From assembly GCA_965649765.1 (NCBI GenBank), contig OZ287753.1, positions 37,882,001 through 37,946,000 on the forward strand: a stretch of 64,000 nt of DNA. The letters run 5' to 3'. Source of the DNA: Bispira polyomma. Its lineage: Eukaryota. The notes below the pieces were generated by a model. The model was not told where the DNA came from. It did no database searches and was given only the letters and a program-made list of their open reading frames with translations. Positions 1 through 64,000 of this stretch are shown here, piece after piece (the stretch's first letter is position 1; every line of letters starts with the position of its first letter). A program made the translations under genes and the position numbers.

Positions 1-650
1 AGTTCTGATTATCAGACCAAAAGGTCTGCCAAATCCTGTAGCTTAGCAACAACTCAGGTGGAAATCAACTAACACCTAGTCAAGCCCAATTTCCCGGAAG
101 AGTTTTTAATCTGAAGCTAGTTTCTAGGTTCCCTTCATCATAGAACTCGGCCTTTATATTTTGGACAGCCTTTCTATAGCGGTGTTTTTTTTTCAATTCA
201 AATCTTAGTTGTTTGATGTCAGATATTGACAACACGTTTTCTTGGTGAAATTCTAAGCTGAGGTTCTAGTTAATAATAGTGAAAAGTGTCATTTCGTTTT
301 TACCATTTAAGCTGAAATTTACCTTTAATTTGGAATTTCTTTGATCTTAAAAGTTGGTTTGAGTGGGGGGAGAGGGGGGGGGGTGTTAAAGTTCAAATCT
401 GATTTCTGATCTGAGTATGCTTTTATTTATCATCTAAATCTGACCTAAAATATCTCTGGGGATATTACCAGTTCAACATTTTATCATCTGATGTAATCAT
501 CATGTGACATTAGTATCTACAAAGTTCACGTTTGGTCCTACATTTTTTGACGTAAATCTGACCTGGTATCTCTGTATATTTGGAATTCAGTCTAGTCTGA
601 TCTATTCATTTCTATTACTTGATTTTACTCAAGTCTGACCTATGTGTTTC

Positions 651-770
651 AGTCTATTTCAGTCCAATGTAACTGTATTCTTTGAGTGTTCTCTCCCCAG
701 TCAAAGCTGTCTATTTCAGTCCAATGTAACTGTATTGTTTATGTGTTCTCTATTTCCCAGTCAAAGCTGT
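651..770 (+). repeat. Tandem duplication (~58-60 bp x2) that includes the exon-1 acceptor
   Basis: gtctatttcagtccaatgtaactgtatt...cccagtcaaagctgt occurs twice. Confidence 0.85.
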
Positions 771-1081
771 TCTGTGTGAGGTTCTCAGCGTCCTTGGAGA
801 CAGAAGAAGTAGTAGTCGCATATCCGGACACGCACAAGAGCAGATTCTGATTTTTTCGTTTGCGAAGACAAGACCAGTACGTCAAGATGTCGTCAGGAAT
901 CTCGACCACAGACCCAGATTTTCAGTATCTGGGTGTGGACAGGAAGGCTCTGATTGCCGAGCAGAAGCCTTTCGATGGCAAGAAGAACTGCTGGGTGCCC
1001 GACGATAAAGAGGGCTACATGAGGGGTGAGATCGAGAGCACCAAGGGAGACATCGTCACTGTGAGGAAGGAGAACATGTCG
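761..1081 (+). CDS. Mhc: Mhc exon 1 (5'UTR from ~761, coding 887-1081; [20 protein letters not shown]...KENMS)
   Basis: Acceptor tttcccag at 760, aagATG at 887, donor TCG|gtaagg at 1082. The promoter and any non-coding first exon probably lie upstream of the window. Confidence 0.9.
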
Positions 1082-4000
1082 GTAAGGACGGGGGCTGGAC
1101 ACTAAGTAAAAATCTGAAATCAGGCAGCTTAAGACAGGTTATATACTAGCTAAATCTGAAAACAAGCAAACATTCTTAGAATTTTTTTGTTTAACCCAAT
1201 CAGATCTTTGAAAAAAACATTCTCAGACAATCAAATTGCTTGAGACAAAAAAAATTAATACTAAGAATCTTTAGAATACCATGCCTGGTTAGGACATGTT
1301 AGTATGGTTAGGACATTTTAGGCAATGTGGCTGTGAACGAGAAAAGGGTTCAGTGAGGTAGGCTGATGTATAGAAGATTTTTGAAAGGCTTTCTGATGGA
1401 GAGTAACTAGTGGGATGGTTCTAATGTGTAGAGGTAAATAATTCCAAAAAGAGGGAGGACAGTAGATGAACGACTTTGTAAAGTACTTTTGAGACTTGTA
1501 GAGGCTTCTACCAAACTTAGAAACCTTAAGAAGCTTAAGCTCTCGACAACTGTGTCTGATGTTTCTGGCAGATATGCAAGAGTTGGGGGTATCCTCAATG
1601 TAGTACACTGGTTGACTATATAGTTAAGAGTATTGTATGTAACCAGGCTAGTTTTGAACTTGCATCTACATTTAGTGGGAGTTTGAGATGCCTGACGAGA
1701 TGATGACCAGTCAGGGTTTCTATATATGGGTATATGGTGTTTAGCCTTGCATAAGGCCCCTGGTTGCATTCGAATACTGACTTTGGATTTTACAGTCTGC
1801 TACTTAGATTTTCACACATTTTTGACTGTGTAATAGTAATATCACACAGCTCACACGTCAGTATTTTTGGCTTGGTGAAATTAGTTAAGCTTTTGTGTGT
1901 CAAATATTAATTGCATTTTTTTTAAAGTTTGATAATGATCTTACATACAACAAATTGTGTCTTTTCGATGTTAATCTATTATATTACTAATGTTGATATT
2001 CTTCTGGCACTGACCAATGACCTATGCCTTCTGATAGATGTTTAAGTATTGCCTTAGAATCCTGCTTTAGTGATAACAAAGAGATATTATAATTATGTTT
2101 CCTTAAAGTTTGGACTTTTAAATAATAAAACAGTAATGTATGTCAAGGATAATACGTTTCTGTAGTTTGTCTTATGATACAATATATACATGATCATTTA
2201 TATTTCATAATATATCATATATAAAAATATGTGTATTAGTGATTAAACCATTCTTTATATCATCCATTGCTGTCCCTCTCGCCCCCATTTTTCAAAGACT
2301 GTGGAGCTGCCCAAAGAAAAGATTGAACAGATGAACCCCCCTAAGTTTGACATGGCTGAGGACATGGCTAACATGACCTACCTGAACGAAGCCAGTGTCA
2401 TGGGCAATCTACGTGCTCGCTATGTGAAACTGTTGATTTATGTGAGTAAACAGAGCCGAGAGAGAGATGACATAGAGAGTGGCTAACCAATGTGAAAGGA
2501 ATGCGCCTTCCTTCCAAAAGACCGATCAACCTAGTTTTGGGATGATGCTCTAAACACCACCACCCATTCCCTGTGTTCACCTGTGGACCTTGACTCCAAA
2601 AGTACCTCTCCTGTATATATCGTATATACAGATTTCCTGCCCTACACACCCTTTGTCATCCTATGGATACTCCACCTTAAAAAATCCACATATTAATGTT
2701 TTGCATATTTTCAGCACACCCATATTCTTGTCAGAAACTCAAGCTCAAACTCAGCCCAAGTGAAGGCTATGCGCCAGAGTGTATACTACTGGTCTGATCA
2801 TATATTTTGTGCAGAGCTTCCAGCACTGAATTGAAATATGCAGTCAGATTTGACTAAATTAGAATATTCTGCTGTTTACAAGATGGATTTTCTAAAAGAA
2901 AAGCCACAAAATATGTAGAAATCTTTTTGAATCAAATATGTTAAACAGTAATGTTAACATAATATTTTATATATGTACGTCGATATGAAGAATATTAGAT
3001 TGAAACTTGAGTCTGGTTTGAGTTTGACATTTTGGGAGAATACGCCCCCCAGATATCCAAGCAGTGCCTACCCTATAGCTGCCACATGCACTCCAAAAGT
3101 AGCTCTATCATGTATATATATAAAGGTGTCCCCCTTTCACCATATGAAATCAACACTACTATATGTATTGTACTGTTAACTATTTAATATCTACCCAGTG
3201 GATTTTTTTTTCAACCATAGTATTTTTTTTTTTAAATCTCAAACTTTACATCTTGTAAAACAAATTTCCAAAAAACTACTTTGAACAAACAAAAGTGGTT
3301 AGAAGTAATTTTACTTTTCGCATTTTTTACTTCAAATTCTTTGGCAAATAAATCAACAAAGTGGGTGTTCCCTGAATAGAGAATGGTACTAACCCCACCC
3401 CCTTCCAACCCAACCCTGCTTCTCCAAAACCACAAAGCGGCTGTTTCCAAGTCAGCTGATGAAGAAACCACCACCCACCCCCACCCTTATATTTATTCTC
3501 TATCATATTCTTATATATTTATATATCACAATAACCATGTGTTTTTACATGAATTATCTATTCCTGATTATCTACTCTCTTTTTTTTCAATTCTACTGTG
3601 TTTCTCCAACCTCCCATCACCTGTGTACTACCATCTACCTACCTGCCTTCCCACCTTCCTCACCACCAAAAAAAATCTATAGACTGTTGAACTGAAGAAA
3701 GACCTAATCCAACAAATGAACCCTCCCAAGTTTGATATGATTGAGGATATGGCCAACCTCACCTATTTGAATGAAGCCTCTGTGTTGAGCAACCTGAGGC
3801 AGAGATACGAGAAGATGATCATCTATGTGAGTGTCTTACTAATGTCTACTTTAGGGTAATAAATGTTACAGACCAAATGTTACATGCCAAATTGCTCAGT
3901 TCATTAAATGGGCAAGAAAACAACTTGCCAATTTCGTGAAATGAGCAAACCCAACAGCACAATTTATGAAAGAGGCAACTTTGCCCCCCAAAACACTACT

Positions 4001-7000
4001 CGCTTATTTCATGAGATGTGCACAACCTTTTGTAACATACAGTTTTCCTTCACAGAGAGGAAAAATGTAAGATATTAATTTACTATGTCTTATACAACTG
4101 TAATTTTATTTAAATTTCTTAGGTATGCCTAAGTTACGCGAATATAACCTGACCAAAGTAAAGTTTATATGTAAAAAGGTCATCATGTTATTTGTTGGCT
4201 GGTCTAAAGTCAGAAGTAATAAAGTAATTTCAGTTTTAAACCAAACACCAACAGTAATATTTTAATTTGATTTTAAAAACATATTGTGAACAGTGTGCAC
4301 ACAGTCGTTTTTTTTGTCAGAAGATTATTTTTCTCGTTTATCATGTTGTGTGCCATCGAGCTTCACAAATATAGCTACAAAAGGGGAAAAATGGCATTTT
4401 TTATAAAATAGAAGCAAATATATTACATAGCATTATGAAGAGCTTTTTGGAAAAGAGTTGATCTGATTGTAAAGAAAGAAGATAACCACATATAATAAAT
4501 GCTGTCGTACATTTGATCCATATAGACCTTATATCTTGTCTATAAAATATCCAGTACATCTGTGTGCTTTTGGTTATATTTGTTCTAGGCAATTACTACC
4601 TGTATAGAAATGAGAGAATTTATTACAGTTATCTGTTATCTTTTAATGGAGCTTTATCACTGTTTACCAGAGAGAAGTACATATATCTATGACTCATACA
4701 TATATATACAAGTAATATATATACCAGCGATAGATAAGTGTTCATCAATATAACTATAAAATTGGCATGTCTAACATTTTGCTACAAAAGTGTCTTATAT
4801 ATTGGTTAATTCAGAGCAAATAGCCCACTGAAAGTCTAGACTTAATTACCTTAAAGTTCAGAATGTTCTTTCAAAGAGAAAAATCGGCGACTGCCATGGC
4901 GTAATATGTTAGCTTGATCAATAGTACAACATATCACTACAACCTATAATATGCAGCCTTCTCGGCTCCGCTGGGAAAAAAAACACAGCAGACGGGTTTA
5001 TTTTAGGTTGTAAAGAGCAAATGGGGGAGTAAGACCTATGCCAAATCTTACAGAAGAACCTCGAGGTTTTTTAGTGGTCTGTGAAGTATTTACTTGGCTT
5101 TATGTACACCACTCAAGATAATAGTTTTCTAGTGCTCTGTTGGCCTGGAAAACTATTTGGTGAGATGTTTTTACCTGTGGCTTTATGCCTGAGGTAACGT
5201 GGTGTGCAAGGCCCGTGTCTAGGGAAAGTAACTTTGTACAGTGGTATCCAAAAGTGTTGCCAGGCCAGGTTATAAAACTTACTTGTTACAATTTTATCAT
5301 TCTTAGTCAAATAAATTAAGCCCATTGCAGATAGTGTGCAATGGCCACTGTTCAAAAACAAGAAGCTACTAGCTGTTTTTAGTGTTATAGGTTGACAAAG
5401 ATTTTTACTTAATAAGTGTTGAGTAAGATATACATTAAAACAGAGTACAGCTGGGGTGTTGAACAAGGTTGTTTAATTAGCACAGTAAAATTTTACCAAG
5501 GTCATTTGTTAACATATATAAATAGGTTCTGTGGTAACACGTCAAAGGACATATATGTCTGGAGAGAGTTTATCAGTGTTTTAAGTGACCTTGTATATGC
5601 ATGATACTTTCCTATAACTTTTCTATATTATATCTTCCCCTTCCTACAGACCTACTCTGGCCTGTTCTGTGTGGCTATCAACCCCTACAAACGTCTGCCA
5701 ATCTACACCCGTCAAGTGGTGAGCAAATACAGAGGAAAGAGGAAGAACGAGATGCCTCCTCACTTGTTCTCCATTGCTGACAATGCCTACAGCTACATGT
5801 TGCAGGATAGGGAGAACCAGTCCATGTTGATCACGTGAGTCTGCTCTCAGCCAATCCCAAAGGAGATTACATTAATCAGCAGAAGTAACATAAAGACAAA
5901 TATTTTTGACAAGAAAGAAGTAACTAGTATATGCCAATTTAGTCAATGTTTTTAGAGTATGTACCCCTTTTTTAAATAGAGAAAATTTGTACAAAAAAAA
6001 AAATTAATTCTATGAAAATATCTAAGTCCTTCTTTTGTATTTGGATAGAAAATTAAGTATTAAGAAACAAACAAACTCCACTCAATAAGCTTTTATATTT
6101 ATATACTTGTTTATTCATTCTTAGTATTTATTTTTTTTATATAATTTTATCTATGTGCAAGATAGTGAATTGAATTTAAAAAAAAAAGCTGAAAAAATTT
6201 GTCAACTTATTTTGTGATTTTATCGACTAAATTGTCGCTGTATAATAATTCTTCAGCATGTTGTCAACATTGATTCATTAAATGTCTTTTTGGCATACAA
6301 TAAAAACAGTTAACCAACATTATGATTGACCATTGTATATATCAGTACTTATTTCTATGTGTGTTACCCTTTTGGCACCACCAACCTTCCACTAACCATA
6401 CCTGTGTGTGTTGGGTGTGATCCCCCCACCTCTCAATTAAAACTATGCACAGGGGAGAGAGTGGTGCTGGAAAGACCGAAAACACTAAGAAGGTCATTCA
6501 GTACTTCGCCACCACTGCTGCGACGCTCATGACCCAACCGGGAGGAGAAGGCGCTTATGTAAGTGTCACTGTCCATATGTCAGAAATTTGACAGACTACC
6601 CCCACTGTCAGGTGTACTGGACATTTACGAAAAAAAAAAACATTTACAGAAGAGTGCTATAGTGTGTATGGTGCAAAGGCAGGGTTTTTTAACAAGGTAA
6701 AGAAAGAGGTCATGTAATCACCATTCATTAAATGGCTGGCATTCTATGGGATAAACTCTTCAAGGTCAAATTGAAATCTTCAAGTTTACAGCTATATGTA
6801 TCATCAAAATGAACTCCCATCACACAGCATTTTGAAATTCCTCAATTGACCCTTTCTTGTTGTCATCTCATTTTAAAGCTATGGCAAGCAGACTGTATAG
6901 AAATGTAAGGAATACCTCCAGAGATCTCTAGAGAGCTATTTTACTGCTAAGGTAACCATGGAGGGATTTAGTATCATTGAACCTACAAATTAAAACCCTG

Positions 7001-10000
7001 GGAAGCTGGGTATATCTGATGAAGCATTTTCCTGTCCACAGACCTATATTTCTTCCCCACTTCATTAACACTTAAATCCCTTCATACTGATAACGCCAAT
7101 GTCGGCCTAAATTACCCACATACCCTGCAAAGCCTCAACCAATATACACCTTCCCACCAATATTTGTGTATTTTCCCTTCCCATTACTCGAGCATGCCTC
7201 TGTGTAAGTCCACACAATGTATACATACAAACCATTATCATGTTCTGATATCTGCCCCCACAGTGGTGAGTCTGGTGCTGGTAAGACTGAGAACACAAAG
7301 AAGGTAATTGCTTACTTTGCCATGGTTGCTTCTGCACAAATGAAGGCTGATGCTGCCAAGGAAGAAGAAACTAAGGTAGAATCTAATCTCCCCACCTTGA
7401 TCCCCATACCTTCATATCAACAGTTTGTGTGTGCTGTGGTTTGGATATTCTGTGGACAACTGTCTTTCTCTGTCTCTCTTCCTCAACCAATTCCCAGATA
7501 TTCTAAATAAACATACATTGTCATTGTTCACTCCTCTGTTTTCTTCTGTATGCTGTACCATCCTACTATCTTTTATATATTTCTATGATCAACTGGTTTA
7601 ACCAGTTGAAGTTTTAGTCTTGTTATTTGTGGAGGGGTTTGTAGTTTTAAACCAGAACTTTCTTATATAGCTCAAAATGGATGATAATAACAAATATACA
7701 ATAATCATTGTCATGTAAGCTACTGAAGTGCATGTGTTTGGTGTGGTTTTCTTCTACTTTAAGTGTTAACCTTAATTATGATATGGTAAGGTAAAAAACT
7801 TTTGAAACAGGCCAATCATTTGTGCATGATTGCAATACATTGGAGACCAGGTACATAAAGAAACAGGAAAGGTACAATGACTTGATCAAGAAAATCTTAT
7901 GTCAACTGACTATACTTAGTGATTCTTGGTGAGTTTAAAGATTATAACTGAACAATTCATCTTATAAAGATATAATTTTAGAATTTATCATCACAATATT
8001 TCCAGAAGAACACTGACTATTCTTATATAATCTTTTGGACAAGCATCATATTTGTCTATTACTATTATTGGAGAAATCTCATATTTTATTAGAGTTACTG
8101 TATAGCTCTATATAAGGGAAGCCTATACTTTTTGTGCATGTACTGAAGTGTTTTCACAGTAATGTGAGTGAATTTCGTAAGTCTAAAACAAGCATGTAAG
8201 TTTGGTACCTTCTTTTGGAATAATTCATGGCAATTTTCTGTCATTATAAATATACAATAGTGAAAAACATCTATGTATATTCTGATCAAATATCCTTTAA
8301 AGGACCATTTTTCGGACTGAGAAAATATAGCTTTGAATTAACCTTTTCATTGTGTGGTGATTTCTTTAGATATTTATATAAATGTATAACTAGATTTCTT
8401 TTTATAATAAAAAGTAAAAGCATGAATTTAGCTATTTAATAAAGTTTTAAAAATAATAAATATATTTGTACTTTAAAACTCAACATTTCTTGATGTATAA
8501 TTGCACATAAATATATATATATTTTACCTTAAAAATATAATTTATGAAATCATAACTGATGTGTATATTCAATACTGTGTTGTATTTATTACTCTATATT
8601 ATTAACTTCTATTTTCATGAATATGCTATTCTTCTGTTTCAGTTTACAACATTGTTGCAGTAACTAGTGTTCCTTATGATGAATAAAACAAATTGTGTAT
8701 TATTTCTTGGTGGCTGAGAATGTATGAATGAATCGTTTATGCTTTCTGTTACAAAGTATATCATTATAAACATAAACTTATACAATCTTTACATAGGGCG
8801 AGAAAAAAAAGGGATTGGAAGACCAGATTGTCCTGGCTAACCCTCCCCTTGAGGCCTATGGCAATGCCAAAACAGTCAGAAACAATAACTCCTCCAGATT
8901 TGTAAGTAAAGGACACATCAGTGCTGCACATATCTCCCAGACTCCTTCCAGACATTCCAAAATCCCTACTCTCATTAATGTCACTATACCTTAACACTCT
9001 GTCTTACTTATTCGTGTTCTCTGTCAGTCCTTTTGATGGCCAATGTTACGAAAACAAGGTAAGTCAGTGACTCTATGTCACAACTATTCATCATACTCTA
9101 TCCACCACTCCTTTTTGTTTGCCTTTCTCCGAGTGATTTTGCATCCCTAGACTCTAAATATCAGTCAACTCAACATTCCACCTGAATCCCCATGTACAGT
9201 CTCTTAGCACATATATGTATATATTCTACAGTTTAGAATATATAGATGTGTCACACCTACCTTAAGTAAAAAACCTCTTTTTAAACCTCAATACCCCACA
9301 CAAGAAACCTATAGATGACCTACCGTGCACCAACCAATTTTAGTTTCAGGACCCAATCAACTGATGCTGCTGATATATGCATATCTCTACCCTCGCTTGC
9401 AATCACATGCTACCAATAATTAGTAATAGTTTACTGTATGTTGACAACCTATTCCAGGATCCTTCGGCAAAAAGGAAAAGATCCTTTAAAGACCAGAGTG
9501 TCCGGGATAACTCATCACTTTCAACAATATCAGAAACCCTGTTATTCTGTCTGTGTGATGAAACAAAAGAAACCTACCAAACCTTACCTTACAGACCTTT
9601 CCCACCTCATCTACTTCACAAACCTTATCTATTCTATGTACCCCATTCCATTTATTTTTATACTATATAACCACCGAATTGTATGTAATCAATCTTGAGT
9701 GTGTCTCCTTTCCCATTGTACCAGAATTTCTTTATAACCCTTATTTTACCAAAATATGTGTATTATCTCAGCCTTAATAAGGACATGCTTCCATGATTTC
9801 CTCTGTGTGAACCCCTTGTGCTCCACAACTTTCTATGTTAAATACAACTATGTGAAGCAGTCTCACCCTTTTAGAATAGCCAAAATGCATTTCAAAGCAA
9901 AAAAGACATTTCTTTCTTATTATGCTCTGTTATATGACTTTCAATATGAGCCATCAAATATGTGACAGTAAGCAAACGTCAATAATGAAATTTAAAAACT

Positions 10001-13000
10001 GATGTGCATTTTGGATTTCAGGCAAGATTATCATTATTCAACAACCAAAGTTTTGTGTGTTACACATACCCTGTGTTACAGTGTGATAGTTTACACATTA
10101 TACCCTTTCATTATGTTTACCATGCTGACTGAAGTTGCTCATGCTCAACAATAACATATCTGAGTAAACAAATGCTAAGTTAAGAAGCTAATCAAACCAT
10201 ATATGATATAAAGATTTATGACTATGCATTATATATATGTTCCTTTTCAAAAAATACTGAAGCAAAGTAATAATTGCGAAATGATTATTGTTGATCGTGG
10301 GCAGCAAATTACAAACTTATCAGGCTTCCCTCTTTTACCTCTATAACTGTTTAGGGCATTTTTATAGCATCTCCTTACAATTTTCTCCTACACAGGGTGG
10401 ACAGGCTTCTTTGGAAGATCAAATTATTCAGTGCAATCCATTACTAGAGGCATATGGAAATGCTAAAACAAAAAGAAACAATAATTCCTCAAGATTCGTG
10501 AGTAGCACAAGAGCCAAAATGAGAAATTGCAAAAGCGTGTGGTGTTGCATGTTGTGCGATAACTATTCATCTAAATACATGAAAGGCAGATTATGTGATG
10601 TGTGTTTTGCAGTTTGTAGAATAATCATTTTATTTTCAATTTTGGACGGAAAGACCTCCAAATGGACATGAAATCTTGAAGATGAAACCCTGTCGTATCC
10701 TCTTGATAGAGAGTGTCACCTCGACAGTGTTCTACCGAGCATGTGCTACATCATATCACAAAAATTGAAGATTTTTTTGCATGCAGTAATATTATTTATG
10801 ATTTTAAAGTTTTCAACCATTCTGTTTGCCACAAGGAACCATTCTTGATGTGACTTCAGAATAAATATTACATCCATACTCTCCAGATTTGATTGATGTG
10901 CTTTGTGTATTACATAAAAACCGTTTTTGCAGTGTAAATGTCTCATGGACCTGTCAGTATTCACAACTTTGCCAACAAAAAGTAAACTCCTATGAAGAGC
11001 GAATGATTTAACCTAAACAGACATTTAAAAGATTCAGTATTATTTTTGTCATCAAATAGCAAACATATTTTCTGCACAGAAAAAAATGCATGTACAAGAA
11101 TTGGAAAGTTGTTTAAGATAGGTCCATGCCTTGTCTCCTAAAATATTTCCAAACCCCTATTTCTCTGATGGTGTGTTTCAAATGATATACATTTTGTAAA
11201 ACCTCTACTATGTGAACTTTAATATCCAAATATTTGATCTTATGAAATCATCTCTAATTCACCTAATTCTTATTCTCCTAAACTTTATCTTCAATTTTAC
11301 AAATCCCTTGCTACCTAATATAAGAGGTTATCTTGTACATTTGTATTACCACATTAACATAAATCACCATTTAGGCATAATTATGATGTGAAGATTTTAT
11401 TCTTTGTAAAATTATTAAAATATGACATCATTTTGACACACTGTTTGAGATTTTGTGTGACATCCAAATATATAACCCCAACTCCTTTCCTATATCTTCT
11501 TGTGAATGATTCCCTCTATATCAAACAACTGAAACCATCAAGATGCCAAGATGCCAGGAATGTAAATTTCTGATCCCCCTATACCTTTTTGTAGTACACT
11601 GATGTGTGTGGTGTGTTTGCTGTGTTTCCCTTTAGGTTGGAAGCCTAGAAGACCAGATCATCCAGTGTAACCCTCTCCTTGAGGCTTATGGTAATGCTAA
11701 AACCATCAGAAACAACAATTCCTCTAGATTTGTAAGTCTGTGTGACCCTCTTTCCTTTTTGTAGAATCTTTATGTGTGTAAGCTGTTTTGTGGAGGTAAG
11801 TGTGTCATATTTTAATAGCCTTTTAAATTGTGTTTTAGTGCATGTTTCCTAGAAAATGTGAAATAACTATTGCATATGAGTATTTAAATATGGGTACAAA
11901 AAGTAATTATTGTGTCTTTCTAAAAATTTACAAATAAATTGTTGAGAAAAAGTAACATGCTTCTTTGGTTATGGATAAAACTGTTATAGATATATTTTAA
12001 ACAAGATTTTGAATTTGTTAAACTTATTGTAACGGCTTTATTTACTGTCTGTCATATATGTCATGTGTGAAGTATTATTCATAGTATTATACATATCTAT
12101 TTATATGTTCCAGGGAAAGTTCATCCGTATTCATTTTGGTCCGAATGGCAAGATTGCTGGTGCTGATATTGAAACTTGTAAGTTTTAGATATTCAAACGT
12201 ACCAGTATTTCTATCATAAAATTGTACGTGTTGTGCAACTTTATTGATTTGAAAAAATAAATTAATTTATATTTCAATGATTTACTGTTTAATCATAAAT
12301 GTAATTACATTTTCTGTGTCTGAGAAACATTTTCAGTAGTTAAACTAATATTTTTTGAAATATTGTATGTATTATTAAAATTTAACAAGTAATGAAATCA
12401 GTTAATGCTGGTGCCCCCAAACTGATGAATTGAGAAGACAATAAAGCAAGGTAACCTTTCTTGATAGTGTGTCACCTGGGTTTAATATTTTTATGTGTTA
12501 GGCACCGATTTCCATTCTTTTGTGTGACTCTTAGAGACTAGAAATAGTCCTGATGCACTTTGTATACCTGGTTTTCTTTCAAAAATCGTCTTTTTTACAA
12601 CCTGTTATGTTGACCCACTTGTACTGACCCATTGCATATTCCTAAGCTTTCTCCAAATCTATTTTTATCATTTTAACCCTTCCTGCTCCCAAATCCTGCT
12701 CAAAATGTATGTACCTATTTTTCATCCTTAAGCCCTTATTTCCCCTAACTTTTTATCCAACACGTCTTTCACTATGACTGAACATCCGATTCCATTTAGT
12801 TATACTATGTATATATCATTCCCATTTCTGTAACATAAACTTCGCCCTGTGTTGTCTCCCTGTGTTGTCTTCCTGTTTTCTTATTCAATGTTATACCTAC
12901 ATTTTCCTCCTGTTCCATACATTACAATCTATCTTAGGGCATCCTGTTGTAAACCAGTATCCTTCAGTTATTTCTTCCCTTTTCTGTATTTTTCCTTAGC

Positions 13001-16000
13001 TACCTCTCCTGAACTTTTTAGTGCTCCCCAGCCAATCATATCCTAAATACCTAGTTTTCTAATAGCTCCTATCTGTGTATCTTTTTATCTTCTTTTCCTT
13101 ATTTTCCATACATTACCATTTACTTGCCTTTTATAACCTTCTTTAGACAACCTTCCTTACAGTTTTTCTTGAAAACCTATGCTGTATCTTTCAAATATCT
13201 GTGCTAATGATTTCCCCTGCTTTAACATAATTCAGTTCAAACAACTGTGTCCTTTAACCTTTTTCTGTAACATTTCTTTGCTACTTCCTACTTCCACTTT
13301 TCTAAACCCTATTATAAATACCCATATTTCTTATACCTTTTCCCTGTGTTTTCTTCCTGTTTTTTTATCTTTTTTTTTAATCTCTACTTTCACTGCTTTT
13401 CTATACTTTCATACATATTTCCTTCCTTGCTGTTTATCTTTTAAAACTATCCTACATTTATCAAATACCTGTGCAAAAGATTTTATCTACCATATCCTGA
13501 TCTAGTCTGTTGCTTATCTTTGCAATCTATCTTAGAGCTTCATGTTATAAACCAATATCCTTTAGTTATTTCTTCCTTTTTCTGTACCTTCCCTTAGCTA
13601 CCTCTCCTGAATTTCTTAGTGTTTCCTAGCTAATCATATCCTAAATACCTGCTTTTCTAATACCTCCTCGCTGGGTATCTTTGTATCTTCTAATAATATT
13701 TTATTCCTACCTTTCCATTATTTTCCATACATTAACATTTGCTTACGTTTAAAACGTATCTTTATACAACCTTACAGTTCCTTTTGAAACCCCATGCTGT
13801 ATCTTTAAATACCTGTGCTAATGATTTCTGCTGCTTTAACCCAATCCGATTCTGTTCCTTATCTTTCCAATCTATCTCACAGCTTTCTGATGTAAACCTC
13901 TTCTAAATCTTTGAAAACTGTGTCATTCAATTTTTTTTCTGTGACCTCTCTTTGCTACTTCCTACTTCCACTTTTTCAAACCCTATCCTAAATACCCATA
14001 TTTCTTATACCTATTTCCTGTGTTTTCTTCCTGTTTTTTATTCTATTTTATTCCCAACACTTCCTACTTTTCCATACATTATCATTTCATTACCCTAGTA
14101 AATCTTCCTTGCACAGCCTTTCTTACAGTTCTCCTTTAAAAATGATCCTACATATTTTGAATACATGATTTTTCCTTGAGTTTCCTATTGTAAACCTTTC
14201 ATTAACCTTTAAGACACCTTTCTCATTAATTTGTTCCTTCTTTGTTTATGTACCTTTGCTTCACCATCATGTTCAATCTTCCTTAGTGCTCTCTTTTAAA
14301 ATCCTATGTATCTGTGTTTTCTTGTTTTTTCTTATTCTATTCTTACCTTTCGTACTTATCCATACATTACCATTTCCTAACCATATAAATCTTCCTTCAG
14401 CTTTCCCAATGTAAATCCTTGCTATATAGTACATCATATATATTTTATTATAACTGTTACTTATTCTGTAGATACACAGCCTATCATTTGTTGTTTTACC
14501 TACCCATCACTGTCCTCTTTTCTGACTGACACAGTTTTTATCTTTTCCTTGTGCCAACTCCTTCCCCAATGATTACCATTATTTTTTACCACTATGAATT
14601 TTTTTCAGTCACTTTGAATCCTACTTCTGCCACATGTGTTGCTAAAACTCACTTCATATTGCTTAGTTTTGACTCAAGCTTTAAGGTTTTAGTCATAAGA
14701 ACTAGCAACCTAAACAATGGTTGTTTTCTTTCAGCATTATTGTTATAACTGATCTTTTATGTAATGATATAGGTCTATCTATGGTTCTATTTTTCATTTA
14801 GTAGCATAAATTGGGAGAAAACATTGTCCTTTTCTCAGTAATTCAACTCCTCTTAGTAATTGTACAAAACAAGTCCTTTGGTTGATGTTCTGGTGACACA
14901 TAAAGTTTTCCATCATTTTTTTGTACTCCATTTTGAAACACTTATAAAGCATCTTTCCAATAATTCTACCTAATCCCATTAAAGAGTTACTTTTAAGTAA
15001 AAAAGAATTAAATAATTAACATTAAATGTAAATTTCAACAAATCACTTTTTAACTGTGTGTTATAATGTGTTATTTGACATTATTTGCACATAGCGTTCT
15101 TATAAAGAACTTTTATGTTTTATATTTAGAGGGCATGCTATTATAGTATATTGTGTTTTCTTCCATACCCCTTTGTCTCTTTTCCTACCCTGGGATTTAT
15201 ACATATCCTATGCACTGTCAACACCACCAACCAACCACCCACCTCTACACCAACCACCACCTACCACCATCCGTCCTTGAAACCACCAACCAACAACCAC
15301 CACCACTACCTGTGTGTAGACCTGTTAGAAAAGTCACGTGTGACGTTCCAGCAAGCTGGGGAAAGAAACTACCACATCTTTTACCAGATCTTGTCGGGCC
15401 AGTTCCCACTATATCTAGGTAAGATACTGCAGTTATAGGCAGTCATGAGCCTTGCATATATATATATATATATATATATGCATATATATATATTTGTAAA
15501 AATGAGTATATATGTATGGAAGGCTCTAAATGTTTTTGTAAATTGTTAATATATTAGTTCTTGCATTATATGGCACCACAATGCACCATGTTTATATCAA
15601 ATGTTTTGGAATTTGCTTTTAAATTTATGTATGCTTTAATCATTTAAGAAGCATCAGAGTTGCCATATATGTGTGAGAATTAGAAGTTTTTGCAAAATGA
15701 AAGAAGGATCGAAATTATGATATTTTATCTTTAACAATAAATATTAATTACACTTACGTGTTCGAATTTTATCATTTCTAGATTTACTTCTTTCATTATT
15801 GGCAAAAATGGATTCTTTAGAAAAGGAAAGGAAAAGAGTTGTAAACATGTTTAAAGATGTGTAAAAATACTTTATTACAGATCTGTTGGAGAAATCTCGT
15901 ATCACTTATCAGCTGCCTGGTATTGAGAGAAATTATCACATTTTCTATTGGTTGCTTTGTGGGGAATATCCTGATTATGCTGGTAAGATTGTGAGAAATA

Positions 16001-19000
16001 CCTGTCCTTCCTTCTATGCTGTGTGGAACCCTTATTCCTTCCTACTGGTGTGTAACAATAGATCAACACCACACCTGTGTGCTATACTTACACTATTTTC
16101 AAGTAACGTGTTGGTGACCCTTTGATTATAGGAACCTTATCCTACTCCCATATACTTATCCTCCTATCCAACGTTTCTCTCATATTTCAGGATCAGAAAT
16201 TCCCTTCAGTCAAGCCAAGGATGTCTTTATGTGTGTGATACCCAGTCTCGTATACACCTTTTTATATGTTTCAGGGCCTGAAAACTCTAACCCACACAGA
16301 TATTGATTCTTTGATATACCACTCAAAGCAAACATTGAGTTTAACCATGCATGATTTCCAAGCACAATCCACATTGTACATGCACTTTCTGACAAATTAC
16401 AGTTGTGCACCTTCTATACCTCACCATACCACCACTTTCCTCTTCCTCAGTGAATATATGTACCTTTTGTTTCAAATCAAAATAATAAATGTGCATTTCT
16501 TTCTTAAAAAACACATACTCTAGATAATCGATGTATTTATATAAGGGTCACTTCTGATCCAATACTTAATATCTCATACTTCATACTATCTCTTCATCAA
16601 AAGCTTAAAAAAGAAAAAAAGCTATACTTCTTTCAAAATAGTAGACACTTAATCGGTTTCTAATTACAACAAAGCATCTTTGTAAAGTGTCCATTCCTTG
16701 ATTATTTGTCTCTATAGAGAAGCTGCTTATCCAGACCGACCCTGGCCTCTACCACTTCATTAACCAGGGATGTCTAACTGTGGATGGCATGGATGACAAT
16801 GAGGAAATGAGGGGTGTAGACGTATGTATTGACAAACCCTTCAATCCCTGCCTCCCTACAACCCTACAACCTGAAACCCTCATACCTGCACCAACTTGGA
16901 CTTTATCAACACTGTGTTTGTCAATCAGGCAAACCCCTCTCTGCAGAGAGGGATGATGTAGTCCTTACCACAACAAATATACACAAACACACCCATTCCC
17001 AAAATTGATTGATATTATGTGTGTCTCCTTGGTCCCAATTCCTCCCCATCCTATGAGTGCAGCTCTCCATATCAATGTTTTCATAATGTGTTAACATTGA
17101 AACCTCTTGGGCAGTTAAGCTGAATATCTTGAAGAAAAAAACAACTAATTAGTCTCCCATAGAAATATGATTTTGTTTTTCGATGAATATTATTCCTGTG
17201 GATTTCTATTCATTTCATAAGAAAACTGATACAAAAACACTATGACTTCAAGATCTTCAGCTACACTCCTTTTTTATCCTTCCTTTTCAGATTCCCTTCT
17301 TCTAAAGACAGAAAAATACCCAATATCATTGCATGGACACATACACACATATCTTCCCCATATTTTTTGTGCATAAAATTCCAGGCACTTCCACGTTAAA
17401 CATTAAATGTGTAATTTACCTTACTTTGTTTCCCTGTGTTTTCACTCAGTCAATAATATATACATATGTATTTCTATATATTTTGTGTGTGGCCCTTTTC
17501 TATCCTTCCTGTAGCATCACAATGTCTCTTCCCTCCCTCGTTCTCTCACCTCCACTATTGTCTATCCCATGTGAGTGCACACCTACCTCTTTTTGTAGAA
17601 AAACTCTTAGTACAGTCAGATCCAGGTCTGTATCATCACATCAATCAAGGTGTGCTGGATGTAGAAAATATGGATGACAAAGAAGAAATGCAGCAAGCTG
17701 ATGTATGTAAATCCCAGTGTTCTCTTTGTGGAGTGTGACTTGCTTGAGTTTGCAGTGAAGACCAGTTACTTTAAATCTTGTTTGAAATATTTTAACCAGT
17801 AACTGAACAAATATTTATTCCATCAAACCGTAGAGGTGTTCATGCCAATATGAGTGGTTATTTATGTATACATATGATAATAATAATACTGAAAACTACA
17901 ACCCTAAGATACAAAGTCACACAATCAGCTGGTAATACGAGAATCACCTGAGAATAGGGGTCATCAATAACATTTAACCTTACACGGTTTGAAGATATTT
18001 GTTCAGTGTACAAAATGCAAAAAGTAAATAACCAAAGTGTATATTAAACCAACTCCTCGAAAATTTTTAATGCCCCCCCCCCTCCCCCCCATTTGTTTTC
18101 TGCTGCCACAATTGGACTTCTGTTATGCCAACACACAAATATTTAATCTGAAAGACATAAATTCTGACAATAGATGCCAGTAGAGCCGAGAAAATAGATG
18201 CCAGTAGAGCCGAGGATCTTCTGTAATTTCAGAGATGCTGCCATCAGAGGAGGACATACAGTGCAACCCTTGTCATAATACGAGATTGCTGTGGTGTGAT
18301 ACATTTCGTTGCATGTTAATGTCACCTAGTTATATACATCATGTGGTTTTTACCTTTGTTTTCAACAACCAATCTTAAATCTAAGGACCAAAGAGAAAAG
18401 AGCATGTTGGGTATTATTATGAGGTTTCAAATTGCTGTTTCAAATTAATCCACAGTTTTTAGTCAAAGCAACAGGAATATTCTGATCAGTCCATTTTTAT
18501 GAGTTACGTGTATTTCCCTTTGAGAGATAAAGATTTTTTTTACAATTTATTGGAATTTAAAAACCATCAGACCGATAGTTTATCCTGCATGCATACAATC
18601 CCTGAGTGCAGTGTAGCATTTTAGACCATGGTGATGGTATAGTACCCTTCTTAGACATTAATTATGTAGTAGTGTGCTGTGTGGTGTTTATACACATTTT
18701 GCTCCAGTTGTGTTGTTCCTATGTTATTTAAACAGATAAATTCTTGGTCAAAGGTGACCCAGCCTTGTACCACCAAATAAACCAAGGTGTATTAAAAGTG
18801 GACAGCATCGATGACAGAGATGAAATGAAAACCACTGATGTATGTCACCTTAAAAATTACACAGATATAGAAACTAAATATGTATATCTTTAAAGCTGCT
18901 TCTATATATGATGAAATAACATAAAGTATTACTCGGCGGGTGAAAATACTGAGAAAGAATTTACCAAGTCAAGATTACATTCCAAAGTATGTGATTTTCT

Positions 19001-22000
19001 ATACTTAGCACAGGGAAACAGCCTTTTATAACATTTTTTATAACGGAGAAATCAGTTGATATCAATTTTAACTAAGCTATGCCCACATATAAGGACATAT
19101 AGCAATATCCATTCAGAGTTATATCCATTTTATTTCCAATGCCTGACAGTTTTCTTTATGAACACAAAAAGAGTAGCTCCATGGGCAGACCTCTTCAGCT
19201 GTTTGATGCTCTGTGATCTATCACACACTGTCTTCTGTGTCATAATACAGGAGGCTATAGATGTCCTGGGCTTCAGCCAGGAAGAGAAGATGAGCATGTA
19301 CAAGTGTACTTGTGCTGTACTCCACTTTGGTGAGATGAAGTTTAAACAGAGACCAAGAGAGGAGCAGGCTGAGGCAGATGGAACCTCTGGTAATTTAATT
19401 TGTTGCCTTTTTGGGGAAGAAACATTTTGTATACATGTATTTTGTTAAACGAAATAGAATAATACAAAATATACAGATACCCCCCACCCCCCAAAAAAAA
19501 TTAAGTTAGTTCATAGTTTGGGTTTAACATCGCTTTGCCCATGTTTATGTCATATCACAATGGGCAGTTTTTGTTTTTGGAGCAAAATCAAAGCGGTTGG
19601 TCAATGTTTTTTGCTCTGCAATTCACCAACCTTTGTCAAATAACAAAAACTGTCACTTTCAACCTGGCTTAATTACAGCAGAATTAGTATATACAGACAA
19701 ACATGTGACTGAAGGCGAGACATTTTGGTTATCAACATATACTTTACTGGCTTTCTCCTGACTAAAATATGCCACATACTGTTGTGTGTGATTTGTGAAA
19801 CAATGGTGAAATTTATTATATAATGTACAATATTATTTTTAACTGTATGCACAACACCCCATTTGGGTACTAATTTCCTTGACATATATTTTCTATAAAC
19901 AGAGGCTGAAAAGGTTGCCTTCCTTCTGGGTGTGAACACTAATGATCTTCTCAAAGCCTTGCTGCAGCCCAAGGTGAAGGTCGGCAATGAGTATGTAACC
20001 AAGGGCCAGAACAAGGACCAGGTAACTAATAAAGTTCAATTAAGAACAATTTACAATTTACTAGACAGGGCACGGCCACGTTGGATTTTGGTATATGAAT
20101 ACACCTTAAGGTTTAAACTAAACCTGATGTTCTGATATTTGGAAGAAATACTTTCAGTATGTCTGTGCCATGTCCAATGAATTTAATAACTTCAGTGAAG
20201 TTCTATTCCTTTTTACTTAATTTATGTAGAAAAAAGGTACACAAACGATAAACTAATGCCCCGTTCATCCCTTTGCAGTATGGTAAGCAGTACCGGAAGG
20301 TCTTGTAGCTTGTCTCTCCACATGTTATATCTGTTATTCCAACTAGGAGAAATACACTACAGACGTAAACAGACGATTACTGGCATCGAAGAGCTACAAT
20401 AGTAATATGGAAATACTCGGAATGGATTTTTTCTCCTTTTTCCCCTACAATATGACACATTATATGTACAAATATGTACAAATTACAACACACATGGGCA
20501 CTAATCCCCCCCCCCCCTCACCCACCCCCTCCTAAAATGAACTTATTTTATTTAGCCTCTGCACTAATGTCTAATGTGTGATATTTTCTTTACCATGTAC
20601 CTCTACATGTACCAATTTTAGCTGTTCACTGACTGTGTCTTGCTCTAGGTGACCTTCTCTGTGTCTGCTCTGTCCAAATCCCTGTACGCCCGTATGTTCG
20701 GCTGGCTGGTGAGCCGTGTCAACAAGACTCTGGACACCAAACACAAGAGACAGTGGTTTATTGGTGTACTGGATATTGCTGGCTTTGAGATCTTCGAGGT
20801 AAATTTTTTATAATTTTATTTTTTTAAGCATGTACATCAGATTACATCTTAGATGAAGTAGTTATATAAATGTGCTCTATTGCAAGCCAAATGTACATCA
20901 GATTACATGTTAGATGAATGTCAAAACCTATGCTTGCTCACAAGATTTTACTTTTTAGAGGCAACAGAGAGTAAAAATAATTCTTTGATATCCTGCTCCC
21001 CATGTGTCCGTCCACTTCTACTTGAGGGCAGCTTCAATCACTCTCTTCCTCATAATTACCTTATGGAAGGACCTTACACACAACACAATGTCTAAGAAAC
21101 GCCCTGAGGTCATGCATAGGACCATGCATAGTTGCAGCAAAAATGCCAAAGTAATGGGTCCAACAGAGAAGATCACACTGTGTATAAACAGTTGTAACTG
21201 ATCTTCATAGATAGATTTGTGAAAATTTTGCTCTCCATTATCCTGTGTTATGAGTTCTCTTGTTGGTAAGATATAGCTTCACACTCAGTTTAGACCCAGG
21301 ATAAACCTGTTGTGTAAAACCCACTTAAAAATTCCTATCATTTTTGTCCCCTATTTTAGTTCAACACCTTGGAACAGTTGTGCATCAACTACACCAATGA
21401 GCGCCTCCAGCAGTTCTTTAACCACCACATGTTTGTACTGGAGCAGGAGGAATATAAGAAGGAAGGCATCCAATGGGACTTTATTGATTTTGGTATGGAT
21501 CTGCAGGCCACCATTGAGCTCATTGAGAAGGTACAGTAACATCCACAAAATGTCAACTTAGTTTTTGTCAAAAAAAATTTTAAAAATTCTGTGATTTAAA
21601 ATGTATAACTAGGACAACACCTGGTCATCATGTTAAAGTTTTTTACTTCTATAGTGCCACAATCGATGACCAGGCATCCTCTGTGGCGCACATCCCAATC
21701 AGTAAGCAAAATAATAGTTCAATAGGAGAAAAGGTTTGTGATCAGGAGGTTCAGTCACAACAACATGACGAAAGCTAAGGCGGCAAAAGTGAGTTGATAC
21801 TTTGTATCAGCTTTTACAATATACGTGTATAGCAATACCTCTATTAGTAGATTATCTATTATCTCAATATTTGATTTTATGATTGCAGTTTTCACTCTTT
21901 TCACTTGAAATGTATACACTGATTACTATAATAAACAACTATCTATCTATCTAGCTTATTTTCTTCCAACAGCCCATGGGCGTCCTGTCCATCCTTGAGG

Positions 22001-25000
22001 AGGAGTGCATGTTCCCCAAGGCCAGTGACAAGACCTTCTTGTCCAAACTGTATGAGAACCATCTTGGCAAGTCTCCATCCTTTGGCAAGCCCAAGCCAAG
22101 CAAGTCATCCAAGTACGAGGCTCACTTTGAGTTGTACCACTATGCCGGCACTGTAAGTACTACATAATATATTGTATTCTTTACAATGATGGGATCTTCA
22201 GTGGTGTAGTGATAACACACTTCTATAGTTTTGTAAGTAAGAAGAGTTTCTAAAGTATCATTGTGTGTTCTATTTTTGATCTAATAAAGGGTTACATTTG
22301 TCTATATTATTCATATCCAGTGTTCCATTTGTTATACATTAAAAACAAATATCTAGGAATCTTTCCCCATAAAAAGTCATATACTACATGAAGTGTCTAC
22401 ACATGAACCAAGCTGCATCAATGCAGTGTTGATATTAGCTCATAATAGTAAAAATTAGTAGGTGGTCTCAGCACCCTTTAATACTTTGTTACACTGCATT
22501 TCTGGCGTACTTCAGATTGCTTGCTCTATACCTTCCTATAGGTAGGATATAACATTAATGGCTGGCTAAACAAAAACAAGGATCCAGTCAATGAGACCGT
22601 GACCTCACTGCTGGCTGCTTCTAAAGAACCTCTGGTTGCTTTGTGGTTCGCTGAACCCAAAGCAGAGGGTGAGATCTTTTGGCAACCGCCTCCCTAGTGT
22701 ACCACTACTACCTACTCCAACACAAAGTGTGATACAAAATACCTTACCAAATGATACCTGTAAAATGAAACCAACCTACACCCCCAACCAATCTACCACT
22801 ATCCCCCACACCACAGATAGTACGAAACAAAATGGTAAAATACAAAAAAATACCTCTCCCCAAAACCCCACACCACTTGCACCCAGGACAGTCTTAAACG
22901 AGTAGACAGTTGTCCTACAAATTGTTCCCATACGTGAACCCTGCACCTCTCACACCCCACCACTGGTAGATAAAACCTTATATTATGATATTGTCTCTTG
23001 TGATGACAGTTATAATGTTTTCAAATCACCTGCATTCCCTACATTCCTAAAATATATGTGTGTGTTTTTTATACCAAGATATTCATATTATTCCATATAC
23101 AATATGTGTTCATACATTAGTCTGCAACCTCACAACGTATACACCTTTTCATTTGTTTTGTGACCTGTATGAGTATCCTTAGTTAGATTACATGTGTATA
23201 TCATGTGGGACAACGGTTTTAATGACTTTATCAGATGTTCATCAATCAGTGTCACTACAGATCAACAATCATCTGAAAAGCTGCTATGCGCCATCAATTC
23301 TATAGTCATTCTGTTTCTGAGCTTGTTATGCGCCATAAATTCTATAGTCCTTCTGTCCCTAAGGTTGATATGCGCCATAAATTCTAGAGTCCTTCTGTCG
23401 CCGAGGTTGCTATGCGCCATAAATCCTATAGTCTTTCTGTCACTGAGGTTCCTATGTACCCTAAATCCTATACGGTCCTTTTGTCCCTCAACTGCTATCC
23501 GCCTTTATTTGTGTTGTTGTTCACCCTCTCTGTATGCATGTGCCTCTATTTGTTTTCTCCACCTGTAAGGTCCACTACAACACTGATGGCTGGCTGACTA
23601 AGAACAAAGATCCCATCATGGAGTCTACCATCGCACTGCTTAGTGCCTCCAAGGAACCCCTCGTGTCTGTCTTCTTTGCAGTGCCTAAAGACGGTATAAT
23701 TTATTGATATACTTCATGTACCCTGTACTGAAGAGCCTAGGGAGTGTTTTAAAAACATTAATAACTTCAATATAAGTTTAAATTATACATTATACACACT
23801 GTAAATCTTTAATAAAATGTGTCAGTATTTTTTTTTATATATATATATTAGTCAATGATCATGTATTTTTCACGAAACTCTCCGACTAGTTGTAGCATGT
23901 ACTAAACAGAAAAAAAGTAAATTGCACTTTTGTATTTTAAAAAATCTTTCTCTAGTCAAAGTTATCAGTCTGTAAATGTGTGGCAAGTAAATCTTGATAT
24001 CTTAAAAATAATTTGTTAGATCAACGAGTGTTAAGATACGTTTATCGAAAAATACCAATGTTTAATAGTCACTTAATAGCTGTGAGCCAATTTCAAAAAT
24101 TTAAAAGTTTGTATTAACATTTTTATGTGTGAAGCATCTTATTTGGAAAAATTGGGGAATGGACCGGAACCTTTTGAATCTTTTTGGATATGATGTAGTT
24201 AAGATCATCGAGTTTGTGAGTTTGTTCAAATTCCCCATATCTTTTGTTTTCAGAGGGTGGTGGCGGCAAAAAGAAAAAGGGCAAAGGCTCTGCTTACCAG
24301 ACCATCTCTGCCACTCACAGGGTAAGCATCAACACAGTGATATCCATGTATATCACCACATTGAACACTTGGGCTTTCAGGATTTACCCTTTAGCTTAAC
24401 TTTACTAGACTATTAATCTAAAAATCTGTGACAACCCAGCAGTAGCAAGCCTCTTTTTAAGTATACGGCAGAGCCAAGTTATTTCTGTAGTTTACATGAT
24501 GGAAATGCCAATAATAACGTGTAATATTAGGAAAAACTGCCTTTAAAACACAGGGGGAGATGTAGAAAATAGTAAAGTGCTATTGTGGCAGTGCAATAAA
24601 AAATCCCTTTTATTTTCAAGATTTGTAACCCAATGAAAAAGCTTCCAAAATGTAAATATAATTATCTATACATCATAATATACCAGTAGTATAACGGAAA
24701 CTAGCTATGGAATAAATATGTGAAAAATGTTCAATGCAGAAAAGTGTTTTCTAGTGCAGATATTTATATATTTTTTTCTTGTGTTACTTTTAGTGTTTTN
24801 NNNNNNNNNNNNNNNNNNNNNNNNNNNNNNNNNNNNNNNNNNNNNNNNNNNNNNNNNNNNNNNNNNNNNNNNNNNNNNNNNNNNNNNNNNNNNNNNNNNN
24901 NNNNNNNNNNNNNNNNNNNNNNNNNNNNNNNNNNNNNNNNNNNNNNNNNNNNNNNNNNNNNNNNNNNNNNNNNNNNNNNNNNNNNNNNNNNNGGTAGGTA

Positions 25001-28000
25001 CTGAACGATATATTAGATATTTATCTTGTATTACACTTCTTTTTTTTTTAAATAATAAATACAGCTGTTTATATGACAACTAAGATTAGCACTTAACATA
25101 CACATATGTATATACATTGTGTGTATATATAGATATATATATTGATACACTTAGAGTTTAATATGTTACATAAGATCATATATATAGTAAGACTAAAATA
25201 AAGTCATGTCTAATATGTGTTATATACATCTATTCTCAATGAAATCCTTGTAAAAAAACAGGAACAATTGAAGAAGCTGCTGACCAACTTGTACACTACT
25301 CATCCTCACTTCGTCAGATGTATTATTCCTAATGAAATGAAACAGTCAGGTATTGGACTGCAACCCCAAACCTTATGGAACACCAACCTCCTCTTATCTC
25401 TCAATCTCAATCCCAAACACATATACAACAGCAACAGATATATATATATATACCCATCTGATATCCTTACATCATACTGTAACACTGCTTGAGAAATATT
25501 TACATGTATGGAACCATTGAGGGAAAACAAGCCCTCAAAAAGCATTGTAGAATTCACTGGGCCATGACGCGGCCATATTGGATTTGGTCTAATGAATACA
25601 TGTAGCACTGAAACCCCAAATGCTGTGATATGTGGATAGAACTTACTTTCAATATGGCCAGTCCCAGTGAATTCTTCTAGAGTTTTAGCCGCCCAAAACC
25701 TTCCATGATGCCATTGTTATAGTATCCCAAAGCTACCTGCTGCAGCACAGTGTACCAAATGAGCATAACGTCACCCCCTCCACACCACTTCACCACCCCC
25801 AGATTGGAACCAACTAACCACCCTGTATGGATCCATACCCTTTAAGATCTCCTTACAGCTTTCCTATACAGCATGAAACCATTCATACATATATTTCCAC
25901 AGATTCTTGTGATATATATGTTTGCCAACCTGGAAGAACTTCCCACATAAGAGGCGATACTTCAATGTTTTTCTTTAAAGCATCCATGTTTGAAATTCAC
26001 TCAAAGTTTTAAATTAATTAATCACATAATATAGGTGTCTTTTATTAAAGATAAGAGATACTAGTCAAAATTCATTAAAACTTGGATTTTGTGGATGCTT
26101 AAAAGAGAACCTCTTTATCGTCATATTGAGGGATTAATATAGCTTCAAAATGTGTTCCTTCGGTTTGAGCCTATATATGTCCCTTCCATAGAGAAAACCT
26201 TTATCAATTACTATTTATATGTATATACAGAGAAAAATAGCCAATGATATTGTATGTGACATATCATGTATTTGTTGTAATACCTTCTTACCACTAGGAA
26301 TCCCTAAACAAACTGATGAAGAACCTCCACACCACACACCCCCACTTTGTTCGCTGTATCATCCCCAATGAACTGAAACAATCAGGTAACCAATCTGGCT
26401 TGACGAGTGTGAAACCCCAAAGAAATGTGAACCCACTTCTTCCTACACCTTAAACCATCCCACACACACCACCACCACCAATTTACCAGAAAAATCTCTA
26501 CCTTACCCTACCATTCCTTACCATTTAGAAGAGAAAAACACCCTATATATTGTACATTGTCTACCCACTCCTTTTCCTCAAAACACCATCATATTATTAA
26601 AGATTAAATTTTATATTGTAAAAATTGTGAAAGAGATAATGTGCTGTTTATTATTTCAAAATTTTAAAACTTACAACTTTTGTAAACTGTTTATTTTCTT
26701 CCTCAGATGCACATGATCTCAAAATGATTTTGGAAAAGAGAGGAAAATTATCCCACACCCTACCCTCATATGTGTAGCTTTTCTAAATCACCCATGGATA
26801 CCTTTTTTCTTAATGTGTGTACCCTTTATATCACATGAAGCACCTCACTCTTTTTTACCTACAACATTGTTAACCTTATTATACCTCTATTTTCCTGTGT
26901 GTCTCTTACAGAAAGTACCCCAAAAAAATGTACCTGTTTAAACCATAAAAGGAAAGAACCCTCTCCTCCAATCCTACAACCTTTCTCTATAAATGCGTGT
27001 GTCACCTGGTTCCTTTCTCAAGTGTATATTTCAGGACCTTTAGGTGCAGAGTGGAACAAAGAGATCACTGCTACAAAACCGTGTGGACCAATAGATTTCC
27101 TTGATACAACAAAGTGTCTTTTTCCCCACCGCCTTCTCTACTCCTACCTAAACCTTCCTGTGATTGGATGACCATGGGTGTCTTCCTCCTGTTTATATAT
27201 TTGCACACTGTGTCTATTTAAGGAATAACCCATTCAAAACCAGCGATATATATACAGGGAATTTTATTATGATTTGAGGCGTAGGAACATAAAGATAAAG
27301 ACTGAGTGTGTCCAAACTCCAAACGTGGTAAATTCCGTGTATATTTCCCTGGTTTTAAATATGTTATTACTATTCTAATATGACAGCTTCCAATATATTT
27401 CCTAGGTCTTGCTTATTTCATCGAGGACTATTTAACTCTATAGCATTATGAGGAAAACAGGCTTTTCTGTTCCTGTGTGTAGTTCTAGAATTATGGCATA
27501 CCTTTACACCAATCAGAATCAGCGACACAAGCTTGTCATGTTAGAATTATCATTCTTACCTTCCACCCAACCCCAAATGCACACACCTTCTGTTTTTATT
27601 TCCCCCCACCCCTGTGAAATGTACCCTCTTTTTGATATAAAAGGTATATATATATACCAGATACACACACCCACACATGCATGTTCCACTGTTGAGTGTG
27701 TAGAATCTTCTGTAGGAATCCCTAAATAAACTGATGAAGAACCTTCAAACCACCCACCCTCACTTCGTCAGATGTATCATCCCTAATGAGTTCAAACAGT
27801 CAGGTAAATGTACCCTGTCAGCTGTGTGAACTAGTGTTTATTTTATTTTGTATTTACTGGATCGAGACTTTGTTTGACAATTGGCTTACTCGACAAACTA
27901 CATGGATGTGCTATGGTCTTGGCCATGCATTTGGTCTCAGCCACGTTGACATTTACATCAATGTTCTACTTTGATATTTGCCTAGTAGCTGTGACACTAA

Positions 28001-31000
28001 AACCTGGCCACTGCCATAAACATCTGTGTGTTTCTGCTTTTAGAGAATCTAAGGCCTAAAATTTGTACTATACTTCCAGTATTTGCAACCCTTAAAGCAC
28101 TTTTTTTGGATCATTACAGTTTTATCAGTGTTGGTATTCATTATAAAATATTTATATGCTGTAGACTCTTTCTAACTAGAATTATTACAAATTCCTCTAA
28201 ACCTACAACCAATATTTTTTTGGGTCCTAACATTCAATAATTATCTAATTGATAATTAGGTATACCTAGAAGTTAGCTATCAGCAGAACCACATCTTGTG
28301 GGTTTTCAACATTCAACACAAAATCTACCCTCAAAATAACTCCTCATTTTTTGGTGTGGGAGAAGGTGCAAATTTTAGGCTGCTAACTCTTTCAACATTG
28401 ACAAATGACAAGAAAATGATTTAGACTGTTGATGTGTGTGCAGTGCAGTGAAGCATGGTGTATGAAGGTTATGTGTTTACAAACCTTTTTAGTGTGTAAA
28501 AACTGTATAATTTCACTAGACTGAACCGACCCTCTCCTTTTCTACTGATGCTTTTTTTACACTAGTAAAATAAGCTACTAGTTATAAGGGTGACAAACCC
28601 AAAAAAGTGTGTGACACAAAGTGAAATCTAAAACAACCATTATATGCATGTGTATACTACTTCTCAATAGGAATCTCTCAATAAATTGATGAAGAATTTA
28701 CATATGACCAATCCACATTTTGTGCGATGTATCATACCAAATGAACTGAAGGAATCAGGTACACTGCTGTACATATAGATGTACATACTACTATATATAT
28801 ACATATATATATTCTATATCTGTTACAGTAGTTTGTCATATATGCTTAGCAAATATTCATCATTAATTATTATTATTCCAGCCACCTTTATTCTATTACT
28901 AGAATAAGTTTAGGTTGTAGCTTTTCATCTTGAGTTTGCCAATGATCTTAGCTTTACTTTCAAAGTTAAAGGCAGTTTCGAAATTTGTGTTGTTGTTTTT
29001 TAGAGTTTGTGCATGCCATTATTACATAAACAATGGGTAAATGCCTTGCAAACTAAAATCAGCAGCATCCACATTGTTTTTGTCTCTTTTCGGGTTATGA
29101 TCTGTTACAATTCCTGTTACTCAAGATACTTTTGCTGCTAACAACACACTGTCAGAAGATGTCTGTAATTTCATATATTTATCTCTGCAGTGTTAAATTT
29201 GCTTGGCCTGATATTTGATCTAAGTATTAATAAAACCTACACCACTACCAAACATAAATACATTTTAACTATTTTGTTGTTTAAGTTTCATTAATATATG
29301 TTACCCTAAATATATCTAAGACATAACAAAGTTGCAATTATTTGAACTAACTAATGCGAGGGTGCATAATACATATATTTGTTTTTAATGATATGTTACA
29401 AATATATGCTTTTACTGATATGCAGCAGCATGGATGCGGAGACTATTGAAAATTGTGCACCAAAGTGAATTGCACCTTTGATTTGTTTTGCTTTTTGTTC
29501 TTGTTATTTTTTCGTGATAAATAGAAAACCTTGATATACATCTTTATATCAAAACCTTGATATACATCTTTATATCAATCAGGTATACTAAGTACAGCTA
29601 CACATTCTTTTAAATCTGCTGGTCTATTTTACCTAAAAATTAAAAATTCAACTAACTGACTAAAACTCAAAAACCAACCCAGTATATACTGATGAATTAT
29701 CTGGTATATATGTAACACATTTCACTGCATACATGAATATATGCCTTTAGCAGAAGTATAACAGGTAGTTTCATAGGTTATTGAAGAGTCAAGAAATTAA
29801 TTATTAACATTAAAGCTCCAGGGGGTGGCTCGTTGTTTAGTGGTAACACCATGCCTCCCACCTCTATAGCCATGGGTTTGAACCTCGGCTCCAGCATATA
29901 TATATATATTTGGGTGGGTCAGTTGGCTGTTGGCTAGCTGAACGTCGGTGGATTAAACAGCAGGAAACCAACTTATCTGTACTAGTTTCCTCCACAAATC
30001 AAAAATTATGTTGAAACCCAAAAATAATTGCATACATTTCTAGCTCCATTCAATGTTATATAAATTTAAGCTAACTCCAAACATATTTTCCTTTTAGGAA
30101 TGATTGATGCTCATTTGGTACTGCATCAGCTGCGTTGTAATGGTGTGCTGGAAGGAATCCGTATCTGCCGCAAAGGTTTCCCCAACAGGATGATCTACTC
30201 TGAATTCAAACAGAGGTAGTGTAATCTAGTTATGTGTCAAAGTTTTCAAATATTTCTGGAATTAATTCCTTTCGGTGAAAATATGAACATTACATATTAA
30301 TGTTTAATTGACAACCGATCCAGTTGATGCTAAATATGATCTGTCAGTTTATTGTGTCTACTTCTTATCCAAAAATGGCACTAATCCCACAAAATATGCA
30401 CATTTGCAAAAGAGGTTTCACTCTGTTTTAGATTTTTTCTGATCAAGTTTTGTTCTTTAACACATGATTAATACCAATGTTATTACATGAAGAACACCTT
30501 ATATATTTGGTATACTGATAAAATCAGAGGTATTTGGGGTATATAAAAATATGAAGCAAAATATAAATGTGGGTAGCATAGAAATGAGTTTTTAAAACAC
30601 TAATAGTTCGAACTACGGATTTTTTCTTCAATCCGGTAAATACTCCATGTTATCTGCCATTGCTTATCAGACCTACCTATTGTAGTGGAGTCGCTCTATT
30701 CTGTACACATCCATGCCTATTCTAGTTCATACTAAACAAAAGAAGCGGGGCACATATAAATTAACTGATTTATTTGAACTCAAGCATTTACCTTTTACTG
30801 TTAACATATTTAAACACAAGGGTATAACAGGAAATAAAATCTAATCTTATAGTTCTTTGTTTGTTCCCACTTTTTCGAGCAGTATAATGTGATGAAGGGT
30901 TTGTTTGACAAGGCATGGGGTTTTACCTACTATTTCATAACTGATACTCTCGTTTGTGTTGCAGATACTCCATTCTGGCTCCCAATGCCATCCCCCAGGG

Positions 31001-34000
31001 CTTTGTTGATGGCAAGGTGGTGACTGACAAGGTACTGGGTGCTCTACAGCTGGAGCAGAATGACTACAGACTGGGCCACACAAAGGTCTTCTTCAGAGCC
31101 GGTGTTCTGGGTCAGCTTGAGGACTGGCGTGATGAGCGTCTCAGCAAGATCATCTCTCTCTTCCAGGCTCATATCAGAGGTTATATCATCAGGAAGAACT
31201 ACCAGAAACTCCAGGTATTTTACCCATACTATATTATAGACCTCCAAATGGCATTACCTGTTCCAACATAGGATAGTGCAATCCTCCTCTTACACTTAGA
31301 AAGCACCTACAATCAAACAACACAAAAACTTGCCACAAGAACAAGCTAGATAATGCAATTTCATGGCTGCCACTACAATTGGAATAGAAACAAGTTAGCA
31401 GTTGATGTTAGATCCAAATCTGATCTACACACTTTAGAAAGAAACCTATCACTTTAGCCAAGCCTATCATCCTTCTGAAATGTAAACTGTAGTAACTATT
31501 ATAATTCTGTAGGAAGAGTGGACTGTAAGTCACTTAATTCTGAATAAATTTGATGTCCACTACAGGACCAGAGGTTGGCCTTGAGCGTAATCCAGAGGAA
31601 CATCCGCAAATGGTTGACCCTGAGGAACTGGCAGTGGTGGAAGCTGTACACCCGCGTGAAGCCTCTGCTGAGCATCGCCCGCCAGGAGGATGAGATGAAA
31701 CAGGCTGAGGAGAACTTGATCAAGGCCAAGGAAGAACTAGAGAAACTGGGCAAAATCAAGAAGGAGCTTGAGGTGAGTTAGGGGCATTGGTGCTCACAAT
31801 TATAATCTTATTGGTCATTGCATGAGGGCATCAAACTGTATGAAGCAATCTCATTGGCTAAACTGAATTAGAATGAGTTATAAATGAATTACAGACATTG
31901 GTAGTCATAGTTTTAATTCTTAGTTAGAAGTGAGTTCCAGACATTGGTATTTGTAATTGTAATTCTGATTCTGCACACCTTTTTGTACCAACAAATGCCA
32001 TAGCTTGCATCAAACTGCATCAAGCAATCTCTTTGGCTAAACGGATAAAAAAAGGAAAATTTCAGCCCTGAATTGAAATGTGCACTCAGATTTTAAACTT
32101 AACTGGCGAGAGATTTGGAGACCTCAGAGTTGACCTGGAATCTGAATTGAGCTTGATTTTATGAAAATATTTCCACAGACAGGCAGTATGTATTTGCCCT
32201 CTGAGCCGTCAGTCAGAATTATTTAACTTCACTCTAGGCAGAGATATTAAGAACTTAACCTTGAAAATACAGCCACAGACAGACAAGCTGTGTATCTAAT
32301 TGGTCTATGTGTACACATTACAGGAACAAAACGTGACCCTGTTGCAGGCGAAGAACGATCTGTTCTTAGCACTGCAGTCTGAACAAGACAGCCGTAATGA
32401 GTGTGAAGAGAAGGTGGTCGCACTGGTCGGCCAGAAGGCTGACTATGAGTCCCAGATCAAGGAACTAGAAGAGAGGTAAGGGCAGTTGTTTAAACTATAG
32501 CTAATACTGGTAAGGCGAGGGATTTTTTTTTTAGAATTTAATTTGTATTTGTTCGGGTTTTACATCGCCTTCAACAGCTGTGGTCATATTGCGATGGCCA
32601 GGTTTAGTGGTGGGGAAAACCAGTGCTGAAGCCCTGTACACCACCAATCTACAGCAAGGACCTAATAATAGGACTTGGAATATTAGAAAATTTATCTTAA
32701 TTAATTTGAACATAAAAATGAGTTTCAGTTTCATTGATAAAGTATGGCTTTAAGTATTCACAAGGTAAAAGATGCAATTAGTGTGTTTGCACACCCATAC
32801 AGAGTTAAGTTGGGAACCTCCCTAGTATATACCAATGCTGGCTTATTAATCACTAATGCCTGACCAGTTCAGTTCATTATCTCTAGGGAATTGTATTAAT
32901 GGTTAAAAGTGTCAAGTTGGTTAGAGCAATGTGTACTGATCGCACATATACAGGTGTGACCAGGATGAGAGTGCTCAGGAAGCTTTGGAAGCCCAGAAGA
33001 AATCCATGGAAGCAGCTGCCGACAAACTTAAAACAGAAATCCAGAATCTTGAACTTAATGTCCAGAAGGTTTGTGGTCACCATACGTCTACGCCAGTGAC
33101 CCAACCTGTTTCTAGCAAGAAAGGAAGAACCTCTATTATTTTAACCAGCTCGGTCCAGTCCAACTTTTTGTGTATATGGTAGACTCTTTTTATAAAAAAT
33201 ATCTTAAAAATTGGGTATTCAAGGGTAGGAATTAATCATTTTGGTAGAGTAAATATGGGGTTCATTGTTGGTAATTCTGGATCCATATTCTCCAAGAAAA
33301 CTCACCTGAAGTGAAGGCTATGCGTAACATCTGTATTAGGAAATAACCTACACTTGTGACCATTCATTTAATTCAGAGTTCAGCTCTAAATTTAAATATG
33401 CAGTCAGATTTGATGAATGTTTTATTTCACCGGAGAGATTTTTTGTCTGAGATGAACTTGAGATATTTGTGGAGATCATAGAAATCTTGATATACTAGAG
33501 GTTCTTCTCTTGCATTTCCATAATGCCATCACCTGGATGCTTCTTTATCATGACAGTCAATACTTACTGTATGTCTTCGGTTTGTACCACCAACACACCT
33601 ATTGTCACTCATCTTTTCTCCAGTTACTGAATACTTCTAAAAACGGTAATTTCTGGCTTTTCAAACCTACTCTTACAATTCCTGTTACCATTATTAAACA
33701 TTTTTTTTTTTTTGTGTTTTATTTTGCCATTTGCAGAAATCTTTCTACCTTTACGTTATTCCACTAATGTTTTCTTTGTTTCAGCATTTTACCATCGTCT
33801 GAATAATATAATGTTGTTTCCTATTTACATATGTTTTTTGCCCCTCCTTTATATATTGCCATATCATTATAAATAACAACAAGTGTTTTGAGTCGTATCA
33901 ATTAGCTATATATGGAGCCACAAAAATAATACTCAAACCTGATGTCAATGCAATTACACTACAAATTATCTTCAGTTGGCTGCAAGCATTTGTTAAACTT

Positions 34001-37000
34001 TAAATATAAAATTAACTATTTTTGAAAATAATAATATTTGAAATGAACCTTATATCATATTAAGTGTGCCTGTTTCTTATTTTATTGATGTCATTACAAT
34101 GCAAACTGAAACATGTAAAAAATTACGAGGTTTCATTTTAGACATGCTTCAGTTTTTTTCTCAATTGATACTCTGAAATAATCATACATTGCCTGCTTTA
34201 TGGACCCTTCTCTCATTTTTCATGCCCTATCTTAATTCTTTGCCCAAATACAGCTATACTTACCAGTTAACAATTAACCTTAAGGATCACCTAATATTTC
34301 TATAACACCTGCATTTATCCACCGTTGCAACTGTTGTATGAACCCTCTAGAGTTAATGAGGAAGAGGGCACTAGCGAAGCCCTCGAGGCTGCCAAAAGGA
34401 GGATGGAGGAGGATTGCGACAAACTTAAGACCGACATAGAGACTCTCGAGCTAAACCTCCAAAAGGTGGGTGTGTATGTAACCTGGAGAGGTCATACAGA
34501 AGGTCACATACTGCACTTGATGTGATTACAATTACAGCAGCGTTTGTACCCCTAGTTATCACCTGTCCTCCCCTACCTACCCACCCCCCACTCAGTTGAG
34601 TAAATGCATCACACATTTGTTTTTGTGTGTATACAGTAGAATGGCTATAGTTCAAACATCTTGGAGGAATAAGAAATTATTTTGAAAACTAGAATGTCAC
34701 ACAATGGAAGACATTATGATATAGCTTTGGCTAGGAGAAAAGAATTTACAAAAATTAATTTGGGGTAATATGATAATAGGAATTCTGCTGTATTTCATTC
34801 ATTATACTTTTTTTACAGGGACAACCAACTGGCAACAAAAGACTTTGAATGACCTTTGATATTATCTCCTTTCTCTTACATTGAACACCTCATTTTCTTT
34901 TTCTGTTTGCATTCAGTTTTTCCATTTCTATGTTACTGTTTTTTTCTCCTATGTTTTTGTGTCTCTTTATTCCATGTATGCTGCAAATCTCACCTGGTTT
35001 TATATAATTTTATACCATCCACAAATATTTCTCACTTTTTTTCACCCATAATCCCCCAATTTTGTGTTTTGTACCTGTTTGACCCTCTGTATAGAATTTC
35101 GGAAGAAGAATGTAACGTTGAAGAACTAGAGGTTGAAAAACGCAAGGTTGAAGAAGAATGTGACACTCTCAAAACAGACATTGAGAACCTAGAACTTAAT
35201 CTACAAAAGGTCTGTCTTGTCTGTGGATGACACTGACTGGGTCAACTTGGCTCTCCAGAAAAAACTAGTTGTAAATTTTCTGTTTGTCTATGATTTCAAC
35301 CATTAAATGGCTTTAGTGAATATTTGTTTTTGTTCCAAGCTCTCCGATATAGTGTAATGGCCAATACAACGTAGCAACTGGTTTTGTTGTTTTTTTTAAT
35401 TCTAAATTTGACTTGTTGTTGTTGCACATGTTATCTCTGCATACCAGCCACTGATTGTAAACATATCAGTTATCATAAATATATGCCATTTTACACTGTT
35501 TTATCCTGCATGATGATTTTATCCCCATATATGATAAGTGACCTGAAGAAGATATTAAAAATGAGGTAATACCTGTTGAATATATACAGTTTATACATTT
35601 CATTAAAAATACATTTTAAATTTTTGAATAGATGTAATTATAATTACCGTAAGTGAAAGAATGTGTAATCCCCACATAAAATTTTGAAAAAGTATTTGGT
35701 TAAATAAAAATGGAAATGTGGTTTAGAATAAATTAAATATACCAAATGAAAAACAAAATCACAAGTGCAGTATATATCTATAATTTATATCCATAATTTA
35801 GCACTCATTCGAAATATTAAATCAATAAAGTTAAGTTTTGTAAAGTTTATACTCTATCTTTTTCTGGGAAATGCAAACGGAAACTTTGGTGTAGAATCTA
35901 AAACAATAAATTCTGTATATACTCGTGTAATGGGTGAAATAAAAATAAAAAATTATTGAAAAATGATATAAAAAAAATTGGCAGTAATGTTCAGAAAAAT
36001 GCAAGACGTTAATAGAAATGATTCTGAAAATACAGGTTGAGGAAGAAAAGAAGGCCCGTGACAACCAGATCAAGACCCTGAATGACGAGATGGCTCGCCA
36101 AGACGATTCCATCGCTAAACTGCAGAAAGATAAGAAGAATATGGATGAGAACCTAAAGAAAACTCAGGAGGATCTGCAGAGCGAGGAAGACAAGTGTAAC
36201 CATCTGAACAAACTGAAGCAGAAACTCGAGGGCAACATTGATGAGGTAAGGATCTGGATTAACTAGGGGGAAACATTGATGATTGGAGTGTTAATACTAT
36301 AAGTAGTACTAGTAGCTATCTGAATTAAGGTAGTGATATTTTTGGGAGTTCATAGTGGTTTGGGAGTTCATAGTGGTTGAGGAGTTATTCTGAAGCAAAA
36401 ACTGGAGGGCAACGATTTTAAGATTTGCATCTGAATTAGTGATACCTATTTTCATTGTTTCACCTGTTCTGTGAAGTTTTTCAAGCTCCTTCTCTTTTTT
36501 TACAAATATCATCTCCACACTGATTACCCTAGCTATTTTAGCCCATACATCAGATTTTACAGTTTGTTAAATGATCTGGTTTAGCTCATGTAGTCTTGGA
36601 GGTCAGATTGCCACATGATTTCCTTCAGCACATCGGGAATATTGCTTCCTCTGTTGCAAAATGGTTATGCTTTACATTCTATGAGCTGAGACTTGCGTCC
36701 CGTGTATTTTTAAGTATGATCAATCTAAACATTATAATAATTTCTGTGAACAGCTTGAAGACAACTTAGAGCGTGAGAAGAAGCACCGTGCTGATGTTGA
36801 GAAGGCCAAGAGGAAGCTGGAGAATGACCTCAAACTGACCCAGGAAAATGTAGAGGACCTTGAACGTCTAAAGCGTGATCTTGAAGAGAACGCAAGAAGG
36901 TTCGTAGTATATGCGTCTTTTTTTTGTGTCCGTTTAAAAAATATACTTTTACTTGTGTCAAGTAATTCTTGCATATTTATTTACCTATGTCTACGTTATT

Positions 37001-40000
37001 TAACTGTAATACTATGTGAACCATATGTCTCATCTCGGGAGGTCCATAATATCCATTTTTAGATATAAATCGTGGGTATATAGAAGACTTTGTGCTTACA
37101 TTTTATTCTGAATGTATGCACATTGTCAGTTTTATGTCAGTTATAAATTTCTAACTACAAATTGCTTCCTGTGAATTCTGAGAGTCCAAACATTGTATCA
37201 CAAATTTTACCTTTCTGAAATTATTTTTGTACTATGAAGCCGTAATTTCAAAATCAATGTGTTATTTTAAGTTTAAAGAAACTACACCTTTCGTTGGTCA
37301 ACAATTGAATTTTGCACTTGATTTGCCTGAATATAACTTTTTAAAATAATCCAGTACAAAAAGAAATAGTGCTATGCAAACCAGTTGTTAATGTTAAAGA
37401 CATATTACAGTTTACGTAATATTGAATAGTGATAGATCAAAAAAAAATGAGGGGGAAAAGAAGATCTCCATGAAGATAGTGATTTTTTTAACACAAACAT
37501 TCAATGGCTGCAAGAAAGTTTTTTTAAACACAAAGATTGAAGGGATGGTAAATACCACATTATACAGTAAAAATATAAAATGATGATGATATTAATTGAT
37601 TTTTTGTTGATTCAAATTAGTCTGGGTTATCAAGCGTGAACTACTGTTCAGCACGGACGACTGCTATTTCCGAGATAGCAAATGGTCTGAGATGTCTTAT
37701 CAAAGTAGAACTAAAAATAGCTGTTAAAAACACAGACATTTTTCCTTAAGAGCATTCACCTGCCCATTTCAGTAAAATTTCCAATGCTTCATTTCCAGCT
37801 TTGGTTTCGGACAGTAGAGATGTTTTTTGATAGAAATTCCCCAAGATTTGTACATGTGTATACCTTAATATTTCGTAATTTCTAGAAGTTTCGACAATTT
37901 TTAGTTTCATAAGAGTGTTCTGTCTTTTGTTGGAGGATAAATGATGATCAAAGACTATAATAAGGTATTGTTGACATTGTTCAGAGACATTATCTCTAGT
38001 ATTGAGTCAATATTTGGTCAAATGTGAGCAATAAATCTATAATATAGCTGTGCAACAAAGGTTGTAAATGACTAATGTCTCTGTCCGTATGTTAACAAGT
38101 AACAAGCTGGAACCATCTATCAAAGAGTGTAGTTCTAATGAACTGATAATAGAAGCAGTGATCTTTGCCTCCTACATTATCAAGCTATTTATGATAACAT
38201 GTTTGGATAGTTTATTCCCTCTATCAAAAACCCCAGACTTAGACTTTTATATACACATGAAATGTGCAGCATATGAGATAACATGTGAATAGCCACATGC
38301 CTGTCTTTTTGGATATCATTCTTTTATAGAGAGAATATTATGTCTTTTATAAGTGTTTCACCACATTATTAAAAGGAAATATTTAGTTATTACATCATAA
38401 GAAGAATGTCGGAACGTATCGTCAATGGTGTTTCGGATGTGGAGATTGAAGAAACAATTGATTTAGGAAATATTGCCAGAAAATCTAAAGAAAATCTGGT
38501 ACACGACTCTCAGATCGGTTCAAATCAGCCCGGTATGCAAATGTCTTGGTCGTCCTCTGTAAGTGGTAAATCCCCCAGTCATGCATGCCCCACATGTGAC
38601 CTTGACCCAAACACTGTGCATGGATATATCACTGAGGCTGAGTTTGTACATACTACTCACAGGAAGGATGTCGAGATCAACAACCTCAACACCAGGGTGG
38701 AGGAGGAACAGTCTCTGGTGGCTCAACTACAGAAGAAGATCAAGGAACTCATGGTAAGTACTACAGTAGAAGAACATCTACTATCCAAATAGCTCACATT
38801 TTGTTCAGATCCTATACAAGTAAAAATTTCTACCAGGAATTAATTTTTCACAATTCCAGGTAATGATTTAGGATTAAAAATGAAGTCCCAGTGAACATTA
38901 AAATTTGCATTTATCTTTTAACTAAGAATTGGCCCTCAGTGAAATTTATTCCAGTGACTTTCTTAAAAATTGTTAGGATATGGGAAAACCACAAAACAAT
39001 AGAGTAATACCTCTTCCACTTTATGAACCTTTCTCTTCCAGCCAAAATTTACATTTCGTTCAGATCCTGTACAAATAGAAATTTCTACCAGGAATTAATT
39101 TTTCACAATTCCAGGTAATGATTTAGGATTAAAAATGAAGTCCCAGTGAACATTTAAATTTGCATTTATCTTTTAACTAAGAATTGGTCCTCAGTGAAAT
39201 TTATTCCAGTGACTTTCTTAAAAATTGTTAGGATATGGGACCTTTCTCTTCCAGCTAAAATTTACATTTCTACAGAAAGAGAAAGGTTCATAAAGTGGAA
39301 GAGGTATTGCTGTATTATGGTTTTCCCATATCCTAGTTGTCCGGTTTGAGTCCAGGTAATGCAATAATATTTATTGGGGGATTGAACAGTCCATTTCCTT
39401 CTGATGCTGATCAATGCTATCTTCCAGGATTATTCCTTCTCAGAGAAGATGCATTGTCTGTCATTTTAGGGCGATATTAAAGCTTCAGCTGCATAAATAA
39501 AGAATATCAAAACATGGAGCCATAATGTTTAATCTATATTATCAGGCTCATGTTCATTATCAATAGAAAAGGGTGTTGTATTCCGCTTACAATATTTTTT
39601 TACTTTAAAACATAATATCTTTAAGCACTTCTTAAGGTTTCATCTCATGAATTTGAACAGCTTGAGAATTCTTAGAACAAAGTATGTAAAACTGGGACAC
39701 CATAAGAGTTTTAGTTAAGATTGGTCTTAATTCTATAAAGTTACTGATATCTTGAAGCTGTACCAATAACAGTGTTTTTTCTGTGATGACCGGTAAAATA
39801 ATAACAAAGAAACATCTTCAGATGTTACAGCTAAAATGTACAATTTTTTATGTCAGTGTTACATTGACTTTTGCCATTTTCCTCCTGAGATAAAAAAGCA
39901 TCAACCGTCAAAACACTTCATATACTCATGGTATAAATGAAGCTCTCTACCTCACAGCTATCTACTCCTGCTTAACAAATTATAGAGCTCCAAGCCAATG

Positions 40001-43000
40001 TATCCTAAAGAATTGTTTTTTTACAGGTGGCATCTGCTTTTGCTGGTTTCTTTTAACTGTTTCTACCATAAGCTCTCACAGATTCCATTTTTATTTATCA
40101 TTTCGGGAATAGTTTTGTGTTCACACCAAAAAAACGGTCTAGCAGCTAGATAACAAACGAGTAGAACAAACGTTTACAGCTGAAGAGAGATGGGGATATA
40201 TTTTTTTACCCTACCTTTGAGCATTCTTGTTATCTGTTACCATGATAACTCTTGTCTGTAGCTACAGCTGCAGCATCACTTAGTGCCAGAGATGCATATT
40301 TCTTGGACTGTTTAAGCATCATTCTGACTCTCCCCCCCCCCTTCTCCTCTTCCTTTTTTTAAATTTTCTCTGTCCCTGTACTTCAATATAAACTGAACAT
40401 GTACACATCTTTGAGGCCTATGGAAATAACTTGTTTCAATTATAGATTAAATAGTCAAACCAAGTTAAAGTTCACATGTTTAGTTAGTTTATTGCATTTC
40501 AAATTCTCATCATTTCGGCTTTAGTTTCTTTAAATTGTACACCATAAATGAAATGATCATATGGTTTACCTTAAGTAATATCTTAGTTACAGAAGCTATG
40601 ACTCAATCCTTAAATTTGGTTCTCTGTAGACAAGTAGAATTCTTCAACCGTCTGAGAGATTTTTTTCTCAACTGGATTTTTCCACAACTATGTAGTAGTT
40701 TTTCAAGTAGGTTGGCTGACTGCAGTTGTTTTAGGGTGTTCTGAGAGGAGGCTGTAGAATTTCGGTGGTAGTACACTGGTGTGTGTACATTGTTGTTGAG
40801 CTGTTTCTCTTCTGCTAGATTCCTCTTAGATAATATCTGATTTCAGTGGATTTATGAGGTGGAATATCTTGCAGAAACTTTTAAGTGGATTAAAACCAAC
40901 CTCCTTGAGAGCAGAGTTTCTTGCTTTCATTTCGCAAAACAAACTGGACTTTCTTAGGAGTAAATAAGAAGGATACCATTACAACAACTTTACTCACTTT
41001 TTCGATTGGAATTGCAATTTTGGAAATTGCTTTGCATTCTGTTTTATGGATTGTTATAATAATCAACTAAAACTTCAAGATGGCAGACATACAAAATATT
41101 ACGAATGATACCGTCATCGTTTCTAGTTCAGCAGCATCAACCGTTGATAATGAACTAAAATGCCTATCAACAGATGATATCTCTTCAGATACTGTACCAG
41201 TAATGTCAATAATTGAAGGGGATAAAATCCATGTTAGAGCCTCAGATATTGGTTCAACTTTCAAAAAATCTGTTTCGCCAGTGCCAGAATTTAGTAATCT
41301 TACCAAGAGATATGATGATATTTTGGAAATTGATAAGGATTATAAAACAAGACTGCTTGACACAGCTGGAGCATTTAAGTCAAGTGTGCGAGATAACATC
41401 TACTCACACAAAGTGATAGCGGACAATCCTCCCGAGGCCTATGTTAATCCTCGTATTTCTAGCAGAAGCAGACATGTGATGAGACAGGCGTATGAGATGG
41501 GCTTCTGTTCTCCAGGTCTCAAGGCACTCTATGATGTAGGCAACACTGGTTATTAATAACAGAATAAGGTTCTATGTATTTAAAAAAAATATATTTCTAT
41601 GGCCTAGGCATCGAGAAGGCATGTTAATTATCAGCAATACAAAACAAAAGATACCTGTCTGGTGATGGAATTGCAGAAATATTATATTTGCAATAATCTT
41701 TTGCAGGATTTGCTGCTTAATTGTTGTCCCAGGTAGTTTTATGATTCTGTGACTTGTTATTTTTTCAGGCCCGCATTGAAGAACTTGAGGAGGAACTGGA
41801 AGCTGAGAGGCAGACCAGGTCAAAGGTCAGTAAACTATTGTTTGCATCGTCACTGGTTTTGCTAAAATAATTACAAGAAAATATTAGTTTTGTCTTAAAT
41901 GGTTTTGTTAAAAAATTCACGGTGTAGCTAAAATTCAAAATTTAAAATAGGCTTTGCAATTTAGTGACATATAAGATACAGTATAATGGAGAATGTTATT
42001 TGTCATGGAAAAATTTGGTATAGTCGTAAGCTATAGTAAAACAAATGCTTAAATATCTGTATAAAAAGATAAAGGAGTTTATCACAAGTTATTCTTTTGT
42101 TAAGTATAAAGTCACTTGCTATAATTCAGTATAGTTGTAATTTGCACTGGAATTCTATTGTTCTCAATTTGTGCATGTTATTCCACTTGAGATATCCACT
42201 TAATCATCACTAGATTAGATTAGACATTCAGTAAACCTAAATCTATGAGTCTGTGTTCAATTCTTACCACAAACTATCTGAGACACTAAACGCACAAAAG
42301 ACTAGTGTGTGCGGCATATCCTTTTGATTAGTGAAGGTATGCATTCCATTAAGTATATGACTCACACAAGTCTAAGTGATGTTGTTGATAGCACTACCAG
42401 ATGTGAGGCTGTATTTTTATCACACATAATATCCATCAGTGTCTGTAGAACTAAAGGAGAACACCTTCCAATGCCTTCTACTTAAGCACAAGCATTACTT
42501 ACTCAATCAGTTACTCTCGTAAAATAAGAAATAAATATCCTAAGTATTTTTTATCTAATTATTGGTTGCAGAAATAACTTGTTAAAAACTACTTTGGACT
42601 TTACTATGAAACATTCTTTAGTTTTAAGCCACTCACTATGCTAATGTGGTTTGCAATGTGGTTTGATATTTTCTGTATATTAACTGGATCATTCCGTTTA
42701 CTTAAATACTGTTCTGATTGTGATAGTTTATACTTTGGATCCATGGGATGATTAAGACACAATCTTCTTTAACATGCATCAAGTTTTTTTTAAAAATCGT
42801 GAAAATGTGGGTTATATAGATATGTTGGTCATTGACACTTTTCTTGATAAGCTTGAATTGCCAGAAACTTGAGGTGGAGCACATATCAACATCTCTAAAA
42901 TTCTTTACATCACCATCATTTTAAATGGTCATCAAGGCCACTATATCTACTCCTGCATCAGATAATAATTTCTGCAAATCATATACTGCCACTTTGTGGT

Positions 43001-46000
43001 GGGAATATGGTGGTATAGATCTAATGCTCTCACCTCCCAAGTCTTGGGTTCAATTGTCAGACACGACGTACCGTGTATATGTGTGAAAGTTCTTTGGGAA
43101 GTTTACTTTCTAGCATCAAACAACTGCCTGTTGAGATATAATGTGCTTTTCTTGTAGTTCATCAATGAATCTTAGTTTCTTGGTGACAGCCCTCTTTGTC
43201 TAGTATGGCCATTTATTGCCTTAGAAGATGCTAAGTCTCCCTTTTTGGTGACTTTATAAAGTTCCCATGACAATGCTAATATTGATGTGTAGTGGACATT
43301 TTCTTCTATAGTTTCTATTCTCTCTTTGCAGATTGACAAGCAGCGCCAGGCCCTGCAGCGTGAACTTGATGAACTCGGTGAGCGTCTGGATGAAGCTGGC
43401 GGCACCACTGCTGCTCAGGTAAAATCATTTATCATAACTATAATAAAATAGTTATACACAGCCCACAGTTTATACACCCTAACCTTTCTGAATATCCCAT
43501 GGGCATTAAACTTGAATTTAGGAAACTATATGGGATGGCCTCTACAGTGATTATGGTTTTCTGTTCCAAATATTATTTACAATACTAAATACTGGAGGTG
43601 GGCTATTTATAAAGGCATGAGCTATACTGATAGAATTCCATGTTCTTACACATTTCACACACTATAATCCTCTTACGTATGCTGACACATTAGGTTGAGC
43701 TAAACAAGAAGCGTGAGGCTGAGATCCAGTCTCTGAAGAGAGAGCTCGAGTCCCAGGCCATCCAGTCTGAACAACAGGTCGCCTCCATGAAGAAGAAACA
43801 GCAGGACTCTGTCAATGAACTCTCTGACCAAGTAGACAACCTGGCCAAGATCAAGAGCAAGTCAGTGTCTCATCATTATAGTACTTATCTCACCATATAG
43901 AGTCAACAACCTTTTTTACTAGCTTTAGAATTTGGTTATACAAATATTAAACCTAAAGCTAAATCTTTATAGCTGCAATATATTCCTCGAAAAAAGTTCA
44001 ACTCTGTGCCAAGAAGAAACAATTAGATTACTTCTGTGATAAAAAGGTCTGATCAAGATAAATTTAAATAAAGTTTACAACAGTATTCCTATTAAACAAT
44101 TATTAGTCGTCAAAGATTGTTATTCTGTTCTCTGTTTGTCTCAGCCAAACATATGGGCTGAAAGTATTGTTTCAAAGAATCTCATTTTCTGAGATAAGAA
44201 AAATTCTAAGTCTGCTAGTTCCCATTAAAAGTTGATCTCGACATGATTTTACTGTTGGGTATAACTTTGTTCTGCTTAATTTACTGTATCCAGGGACTGT
44301 AATTTTTGCAAACGTCTTCAGTGTAACTGTAACTGTACTTAAATGCCTTATCTAAACAATGTCACTCATTATAGCTCTCTTTAGTTTATAGACTGTTACA
44401 TATAGTTCTGTACTTGTAATTTACTGCATGGAATTGAATTAAATTATTCTTTTCTCTTCTTATTTAAGACTATACTCAGTCTAACTACTTAAATTATTTA
44501 AGCTTTTTAAGATATGAATACACTTTTAATTGGTGCATGATTCTGTCATCTATTTTTCTATCATTTTCAATACTTTTGTCATATTTTCCAAATTTTATAC
44601 AAGCACAGGTTTAATATTTTTGTTAAGTTTTGCACTTAAGATTTATGCAGCACAGTAAACCAGGGTCAAGTTAAATCGTAAGGCTTGCACCATTCTCTTT
44701 GATGTCATGGGTTCAAATATTCAGGCCTTTTAAAATGAATGTGGGAAAGTTGGCAGTAGACTTGCTAAAGGCTAGTGGTTTGCAGAACAGAAAACTCTTG
44801 ATCAACTACCCTGTGCCCTGATTTCCACCATTAGTGAACTGCCCCCATTGTGATATGACACAAAGACGTGTTAAAAGCCACATTAAACCCAAAATAAAAT
44901 AATTTATTTATGAATGGTCATCCAAGAGGTATATCTACTTAAGAGGGTGTTTGTGACTGTACCTAGGAATGCACTACTGTTCTGATTTAGGGTTGAAAAG
45001 GAGAGGAACCAACTCAAGGTTGAACTAGATGATATCCAGGGACAACTGGAACACGTCAGCAAGGGCAAGGTAAACCAAAAACACCCAGAATTTGATGTCA
45101 AGGTTCCCACAGGGCATGCATGAAAAACCTCGGTCCACACAAACTTAAGCTCAACTCAATGAGCTATCTTTGTAATATATGATTGTTACATGGAAATATT
45201 CTATGCTTGTAACCATTCATTTTAATAGAGCTTTCAGTACTAAATTCAAATATGTACTCAAATTTTACCAATTTACTGCTTTATAATCTAGCATGAGAGA
45301 TATATGTGTACACCTTTGATTTGAGCTTAAGTATTTTAGAGAATACGTCCACAGGAACAAGATAGAAAATCCAGTCAGAATTTTATGAAAGCGATAAAAT
45401 CCCACAACTACTGCCAAAATGAGCAAATATGATACCAGTCGTGTGATATTTTCACATTACATTCCAAAAACCATCTGACAAAAGTAACCTTTTAACAATC
45501 TGCACATATTTTGGTTAACGTTAAAGCTAGAGATTGGTCTGGAAATGATTGTTGTATTAGGTGATAGGAGGCCGTACGTTGCAAAATCGTCTCAAAATTC
45601 AAATATCGCAAAGTTAAATGATTACATATGAATCTGGAAAGTGAAAATTGTGACTGGAAAACTTTTGAAAAAAAAGTTTTAATGTCCCACCATTGGTCTA
45701 ATCTACTTACACTGTGTTTTGGTTTGAAGTGAACAAGCATGAATAACTGCATGAATATCTCTACCTTACTTTTATATATGATCCAGTCGGTTTTATACAA
45801 AATCTTCTCCAGCCTAAAATATGAATAAGCAATGCTGACCAGTGTCCAGGCTAAAATCTGGAAAGAGTAATGCTGACCAACGTCCACAATTATATTTAGA
45901 CAGAAATCCTACTTAACATCTCTATAATATTGTGTGCATCACGCAGCATTCAACCTAATATTTTCTTGTGAGTCTTTTACATTTTAAGCACACAGTACTT

Positions 46001-49000
46001 GCACAACAACACAGAGCATAAATAGCTCAGAAAATAGCAATAATTTCCTGTTTTGATTTTTCTAAATAAAATATTGATGCATGGTCTTTTATTTCTTATT
46101 GTTAGTTGCATGCTAATAACCGTAGCTGTACCTGTAGAAGTTAATATCAATAGAACAGTTCCATCATTTTTCTATTACTATGACTAACATATAAAAAGAA
46201 TAAATAGTGATGTTAACATGATAATGGCTTAAGGCTTTTCAAAAGCTTTTAACCCATTTTTGTCTGGTAAAATTGTAATGTAGGCTTTCTATTAACTAAT
46301 AGTAGGTATATTAACTGTTGGAAAAATTACACCACAACCCAGATGTAACACAGGTGTAACTCTAAAAGCATGTCAACAACTTTTCAGCATGTGTGTGTGT
46401 GTCCCCATGTTTATAGTGTGTGTTTTACAGAAGTGACAAAGAAAGGCATGAACTTGAAAAGGAATGTGAAGAACTGCTTATTAGTTTAGAACAGTCAGAA
46501 AGAATAAGGGTAGGTTCCTGTCACAGAAGTAAAAAGCTAAATATTTAGTTTACGCGACTAAATTGAATGCAGTAGAACCTCTATTATTGTCTGAAGTTGT
46601 TGGGAGAGCAATATTGTTTGGGAAATCAAAGGTGCCTAAAATAGAATAGGCATTTTGGTATAAAACTACCAGAAAACATATATTTATGAGAATGGAAATT
46701 AGTTTATTAAGTCAAATCTTCAGATACTAGAAGTTCTAGTGCATTATATGGTGAAATATTCTAAATGTTGAAAAAACAAGCTGTACAATCGTCATGTTAA
46801 AATACAGAACTATCTTTTAAACTTCAGCAATAAATATAAAATATTCTTTTATTGCTAGCTGAAAACTAATTCTGTCCTTTGACACACAATACGTGTACAT
46901 CTCCTTTAAATGAAGTCACTGTACTATTAAGAGTTGTTGCTAGCTGTATATTAATGCCATCCTACCAGACACAATACGTGTATGTCTTTTTCAAACAAAG
47001 TCACTGTACTACTATTTAAACAGAGCCAGGCTGACAAGATGGGCAAACAGTTGGAATCTCAACTCGGAGATCTCAATTCCAAACTGGATGATGCCAGCCG
47101 CAACATCCAGGACATGACATCCCAGAAGAACCGCCTGGAGCAGGAGAACTCCGAACTGGGCCGCCAGTTGGAGGAGGCTGAGAGTCAGCTAAGCCAGCTG
47201 AACAAGCAGAAACAGGCTCTCCAGAAGGCCCTGGAAGAGGCCAAGGCACTGGCTGAAGATGAAGGCCGTATGCGTGCCAAGCTCCAGGGTGAAAACCGCA
47301 ACATGAATGCCGACCTAGACCAACTCCGCGAACAGATCGAGGAGGAAGCCGAGGGCCGTGCTGACCTACAGAGGCTCCTGACCAAGGCCAATGGAGAGAT
47401 CCAGACCTGGCGCCGCAAGTTTGAGAGCGGTGAGGGTGGTGTACGCTCCGAGGAGATGGACGACCTCAAGAGGAAGATGAACCAGAAACTGGCAGATGCT
47501 GAAGCTCAACTGGAAGCTGCTCAGAGCAAGGCCAGCTCTCTGGAGAAGGCAAAGAACAGGTATAACAAAGTGGTTGTGGAAGACAAATTATATATGGGGG
47601 AGAGTGGTTTTATCATTGTAGCATTAAGTGTTTTTGGCAAGCAGGGAAGATATTTATACTTGTTATCAATGTTAAACTTTTGATACAATCATGCACTTGC
47701 TACTTCTGTGTAAGCAAACAGTTTTATGGGAGGATGTTATTTCACTGGATTTAGTGATTTCATAGTAAATTTTAAATTTAAACCCATTGTGATGTTACAG
47801 TATAATCTCCATATATTTTACGTTCACAGAAACCAGCTAAAATGTTTGATAATCACAACAATTTTACTGATGGCCAAATAAATTTATTCATTACAGAGAG
47901 GCGTTTACCATTCAGAAGTGCCCACCAACTGAGATATTGCTATATTGCTACAATAAACTCTCTTCTGTATTATTTCAGATTGTTACAGTATAATCTCCAT
48001 ATATTTAACGTTCACAGAAACCAGCTGAAATGTTCGATAATCACTGTACAATTTTACTGATGGCCAAATAAATTTATTCATTACAGAGAGGCGTTCACCA
48101 TTCAGAAGTGCCCACCAACTGAGATATTGCTATATTGCTACAATAAACTCTCTTCTGTATTATTTCAGACTCCAGGGTGAACTGGAAGATCTTATGATTG
48201 AGGTTGAAAGGTCCACAGCTATCGCCAATCAAGCTGAGAAGAGGCAACGTAGCTTTGACAAGACCGTTGATGAATGGAAGCGCAAGGTTGCTGACCTGCA
48301 GGCTGAACTGGAAAGAAGCAATGCTGAAGGTCGCGGCAATGCTGCTGAAGTGTACAAACTGAGATCTCAACTGGATGAGACCAGTGACACCATTGACGCT
48401 CTTCGCAGAGAGAACAAGAATTTGGCTGGTATGTAAAGTGATTGTTGTACTTACAGTAGAACCTTTATTATCTGAGCTTCTATTATTTGAATATTTGATT
48501 GTATGAACACCTTTTCTACTTTAATTCCTCTTGCCAGATTCATGACATGAAACCCTATAGTATATAATACAGAGAAACCACAATTATTCAAATACCCCTG
48601 ATTTTAGATAAGCTCAATAGGCCATAAAAAAATTCTTAGACATGATGATCTAACAACTTTCCAGTCTATTAATAATGGACAGGTCTTTTATATCAAAGGA
48701 ACACGTGTCTTTCATCAACTAAAAAATATTTAATAAGTAATATTTCTACTTAAAAAACATTTAAGGCTATACTAGCATTTTTATGTACAAAACTACTTAA
48801 GTGTGATGCTATAAAATATCTAGACCTTGATTTTACATAAGCTCACTGGGCCATGTCAAAGTACTTATCATCTCCTATACAGTGTATTTTCAAGAGCTTC
48901 TGTTTTAGTTCACATGTTTTTTTACCTTCTTACAGATGAAATCCATGACCTAACTGACCAACTTGGTGAGGGAGGCCGTAGCGTACATGAACTCGAGAAA

Positions 49001-52000
49001 TCTCGTAAACGTCTGGAAATGGAGAAGGAAGAGCTGCAGTCCGCTCTGGAGGAGGCTGAGGCAGCCCTGGAACAGGAGGAGTCCAAGGTACAGCGTACAC
49101 AGCTTGAGATGAGCGCCATCAGACAAGACATCGACCGCCGCATGGCTGAGAAAGAGGAGGAATTCGACAGCAGCCGGTTAGTTTAACACTTCAACGCACA
49201 TGGGCTAAATGAACACAGGATGCAGCTGCAGATCAAAAAGTCCATCTCAATCATAGTTTCTCATACGCTGCACCCAAGTTATATGATGGCCTACCACATG
49301 ATATTAGATGTTCACCTTTCGCTTTCAACTTTTAGAGTTCAAGCTCTCAACCTATCTCTATCAAAAAGCTTATCCACGACTCCTTCCCTGGTAACGATTT
49401 TTTTTGCGCCTTAGAATTAGCTAGTACGGAGATTAAGCGCCATTACGGAATTGATTAGATCAGATTAGATATTGAAAGTAGTATCTCCTAATTATCACAC
49501 TATTTTTTACAGGATAAGAATTTTCAAGAGAGAATATCTAAGCAAATCTAAGTACAATATTTAAAATTTACAAATGTAAAGTAACAGCTAATTAATAAAA
49601 AATTATTTGGACAGCAGAATTATTATCTGAAGATGTTGGGAAAGCCTGTTTGTTTGTTTTTTTGGATAATAGAAGGTTCGTAAAACAGAAGAGGTATTTT
49701 AGTATAAAACATTAAGAGAATTGAAATGTGTGAAGGTAAAAGTGTGCTAAACTTCATAAAATTCAATATTCAGATGACAAAAGTTTGTATAATATTCTAC
49801 TATATTACATTTACAGCAAGAACCACCAACGTGCTCTTGACTCAATGCAAGCCAGTCTGGAAGCTGAGGCCCGTGGCAAGGCTGAAGCCATGCGCATGAA
49901 GAAGAAACTAGAATCTGATATTAATGAACTCGAGGTGGCCTTAGATGGTGCTAACCGCGGACGTGCTGAGGCTGAGAAGAACATCAAGAAATATCAACAA
50001 CAAATCCGTGAATTACAGATGTCTATTGAGGATGAACAGCGCAGCAGAGATGAAGCTCGTGAGGCCTACGCATCTTCTGAACGCCGTTCCAATGTCCTGG
50101 CTGGTGAAATTGAGGAACTGAGGACACAGCTCGAATCTGCTGAGCGTGCCCGCAAGGCTGCTGAGAGTGAGCTCCATGAAGCCAGCGATCGTGTCTCTGA
50201 GCTTTCTACACAGGCAGCCACACTCAATGCTGCCAAGAGGAAGCTGGAAACTGATGTACAGGCCATGCAGGTACAATTTGTATGACTAGATCATTGTTAC
50301 TGCTGTAAAATGTGTCAATTGCAGGATGCAAATCTAGTACTATAAAATGAGACAAAATGATGACCAGATTAAATTTCTTAAGATACTTATTATGAATACA
50401 TATAAGTTTTTATGCAAATATATATCGTAATTGCAGCTAATTAAAATGTTTATTGTTACAGAAGTTAATTGATATTGTTGTTCTGCTTTAGAAGATGCTT
50501 TGCATCTCTAAAGCACATTAAAAATCCACCATACAATACAACAAATTTATAATAATTATATATGAAAAGAACATATCTTTATTATACCAAAGGTATACAA
50601 TTATTTCTTGTGACACATATACTAAGTATTTTATCGTTGTGACAGACTCCACATTTTCTTTTCATTTCAGACCGATCTTGAAGACCAATCTGCCGAACTT
50701 AAAAACTCTGAAGATAATTCCAAGAAGGCCATGGCTGATGCTGCCAAGCTGGCTGAAGAGCTCCGCCAGGAACAGGACCATGCCGGACACATTGAGAAGA
50801 TGCGTCGCACTTTGGAGAGCCAGGTGAAGGAACTCCAGGGCCGTCTGGATGAATCCGAGGCGAATGCCATGAGAGGTGGCAAACGCATAATGCAGAAGCT
50901 CGAACAGCGCGTGCGTGAGTTGGAAGTTGAGGTCGACAATGAACAGCGCCGCAACAATGAGTCACAGAAGGGCATGCGCAAGCAGGAACGTCGTTTAAAG
51001 GAGTTGGCCTACCAGTCCGACGAGGACCGCAAGAGCCAGGAGAAACTGCAAGAGATGATCGAGAAGCTGCAGCAGAAGATCAAGACCTACAAGCGCCAAG
51101 TAGAGGAGGCTGTAAGTGTTTTAAATTTGTAGAGTTCCAAAAACTAGGAATCTAAAATTCACCACTGTATATCTAATGTCGCCACCTAGAAAATTTGTTA
51201 TATGTTTGCTGAAATTAAGATTTTTGTGACTATTTGGCCTTACTTACCTAGAATCAAGTTTTTATTTGTTTTTATTGATTTGGCTTCATTTGTAATACAG
51301 TCATAGTTAAAATTATTACTTTCTCTTATACTCGGATTTTTATTCATTAAAATTTACGAGTTGTCAATGTTTTTTTGGGTTTGCTATTAAGGAAAACCAG
51401 CGATTTAGTTTCAACACAAACTAATTACTTGGTACATTCTGGTCAATGTTGACTAAAAGTACACATGTAGTTGTGTACGAAATGATACAGTGCTATCCTT
51501 CAGTAGTTTATATTATAGGGATTGATACCTGCTGCAGAGTAATCTTATATACTGTAGAACCTCTATTTTAAAAAATTCTGTTACTTATATATTCAATGAT
51601 AAAGTGATTTTTCACCATCCCAATTTAATTATAATTTTTCCCCAAATGTCTTATAATTGAGATTTCTATACAGTTTTATAACATTTAAAATTAAAATATG
51701 CCATGAGATCTTGGCATCTTAGCATGTGTCAACACTGCTTTTACCCTTTTATCTCAAAATTACAGGAGGAAATTGCTGCTGTCAACCTGGCCAAATACCG
51801 CAAGGTACAGCATGATGTGGAAGAAGCTGAAGAACGTGCTGACATGGCAGAAAATACCTTGGCTAAGCTCAGGGCTAAGAACAGGAGTTCTGTGTCTTCT
51901 TCTAGGACAACCAGCTCCGTAAGTGACCATTAAAGTGTAGCATTAAGTATGATTCGAAACTTCATTCAAAGCCAAATATTTATGGCTTGTTTATAGTTTG

Positions 52001-55000
52001 CAGGGCAACCAGCTCTGTAAGTGACCTATTCTTGAATCATGATTCAAAACTTCATTTAAGACCTGATGTTTATGTCCTGTTATAGTTTCCAGGACAACTA
52101 TCTACCATAAGTGACTCTTAAAACTTCTGGCATACAGTATAGGTTTAAGGTACACATTTGTGCTATACCTATGAAAATAGAGTACTATTATTGAGGGCTC
52201 TCTATTCAAAGACAAACTCTGGTGTTATAGTATAGGATTAGAGGATACACATTAGTGTTATATCTTGAGTGGGGTTCTTTATATGTGTATCATATAAGTT
52301 ATAACCCACTTATTTTATGACATGATTTGCAACTTGGGAAGTTAAAAGTTTAATAGATTAACGGATATGAAGTACAAGTATTTATCCGATAAATGTAGAT
52401 TAATTTAAACTATCACATTTTTGCTTAATATATCTGTCTGTAATATAATAAAATACTTTCTAAACTATATTCTTTAGACAAAGTAATTTTGTTTAGATAA
52501 CACTCATAAGGATGCTAAAAGAGTTCAATAATGGAATAATACATGTGTATTTTACTTTGAAATCACAATTTCTAGATTGGAGGTCGAGGTGGAAATGTCA
52601 GTATAACATCTTCCACTCTCCGCACTAGGAGATCCACTTCTGATACCACTGAATAAGCTGCAATAGTTAATCAATTTCAAAAACAAACTTCTTTTAAGGT
52701 AAATTTGTCAAAGAAGCTGCTGTTGACAAAAAACAAGCATGATGCATGACAGTTCTGTAGTATAATGAAGTTATCAAACACGAGTTGTTCATTTGTATAA
52801 TAATCGTTAACAGTTTTGGCCTGAGAAATGAGCAGCTGAAATTGGTATATCAAAATTTTGTATACCAATTCTATTTATTTTGTCTTTTGTTTAATAGTAT
52901 TTCAGAAGGTGTTGAGCTGATGTTTTGTGCTGTTGTTTATATTTGTTGCTTTCTAGATATTATTTCTTAGTTTCAAGATAACAAACCATTATGTTTGTAT
53001 ATATTGTTGTTTTTGTTTTTCTTAATTTTCTTTTTGTTTCACATTTTCGGCTTGTAGGGAGGGACAAAGATTACTATCACTGAATCCAGAATGTCATCAT
53101 CTTAGATTCTTTCACCTGTAAGCGTCAAACATTCAGTCTTATAAGCTTGCAACCTCTCTTGCCTATGTCTATTTGATGGGAAATATTTATTTTAAATAAA
53201 GAGAGCCCCCCACCTTGTACCACCCCAGTATTTTTACTAATCAAAACCATTTTACCAATATTTGTAAACTCTAAAAATATCCTACAACCCTCTACTTACT
53301 GTAACTGTGTAGAAATACACAATACCAATGACCCCCCTTCTCAGAATACCAAGCACCGCACCTTCACTGCTAAAACATTGTCTTAACCTTATCCACCACT
53401 CTACTATAGGAGTAAATATAAATGATACTCTGTTACAGGAATAAATACAAAAATAAAATACTCTGTTATAGGAGTAAATACAAAACACATTTACTGCTAA
53501 AACCTTGTGTTAGTTAACCTTATCGCTCACTCTGCTATGAGAGTAAATACAAATAATACTCTGCTACAGGAGTAAATGTAAAAAATACCAAACACCTTTA
53601 CTGCTAAAACCTTGTGTTAACCTTAAACCTTGTGTCAACTTTATCACCCACTTTGATACATATAAGAGTAAATACAAAATACCTTTACTGATCAAAGCTT
53701 GGGTTAACCTCATTTCCCACTCTGATATATATCGGAGTAAATATGCAAACAAATAAATACTCACTAGAGAAAACCTTATATATTTCTTCTTGAAATACTC
53801 AGCTTTTTAAACAATATTTAAACAACAGTCATATTCAAGATTGACAGCATAGAAATCATTTGAAGCTTGACTTGTGAAGTCTTATTGTTTCTACTCTTGT
53901 AATTATGTTGACAGTAATTTGATAGTAGCATTCGCTTAGAATGAAATTAAAATATGCAAAAGATTCATTTTAGGACATTTTAGTTGATCCTTGAACACCA
54001 TGCATATATTTTATACCTATTGTTGTCTTGTCCAGTACCAATCTGTTTCTTGCCAACTATACCATGTCTGTTTACTTGATGCAGTGTTGTTTTCCTGTGT
54101 GCTGAATTCTTTCTTACAATACACTATAGTAGAACCTCTATTATCCAAACATTCCATTTTGTGAACTCCTTTCCACCATCCAAAATTCTATGTTTTTCTG
54201 GTGTTTTATACAGAAATACCTCTTCTATTTTATTAATCTTCCATTATCATGAACAAAATCTTGCTCTCCCAACATGTTTGGATCACAGATGTTGTACTGT
54301 ATATGTATTAGGTACCTAATACTGATTTATAGTGTCAGTTATTTACACAGCTATTTACAGCTTTTTATTCAACATACTTCATACAGAAATAGGAATTTGG
54401 AAGTATGTACTTTGTCTATTTAACAGAAGGCTACTACCTATTGTCCATTTAAATGATAGGTACTATCTACAGTGACTATTTAACAGATAGGTAGTATCTA
54501 TCAATAAAATAAAGAGAAGAAATTTATTCCTTCATTGAAATAATAATATTGTATTTAAGTGATTCTGAGACAAAAAACCGCCAATCACCATTGAATATGA
54601 TTACAAATTAGAATAATATATATTAGTCATATTACGAATGAATAAGCAAGCATTTTTATAAATTAAAGAAACTAAAATCAATTAAAGCTAATAATCATGA
54701 CATGAGTTTTATATACAAAACAGATCAGAAGATGATATGTGATTGAAGAATAATAATTTTTAATGAAGATAAAAAAAACATTAACTGACTAATAATAGAA
54801 TGTGTTTTTGTTTTCTTTTCTTGTTATCTTCAAACAGACCTATGACAACAACTACGGCTACAGATCTGCAAATAGTGGACTCAACAACTACATCTTAAAT
54901 AGATCGACGACATCATTAGCAGAACACTCATACTCTAGTCCCAAATCAGGGTCTGCTACTCGGGGAGGAGGGGCAACAGGAAGTGTGAAGTCCTGGGAGG

Positions 55001-55017
55001 AAGAAGAAGAGCGTTAA
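887..55017 (+). CDS. Mhc: Muscle myosin II heavy chain gene (multi-exon, extensive mutually exclusive splicing); span from start codon to last stop codon
   Basis: Exons in colinear order encode the N-terminal [19 protein letters not shown]-loop [13 protein letters not shown], switch I NNNSSRFGK, switch II LDIAGFE, relay [24 protein letters not shown]1/SH2 [18 protein letters not shown], converter, IQ region, [14 protein letters not shown] and a full coiled-coil rod. All junctions are GT-AG with compatible phases; one path sums to 5808 nt before the tail exon. Confidence 0.98.
1300..1770 (-). mobile_element. Degenerate 3' end of an L2/CR1-like LINE
   Basis: Minus-strand translations [14 protein letters not shown] and [18 protein letters not shown] resemble the FK...YK and WNxLP motifs of L2/CR1 ORF2 C-termini. 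Confidence 0.6.
2298..2441 (+). CDS. Mhc: Mhc exon 2a (alternative; [48 protein letters not shown])
   Basis: 144 nt, phase 0/0, aag|act...tat|gtgagt. Confidence 0.93.
2719..3045. mobile_element. MITE-like dispersed repeat (related copies ~32050-32175, ~33283-33480, ~45135-45350)
   Basis: Shared blocks tgaaggctatgcg and aaatatgcagtcagatttga; imperfect terminal inverted repeats (aaactcaagctcaaac / gtttgagtttga). Confidence 0.6.
3683..3826 (+). CDS. Mhc: Mhc exon 2b (alternative; [48 protein letters not shown])
   Basis: 144 nt, same phase as 2a, tag|act...tat|gtgagt; not in ORF track. Confidence 0.93.
5650..5834 (+). CDS. Mhc: Mhc exon 3 ([19 protein letters not shown]...[10 protein letters not shown])
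   Basis: 185 nt, cag|acc...ac|gtgagt. Confidence 0.96.
6453..6558 (+). CDS. Mhc: Mhc exon 4a (alternative P-loop/loop 1; [35 protein letters not shown])
   Basis: 106 nt, phase 2/0, donor tat|gtaagt. Confidence 0.92.
7264..7375 (+). CDS. Mhc: Mhc exon 4b (alternative P-loop/loop 1; [37 protein letters not shown])
   Basis: 112 nt, phase 2/0, donor aag|gtagaa. Confidence 0.9.
8797..8901 (+). CDS. Mhc: Mhc exon 5a (alternative loop 1/switch I; [35 protein letters not shown])
   Basis: 105 nt, phase 0/0, tag|ggc...ttt|gtaagt. Confidence 0.92.
9458..9545 (+). pseudogene. Decayed copy of exon 5 (pseudo-exon; [21 protein letters not shown]...)
   Basis: Acceptor-like attccag at 9457; 9489-9511 matches exon 5a 8819-8841 at 20/23 nt; the 3' part (EAYGNAK, NSSRF, donor) is missing or frameshifted. 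Confidence 0.6.
10396..10497 (+). CDS. Mhc: Mhc exon 5b (alternative; [34 protein letters not shown])
   Basis: 102 nt, cag|ggt...ttc|gtgagt; a second in-frame AG at 10404 could shorten it by 3 codons. Confidence 0.92.
11636..11731 (+). CDS. Mhc: Mhc exon 5c (alternative; [32 protein letters not shown])
   Basis: 96 nt, tttag|gtt...ttt|gtaagt. Confidence 0.93.
12114..12177 (+). CDS. Mhc: Mhc exon 6 ([21 protein letters not shown])
   Basis: 64 nt, cag|gga...t|gtaagt. Confidence 0.96.
12860..14420 (+). repeat. Degenerate ~600-bp tandem duplication, strongly pyrimidine-skewed, in intron 6
   Basis: caatctatcttag...ccttagctacctctcctgaa at ~12925 and ~13523; tttgctacttcctacttccacttt at ~13277 and ~13951. 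Confidence 0.8.
15320..15418 (+). CDS. Mhc: Mhc exon 7a (alternative; [33 protein letters not shown])
   Basis: 99 nt, phase 1/1, donor g|gtaaga. Confidence 0.93.
15881..15982 (+). CDS. Mhc: Mhc exon 7b (alternative; [34 protein letters not shown])
   Basis: 102 nt, phase 1/1, donor g|gtaaga. Confidence 0.92.
16718..16821 (+). CDS. Mhc: Mhc exon 8a (alternative; [34 protein letters not shown])
   Basis: 104 nt, phase 1/0, donor gac|gtatgt; not in ORF track. Confidence 0.93.
17599..17702 (+). CDS. Mhc: Mhc exon 8b (alternative; [34 protein letters not shown])
   Basis: 104 nt, phase 1/0, donor gat|gtatgt. Confidence 0.93.
18736..18839 (+). CDS. Mhc: Mhc exon 8c (alternative; [34 protein letters not shown])
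   Basis: 104 nt, phase 1/0, donor gat|gtatgt; not in ORF track. Confidence 0.92.
19251..19389 (+). CDS. Mhc: Mhc exon 9 ([13 protein letters not shown]...EQAEADGTS)
   Basis: 139 nt, GT-AG. Confidence 0.96.
19903..20021 (+). CDS. Mhc: Mhc exon 10 ([11 protein letters not shown]...[15 protein letters not shown])
   Basis: 119 nt, GT-AG; contains the cardiomyopathy-loop equivalent. Confidence 0.96.
20649..20798 (+). CDS. Mhc: Mhc exon 11 ([17 protein letters not shown]...[12 protein letters not shown]; switch II)
   Basis: 150 nt, GT-AG. Confidence 0.96.
21360..21530 (+). CDS. Mhc: Mhc exon 12 (relay; [20 protein letters not shown]...IELIEK)
   Basis: 171 nt, GT-AG, single copy. Confidence 0.96.
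21973..22152 (+). CDS. Mhc: Mhc exon 13 ([19 protein letters not shown]...[10 protein letters not shown])
   Basis: 180 nt, GT-AG. Confidence 0.96.
22542..22668 (+). CDS. Mhc: Mhc exon 14a (alternative; [42 protein letters not shown])
   Basis: 127 nt, phase 0/1, tag|gta...g|gtgaga; not in ORF track. Confidence 0.92.
23283..23490 (+). repeat. 42-bp minisatellite, ~4.5 copies
   Basis: tatgcgccat at 23285, 23327, 23369, 23411, degenerate at 23453. Confidence 0.92.
23570..23693 (+). CDS. Mhc: Mhc exon 14b (alternative; [41 protein letters not shown])
   Basis: 124 nt, phase 0/1, aag|gtc...g|gtataa. Confidence 0.9.
24254..24321 (+). CDS. Mhc: Mhc exon 15 (loop 2; [22 protein letters not shown])
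   Basis: 68 nt, cag|ag...agg|gtaagc. Confidence 0.95.
24800..24992. other. Assembly gap (193 N)
   Basis: Run of n. Confidence 1.
25262..25349 (+). CDS. Mhc: Mhc exon 16a (alternative; [29 protein letters not shown])
   Basis: 88 nt, phase 0/1. Confidence 0.9.
26298..26385 (+). CDS. Mhc: Mhc exon 16b (alternative; [29 protein letters not shown])
   Basis: 88 nt, phase 0/1; not in ORF track. Confidence 0.93.
27716..27803 (+). CDS. Mhc: Mhc exon 16c (alternative; [29 protein letters not shown])
   Basis: 88 nt, phase 0/1; not in ORF track. Confidence 0.93.
28671..28758 (+). CDS. Mhc: Mhc exon 16d (alternative; [29 protein letters not shown])
   Basis: 88 nt, phase 0/1; not in ORF track. Confidence 0.92.
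29825..30020 (+). mobile_element. tRNA-derived SINE-like fragment (related pieces ~43005-43130, ~44660-44900, and minus strand ~19515-19570, ~32545-32650)
   Basis: A-box-like tagtggtaac and B-box-like gggtt(t/c)(g/a)aa; shared tail (cattgtgatatgaca...ttaaacccaaa) on opposite strands at ~44846-44893 and ~19518-19562. Confidence 0.55.
30098..30215 (+). CDS. Mhc: Mhc exon 17 (SH2-SH1; [39 protein letters not shown])
   Basis: 118 nt, GT-AG. Confidence 0.96.
30965..31214 (+). CDS. Mhc: Mhc exon 18 (converter and first IQ)
   Basis: 250 nt; [17 protein letters not shown]...[13 protein letters not shown]...FQAHIRG. Confidence 0.96.
31566..31772 (+). CDS. Mhc: Mhc exon 19 (second IQ, head-rod junction)
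   Basis: 207 nt; [27 protein letters not shown]. Confidence 0.96.
32324..32475 (+). CDS. Mhc: Mhc exon 20 (S2; [15 protein letters not shown]...KELEER)
   Basis: 152 nt, phase 0/2. Confidence 0.95.
32954..33068 (+). CDS. Mhc: Mhc exon 21a (alternative S2; [38 protein letters not shown])
   Basis: 115 nt, phase 2/0. Confidence 0.9.
34351..34465 (+). CDS. Mhc: Mhc exon 21b (alternative S2; [38 protein letters not shown])
   Basis: 115 nt, phase 2/0. Confidence 0.92.
35095..35209 (+). CDS. Mhc: Mhc exon 21c (alternative S2; [38 protein letters not shown])
   Basis: 115 nt, phase 2/0. Confidence 0.92.
36036..36245 (+). CDS. Mhc: Mhc exon 22
   Basis: 210 nt; [19 protein letters not shown]...KLEGNIDE. 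Confidence 0.96.
36754..36899 (+). CDS. Mhc: Mhc exon 23
   Basis: 146 nt; [23 protein letters not shown]... Confidence 0.96.
37711..37720 (+). promoter_or_regulatory. MEF2-consensus site CTAAAAATAG (candidate internal muscle promoter/enhancer)
   Basis: Exact YTA(W)4TAR match with a CACCTG E-box about 40 nt downstream; can arise by chance in AT-rich DNA. Confidence 0.35.
38406..38753 (+). CDS. Candidate alternative first exon: 85-codon unique N-terminus reading in frame into exon 24 (headless rod isoform 1)
   Basis: ATG 38406 with in-frame TAA at 38370; open through the exon-24 acceptor into [17 protein letters not shown]. Confidence 0.5.
38663..38753 (+). CDS. Mhc: Mhc exon 24 ([30 protein letters not shown])
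   Basis: 91 nt, phase 2/0, donor atg|gtaagt. Confidence 0.95.
38796..39334. repeat. 255-bp-period tandem duplication followed by an inverted copy (foldback)
   Basis: Units start at 38796 and 39051; 39276-39334 is the reverse complement of ~38974-39036. Confidence 0.88.
41080..41535 (+). CDS. Catchin/myorod-like alternative first coding exon (152-aa non-helical N-terminus; headless rod isoform 2)
   Basis: aagATGG start with in-frame TAA 12 nt upstream; 456 nt open; phase-0 donor GAT|gtaggc compatible with exon 25 (ARIEELEEE). Size and position fit molluscan catchin. Confidence 0.8.
41769..41825 (+). CDS. Mhc: Mhc exon 25 ([19 protein letters not shown])
   Basis: 57 nt, phase 0/0. Confidence 0.96.
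43332..43418 (+). CDS. Mhc: Mhc exon 26 ([29 protein letters not shown])
   Basis: 87 nt. Confidence 0.96.
43694..43860 (+). CDS. Mhc: Mhc exon 27 ([19 protein letters not shown]...LAKIKSK)
   Basis: 167 nt, phase 0/2. Confidence 0.95.
44991..45069 (+). CDS. Mhc: Mhc exon 28a (alternative S2/LMM hinge; [26 protein letters not shown])
   Basis: 79 nt, phase 2/0. Confidence 0.94.
46431..46509 (+). CDS. Mhc: Mhc exon 28b (alternative hinge; [26 protein letters not shown])
   Basis: 79 nt, phase 2/0, ttttacag|a...agg|gtaggt; not in ORF track. Confidence 0.85.
46570..46742. mobile_element. Tc1/mariner(pogo/Tigger)-type MITE-like element (related ends at ~48454, ~49612-49730, ~51552, ~54127-54300)
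   Basis: Recurrent terminus (c/t)agtagaacct(c/t)tatt and its imperfect complement (gatactagaagttctagtg). Confidence 0.55.
47024..47559 (+). CDS. Mhc: Mhc exon 29 (LMM)
   Basis: 536 nt, phase 0/2. Confidence 0.95.
47793..48168 (+). repeat. ~190-bp tandem duplication that includes the exon-30 branch/acceptor region
   Basis: Near-identical units each ending tcttctgtattatttcag (47978 and 48168). Confidence 0.95.
48169..48428 (+). CDS. Mhc: Mhc exon 30 (LMM)
   Basis: 260 nt; [14 protein letters not shown]...RRENKNLA. Confidence 0.95.
48936..49176 (+). CDS. Mhc: Mhc exon 31 (LMM)
   Basis: 241 nt; [21 protein letters not shown]. Confidence 0.96.
49817..50270 (+). CDS. Mhc: Mhc exon 32 (LMM)
   Basis: 454 nt; [21 protein letters not shown]...VQAMQ. 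Confidence 0.96.
50671..51111 (+). CDS. Mhc: Mhc exon 33 (LMM)
   Basis: 441 nt; ...[12 protein letters not shown]. Confidence 0.96.
51766..51918 (+). CDS. Mhc: Mhc exon 34 (end of coiled coil; [13 protein letters not shown]...[14 protein letters not shown])
   Basis: 153 nt, phase 0 donor tcc|gtaagt. Confidence 0.95.
51904..52120 (+). repeat. ~90-98-bp tandem repeats (x2.3) of the exon-34 3' end and donor
   Basis: aggacaaccagctccgtaagtgacc / agggcaaccagctctgtaagtgacc / aggacaactatctaccataagtgac. Confidence 0.85.
52576..52656 (+). CDS. Mhc: Alternative tailpiece exon A ([26 protein letters not shown])
   Basis: tttctag acceptor, phase 0, Ser/Thr-rich tail; candidate donor aag|gtaaat at 52699. 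Confidence 0.75.
   Translation: MGGRGGNVSITSSTLRTRRSTSDTTE
53058..53105 (+). CDS. Mhc: Alternative tailpiece exon B ([15 protein letters not shown])
   Basis: Long polypyrimidine tract, tgtag acceptor, phase 0; candidate donor cct|gtaagc at 53118. Confidence 0.75.
   Translation, partial: GGTKITITESRMSSS
53365..53765 (+). repeat. Degenerate short tandem repeats
   Basis: Recurrent gagtaaatacaaa, actctg and ctgctaaaaccttgtgtta. Confidence 0.75.
54838..55017 (+). CDS. Mhc: Terminal tailpiece exon C ([14 protein letters not shown]...[12 protein letters not shown]) followed by 3'UTR
   Basis: Strong polypyrimidine tract plus cag, phase 0, 59 codons ending in an acidic run. Confidence 0.85.
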   Translation, partial: TYDNNYGYRSANSGLNNYILNRSTTSLAEHSYSSPKSGSATRGGGATGSVKSWEEEEER

Positions 55018-55728
55018 ACCATAGACACACAGAACATAGGCAACAACCGCCGATGACGTTTTGGGTGTAATTTGTGACAGTTCTCTTATCTTTTTTTCCA
55101 CCTCAAATGAAATGGACATTATTTGTATGTGATAGAAAGACGTATTACAGAAAAGTAAAAACAGATACTGTTGTTAGTCGTGTATTTTTTGTTAATGTTT
55201 TTTTTTTGTGTGTGTGCGAACACTTATTTATATCTTTGTTAGTTTTTAATTTATATATATATAATATATAATTTATATATGTAGCCTCTATTTTAAGATT
55301 TATAGCTGTAGTTTGAATGTTAAAACAAAGAGGAAATGAACCTAGAAAGAAATAACCCAAAATATACAAGATCAGTTTTTGTCGTGATAATAGAGACTAT
55401 AGACTATATATGGCACGTATACTATTGTGGCGACGCTGAGAACCTTGGACGTGTTAGTAATTATGGTGAATGTGTCAAGCTGTATTTGTTGTGACTTTCT
55501 GTAATACACAAAAAAAAAAACTCCCCAAAGAGCAGTCTCATGTAACTCTTTTGTTTGTTGTTTGTATTTCTTTCATTTAGCTACTGATTTGGGACTACAG
55601 ATATAGATCATAGATATTTGTTTTTAAAAAATCGAATGAGTCCTTCCATAGAAATTAATTAACTAGTCGTATACTGTTACACTGTTTTTTTTGTAACTGC
55701 TTCAAGATTAATTTTTTTTGAAACTGTT

Positions 55729-55734
55729 AATAAA
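55729..55734 (+). terminator. Candidate polyadenylation signal AATAAA
   Basis: About 710 nt after the stop, followed by a T/GT-rich tract; TE-rich DNA begins further downstream. Confidence 0.55.
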
Positions 55735-56879
55735 TCATGAATAAGCTTTGTATGTCTTTTTTTAAGTTTTATAGCATATGTATATAATTATCAAACATTT
55801 TCCTCAAACTTTGTTCAACCACTAGTGAGCAAATTGCACACATTTAAAATGAATTGAAGTGATACAAATGCATTTGTGTAATCAAGTGCCTTTGGTAGAC
55901 TTCGTGAGAAAGTAATACCACACTGTTTCTTGACTCTATTCAGAGGTTCTTACTGGAAGTCTCCAATGAACGTTGGAGTGCAACCTGATTTGATGGAAGG
56001 TGAAGATAAATTTGCAATCTTATAACAAAAAGCCAGTTGATTATATATTGTGAAATCAGTTTAGTCCTATGTTTCAAAAGCCTTTCACAGAGACCATTAT
56101 CACTTTTACATGTGGATTAGAAAGCTATACTCTTTAATTTTATCCAAAATTTCAGATTGAAAACTCTGTAGTAGTACCTAGAATTAAAAGTAAATGAACA
56201 AAATAGTTAATAGCTTATCTTAAAGATCATTTCACTACCTTATATCAATCCATTATAGAATAATCAGAAGAGTCATGCAGAAGAAACTGTATTTTAGATT
56301 TTAGAACCAAAAGTCACAACTCAAAGGTCAAAACGAGGTCATATGTTTTTTCCTCTACACCACCTGGCAAATACAATTGTGCTAAATATGAACCTTCTAT
56401 AATGAGATCATGTTAATACACTACAATAAACAAAACTGGAAACTTTCTTTTAGATATAACACTACCAAGCTACAATGAGAGAAAAGAGAGAAAGTACTTT
56501 ATCATAGTGTCACCTATAATAATATATAAAATGGAGACAGCCAGCCCAGTAGTTGGGCTTATGTAACACTCTATACAGATCAATTATATACACTAAATTG
56601 AGTTCACAAATATTTATAAACACAAATATTTTTAACAATATTTACTGCAGACATTACTACATACAAATATATTTTATGTTTTGCATTCTCTACAAATCTA
56701 GCCTGTAAACTTCTACAAGGCTCTGTCATCAGTATTTCAAAAGCTTAAGTAATATTCATGTTAAACACAATCCCATTAGGAGATGTGGCTTTATCAATGA
56801 AGCATTGTAATGGCTATGAAGCGCAGTAAGCGGAAGCTTGGCACACCTTGACAGCTTGATATGCCCAATATCAATCACA

Positions 56880-58720
56880 GTCTGTAGGCTCAATAAATAC
56901 CACTTAGCATTACAACAAAAAATAATAAAGATTAGCCCAAGCTGCTCTGCTATTCTATCAAAAAGGTACTCCACCAATCCTCATCTATAGGATTTTTCTT
57001 CCTGCAAAACTGAAAAGATTAGATAAACTTTTGAACAATCAAAAATGAATGCTTATCACTAAATTCTGAGATGAAACCAAATCCTTCAGTAGTTTCCATG
57101 AAATATCTGAGACAGAAGTCCTAATTTTAATACTTTTGCAGCACTTAAGTTCTGAAAATAACCAGATTCTAAGACGCAAGATATAGATGATGATCATAGC
57201 TTATGTATCCATTAGACAGGCATAGGTCCACACCATGAAGGCATCAGGAAGCTGTACCATCTAAGAAGGAAAAGCCTAGCTGAACAGATAGGTTTTGAGT
57301 TTTTGTCTGAAACAGGCTGAAGACCGCATAGCGAATTTCGTAAGGCAACTTATTCCACACCTTAAGAGCATCATAAGCAAAATTATGGTTGAAATGGATT
57401 AGGTTTAGAAGTGGATAGTTTAAAAATTGGAACATTTGTCAGGCCTACTTAACATAGTATTGTGTAAACTTGTACAAGGAGAAAGGAATGGCTGGAATTA
57501 CTGTTGAAGACCTGAGTTTAGAAATTTGTCTTGTTTGCACTACAATTTACAAAGATCTAGCCTGGAAAGGCTTCTGAAGGTAGAATTACAGCCAAGGTGA
57601 CTAGTCACTAAGGTATTTGTGGCCATGGTAGCCACCATAGAAGTCAGTTAACGTCTAATTCTTCTAAGATCCCTGAGTTAAACAAAACAGGCCTGGAGCA
57701 CTACCTGAACATGATTAGTATAAATGAGAAATCAGAGTCAAGCATCTCTCCATGGTTTCATACAATTTCAGCAGAATATAGCAGGTTGGCAAGACTAAAT
57801 AAACACCCTTATTACAACAACTTGATTGAAAATAATAAAGATAATCCCCAGCTGCTCTGCACTTCTATAAAAAATATACTCCATTAATACTCGTCTGTAG
57901 GATTGCTAGATTACACCACCTTGCTGGATTTAGCCAACACCATAGACAAAATTTTCAGCCAGCAAAATTGAAAAGATTAGATCAACTTTTGAACAATCAG
58001 ATGCATGCTCATCACTAACATCTGGGATCAAACCAAAGTCCTTCAGTAGTTTCTCAAACTTGTTAAATCTAGTCCATCAAAGTATTGTGCCATTGACCCC
58101 TTACCCCATATCTTGTTAAAGAGTGCATTGATGTTTTACTTACTGATATTTTACTTACTCACTGATGTTTTACTTACTTACTCGCACATATTATCAATTG
58201 ATTTCTTCAGTAAGGTCAGTTCCCTTCATGTTTTAAATGAAGCTTTAATGTGACCCCACTCGATCCTAAAGAAAAGCAATCTAGACAGGAACATATTACA
58301 TAATTATATATGATATGCTCTAGAGTTGCTCTAGACAGAGGAAATTTAGTAGCCATCATACTATTATACCTATCAGCATAATTTGGTACCATTCTGAATT
58401 GACTCAGAAAATGGTGTATGGAGTCAAGTGGACTGCACTACAAACAGGAAACAGGATAAAAGTCTGCACTAATTTGCCAGAACCATTAAGTTTTCCTGAA
58501 TGTGTTTTGACATATCTCAGTTTTAGGACCTCCCCTCTTCACCCTCAAGTTCAAGGTCAGTCGATCACCACCTGCATGCAGATGACACTGAAATATACAT
58601 CATATTTTATGCCAACAGTGTGCATCTAAACTTACTGAGATCCCCCTCTATCTCGATATGAGGAGAAGCTCTGGAAATGGGAAAATGCAAAACTCAAACT
58701 TATCATAATTGATAATTCCA
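56880..58720. mobile_element. Cluster of degenerate L2/CR1-like LINE fragments on both strands
   Basis: Plus strand SPSKYCAIDPLP..LVKECIDVLL and HADDTEIY (YADD-like) with many frameshifts; two related copies at ~56890-57100 and ~57800-58055; minus strand VWNKLPYEIR at ~57350. Confidence 0.7.
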
Positions 58721-58929
58721 ATATTGAAGGCCAGCTGTAATCCTTCTTTTCAAATAAGTTTACCAATTAATGAGGTCAGAAACTTTAAGTCCTTTCAGTG
58801 GCCATGATTCAAACATGTACTGTATGCTTTCTGTTATCATGTAAAAGACCTAATTGGAGATAATCTTCTATTTGAGCACGGATACTAGTCTAGGGTATTA
58901 CAACCCACTGCTATATATTATCAGCAAGG

Positions 58930-60065
58930 CGAATCTGTCTAACGGCAAAAGGTACAAAATGCCCTGAACTTGTGGTAACTGCCTATCTGTCTCTTCCTCT
59001 CACCGACCTAAACAGGCCGGACACTTGGACTCAACAAGTCACACAGGTTAAGGGCCATGATGTAAGGTCCATGGCGGCCTCTTTGGCCTTTAGAGGGGGA
59101 GTGGCTCTAGATGAGATTTTGTCCTCCTGTTACTAGAGATCTCACTCAACCTTTACGAGAAATTTTTACTTTAAGGATGTGTGCTGGCACAATGGGGAGA
59201 TTATCAAGTTAGGGCCAATTGTAGCTTCTCAACATATTGTAAACCCTTAAGTGAGTCTAGACTTATTCTTTGTGTTTTTTCTCAAGAATATGTTTTGCAT
59301 TTGTTTGTCATTGTAAATTTTAAGTGATCAATTTTTATATGACTTATACTTGTCTTTCTTCTGTTTTGTAGATGATCAGAAGTTCCTGTAAATAGTGTAC
59401 AGAATTGGTTTATGGATCTTGTACAGTTGATTGACAAATGTTTGGTGTGCATATCTTTAAGATGCATTAGTATTGGTATGCATGACTTTATGATGCATGT
59501 GATTGGAGTGCATACAGTTGAAGATGCACAGACTTCCTTAAAGTGCATGGTTTGAAGATGCACCTAGTATTCACAGACAACCAGGAAATTGTTAAGGTTG
59601 GTACCATACAATTTTTTTGTTCTCTTTGTTTAATAATCTTTACTGTAAGGACATAGCTTCATCACCTTCCGATATGGCTGAATTCAGCTATTGTTAGGAA
59701 ATAGTAAGGGCAATTTTCGCTATAAAATTGCCAAATTTAAAAATTAATTTTAAATTTTATTAGATAATTACTTACTATTTCCAAACAAGGAAGAGTCCCT
59801 TCCTACCATCCTCACAAGTTAAGTCTTCACAATGGTCTTGCTTGCAACAAAAATTATGAAGTTTACCGCCTATTGGCTACCCACGTGACTTATTATTAAG
59901 GGGGGACTGATCATTGTCCACTACACAGACCTTAAATTCACTGGTTATTCTTAAGGTAGCATAAAACCTTTATCTTCGTTGGCCAGTGAATTGGACGGCT
60001 CCAACACGTAAGCTATTGTTAGGAAATAGTAAGTAATTTTCTAATAAAATTTAAAAATAATTTAA
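58930..60065 (+). mobile_element. 3' remnant of a DIRS1-like tyrosine-recombinase retrotransposon
   Basis: 59041-59250 translates KGHDVRSMAASLAFRGGVALDEILSSCY*RSHSTFTRNFYFKD...LGPIVASQ (HxxR motif and candidate catalytic Tyr; TAG replaces the usual Trp); ICR/terminal-repeat-like direct and inverted repeats at 59686-59788 and 60011-60063. Confidence 0.75.
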
Positions 60066-60879
60066 TTTAAAAATCTGTTTGTATGAAAATGTAAACAAAA
60101 TCATTTTTTCCCATAATTTGTTATTGAAAAAATTTGTCTTTGTCATAATTATTTATAAAGATGTATCCAATGTGAGATTCAATTTTAGTCAACTTTGAAA
60201 TATGAATAAATATTCCACCAATTTATCTCTGTACACAGTTTATTACAAAATAACCATATATGTGCACATTTGCATATGTCGAAAACATGTGGCCACATGT
60301 TTTTGTTACCAAATTTAAAAAAGAAAATCACATTGCTGAGAAAAAGGTCAGCATTTCAATAAAGATTGACCAAATATAAATCTATAATACACACAACTTA
60401 CTTAAAGTTATGCCCACTATGTGAATATTTGGCTAAAGACCGATTCAAATTTTTGTTGGTTTCTTTTACCTTACTTTTAACTTTATTATAAGATAAATGT
60501 ATACAGTATCATATATTAAAATATGCAACATCAACATCTTATGGATAGTGTTATACTATATTTAGCATACATGGACATATCTGACTGAGTTTGAGGGACC
60601 CAGCTAGGGTTTAACAGGGGGAAAGTGTCAAAAGTGTTGAATAGAAATAACATAACAGTACCATAAGCTTGCATTCATCCAATTATCACACTTATATTTA
60701 ATCGTTTGTCAATAAACAATGATATGTAAAAATTGTGTTTCTATGGATTTAGCATCACTGGGGCAGGACATCAGACTAGGGGAATGATTTATGCACTGCA
60801 AACCACCGGCCTTTTGCAAGACTACTGCCAACTTTTCCCAATACACATCCAAGATTTGAACAGATATGCCACAGGTATA

Positions 60880-61520
60880 GTTTTCGAACTGCTAATTTTA
60901 AGGGTAAATGTTTTAAAATCTTGTGATCTAAAGTTTGGTTTTAAAAGTAATCATTTTATTATTTAATGTACAGTTCTTCCGGAAGAGATCATTAAGTATT
61001 ATAACAACAATTTTTCATGCTGCTAGATGCTAGCAAAGCATTTGACTGTGTACATTATTTTAAGTTATTTTCCTTTGTTGTTTCAGAAAGGATTTTGTCC
61101 TTATCTATGTCATCCTTTTGATAATATATATATATCTATATTTGTACTTGTGTAATACTGTTAGGGTTAAATGGGGGTAATTATGTTTCTGACTCATTCA
61201 TTGTTTCTTATGGTGTAAAACAATGAGATTTGCTTTCACCAACATTATTTACTATGTACATAGATGATTTACTTATTAATGCAAAGGATACTGGCTTTGG
61301 TTGTCACATTGGTACAAAATTTATGGCAGCATGTAGGTATGCTAATGATATAATTTTTATTGCTCCATCAGTTTCTCTTAAACGTATGTTTAAATTATGT
61401 GATGTATTTGAAGTGAAGTAACATGTTACATTTAATCCTGATATGTATCCGTTCCTTCACTATTAAATAAATAACAAAAATGTAGTTAATGGTATTAAAC
61501 ATAATAATGTATTTATTTAA
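60880..61520 (+). mobile_element. Degenerate non-LTR reverse transcriptase fragment
   Basis: LDASKAFD, GVKQ*DLLSPTLFTMYIDDLL, YANDI (YADD-like) with stops and frameshifts. Confidence 0.75.
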
Positions 61521-61624
61521 AGAGCAGAAAGTGTATTGCTCTCAAAATTTTCTAGATACGTAGATGTTTAAATTGTAAACACCAGCATTGTATACAAATG
61601 ATATGATATGATAGATGATTTATA

Positions 61625-63660
61625 GGTTTATAGGAAACAGTGATTTGAGGTTATCTCTGTCTTTTTAGTGATGATCAGTATGAATTCAGTTTTGTCAGGA
61701 TTAAGTTTGAGTTTGGCAAAATTGATCCAATCCTTGCTGGCCTTGGGCATAAGAGCATTAGCATGATTTTTCTCACTTTTATATTGTCTTCTGCCAAACC
61801 AAGTTTTGTCTGGCACCAAGAAACGGGGGCATGAGTGTCAAGTATTTTGATGAGTATTATATTTTGGTCACAATTTTCGGCTTGTTTACATGAATATTTG
61901 ATGAGGTTGGAGGCCAGTATGTCATGTAAAAATTCTTGTATGTCAATTCTATTTAATTTACAAATTTTAATGACGTTGATTCTAGCTTTGATCTCTTTGG
62001 AGCAATAAAGTAGTGGCAAAAGTGGCAAAACGATTAGAGATACTTTCTGAGACACCATGCAGTGCTTTACAACAGGGTAGACTCAGATTGACTCATCACT
62101 AGATCAAGAATATGGTTGTGGATGCGGGTAGCCATTTTAATGTGCTGAATGTAACCGAAAATGTCCTGAAGGGTTTTGAAAATTAGTGATCTAGGCCTCA
62201 ATGACATCAAATTGTATGACATCAAATTGTTCTCCAAATATGAGGCATTTAAATGGAAGCAAACTGAGGGTTTCCAGAAATAGTATAGATTCAGTAAAAA
62301 ATTCTTCTCGATTTGAAGAAGATGGTGATACTTTACAAGTGATGGCTTCGAAAGTAGTGGTTGATAGAATTTCTAATGCGAAGTGATACTCCACAAAGAT
62401 TCCAACACCATCACCACGCCTATGTGGTAGTTTCCTGGTTCCTGACAAGCAGACGATGTCAAGGTCTATTAACCTTGTGACATCGATAAAAAAGAAACAT
62501 TGTTGGGAATAAATCTCACATTTAAGCTACTGATCTTAAGCTGGCTGCAATGAAGACACTTACTAAGTGTATGAATAACATAAAAAAATAATAATTATTA
62601 TTTTATGTTATTCATTATGAATAATATAATTTATAGCCAGTTGCACTAAATTATTCCAATCTGCTTTACAATCACAATTACATTCCCAATATTACTATAT
62701 CCATTTATAACATGCTTTTTTATGCTAGGCATCTTTCTAAAGCGCAACTGCAGAATCAGTGATCCAATTGTGTAGTCCATGAGCATAGCAAGGTCGTAAG
62801 GAAAGATATATAAGTTGTACAGGCGGGAACTAGGGTAGGCAAGGTTAAAAAATAGGTTTTCAGCTTTTTTCAAACCAGTAAGTGTATCTACTGATCTGAT
62901 GTCAACTGGGAGACTGTTCCAATAACAAGGGAGCCGCAATTCAGAAAGCTCTGGATTCCTGGTGGGTCTGAACAAAATTCTAGAGTGAATGGTAAGCTAG
63001 TGTTTTTTTCAGGTAAGGAGTGACATTGGTGCAACCGTCTAGGCAAAAAATTACCCTGCATAGGTATTTTTAATGGACTGGAGCTTTTTAATCTGTGACT
63101 TGTTTACTCCAAACAAATAAGAGTTGTAGTAGTCAAGGCAGCTGCTCACAAGTGCGTTAGCCACAGTTATAACAGTGTCCAGTGACAGCTAGGTGGTGTC
63201 GGATTCTTTTAATGTCACAAATGTGGTAAAAGCAGGAGCAACAGATGTTGGCAATATAAGCGTCAAACGAAAAGGCAGAGTCGAAAGTGACACCAACATT
63301 TTTGGCATTTTTGAATGGTAGAAGGTTAAGGTAGTTACTAAGAGTAACGTAGGATCTGATCCAATAGAGGACAGTGCCATTAAATCTGAACTATTGTTTG
63401 AGGGTGTCACAAAATAGGCCATGGTCGATGGTGTTGAAGGCTGCTGAGAGATCTATAAGGGTGAGGTCCAGTGTTTCATTGTGGTCCAATGTAAGATTGA
63501 TATCATTGCTGATAGAAAAGGGGCACTTTCCGTATAGTGAAACTTTATGTAAGCAGATTATTGACGATTTTTAATGTTTTGTGTGTTGAGGTGGTCAGAA
63601 AGTTGTTGTGCCACAGCTTTCTTAATGACTTTGAAAATAAAGCTGAGATTAGAAACCGAT
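61625..63660 (-). mobile_element. Rearranged degenerate L2-like LINE fragments (endonuclease, linker, RT, 3' end)
   Basis: RGDGVGIFV, ILDTHAPV, LKLNPDKTEFI, DLSAAFNTIDH-like and YWNSLPVDIRS motifs on the minus strand. Confidence 0.7.
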
Positions 63661-63965
63661 CTGTAAAATTTGAATGGGAAAAGACAGAATTTACCATGCT
63701 TGAACTTGAGTTTTCAATAAAAGTAAATGATGTACCAGGGCTAAACTATTTGAAACTTTAAAAATATAAAGAAAGGAGTAAAAAATGGAATATTAGATAC
63801 TTAACACTATTTGGTATACATAAACAATAATAATAAAGACAAACATCACTTCCAAATGTATCCACCTGTCAACATCAATACAGAGATCAGATTATGAAGA
63901 CCTTAAATAATATTTTGTATAACTTTTTGTGGAATGGAAAACCTGACAAAATAAAGACAAAATAA
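63660..63965 (+). mobile_element. Degenerate L1/Tx1-like RT C-terminal fragment
   Basis: KWNIRYLT and YNFLWNGKPDKIK motifs. Confidence 0.55.
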
Positions 63966-64000
63966 ATAAGTTATATACAAACATTAACTGTATTATACCC

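Follow-up and report, generated by a model that had tools for sequence, protein, structure and literature searches.

A myosin heavy chain gene of Bispira polyomma with nine clusters of probably mutually exclusive exons, three tails and a predicted catchin-type internal start

The locus described here raises the question of whether a single muscle myosin gene is built to be read with a choice of exons at nine positions, and, if so, how much of this arrangement is inherited. The window analysed is a stretch of 64,000 nucleotides of Bispira polyomma (GenBank assembly GCA_965649765.1, contig OZ287753.1, positions 37,882,001 to 37,946,000, forward strand), to which the coordinates below refer unless another locus is named. 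It appears that the locus is a single striated-type annelid myosin heavy chain (Mhc) gene with nine tandem-duplicated clusters of mutually exclusive exons (MXE), alternative last exons, and an internal start for a headless rod of the catchin/myorod type, a reading to which a probability of about 0.85 is given.

Structure and identity of the gene

The whole gene was read and its exons were fixed by coordinate, which placed 34 of them, counted by position, on the + strand between the ATG at 887 and the last stop at 55017 (Table 1). All exons have AG acceptors and GT donors and no in-frame stop. This holds for 23 of 23 variants, which a sequence-only reading had claimed in nine clusters and which were all located at the counts given there: two each for exons 2, 4, 7, 14, and 28, three each for exons 5, 8, and 21, and four for exon 16. 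The exon 8 cluster presumably lies at the position of Drosophila exon 7. Neighbouring choices can be joined in any pairing with no phase clash and no junction stop, and the coding length through exon 34 is 1932-1939 codons, tail excluded. The product of ~1940 aa has an SH3-like domain, a motor (P-loop, switch 1, switch 2, relay, converter), and a coiled-coil rod, in that order. When the arithmetic was recomputed, the earlier figures of 576 motor and 10,368 full-length combinations were right (3456 in total before the tails are counted), and the three tails claimed with them are real. In each cluster the variants are adjacent exons with the same frame and splice pattern, similar length, and similar sequence, the features by which Kollmar and Hatje recognise MXE clusters. 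No further exon copies were found within the window by sensitive self-tblastn with all exons and with exons 15a and 28b of relatives.

Table 1. Features of the Bispira Mhc gene in window positions
Feature	Position	Strand	Remark
Exon 1	887-1081	+	constitutive; ATG, SH3-like N-terminus
Exon 2a	2298-2441	+	arthropod cluster-1 position, SH3-to-motor transition
Exon 2b	3683-3826	+	second variant of exon 2
Exon 3	5650-5834	+	constitutive
Exon 4a	6453-6558	+	published cluster-2, P-loop to loop 1
Exon 4b	7264-7375	+	second variant of exon 4
Exon 5a	8797-8901	+	published cluster-3, end of loop 1 to switch 1
Exon 5b	10396-10497	+	variant of exon 5
Exon 5c	11636-11731	+	variant of exon 5
Exon 6	12114-12177	+	constitutive
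Exon 7a	15320-15418	+	taken as annelid-specific cluster-4, upper 50 kDa; orthologue of Ridgeia 7a
Exon 7b	15881-15982	+	orthologue of Ridgeia 7b
Exon 8a	16718-16821	+	published cluster-5
Exon 8b	17599-17702	+	variant of exon 8
Exon 8c	18736-18839	+	variant of exon 8
Exon 9	19251-19389	+	constitutive
Exon 10	19903-20021	+	constitutive
Exon 11	20649-20798	+	constitutive, switch 2
Exon 12	21360-21530	+	constitutive, relay
Exon 13	21973-22152	+	constitutive
Intron-13 element	22186-22212	+	complementary to exon 14b 23572-23619, -36.4 kcal/mol
Exon 14a	22542-22668	+	cluster outside published clusters 0-11
Exon 14b	23570-23693	+	second variant of exon 14
Exon 15	24254-24321	+	loop-2 lysines; published cluster-8 position, single in Bispira
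Assembly gap (N)	24800-24992		inside intron 15
Exon 16a	25262-25349	+	published cluster-9
Exon 16b	26298-26385	+	variant of exon 16
Exon 16c	27716-27803	+	variant of exon 16
Exon 16d	28671-28758	+	variant of exon 16
Exon 17	30098-30215	+	constitutive
Exon 18	30965-31214	+	constitutive, converter
Exon 19	31566-31772	+	constitutive
Exon 20	32324-32475	+	constitutive
Exon 21a	32954-33068	+	S2 three-way cluster; net charge -4
Exon 21b	34351-34465	+	net charge -6
Exon 21c	35095-35209	+	net charge -9
Exon 22	36036-36245	+	constitutive
Exon 23	36754-36899	+	constitutive
Candidate internal start 1	38406-38558	+	ATG, 51 exon-like codons, GTAAGT donor phase 0
Exon 24	38663-38753	+	constitutive
Internal start 2	41080-41535	+	catchin/myorod-type first exon, 152 codons, phase-0 donor to exon 25
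Exon 25	41769-41825	+	constitutive
Exon 26	43332-43418	+	constitutive
Exon 27	43694-43860	+	constitutive
Exon 28a	44991-45069	+	published cluster-11, rod hinge type A
Exon 28b	46431-46509	+	hinge type B; orthologue of Lineus and L011 28b
Exon 29	47024-47559	+	constitutive
Exon 30	48169-48428	+	constitutive
Exon 31	48936-49176	+	constitutive
Exon 32	49817-50270	+	constitutive
Exon 33	50671-51111	+	constitutive
Exon 34	51766-51918	+	constitutive; read-through gives VSDH-stop
Tail exon T1	52576-52656	+	26 aa + stop
Tail exon T2	53058-53105	+	15 aa + stop
Tail exon T3	54838-55017	+	59 aa + stop

Several local peculiarities accompany this structure. Intron 18 (31214/31566) begins three codons earlier than in the relatives checked, before DQR, through which their exon continues; this is apparently an intron slide of 8-9 nt. 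The gene may have a fourth end by read-through of exon 34. At 51900-52120, the exon-34 end and donor region is repeated in three tandem, diverged copies, and in the second copy AG and GTAAGT flank a 13-nt piece, possibly a micro-exon or a decayed duplicate. A direct duplication of ~190 nt at 47790-48170 includes the exon-30 acceptor region and leaves a decoy acceptor near 47980. The 3.1-kb intron between exons 6 and 7a contains a long CT-rich, G-poor, internally repeated tract (12700-14500), and short, very high-copy genomic repeats with read depth thousands of times background occur in introns 20 and 21a (32555-32660 and 33320-33410). Downstream of the gene, short open frames at 61227-61418 and 57600-58600 resemble, by eye only, reverse-transcriptase fragments of decayed LINE elements.

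Searches were made exon by exon, with the joined spliced protein left out. The constitutive exons are 78-79% identical to a protein cluster that includes the Mhc of Ridgeia piscesae and Lamellibrachia satsuma and to some further transcripts, and at most 70% identical to the proteins of molluscs and Lineus. Two single-exon trees, containing annelid muscle Mhc rows and no non-muscle row, place the window gene within the annelid clade (support 99/93 and 95/98). One striated-type Mhc locus was found in searches of the 1.04-Gb genome of the species. A second striated Mhc was rejected, since the genome gave only non-muscle myosin II, a distant rod gene (C1), and unconventional myosins. The rod gene, at C1:79.11 Mb, is 33-39% identical to rod exons 29 and 33 with no motor match nearby and is probably paramyosin. 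The gene at C6:7.87 Mb belongs to the smooth/non-muscle class of myosin II, with type-specific motifs and 40-80% per exon to the window gene; a gene of this type is the smooth-muscle marker of Platynereis (PMC5167519). The earlier idea that one locus could supply all muscle types is therefore too wide, and by analogy with Platynereis the gene probably serves somatic and fast muscles.

Age and origin of the exon variants

In a pooled comparison of variants, pS is 0.83, that is, synonymous sites are saturated, whereas pN is 0.21; pN/pS lies between 0.07 and 0.53 in every variant pair. Therefore, the variants are old duplicates kept under protein-level selection, a saturated pS speaking for past selection, not for present use. 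Their nucleotide identity is 44-84%, and their flanks are about as similar as random introns. Variants match one another with E values of 1e-9 to 1e-22 in all clusters but the divergent hinge pair 28a/b, for both members of which relatives have separate orthologues.

Five of the nine clusters recur in the Mhc loci of Ridgeia and Lamellibrachia (two variants each for exons 4, 5, 7, and 8, three for exon 16). Exons 2, 14, and 28 are single there, unlike in Bispira, and a cluster at exon 21 is impossible since exons 19-22 are fused. The Ridgeia gene also has three tails in the order of T1-T3, with weak matches. The nemertean Lineus longissimus has two variants each of exons 4, 5, 15, and 28 and seven of exon 16 (cluster-9; 25030-29940 of its locus), the most among the loci compared. 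Locus L011 has three variants of exon 8, two of 15, four of 16, and two of 28, and the annelid-like locus L015 (GCA_013332715.1) has two of exon 8, four of 16, two of 17, and two hinge exons, both of type A. The exon-17 pair of L015 (8117-8230 and 9600-9713, SH1/SH2 helix region) lies outside the published clusters as far as these are described in the available text. Loci L010 and L013 are compact, with neither alternative exons nor a catchin exon, and these lineages probably use several genes instead. For exons 4, 7, and 28, variant a and variant b each have their own counterpart in relatives (Ridgeia, Lineus, L011). The clusters at exons 4, 5, 7, 8, 16, and 28 match published lophotrochozoan ones and are best read as inherited lophotrochozoan or annelid clusters. 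Transcripts of relatives vary at some of these positions: in one close relative, a pair of transcripts carries different forms of exon 16 and alternates between T1-like and T2-like ends, Lineus RefSeq isoforms exchange exon 15, exon 16, and the tail, and T2 matches the transcript tails of P0220 and P0234. For exon 16 and the tails, these transcripts indirectly support the use of one variant at a time.

The remaining three clusters have no counterpart in a sampling of relatives that is thin and leaves out the Capitella, Platynereis, Owenia, and Argopecten loci. Exon 2 is single in five of five loci that cover it and exon 14 in nine of nine; exon 21 is a separate exon in none of ten. None of these ten has the phase-2 intron at 20|21, and the 21|22 intron is found, among relatives, in Mytilus only. 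The simplest reading would be three lineage-specific duplications, exon 21 having become duplicable because the intron at 20|21 isolated it. For these three clusters it is sequence constraint only that speaks for their use.

It could be argued that the copies are an assembly artefact, namely uncollapsed haplotypes or mis-joins by the gap in intron 15, which begins 479 nt past the exon-15 donor and ends 270 nt ahead of the 16a acceptor. The exons on its two sides are on the same strand, in order, and in phase 0/0, and exons 15 and 16 are directly adjacent in Ridgeia, Lamellibrachia, Lineus, Mytilus, and the ENA loci; therefore, the coding residues are complete across the gap and the gene is continuous in its frame logic. 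An additional exon may lie within the gap. The gap is probably not hiding a missing exon-15 type, since in relatives with two exon-15 variants the type absent from Bispira sits upstream of the type present, a place that is fully read in the window. An artefact is at odds with the divergence of the variants, with their unrelated flanks, and with the occurrence of the same clusters in other species. For exon 21 it is refuted: long contigs from three DNA runs equal 31400-36950 (including exons 19-23) with zero differences, even depth over the exons, and no variation in them. The runs belong to one study, possibly the assembly's own source, and so exclude mis-assembly only. A search for sequencing runs with this sequence gave three, all DNA-like and none of RNA. 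Taken together, an artefact is almost certainly the wrong explanation. A subtler alternative is that only the inherited clusters are used and that the lineage-specific copies (one of 2a/2b, 14b, and 21a or 21c) are silent leftovers of duplication. This would agree with the low acceptor scores of 2a, 14b, and 21b (0.6-2.5, against a constitutive mean of 7.5) and with the lack of exon 2, 14, and 21 copies in any relative. However, pS is 0.72-1.01 with pN of 0.20-0.33, frames are intact, lengths are near-identical, the heptad core is conserved, and codon use is exon-like (+0.16 to +0.92, against -0.37 for the best intronic ORF). Since a dead exon would have lost its frame and splice sites by the time of synonymous saturation, silent leftovers are unlikely, and old copies kept by selection remain the preferred reading.

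Splicing, internal starts, and possible functions

From the arrangement of the exons, we infer that one variant per cluster enters each transcript. In the clusters at exons 4, 8, 14, 16, 21, and 28, inclusion of any two variants at once throws the reading out of frame, and a stop follows within 27-53 codons; at exons 2, 5, and 7, with lengths that are multiples of three, double inclusion keeps the frame and meets no stop. Steric exclusion is out, since the introns between variants, at 460-1500 nt, are too long for it. Variant acceptors are weaker than constitutive ones (p 0.026), and variant flanks are C-richer in five taxa. In relatives, ACCC is in excess downstream of variants beyond composition (pooled p 0.0016), a correlation only. 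Rbfox, QKI, MBNL, and PTB motifs showed no enrichment within the window, the enrichment of TGTGT and GTGTT was not replicated in relatives, and that of GTGTG was replicated just marginally. A shared docking site with selector pairing as in Dscam was not found by inverted-repeat, duplex, and shuffle tests in the window. The intron-13 element complements variant-specific codons of exon 14b; this pairing (p 0.007, one of 46 tests, not significant after 46) is a lead only, and it could silence 14b or loop out 14a. In the mechanism proposed, muscle splicing factors would pick one weak-acceptor exon per cluster, most likely through the weak acceptors and the C-rich, ACCC-bearing flanks rather than a Dscam-style docking site. 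Frameshifted double inclusions would be removed by nonsense-mediated decay, and the clusters at exons 2, 5, and 7 would need active exclusion because their frame is kept on doubling.

That same frame neutrality invites the reading that exons 2, 5, and 7 are cassettes which may be skipped or doubled, all the more as introns of this length give no steric block and the window tests found no docking system. Their sequences, though, belong to the motor core (switch 1, upper 50 kDa), so that doubling or loss should break the fold, and the closest full-length transcripts of relatives, at about 1955 aa, are normal in length and contain each exon once; cassettes are thus quite unlikely. Independent, near-random choice as in Dscam, yielding thousands of isoforms, would be allowed by every combination being in frame, but Drosophila uses few of its 480 combinations (PMC2257972), in scallop the choices at clusters 2, 3, and 11 go together according to muscle type (PMC3912159, in the text available), and the window tests gave no shared selector. 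Such free combination is highly improbable. By analogy with the coupling in Drosophila and scallop, the choices are probably linked, leaving tens of isoforms rather than thousands, which sides with the earlier expectation of a repertoire far smaller than the arithmetic. Mutually exclusive and probably coupled choice is retained as the preferred reading.

Two internal starts had been claimed, one of which is strongly supported as a catchin/myorod exon by its sequence and place. The exon at 41080-41535 joins exon 25 in phase 0, followed by 825 rod residues through exon 34. Published catchin/myorod has a unique first exon of ~156 aa joined to the final ~830 Mhc rod residues (PMC12040844, in the text available). 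The Bispira exon has this layout, with 152 codons against 156 in Mytilus and the same intron before the same rod exon, similar to the molluscan form (Yamada 2000, via the accessible parts of PMC12040844 and PMC4410989). BLAST matches it to Mytilus at E 2e-5 and to annelid-like loci at 1e-13 to 1e-17. Seven further loci have a homologue at this place that shares a C-terminal motif, namely six that are annelid or annelid-like (Ridgeia, Lamellibrachia, L011, L012, L014, L015) and, more weakly, the nemertean Lineus, where a catchin-like ORF starts at 35526 of the locus. Unlike these likenesses in layout, overall identity to Mytilus is 21%, and the Mytilus MLCK phosphosite Thr141 is not kept, being Ala in Bispira and Gly in other annelids. 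The Drosophila myosin rod protein (MRP) also differs, starting ~260 residues earlier than catchin through a 5' exon extension (PMC3912159, as its text describes). Catchin has been described as specific to molluscan catch muscle (PMC12040844, PMC4410989), and the literature searched gave no report of annelid catchin or of a headless catchin form outside molluscs. Catchin/myorod may even, though this is less likely than not, be an ancient lophotrochozoan headless-myosin product, expressed in annelid and nemertean muscle, and not a molluscan invention. With a conserved exon of this kind in animals without known bivalve-type catch, it can now be asked whether catchin brings about catch or serves thick filaments in general. 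The other start, at 38406, was compared with an MRP-type extension of a rod exon and is uncertain: it is an unconserved ORF of 86 codons in frame into exon 24, of which the first 51 look coding and end at a GTAAGT in phase 0 that fits exon 25, the rest looking intronic, and it has no counterpart in six relatives compared. A role as a second catchin-like exon was rejected, the eye-catching likeness being left unscored by a catchin-motif HMM.

Exon 14 corresponds to scallop residues ~587-627, the run-up to loop 2 that ends where loop 2 starts. Exon 21 corresponds to human MYH7 ~926-963 in the S2 coiled coil, the distal part of Ring 2 and beyond. Ring 2 (E921-E935) binds loop 2 of the free head in the folded-back off state (PMC13127576), and human cardiomyopathy mutations, E927K, E930K, and E935K, cluster in this region (PMC5803174). 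The three exon-21 variants keep the heptad core and differ in net charge (-4, -6, and -9); 21a has an alanine-rich middle, and within the Ring-2 part, the first ten residues, the spread is small (-4, -4, and -5). The motor clusters would adapt ADP release and actin binding to each type of muscle. The exon-21 trio would shift S2 charge in a portion of acidic Ring 2, the docking place for loop 2 of the free head, and its choice may tune the firmness of head parking or S2 stiffness, which is the function we would prefer on these residues. The trio would then provide natural variants of the very head-docking region that cardiomyopathy mutations hit (PMC5803174).

Comparison with known myosin genes

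Mhc clusters 0-11 were defined from 116 animals by Kollmar and Hatje in 2014 (PMC3912159), and the exon-to-cluster mapping was taken from the text descriptions there. To the extent of these descriptions, exons 2, 4, 5, 7, 8, 16, and 28 match clusters 1, 2, 3, 4, 5, 9, and 11, the exon-14 pair and the exon-21 trio lie at none of the twelve positions, and clusters 6, 7, 8, and 10 are single exons in Bispira. A check for an identical published cluster set found none within the same descriptions. According to that text, cluster 1 was gained in arthropods and is published for arthropods only, and all clusters arose early and were afterwards just lost or enlarged (PMC3912159). The early-origin picture would be corrected by three clusters that look like lineage-specific gains, one of them repeating the arthropod cluster-1 position; the exon-17 pair of L015 is an undescribed cluster of another annelid-like locus.

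In Capitella teleta Mhc1, as described in PMC3912159, there are seven clusters and three C-terminal exons, compared with nine clusters and three tails in Bispira. Clusters 6 and 8 are present and 1 and 2 absent, the reverse of the Bispira gene, in which the exon-14 and exon-21 clusters are extra. Daphnia pulex Mhc1, like the Bispira gene, has nine clusters with a pair at the exon-2 position. It reaches 1536 motor and more than 3072 full-length combinations, against 576 motor combinations in Bispira, uses relay and converter clusters where Bispira has single exons, and is without an S2 cluster (PMC2257972). The scale of the Bispira system is therefore within the known range, and calling it unusually expanded, with Drosophila and scallop as the only yardstick, was an overstatement. 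Drosophila Mhc likewise combines one gene, MXE clusters, a hinge pair, and an internal start for a headless rod, with five clusters and 480 combinations against nine clusters in Bispira. The design of many myosins from one gene has precedents in other worms, in molluscs, and in water fleas; what appears to be new, as far as the literature was searched, is the exon-14 set in the motor, the exon-21 set in the rod, the repeat of cluster 1 outside arthropods, and the annelid catchin exon.

What the first reader, a model, noticed from the sequence alone, without database searches (positions are those of the whole stretch)
41080..41535. Catchin/myorod-like first exon inside intron 24
Seen: the longest non-myosin ORF in the window, with a start context like the main ATG (caagATG), an in-frame stop 12 nt upstream and a phase-0 donor (GAT|gtaggc) matching exon 25. 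The product is 152 unique aa plus 825 rod aa plus tail. Known: bivalve catchin is a headless Mhc product of about 156 unique plus 830 rod residues, abundant in catch muscle. The Ser/Arg-rich end ([13 protein letters not shown]) is a candidate kinase target. If the host is not a bivalve, this would extend the known range of the catch-associated protein.
Basis: partly seen in the sequence, partly recalled or inferred. Interest (0 to 1): 0.8.

Follow-up and report, generated by a model that had tools for sequence, protein, structure and literature searches.

The report
Catchin-type headless myosin exon, annelid
Inside an intron of a worm's muscle myosin gene sits a conserved alternative first exon that should produce a "headless" myosin rod protein related to mollusc catchin/myorod, which suggests this protein predates molluscs and is not tied to bivalve catch muscle.

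Summary
Window 41080-41535 (+) is a 152-codon ATG ORF with an in-frame TAA 12 nt upstream. It ends in a phase-0 donor (GAT|GTAGGC). After 233 nt comes the rod exon [14 protein letters not shown].

ORF length alone is only marginal (about 5% of simulated windows). Conservation is what decides it:
- 34 protein clusters match, and every alignment stops at the donor.
- dN/dS against the nearest relative is 0.22.
- Four other loci show the same gene position.
- The exon is single-copy in the 1.04-Gb genome.
- Transcript contigs from relatives are spliced at the homologous donor onto the rod, and their 5' ends lie inside the intron.

Profile comparison links the exon family to the published Crassostrea and Mytilus catchin exons (97% probability, E about 1e-11; shuffles score far lower).

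The host is not a bivalve or any mollusc. Its myosin carries signatures found only in annelids, and its mitochondrial gene arrangement matches the unusual one of the fan worm Sabella.

The mapped mussel phosphosite Thr141 is Ala here, but two nearby serines are invariant. No RNA data exist for this species.

The catchin exon was already reported in gastropods in 2014. I found no report from annelids. Verdict: a real new member of a known kind, of moderate interest.

The parts
38664..38753 (+). [quoted passage not shown] It is the last full-length-specific rod exon before the intron that holds the alternative first exon, and it ends in phase 0.
   Evidence: Sequence read. It is conserved upstream of the unique exon in L002, L006 and L007/8.
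40219..40330 (+). Conserved non-coding block 750-860 nt upstream of the ATG. It contains an E-box (CAGCTG). Candidate enhancer or promoter element of the internal transcription unit (inferred).
   Evidence: 80.5% identity to L002, while the surrounding intron gives no blastn match.
40874..41021 (+). Second conserved block just upstream of the ATG. Candidate core promoter or 5'UTR (inferred).
   Evidence: 70% identity to L002. In a relative, a 169-nt 5'UTR is contiguous with the coding part in genomic DNA.
41068..41070 (+). In-frame TAA 12 nt upstream of the ATG. It rules out read-in from any upstream acceptor.
41080..41319 (+). Residues 1-80 of the unique domain. Acidic (pI 4.4), 29% Ser+Thr+Pro, predicted disordered, poorly conserved.
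   Evidence: dN/dS 0.34.
41320..41535 (+). Residues 81-152: the conserved block (DxDYxxRL ... SVRDNIxSH ... [30 protein letters not shown]). Basic, predicted as short helices. S127 (41458-41460) and S130 (41467-41469) are invariant. Ala137 (41488-41490) is the position of Mytilus Thr141.
   Evidence: dN/dS 0.12.
41536..41768 (+). The 233-nt intron, from donor GTAGGC to acceptor ttgttattttttcag.
   Evidence: The homologous introns in relatives are 90-386 nt.
41769..41825 (+). Exon 25 ([19 protein letters not shown]), the first rod exon shared by full-length myosin and the headless isoform.
   Evidence: This is the same junction as in all published catchins and in transcripts of relatives.
43694..51933 (+). 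Remaining shared rod exons and the first tailpiece stop. About 825 rod residues in total from 41769.
   Evidence: Collinear tblastn of a relative's rod.

Best explanation
[quoted passage not shown] It is the annelid counterpart of molluscan catchin/myorod.

Proposed mechanism:
1. Transcription starts at a promoter inside intron 24, upstream of 41080 (inferred).
2. The exon supplies a 5'UTR and 152 codons.
3. Its phase-0 donor at 41535 joins exon 25 at 41769.
4. The product is the unique domain fused to the last ~825 rod residues plus an alternative tailpiece.

The rod part should dimerise and co-assemble with myosin on paramyosin-containing thick filaments, as shown for mussel myorod. The unique domain has two parts. 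One is a disordered acidic Ser/Thr-rich arm (residues 1-80). The other is a conserved basic helical block (residues 81-152) that runs straight into the coiled coil. That block carries two invariant serines and is the likely regulatory or binding module.

The host is an annelid, most like a sabellid fan worm. The isoform therefore predates the mollusc-annelid split.
For: Shown in this window:
- Exon anatomy and reading phases.
- Single copy in the 1.035-Gb genome.

Shown by comparison:
- 34 representative clusters match (15 at E<=1e-10). All alignments end at residue 152, and the hit ORFs continue with Val, the GTN of the donor.
- The order exon 23b, exon 24, unique exon, [14 protein letters not shown] exon recurs in L002, L006 and L007/8, with donors TAY GAT|GTA.
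- dN/dS is 0.22 overall and 0.12 for residues 81-152, at dS about 1.

Shown in relatives:
- Three full-length spliced products exist: P0037, P0043 and P0044, each a unique domain plus Myosin_tail.
- Transcript contig L001, nt 1-623, is collinear with genomic contigs L010-L013. It then leaves them at ...TATGAC|GTAGGA for the rod exon.

Homology to catchin:
- hhalign 97% probability against two published catchin blocks, with shuffle controls.

Host placement:
- The motifs YHYAG, DTKHK, LEDWRDE and HIFYWLL occur only in the annelid entries of the labelled Mhc dataset, and the window carries all of them.
- The mitochondrial contig C75 is 15,503 bp. It has cox1-cox2-atp8-x-cox3-D...W-V plus nad3 on one strand, all other protein genes on the other strand, and two trnM predictions. 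PMC7889199 describes this arrangement as unusual and specific to Sabella spallanzanii.
Against: - There is no RNA evidence for this species. The only public runs that hold the exon are DNA contigs collinear with the genome. Expression, the transcription start and the 41535^41769 junction are therefore inferred from relatives.
- The organisms behind the homologous hits are unnamed. Their annelid nature is inferred only for L006 and L007.
- The N-terminal 80 residues do not align to mollusc catchins.
- The one mapped regulatory site of myorod (Thr141) is absent.
- ORF length alone is not significant.
- Brachiopods, nemerteans and phoronids are absent from the labelled myosin dataset. 'Annelid' therefore rests on that dataset plus the mitochondrial arrangement.
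Confidence: 0.88

Rival explanations
1. A chance open reading frame in an AT-rich intron, with no function.
For: 11 of 200 simulated windows contain an ATG ORF of this length. There is no Pfam match, no Atlas hit and no fold match.
Against: 34 homologous clusters match, with homology ending at the donor. dN/dS is 0.12-0.22 at dS about 1. Position is conserved in four other loci. Relatives have spliced transcripts.
Confidence: 0.01
2. A transposon-derived or stand-alone nested gene. Under this reading the 158-aa ORF is translated on its own and never spliced to the rod.
For: The ORF has its own stop 21 nt into the intron.
Against: It is single-copy in the genome. Every located homologue (five other loci examined) sits at the same place inside a myosin gene. 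Conservation stops at the GT. Relatives' mRNAs are spliced there.
Confidence: 0.02
3. A real conserved exon that is used differently in this species. It could be a cassette inserted into full-length myosin via the AG just before the ATG, or a silent relic.
For: An AG dinucleotide immediately precedes the ATG (ttcaag|ATG), and exon 24 ends in phase 0. There is no host RNA.
Against: That AG is not conserved: L002 has ...GTAATATGG and L001/L010 have ...AAAAACATGG. No pyrimidine tract precedes it. Purifying selection against the closest relative argues against a relic. The relative's transcript starts inside the intron.
Confidence: 0.06
4. The host is after all a mollusc, possibly a bivalve, so this would be ordinary catchin.
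For: The myosin head exons score best against squid and scallop S1 in the PDB. However, the PDB holds no annelid myosin. The genome has a large tyrosinase family (at least 38 hits), as bivalves do.
Against: Annelid-exclusive myosin motifs are present and the mollusc states (HHYAG, TKAKRQ, AEYRLG[NT]TKVFFKAG) are absent. The mitochondrial blocks are annelid-type and the strand layout is Sabella-like. The exon belongs to an 'LYD'-type family. The phmmer search did not retrieve the classical mollusc 'LLE'-type exons.
Confidence: 0.03

Closest known systems
Catchin / myorod of bivalves (Mytilus galloprovincialis, Argopecten irradians; Yamada et al. 2000, cited in PMC4410989 and PMC12040844). Predicted catchin exons were also reported in Crassostrea Mhc2, Aplysia Mhc1, Biomphalaria Mhc1 and Lottia Mhc6 (Kollmar & Hatje 2014, PMC3912159 Fig. 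S3).
   Same: - A unique first exon lies in the myosin heavy chain intron directly before the exon that starts [14 protein letters not shown].
- The join is phase 0, and about 150 unique residues are fused to about 830 rod residues.
- The N-terminal arm is Ser/Thr-rich and non-helical.
- The last ~50 residues are homologous (hhalign 97%), including (L/I)S-x-(R/K)-S-(R/K)...PGLK.
   Different: - The host is an annelid, not a mollusc.
- The block ends ...[11 protein letters not shown] instead of ...DLA--PGLK-LLE.
- Mytilus Thr141, the smMLCK site, is Ala here (Gly in most relatives).
- The N-terminal 80-100 residues do not align.
- There is no expression or protein evidence in this species.
Drosophila myosin rod protein (Standiford et al. 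1997, as discussed in PMC3912159)
   Same: A headless product of the muscle myosin gene, made from an internal start, that joins thick filaments.
   Different: It starts about 260 residues further upstream as a 5' extension of an existing exon. Its N-terminus is not conserved even among flies (PMC3912159). There is no sequence relation to this exon.
Lottia gigantea Mhc8 (tail-only myosin gene, PMC3912159)
   Same: It begins at exactly the same rod position.
   Different: It is a separate duplicated gene and lacks the long unique N-terminal exon.

Membership tests
catchin / myorod (headless Mhc isoform) | The unique exon lies in the Mhc intron immediately upstream of the exon beginning [14 protein letters not shown]. 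| tested here: met
   41080-41535 lies between exon 24 (38664-38753) and exon 25 (41769). The junction is the same as in PMC3912159 Fig. S3.
catchin / myorod (headless Mhc isoform) | An in-frame splice adds the C-terminal ~830 residues of the myosin rod. | tested here: met
   The donor and acceptor are both phase 0. The rod is collinear for about 812 aligned positions plus the tail. This is predicted from DNA only.
catchin / myorod (headless Mhc isoform) | The unique domain is homologous in sequence to Mytilus/Argopecten-type catchin. | tested here: met
   hhalign of the Crassostrea and Mytilus blocks against family profile A1 gives probability 97.5% and 97.2%, E 7e-12 and 3e-11, over 49-50 columns up to the donor. 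Shuffles score at most 17 against 60. The N-terminal two thirds do not align.
catchin / myorod (headless Mhc isoform) | A non-helical N-terminal domain rich in Ser, Thr and Pro. | tested here: inconclusive
   Residues 1-80 are predicted disordered with 29% S+T+P, but Pro is scarce (3 residues). This is less extreme than the mollusc sequences.
catchin / myorod (headless Mhc isoform) | A phosphorylatable Thr141 (smMLCK site) in the unique domain. | tested here: not met
   Mytilus RDT(141)SDL aligns to RQA(137)YEM here, and to Gly in most relatives. This is a feature of mussel myorod, not shown to define the family. S127 and S130 are invariant in both types.
catchin / myorod (headless Mhc isoform) | Its own mRNA from an internal promoter. 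| tested here: inconclusive
   In a relative, the transcript's 169-nt 5'UTR is contiguous with intron DNA and holds no myosin exons. There is no RNA for the host.
catchin / myorod (headless Mhc isoform) | An abundant 110-120-kDa thick-filament protein of catch or smooth muscle, roughly 1:1 with myosin. | not testable with these tools
   This needs protein work on the host's muscles.
Annelida (host placement) | Annelid-exclusive Mhc motor signatures and annelid mitochondrial gene blocks. | tested here: met
   YHYAG occurs in exactly the three annelid entries of the Kollmar & Hatje Mhc dataset. LEDWRDE, HIFYWLL and DTKHK occur only in Helobdella Mhc1. The window has all of them. The mitochondrial layout equals the unusual Sabella spallanzanii layout. 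The dataset contains no brachiopods, nemerteans or phoronids.

The most novel reading that the evidence does not exclude
The catchin/myorod-type headless myosin would be an ancestral thick-filament component shared at least by annelids and molluscs, and not an adaptation for bivalve catch. On this reading its functional core is the ~70-residue block directly before the coiled coil, with two invariant serines. That block would act as a general phospho-regulated module of paramyosin-rich thick filaments. This worm's gene may even carry two nested headless isoforms, because the ORF at 38406 fused to exon 24 is also conserved in the nearest relative.
Probability: 0.55. Interest if true: 0.65.

Novelty: new member of a known kind. 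Interest (0 to 1): 0.52.

Why it matters
Reviews still describe myorod/catchin as specific to bivalve or molluscan catch muscle, and its function is unresolved (PMC12040844, PMC4410989).

A selected, spliced homologue in annelids moves the origin of the isoform back to the mollusc-annelid ancestor. That separates the protein from the catch phenomenon as such.

It also narrows the search for function. Only the last ~50-70 residues of the unique domain are shared across phyla. The mapped mussel MLCK site is not among them, whereas two serines, a Gly and the PGL(K/R) motif are. Those residues are direct targets for mutagenesis, phosphoproteomics and binding assays.

It also flags an isoform that genome annotation of annelids is likely to miss.

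Tried and rejected
- **Domain and fold searches.** Pfam scan of the 152 aa gave nothing. ESM Atlas by features gave no usable hit. Foldseek against the PDB with the AF2 model gave no match at E<=0.001, and the model has low confidence in its first half.
- **Word-indexed protein searches.** The three searches added little beyond the phmmer run. None returned an informative protein name or an organism (the only labels were automatic JGI ones).
- **Reads.** The three public runs that hold the exon are DNA contigs collinear with the genome, so no junction information was possible.
- **Naming the organisms behind the hits.** Run and assembly accessions (SRR25454218, SRR6218665, ERZ22147071, GCA_013332715, GCA_029979725) are not mentioned in the paper library. 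Peptide strings of the motif are not printed in any paper.
- **Guesses I dropped.** I tried matching hits to scallop or Mytilus by unique-domain length (133 or 156 aa). P0013's true ORF is longer, and residue 141 is not Thr in any 156-aa hit.
- **Bivalve or other mollusc host.** I considered this early. A hemocyanin beta-sandwich search was blank but uninformative, because its controls were also blank. Tyrosinase expansion pointed towards bivalves. The myosin signatures and the mitochondrial layout overruled both.
- The masked N stretch near 24.8-25.0 kb was left untouched.

Full report
**1. The observation**

- An ATG at 41080 lies in the context TTCAAGATGGC. The main myosin ATG at 887 lies in GTCAAGATGTC.
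- An in-frame TAA sits 12 nt upstream.
- 152 sense codons follow, ending in the donor GAT|GTAGGC at 41535/41536.
- After a 233-nt intron, the acceptor ttttttcag|GCCCGCATT at 41769 opens the rod exon [19 protein letters not shown].
- Exon 24 (38664-38753, ...KKIKELM|gtaagt) ends in phase 0, as does the new exon. Either can therefore join exon 25 in frame.
- The ORF is the longest non-myosin ORF in the window.

Its length alone is weak evidence. 11 of 200 first-order Markov simulations of the window contained an ATG ORF of at least 152 codons.

**2. It is a conserved, selected exon**

- phmmer against 1.84 billion representative proteins found 34 clusters at E<=1e-3, 15 of them at E<=1e-10. All are short ORFs of 90-255 aa called on genomic contigs.
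- Every alignment ends at query residue 152. The hit ORFs continue with a nearly invariant Val, which is the GTN of a splice donor.
- Conservation is concentrated in the last ~70 residues: DxDYTxRL ... SVRxNIxSHP...NRPE...NP.(I/L)SxRSRxVMRxGYDLGFxSPGLRxLYD.
- I fetched the loci of three hit clusters (P0001; P0008; P0004/P0038). In all of them the exon lies in the same place and orientation: exon 23b, exon 24, unique exon, then 90-386 nt later an acceptor and [14 protein letters not shown]. The donors read TAY GAT|GTA.
- Against the closest relative (L002, 66% amino-acid identity), dS is about 1 and dN/dS is 0.22. dN/dS is 0.12 for residues 81-152 and 0.34 for residues 1-80.
- Most of the flanking intron gives no nucleotide match to L002. 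The exceptions are discrete blocks at 40219-40330 (80% identity, containing CAGCTG) and 40874-41021.
- The exon is single-copy in the 1.035-Gb assembly. That excludes a transposon.

**3. It is spliced as predicted, in relatives**

- Cluster look-ups and a region-restricted search returned three full-length products of 990-1028 aa. Each is a homologous unique domain followed by ...LYD|ARIKELEEELE... and a Myosin_tail.
- The transcript contig L001 is collinear over nt 1-623 (99.4-99.8% identity) with four genomic contigs, L010-L013. That stretch is a 169-nt 5'UTR plus 152 codons.
- Exactly at ...CTCTATGAC the genome continues GTAGGAATC..., while the transcript continues GCTCGCATCAAAGAACTCGAG, the rod exon.
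- The transcript's 5' part holds no myosin head or S2 sequence. It therefore starts inside the intron.
- For the host itself no RNA is available. The three public runs that hold the exon are DNA contigs that run straight through the introns.

**4. It is homologous to catchin**

- Kollmar & Hatje 2014 (PMC3912159) print in Fig. S3 an alignment of catchin unique exons. It covers Argopecten, Mytilus, Crassostrea, Aplysia, Biomphalaria and Lottia.
- All end ...HP.L.S..Y......(R/K)(L/I)SA(R/K)SK(K/R)..R(D/E).(S/A)(D/E)L....P(G)LK..LE|[14 protein letters not shown].
- The Crassostrea block aligns to the family profile A1 with 97.5% probability and E 7e-12. The Mytilus block gives 97.2% and E 3e-11. 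Each covers 49-50 columns up to the donor.
- A reversed peptide scores 11.7 and one hundred shuffled peptides score at most 17.0, against 60.3 for the real one.
- Position, phase, downstream exon and sequence all agree. This is a member of the catchin/myorod kind.
- The family here forms a distinct 'LYD' type. The phmmer search did not retrieve the classical mollusc 'LLE' type.

**5. What is and is not shared with mussel myorod**

- The only mapped N-terminal site of myorod is Thr141, phosphorylated by smooth-muscle MLCK (PMC4410989; PMC12040844).
- Counting back from the end of the 156-residue Mytilus domain in Fig. S3, this is the T of RDTSDL. It aligns to Ala137 here and to a nearly invariant Gly in the family.
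It holds S127 and S130. These are invariant across all 35 sequences of A1 and are also present in the six published catchins as (L/I)S-A-(R/K)-S-K.
- AlphaFold2 with the family alignment gives mean pLDDT 62. Residues 1-80 are disordered. Helices are predicted at 88-95, 103-108, 111-115, 128-139 and 145-151, with pLDDT 70-88 in that half. No fold match was found.

**6. The host is an annelid, not a bivalve**

Myosin evidence:
- PDB searches only show that the myosin head resembles squid and scallop S1. The PDB holds no annelid myosin.
- In the labelled motor-domain alignment of PMC3912159 (Dataset S1), YHYAG occurs in exactly three sequences: Helobdella Mhc1, Helobdella Mhc2 and Capitella Mhc1. 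LEDWRDE, HIFYWLL and DTKHK occur only in Helobdella Mhc1.
- The window carries all of these. It also has Capitella's [18 protein letters not shown] instead of the mollusc AEYRLG(N/T)TKVFFKAG.
- The gene has three alternative copies of the [13 protein letters not shown] exon, which I take to be cluster-9. PMC3912159 reports more than two cluster-9 alternatives only for Capitella.

Mitochondrial evidence:
- Contig C75 is 15,503 bp. It has cox1-cox2-atp8-Y-cox3-D-N-A-L-T-W-V and nad3 on one strand. All other protein genes are on the other strand, including the block atp6-R-H-nad5-F-nad4L-nad4. There are two trnM(CAT) predictions.
- The protein-gene and strand layout matches what PMC7889199 describes as unusual among annelids and found in Sabella spallanzanii; the tRNA order differs somewhat.
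- The host is therefore most likely a sabellid-like fan worm.

Relatives:
- Two other loci with the exon (L006, L007) also carry the Capitella-type lever exon and at least two alternative [13 protein letters not shown] exons (four in L007).

**7. Novelty**

- The idea of catchin is known, and its exon was already reported outside bivalves in gastropods (PMC3912159).
- That paper analysed Capitella and Helobdella but reported no catchin exon for them.
- Reviews still call myorod specific to bivalve or molluscan catch muscle (PMC12040844, PMC4410989).
- My literature searches found no headless myosin described in annelids.
- I therefore rate this a new member of a known kind that widens its range to a second phylum.

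**8. Mechanism: shown versus inferred**

Shown:
- the exon anatomy and phases;
- purifying selection;
- conserved position in the gene;
- the homologous splice and the intronic 5' end in relatives;
- homology to catchin.

Inferred:
- an internal promoter in 38754-41079, with the two conserved blocks as candidates;
- expression in the host;
- coiled-coil dimerisation and co-assembly with myosin on thick filaments, by analogy with myorod;
- regulation through the invariant serines.

Noticed in passing
It shows 55% amino-acid identity over 76 residues (E 3e-19), directly abutting that relative's exon 24, and a 72% blastn block spans 38398-38758. No match was found in L006 or L007. It may be a second, lineage-restricted headless start of the Drosophila-MRP style.
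   Followed up: partly
window 38000-38217, 40219-40330, 40874-41021: Three non-coding blocks are 70-80% identical to L002, while the surrounding intron gives no blastn match. The 40219-40330 block contains an E-box (CAGCTG). These are candidate regulatory elements of the internal transcription units.
   Followed up: partly
G000 contig C75 (L003 + L004), 15,503 bp: The mitochondrial genome has cox1-cox2-atp8-cox3 plus a tRNA run and nad3 on one strand, and all other protein genes on the other. It has two trnM(CAT) predictions and 38.7% GC. This is the strand layout published as unusual for Sabella spallanzanii.
   Followed up: yes
G000, e.g. C1:104.9-105.1 Mb, C1:106.78-106.96 Mb, C12, C3: The genome has at least 38 tyrosinase-domain hits, many in tandem clusters spaced 15-90 kb apart. 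No hemocyanin-like multi-unit array is present. This may relate to tube or cement chemistry.
   Followed up: no
window 2301/3716, 6445/7217, 8815/10288, 15151/15886, 16780/17466/18744, 25298/26334/27752, 32985/34325/34856: The myosin gene has many sets of mutually exclusive exons. They include a switch-I pair and a three-way [13 protein letters not shown] set. The pattern matches what was published for Capitella and not the mollusc pattern.
   Followed up: partly
L005 1105-1728 (hit P0013, seawater metagenome scaffold): The unique exon of this hit really starts at an ATG 222 nt upstream of the called GTG start, giving about 207 aa. It ends ...APGLKLLFE|GTAAAG. That end is intermediate between the annelid 'LYD' type and the mollusc 'LLE' type. 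The organism is unknown.
   Followed up: partly
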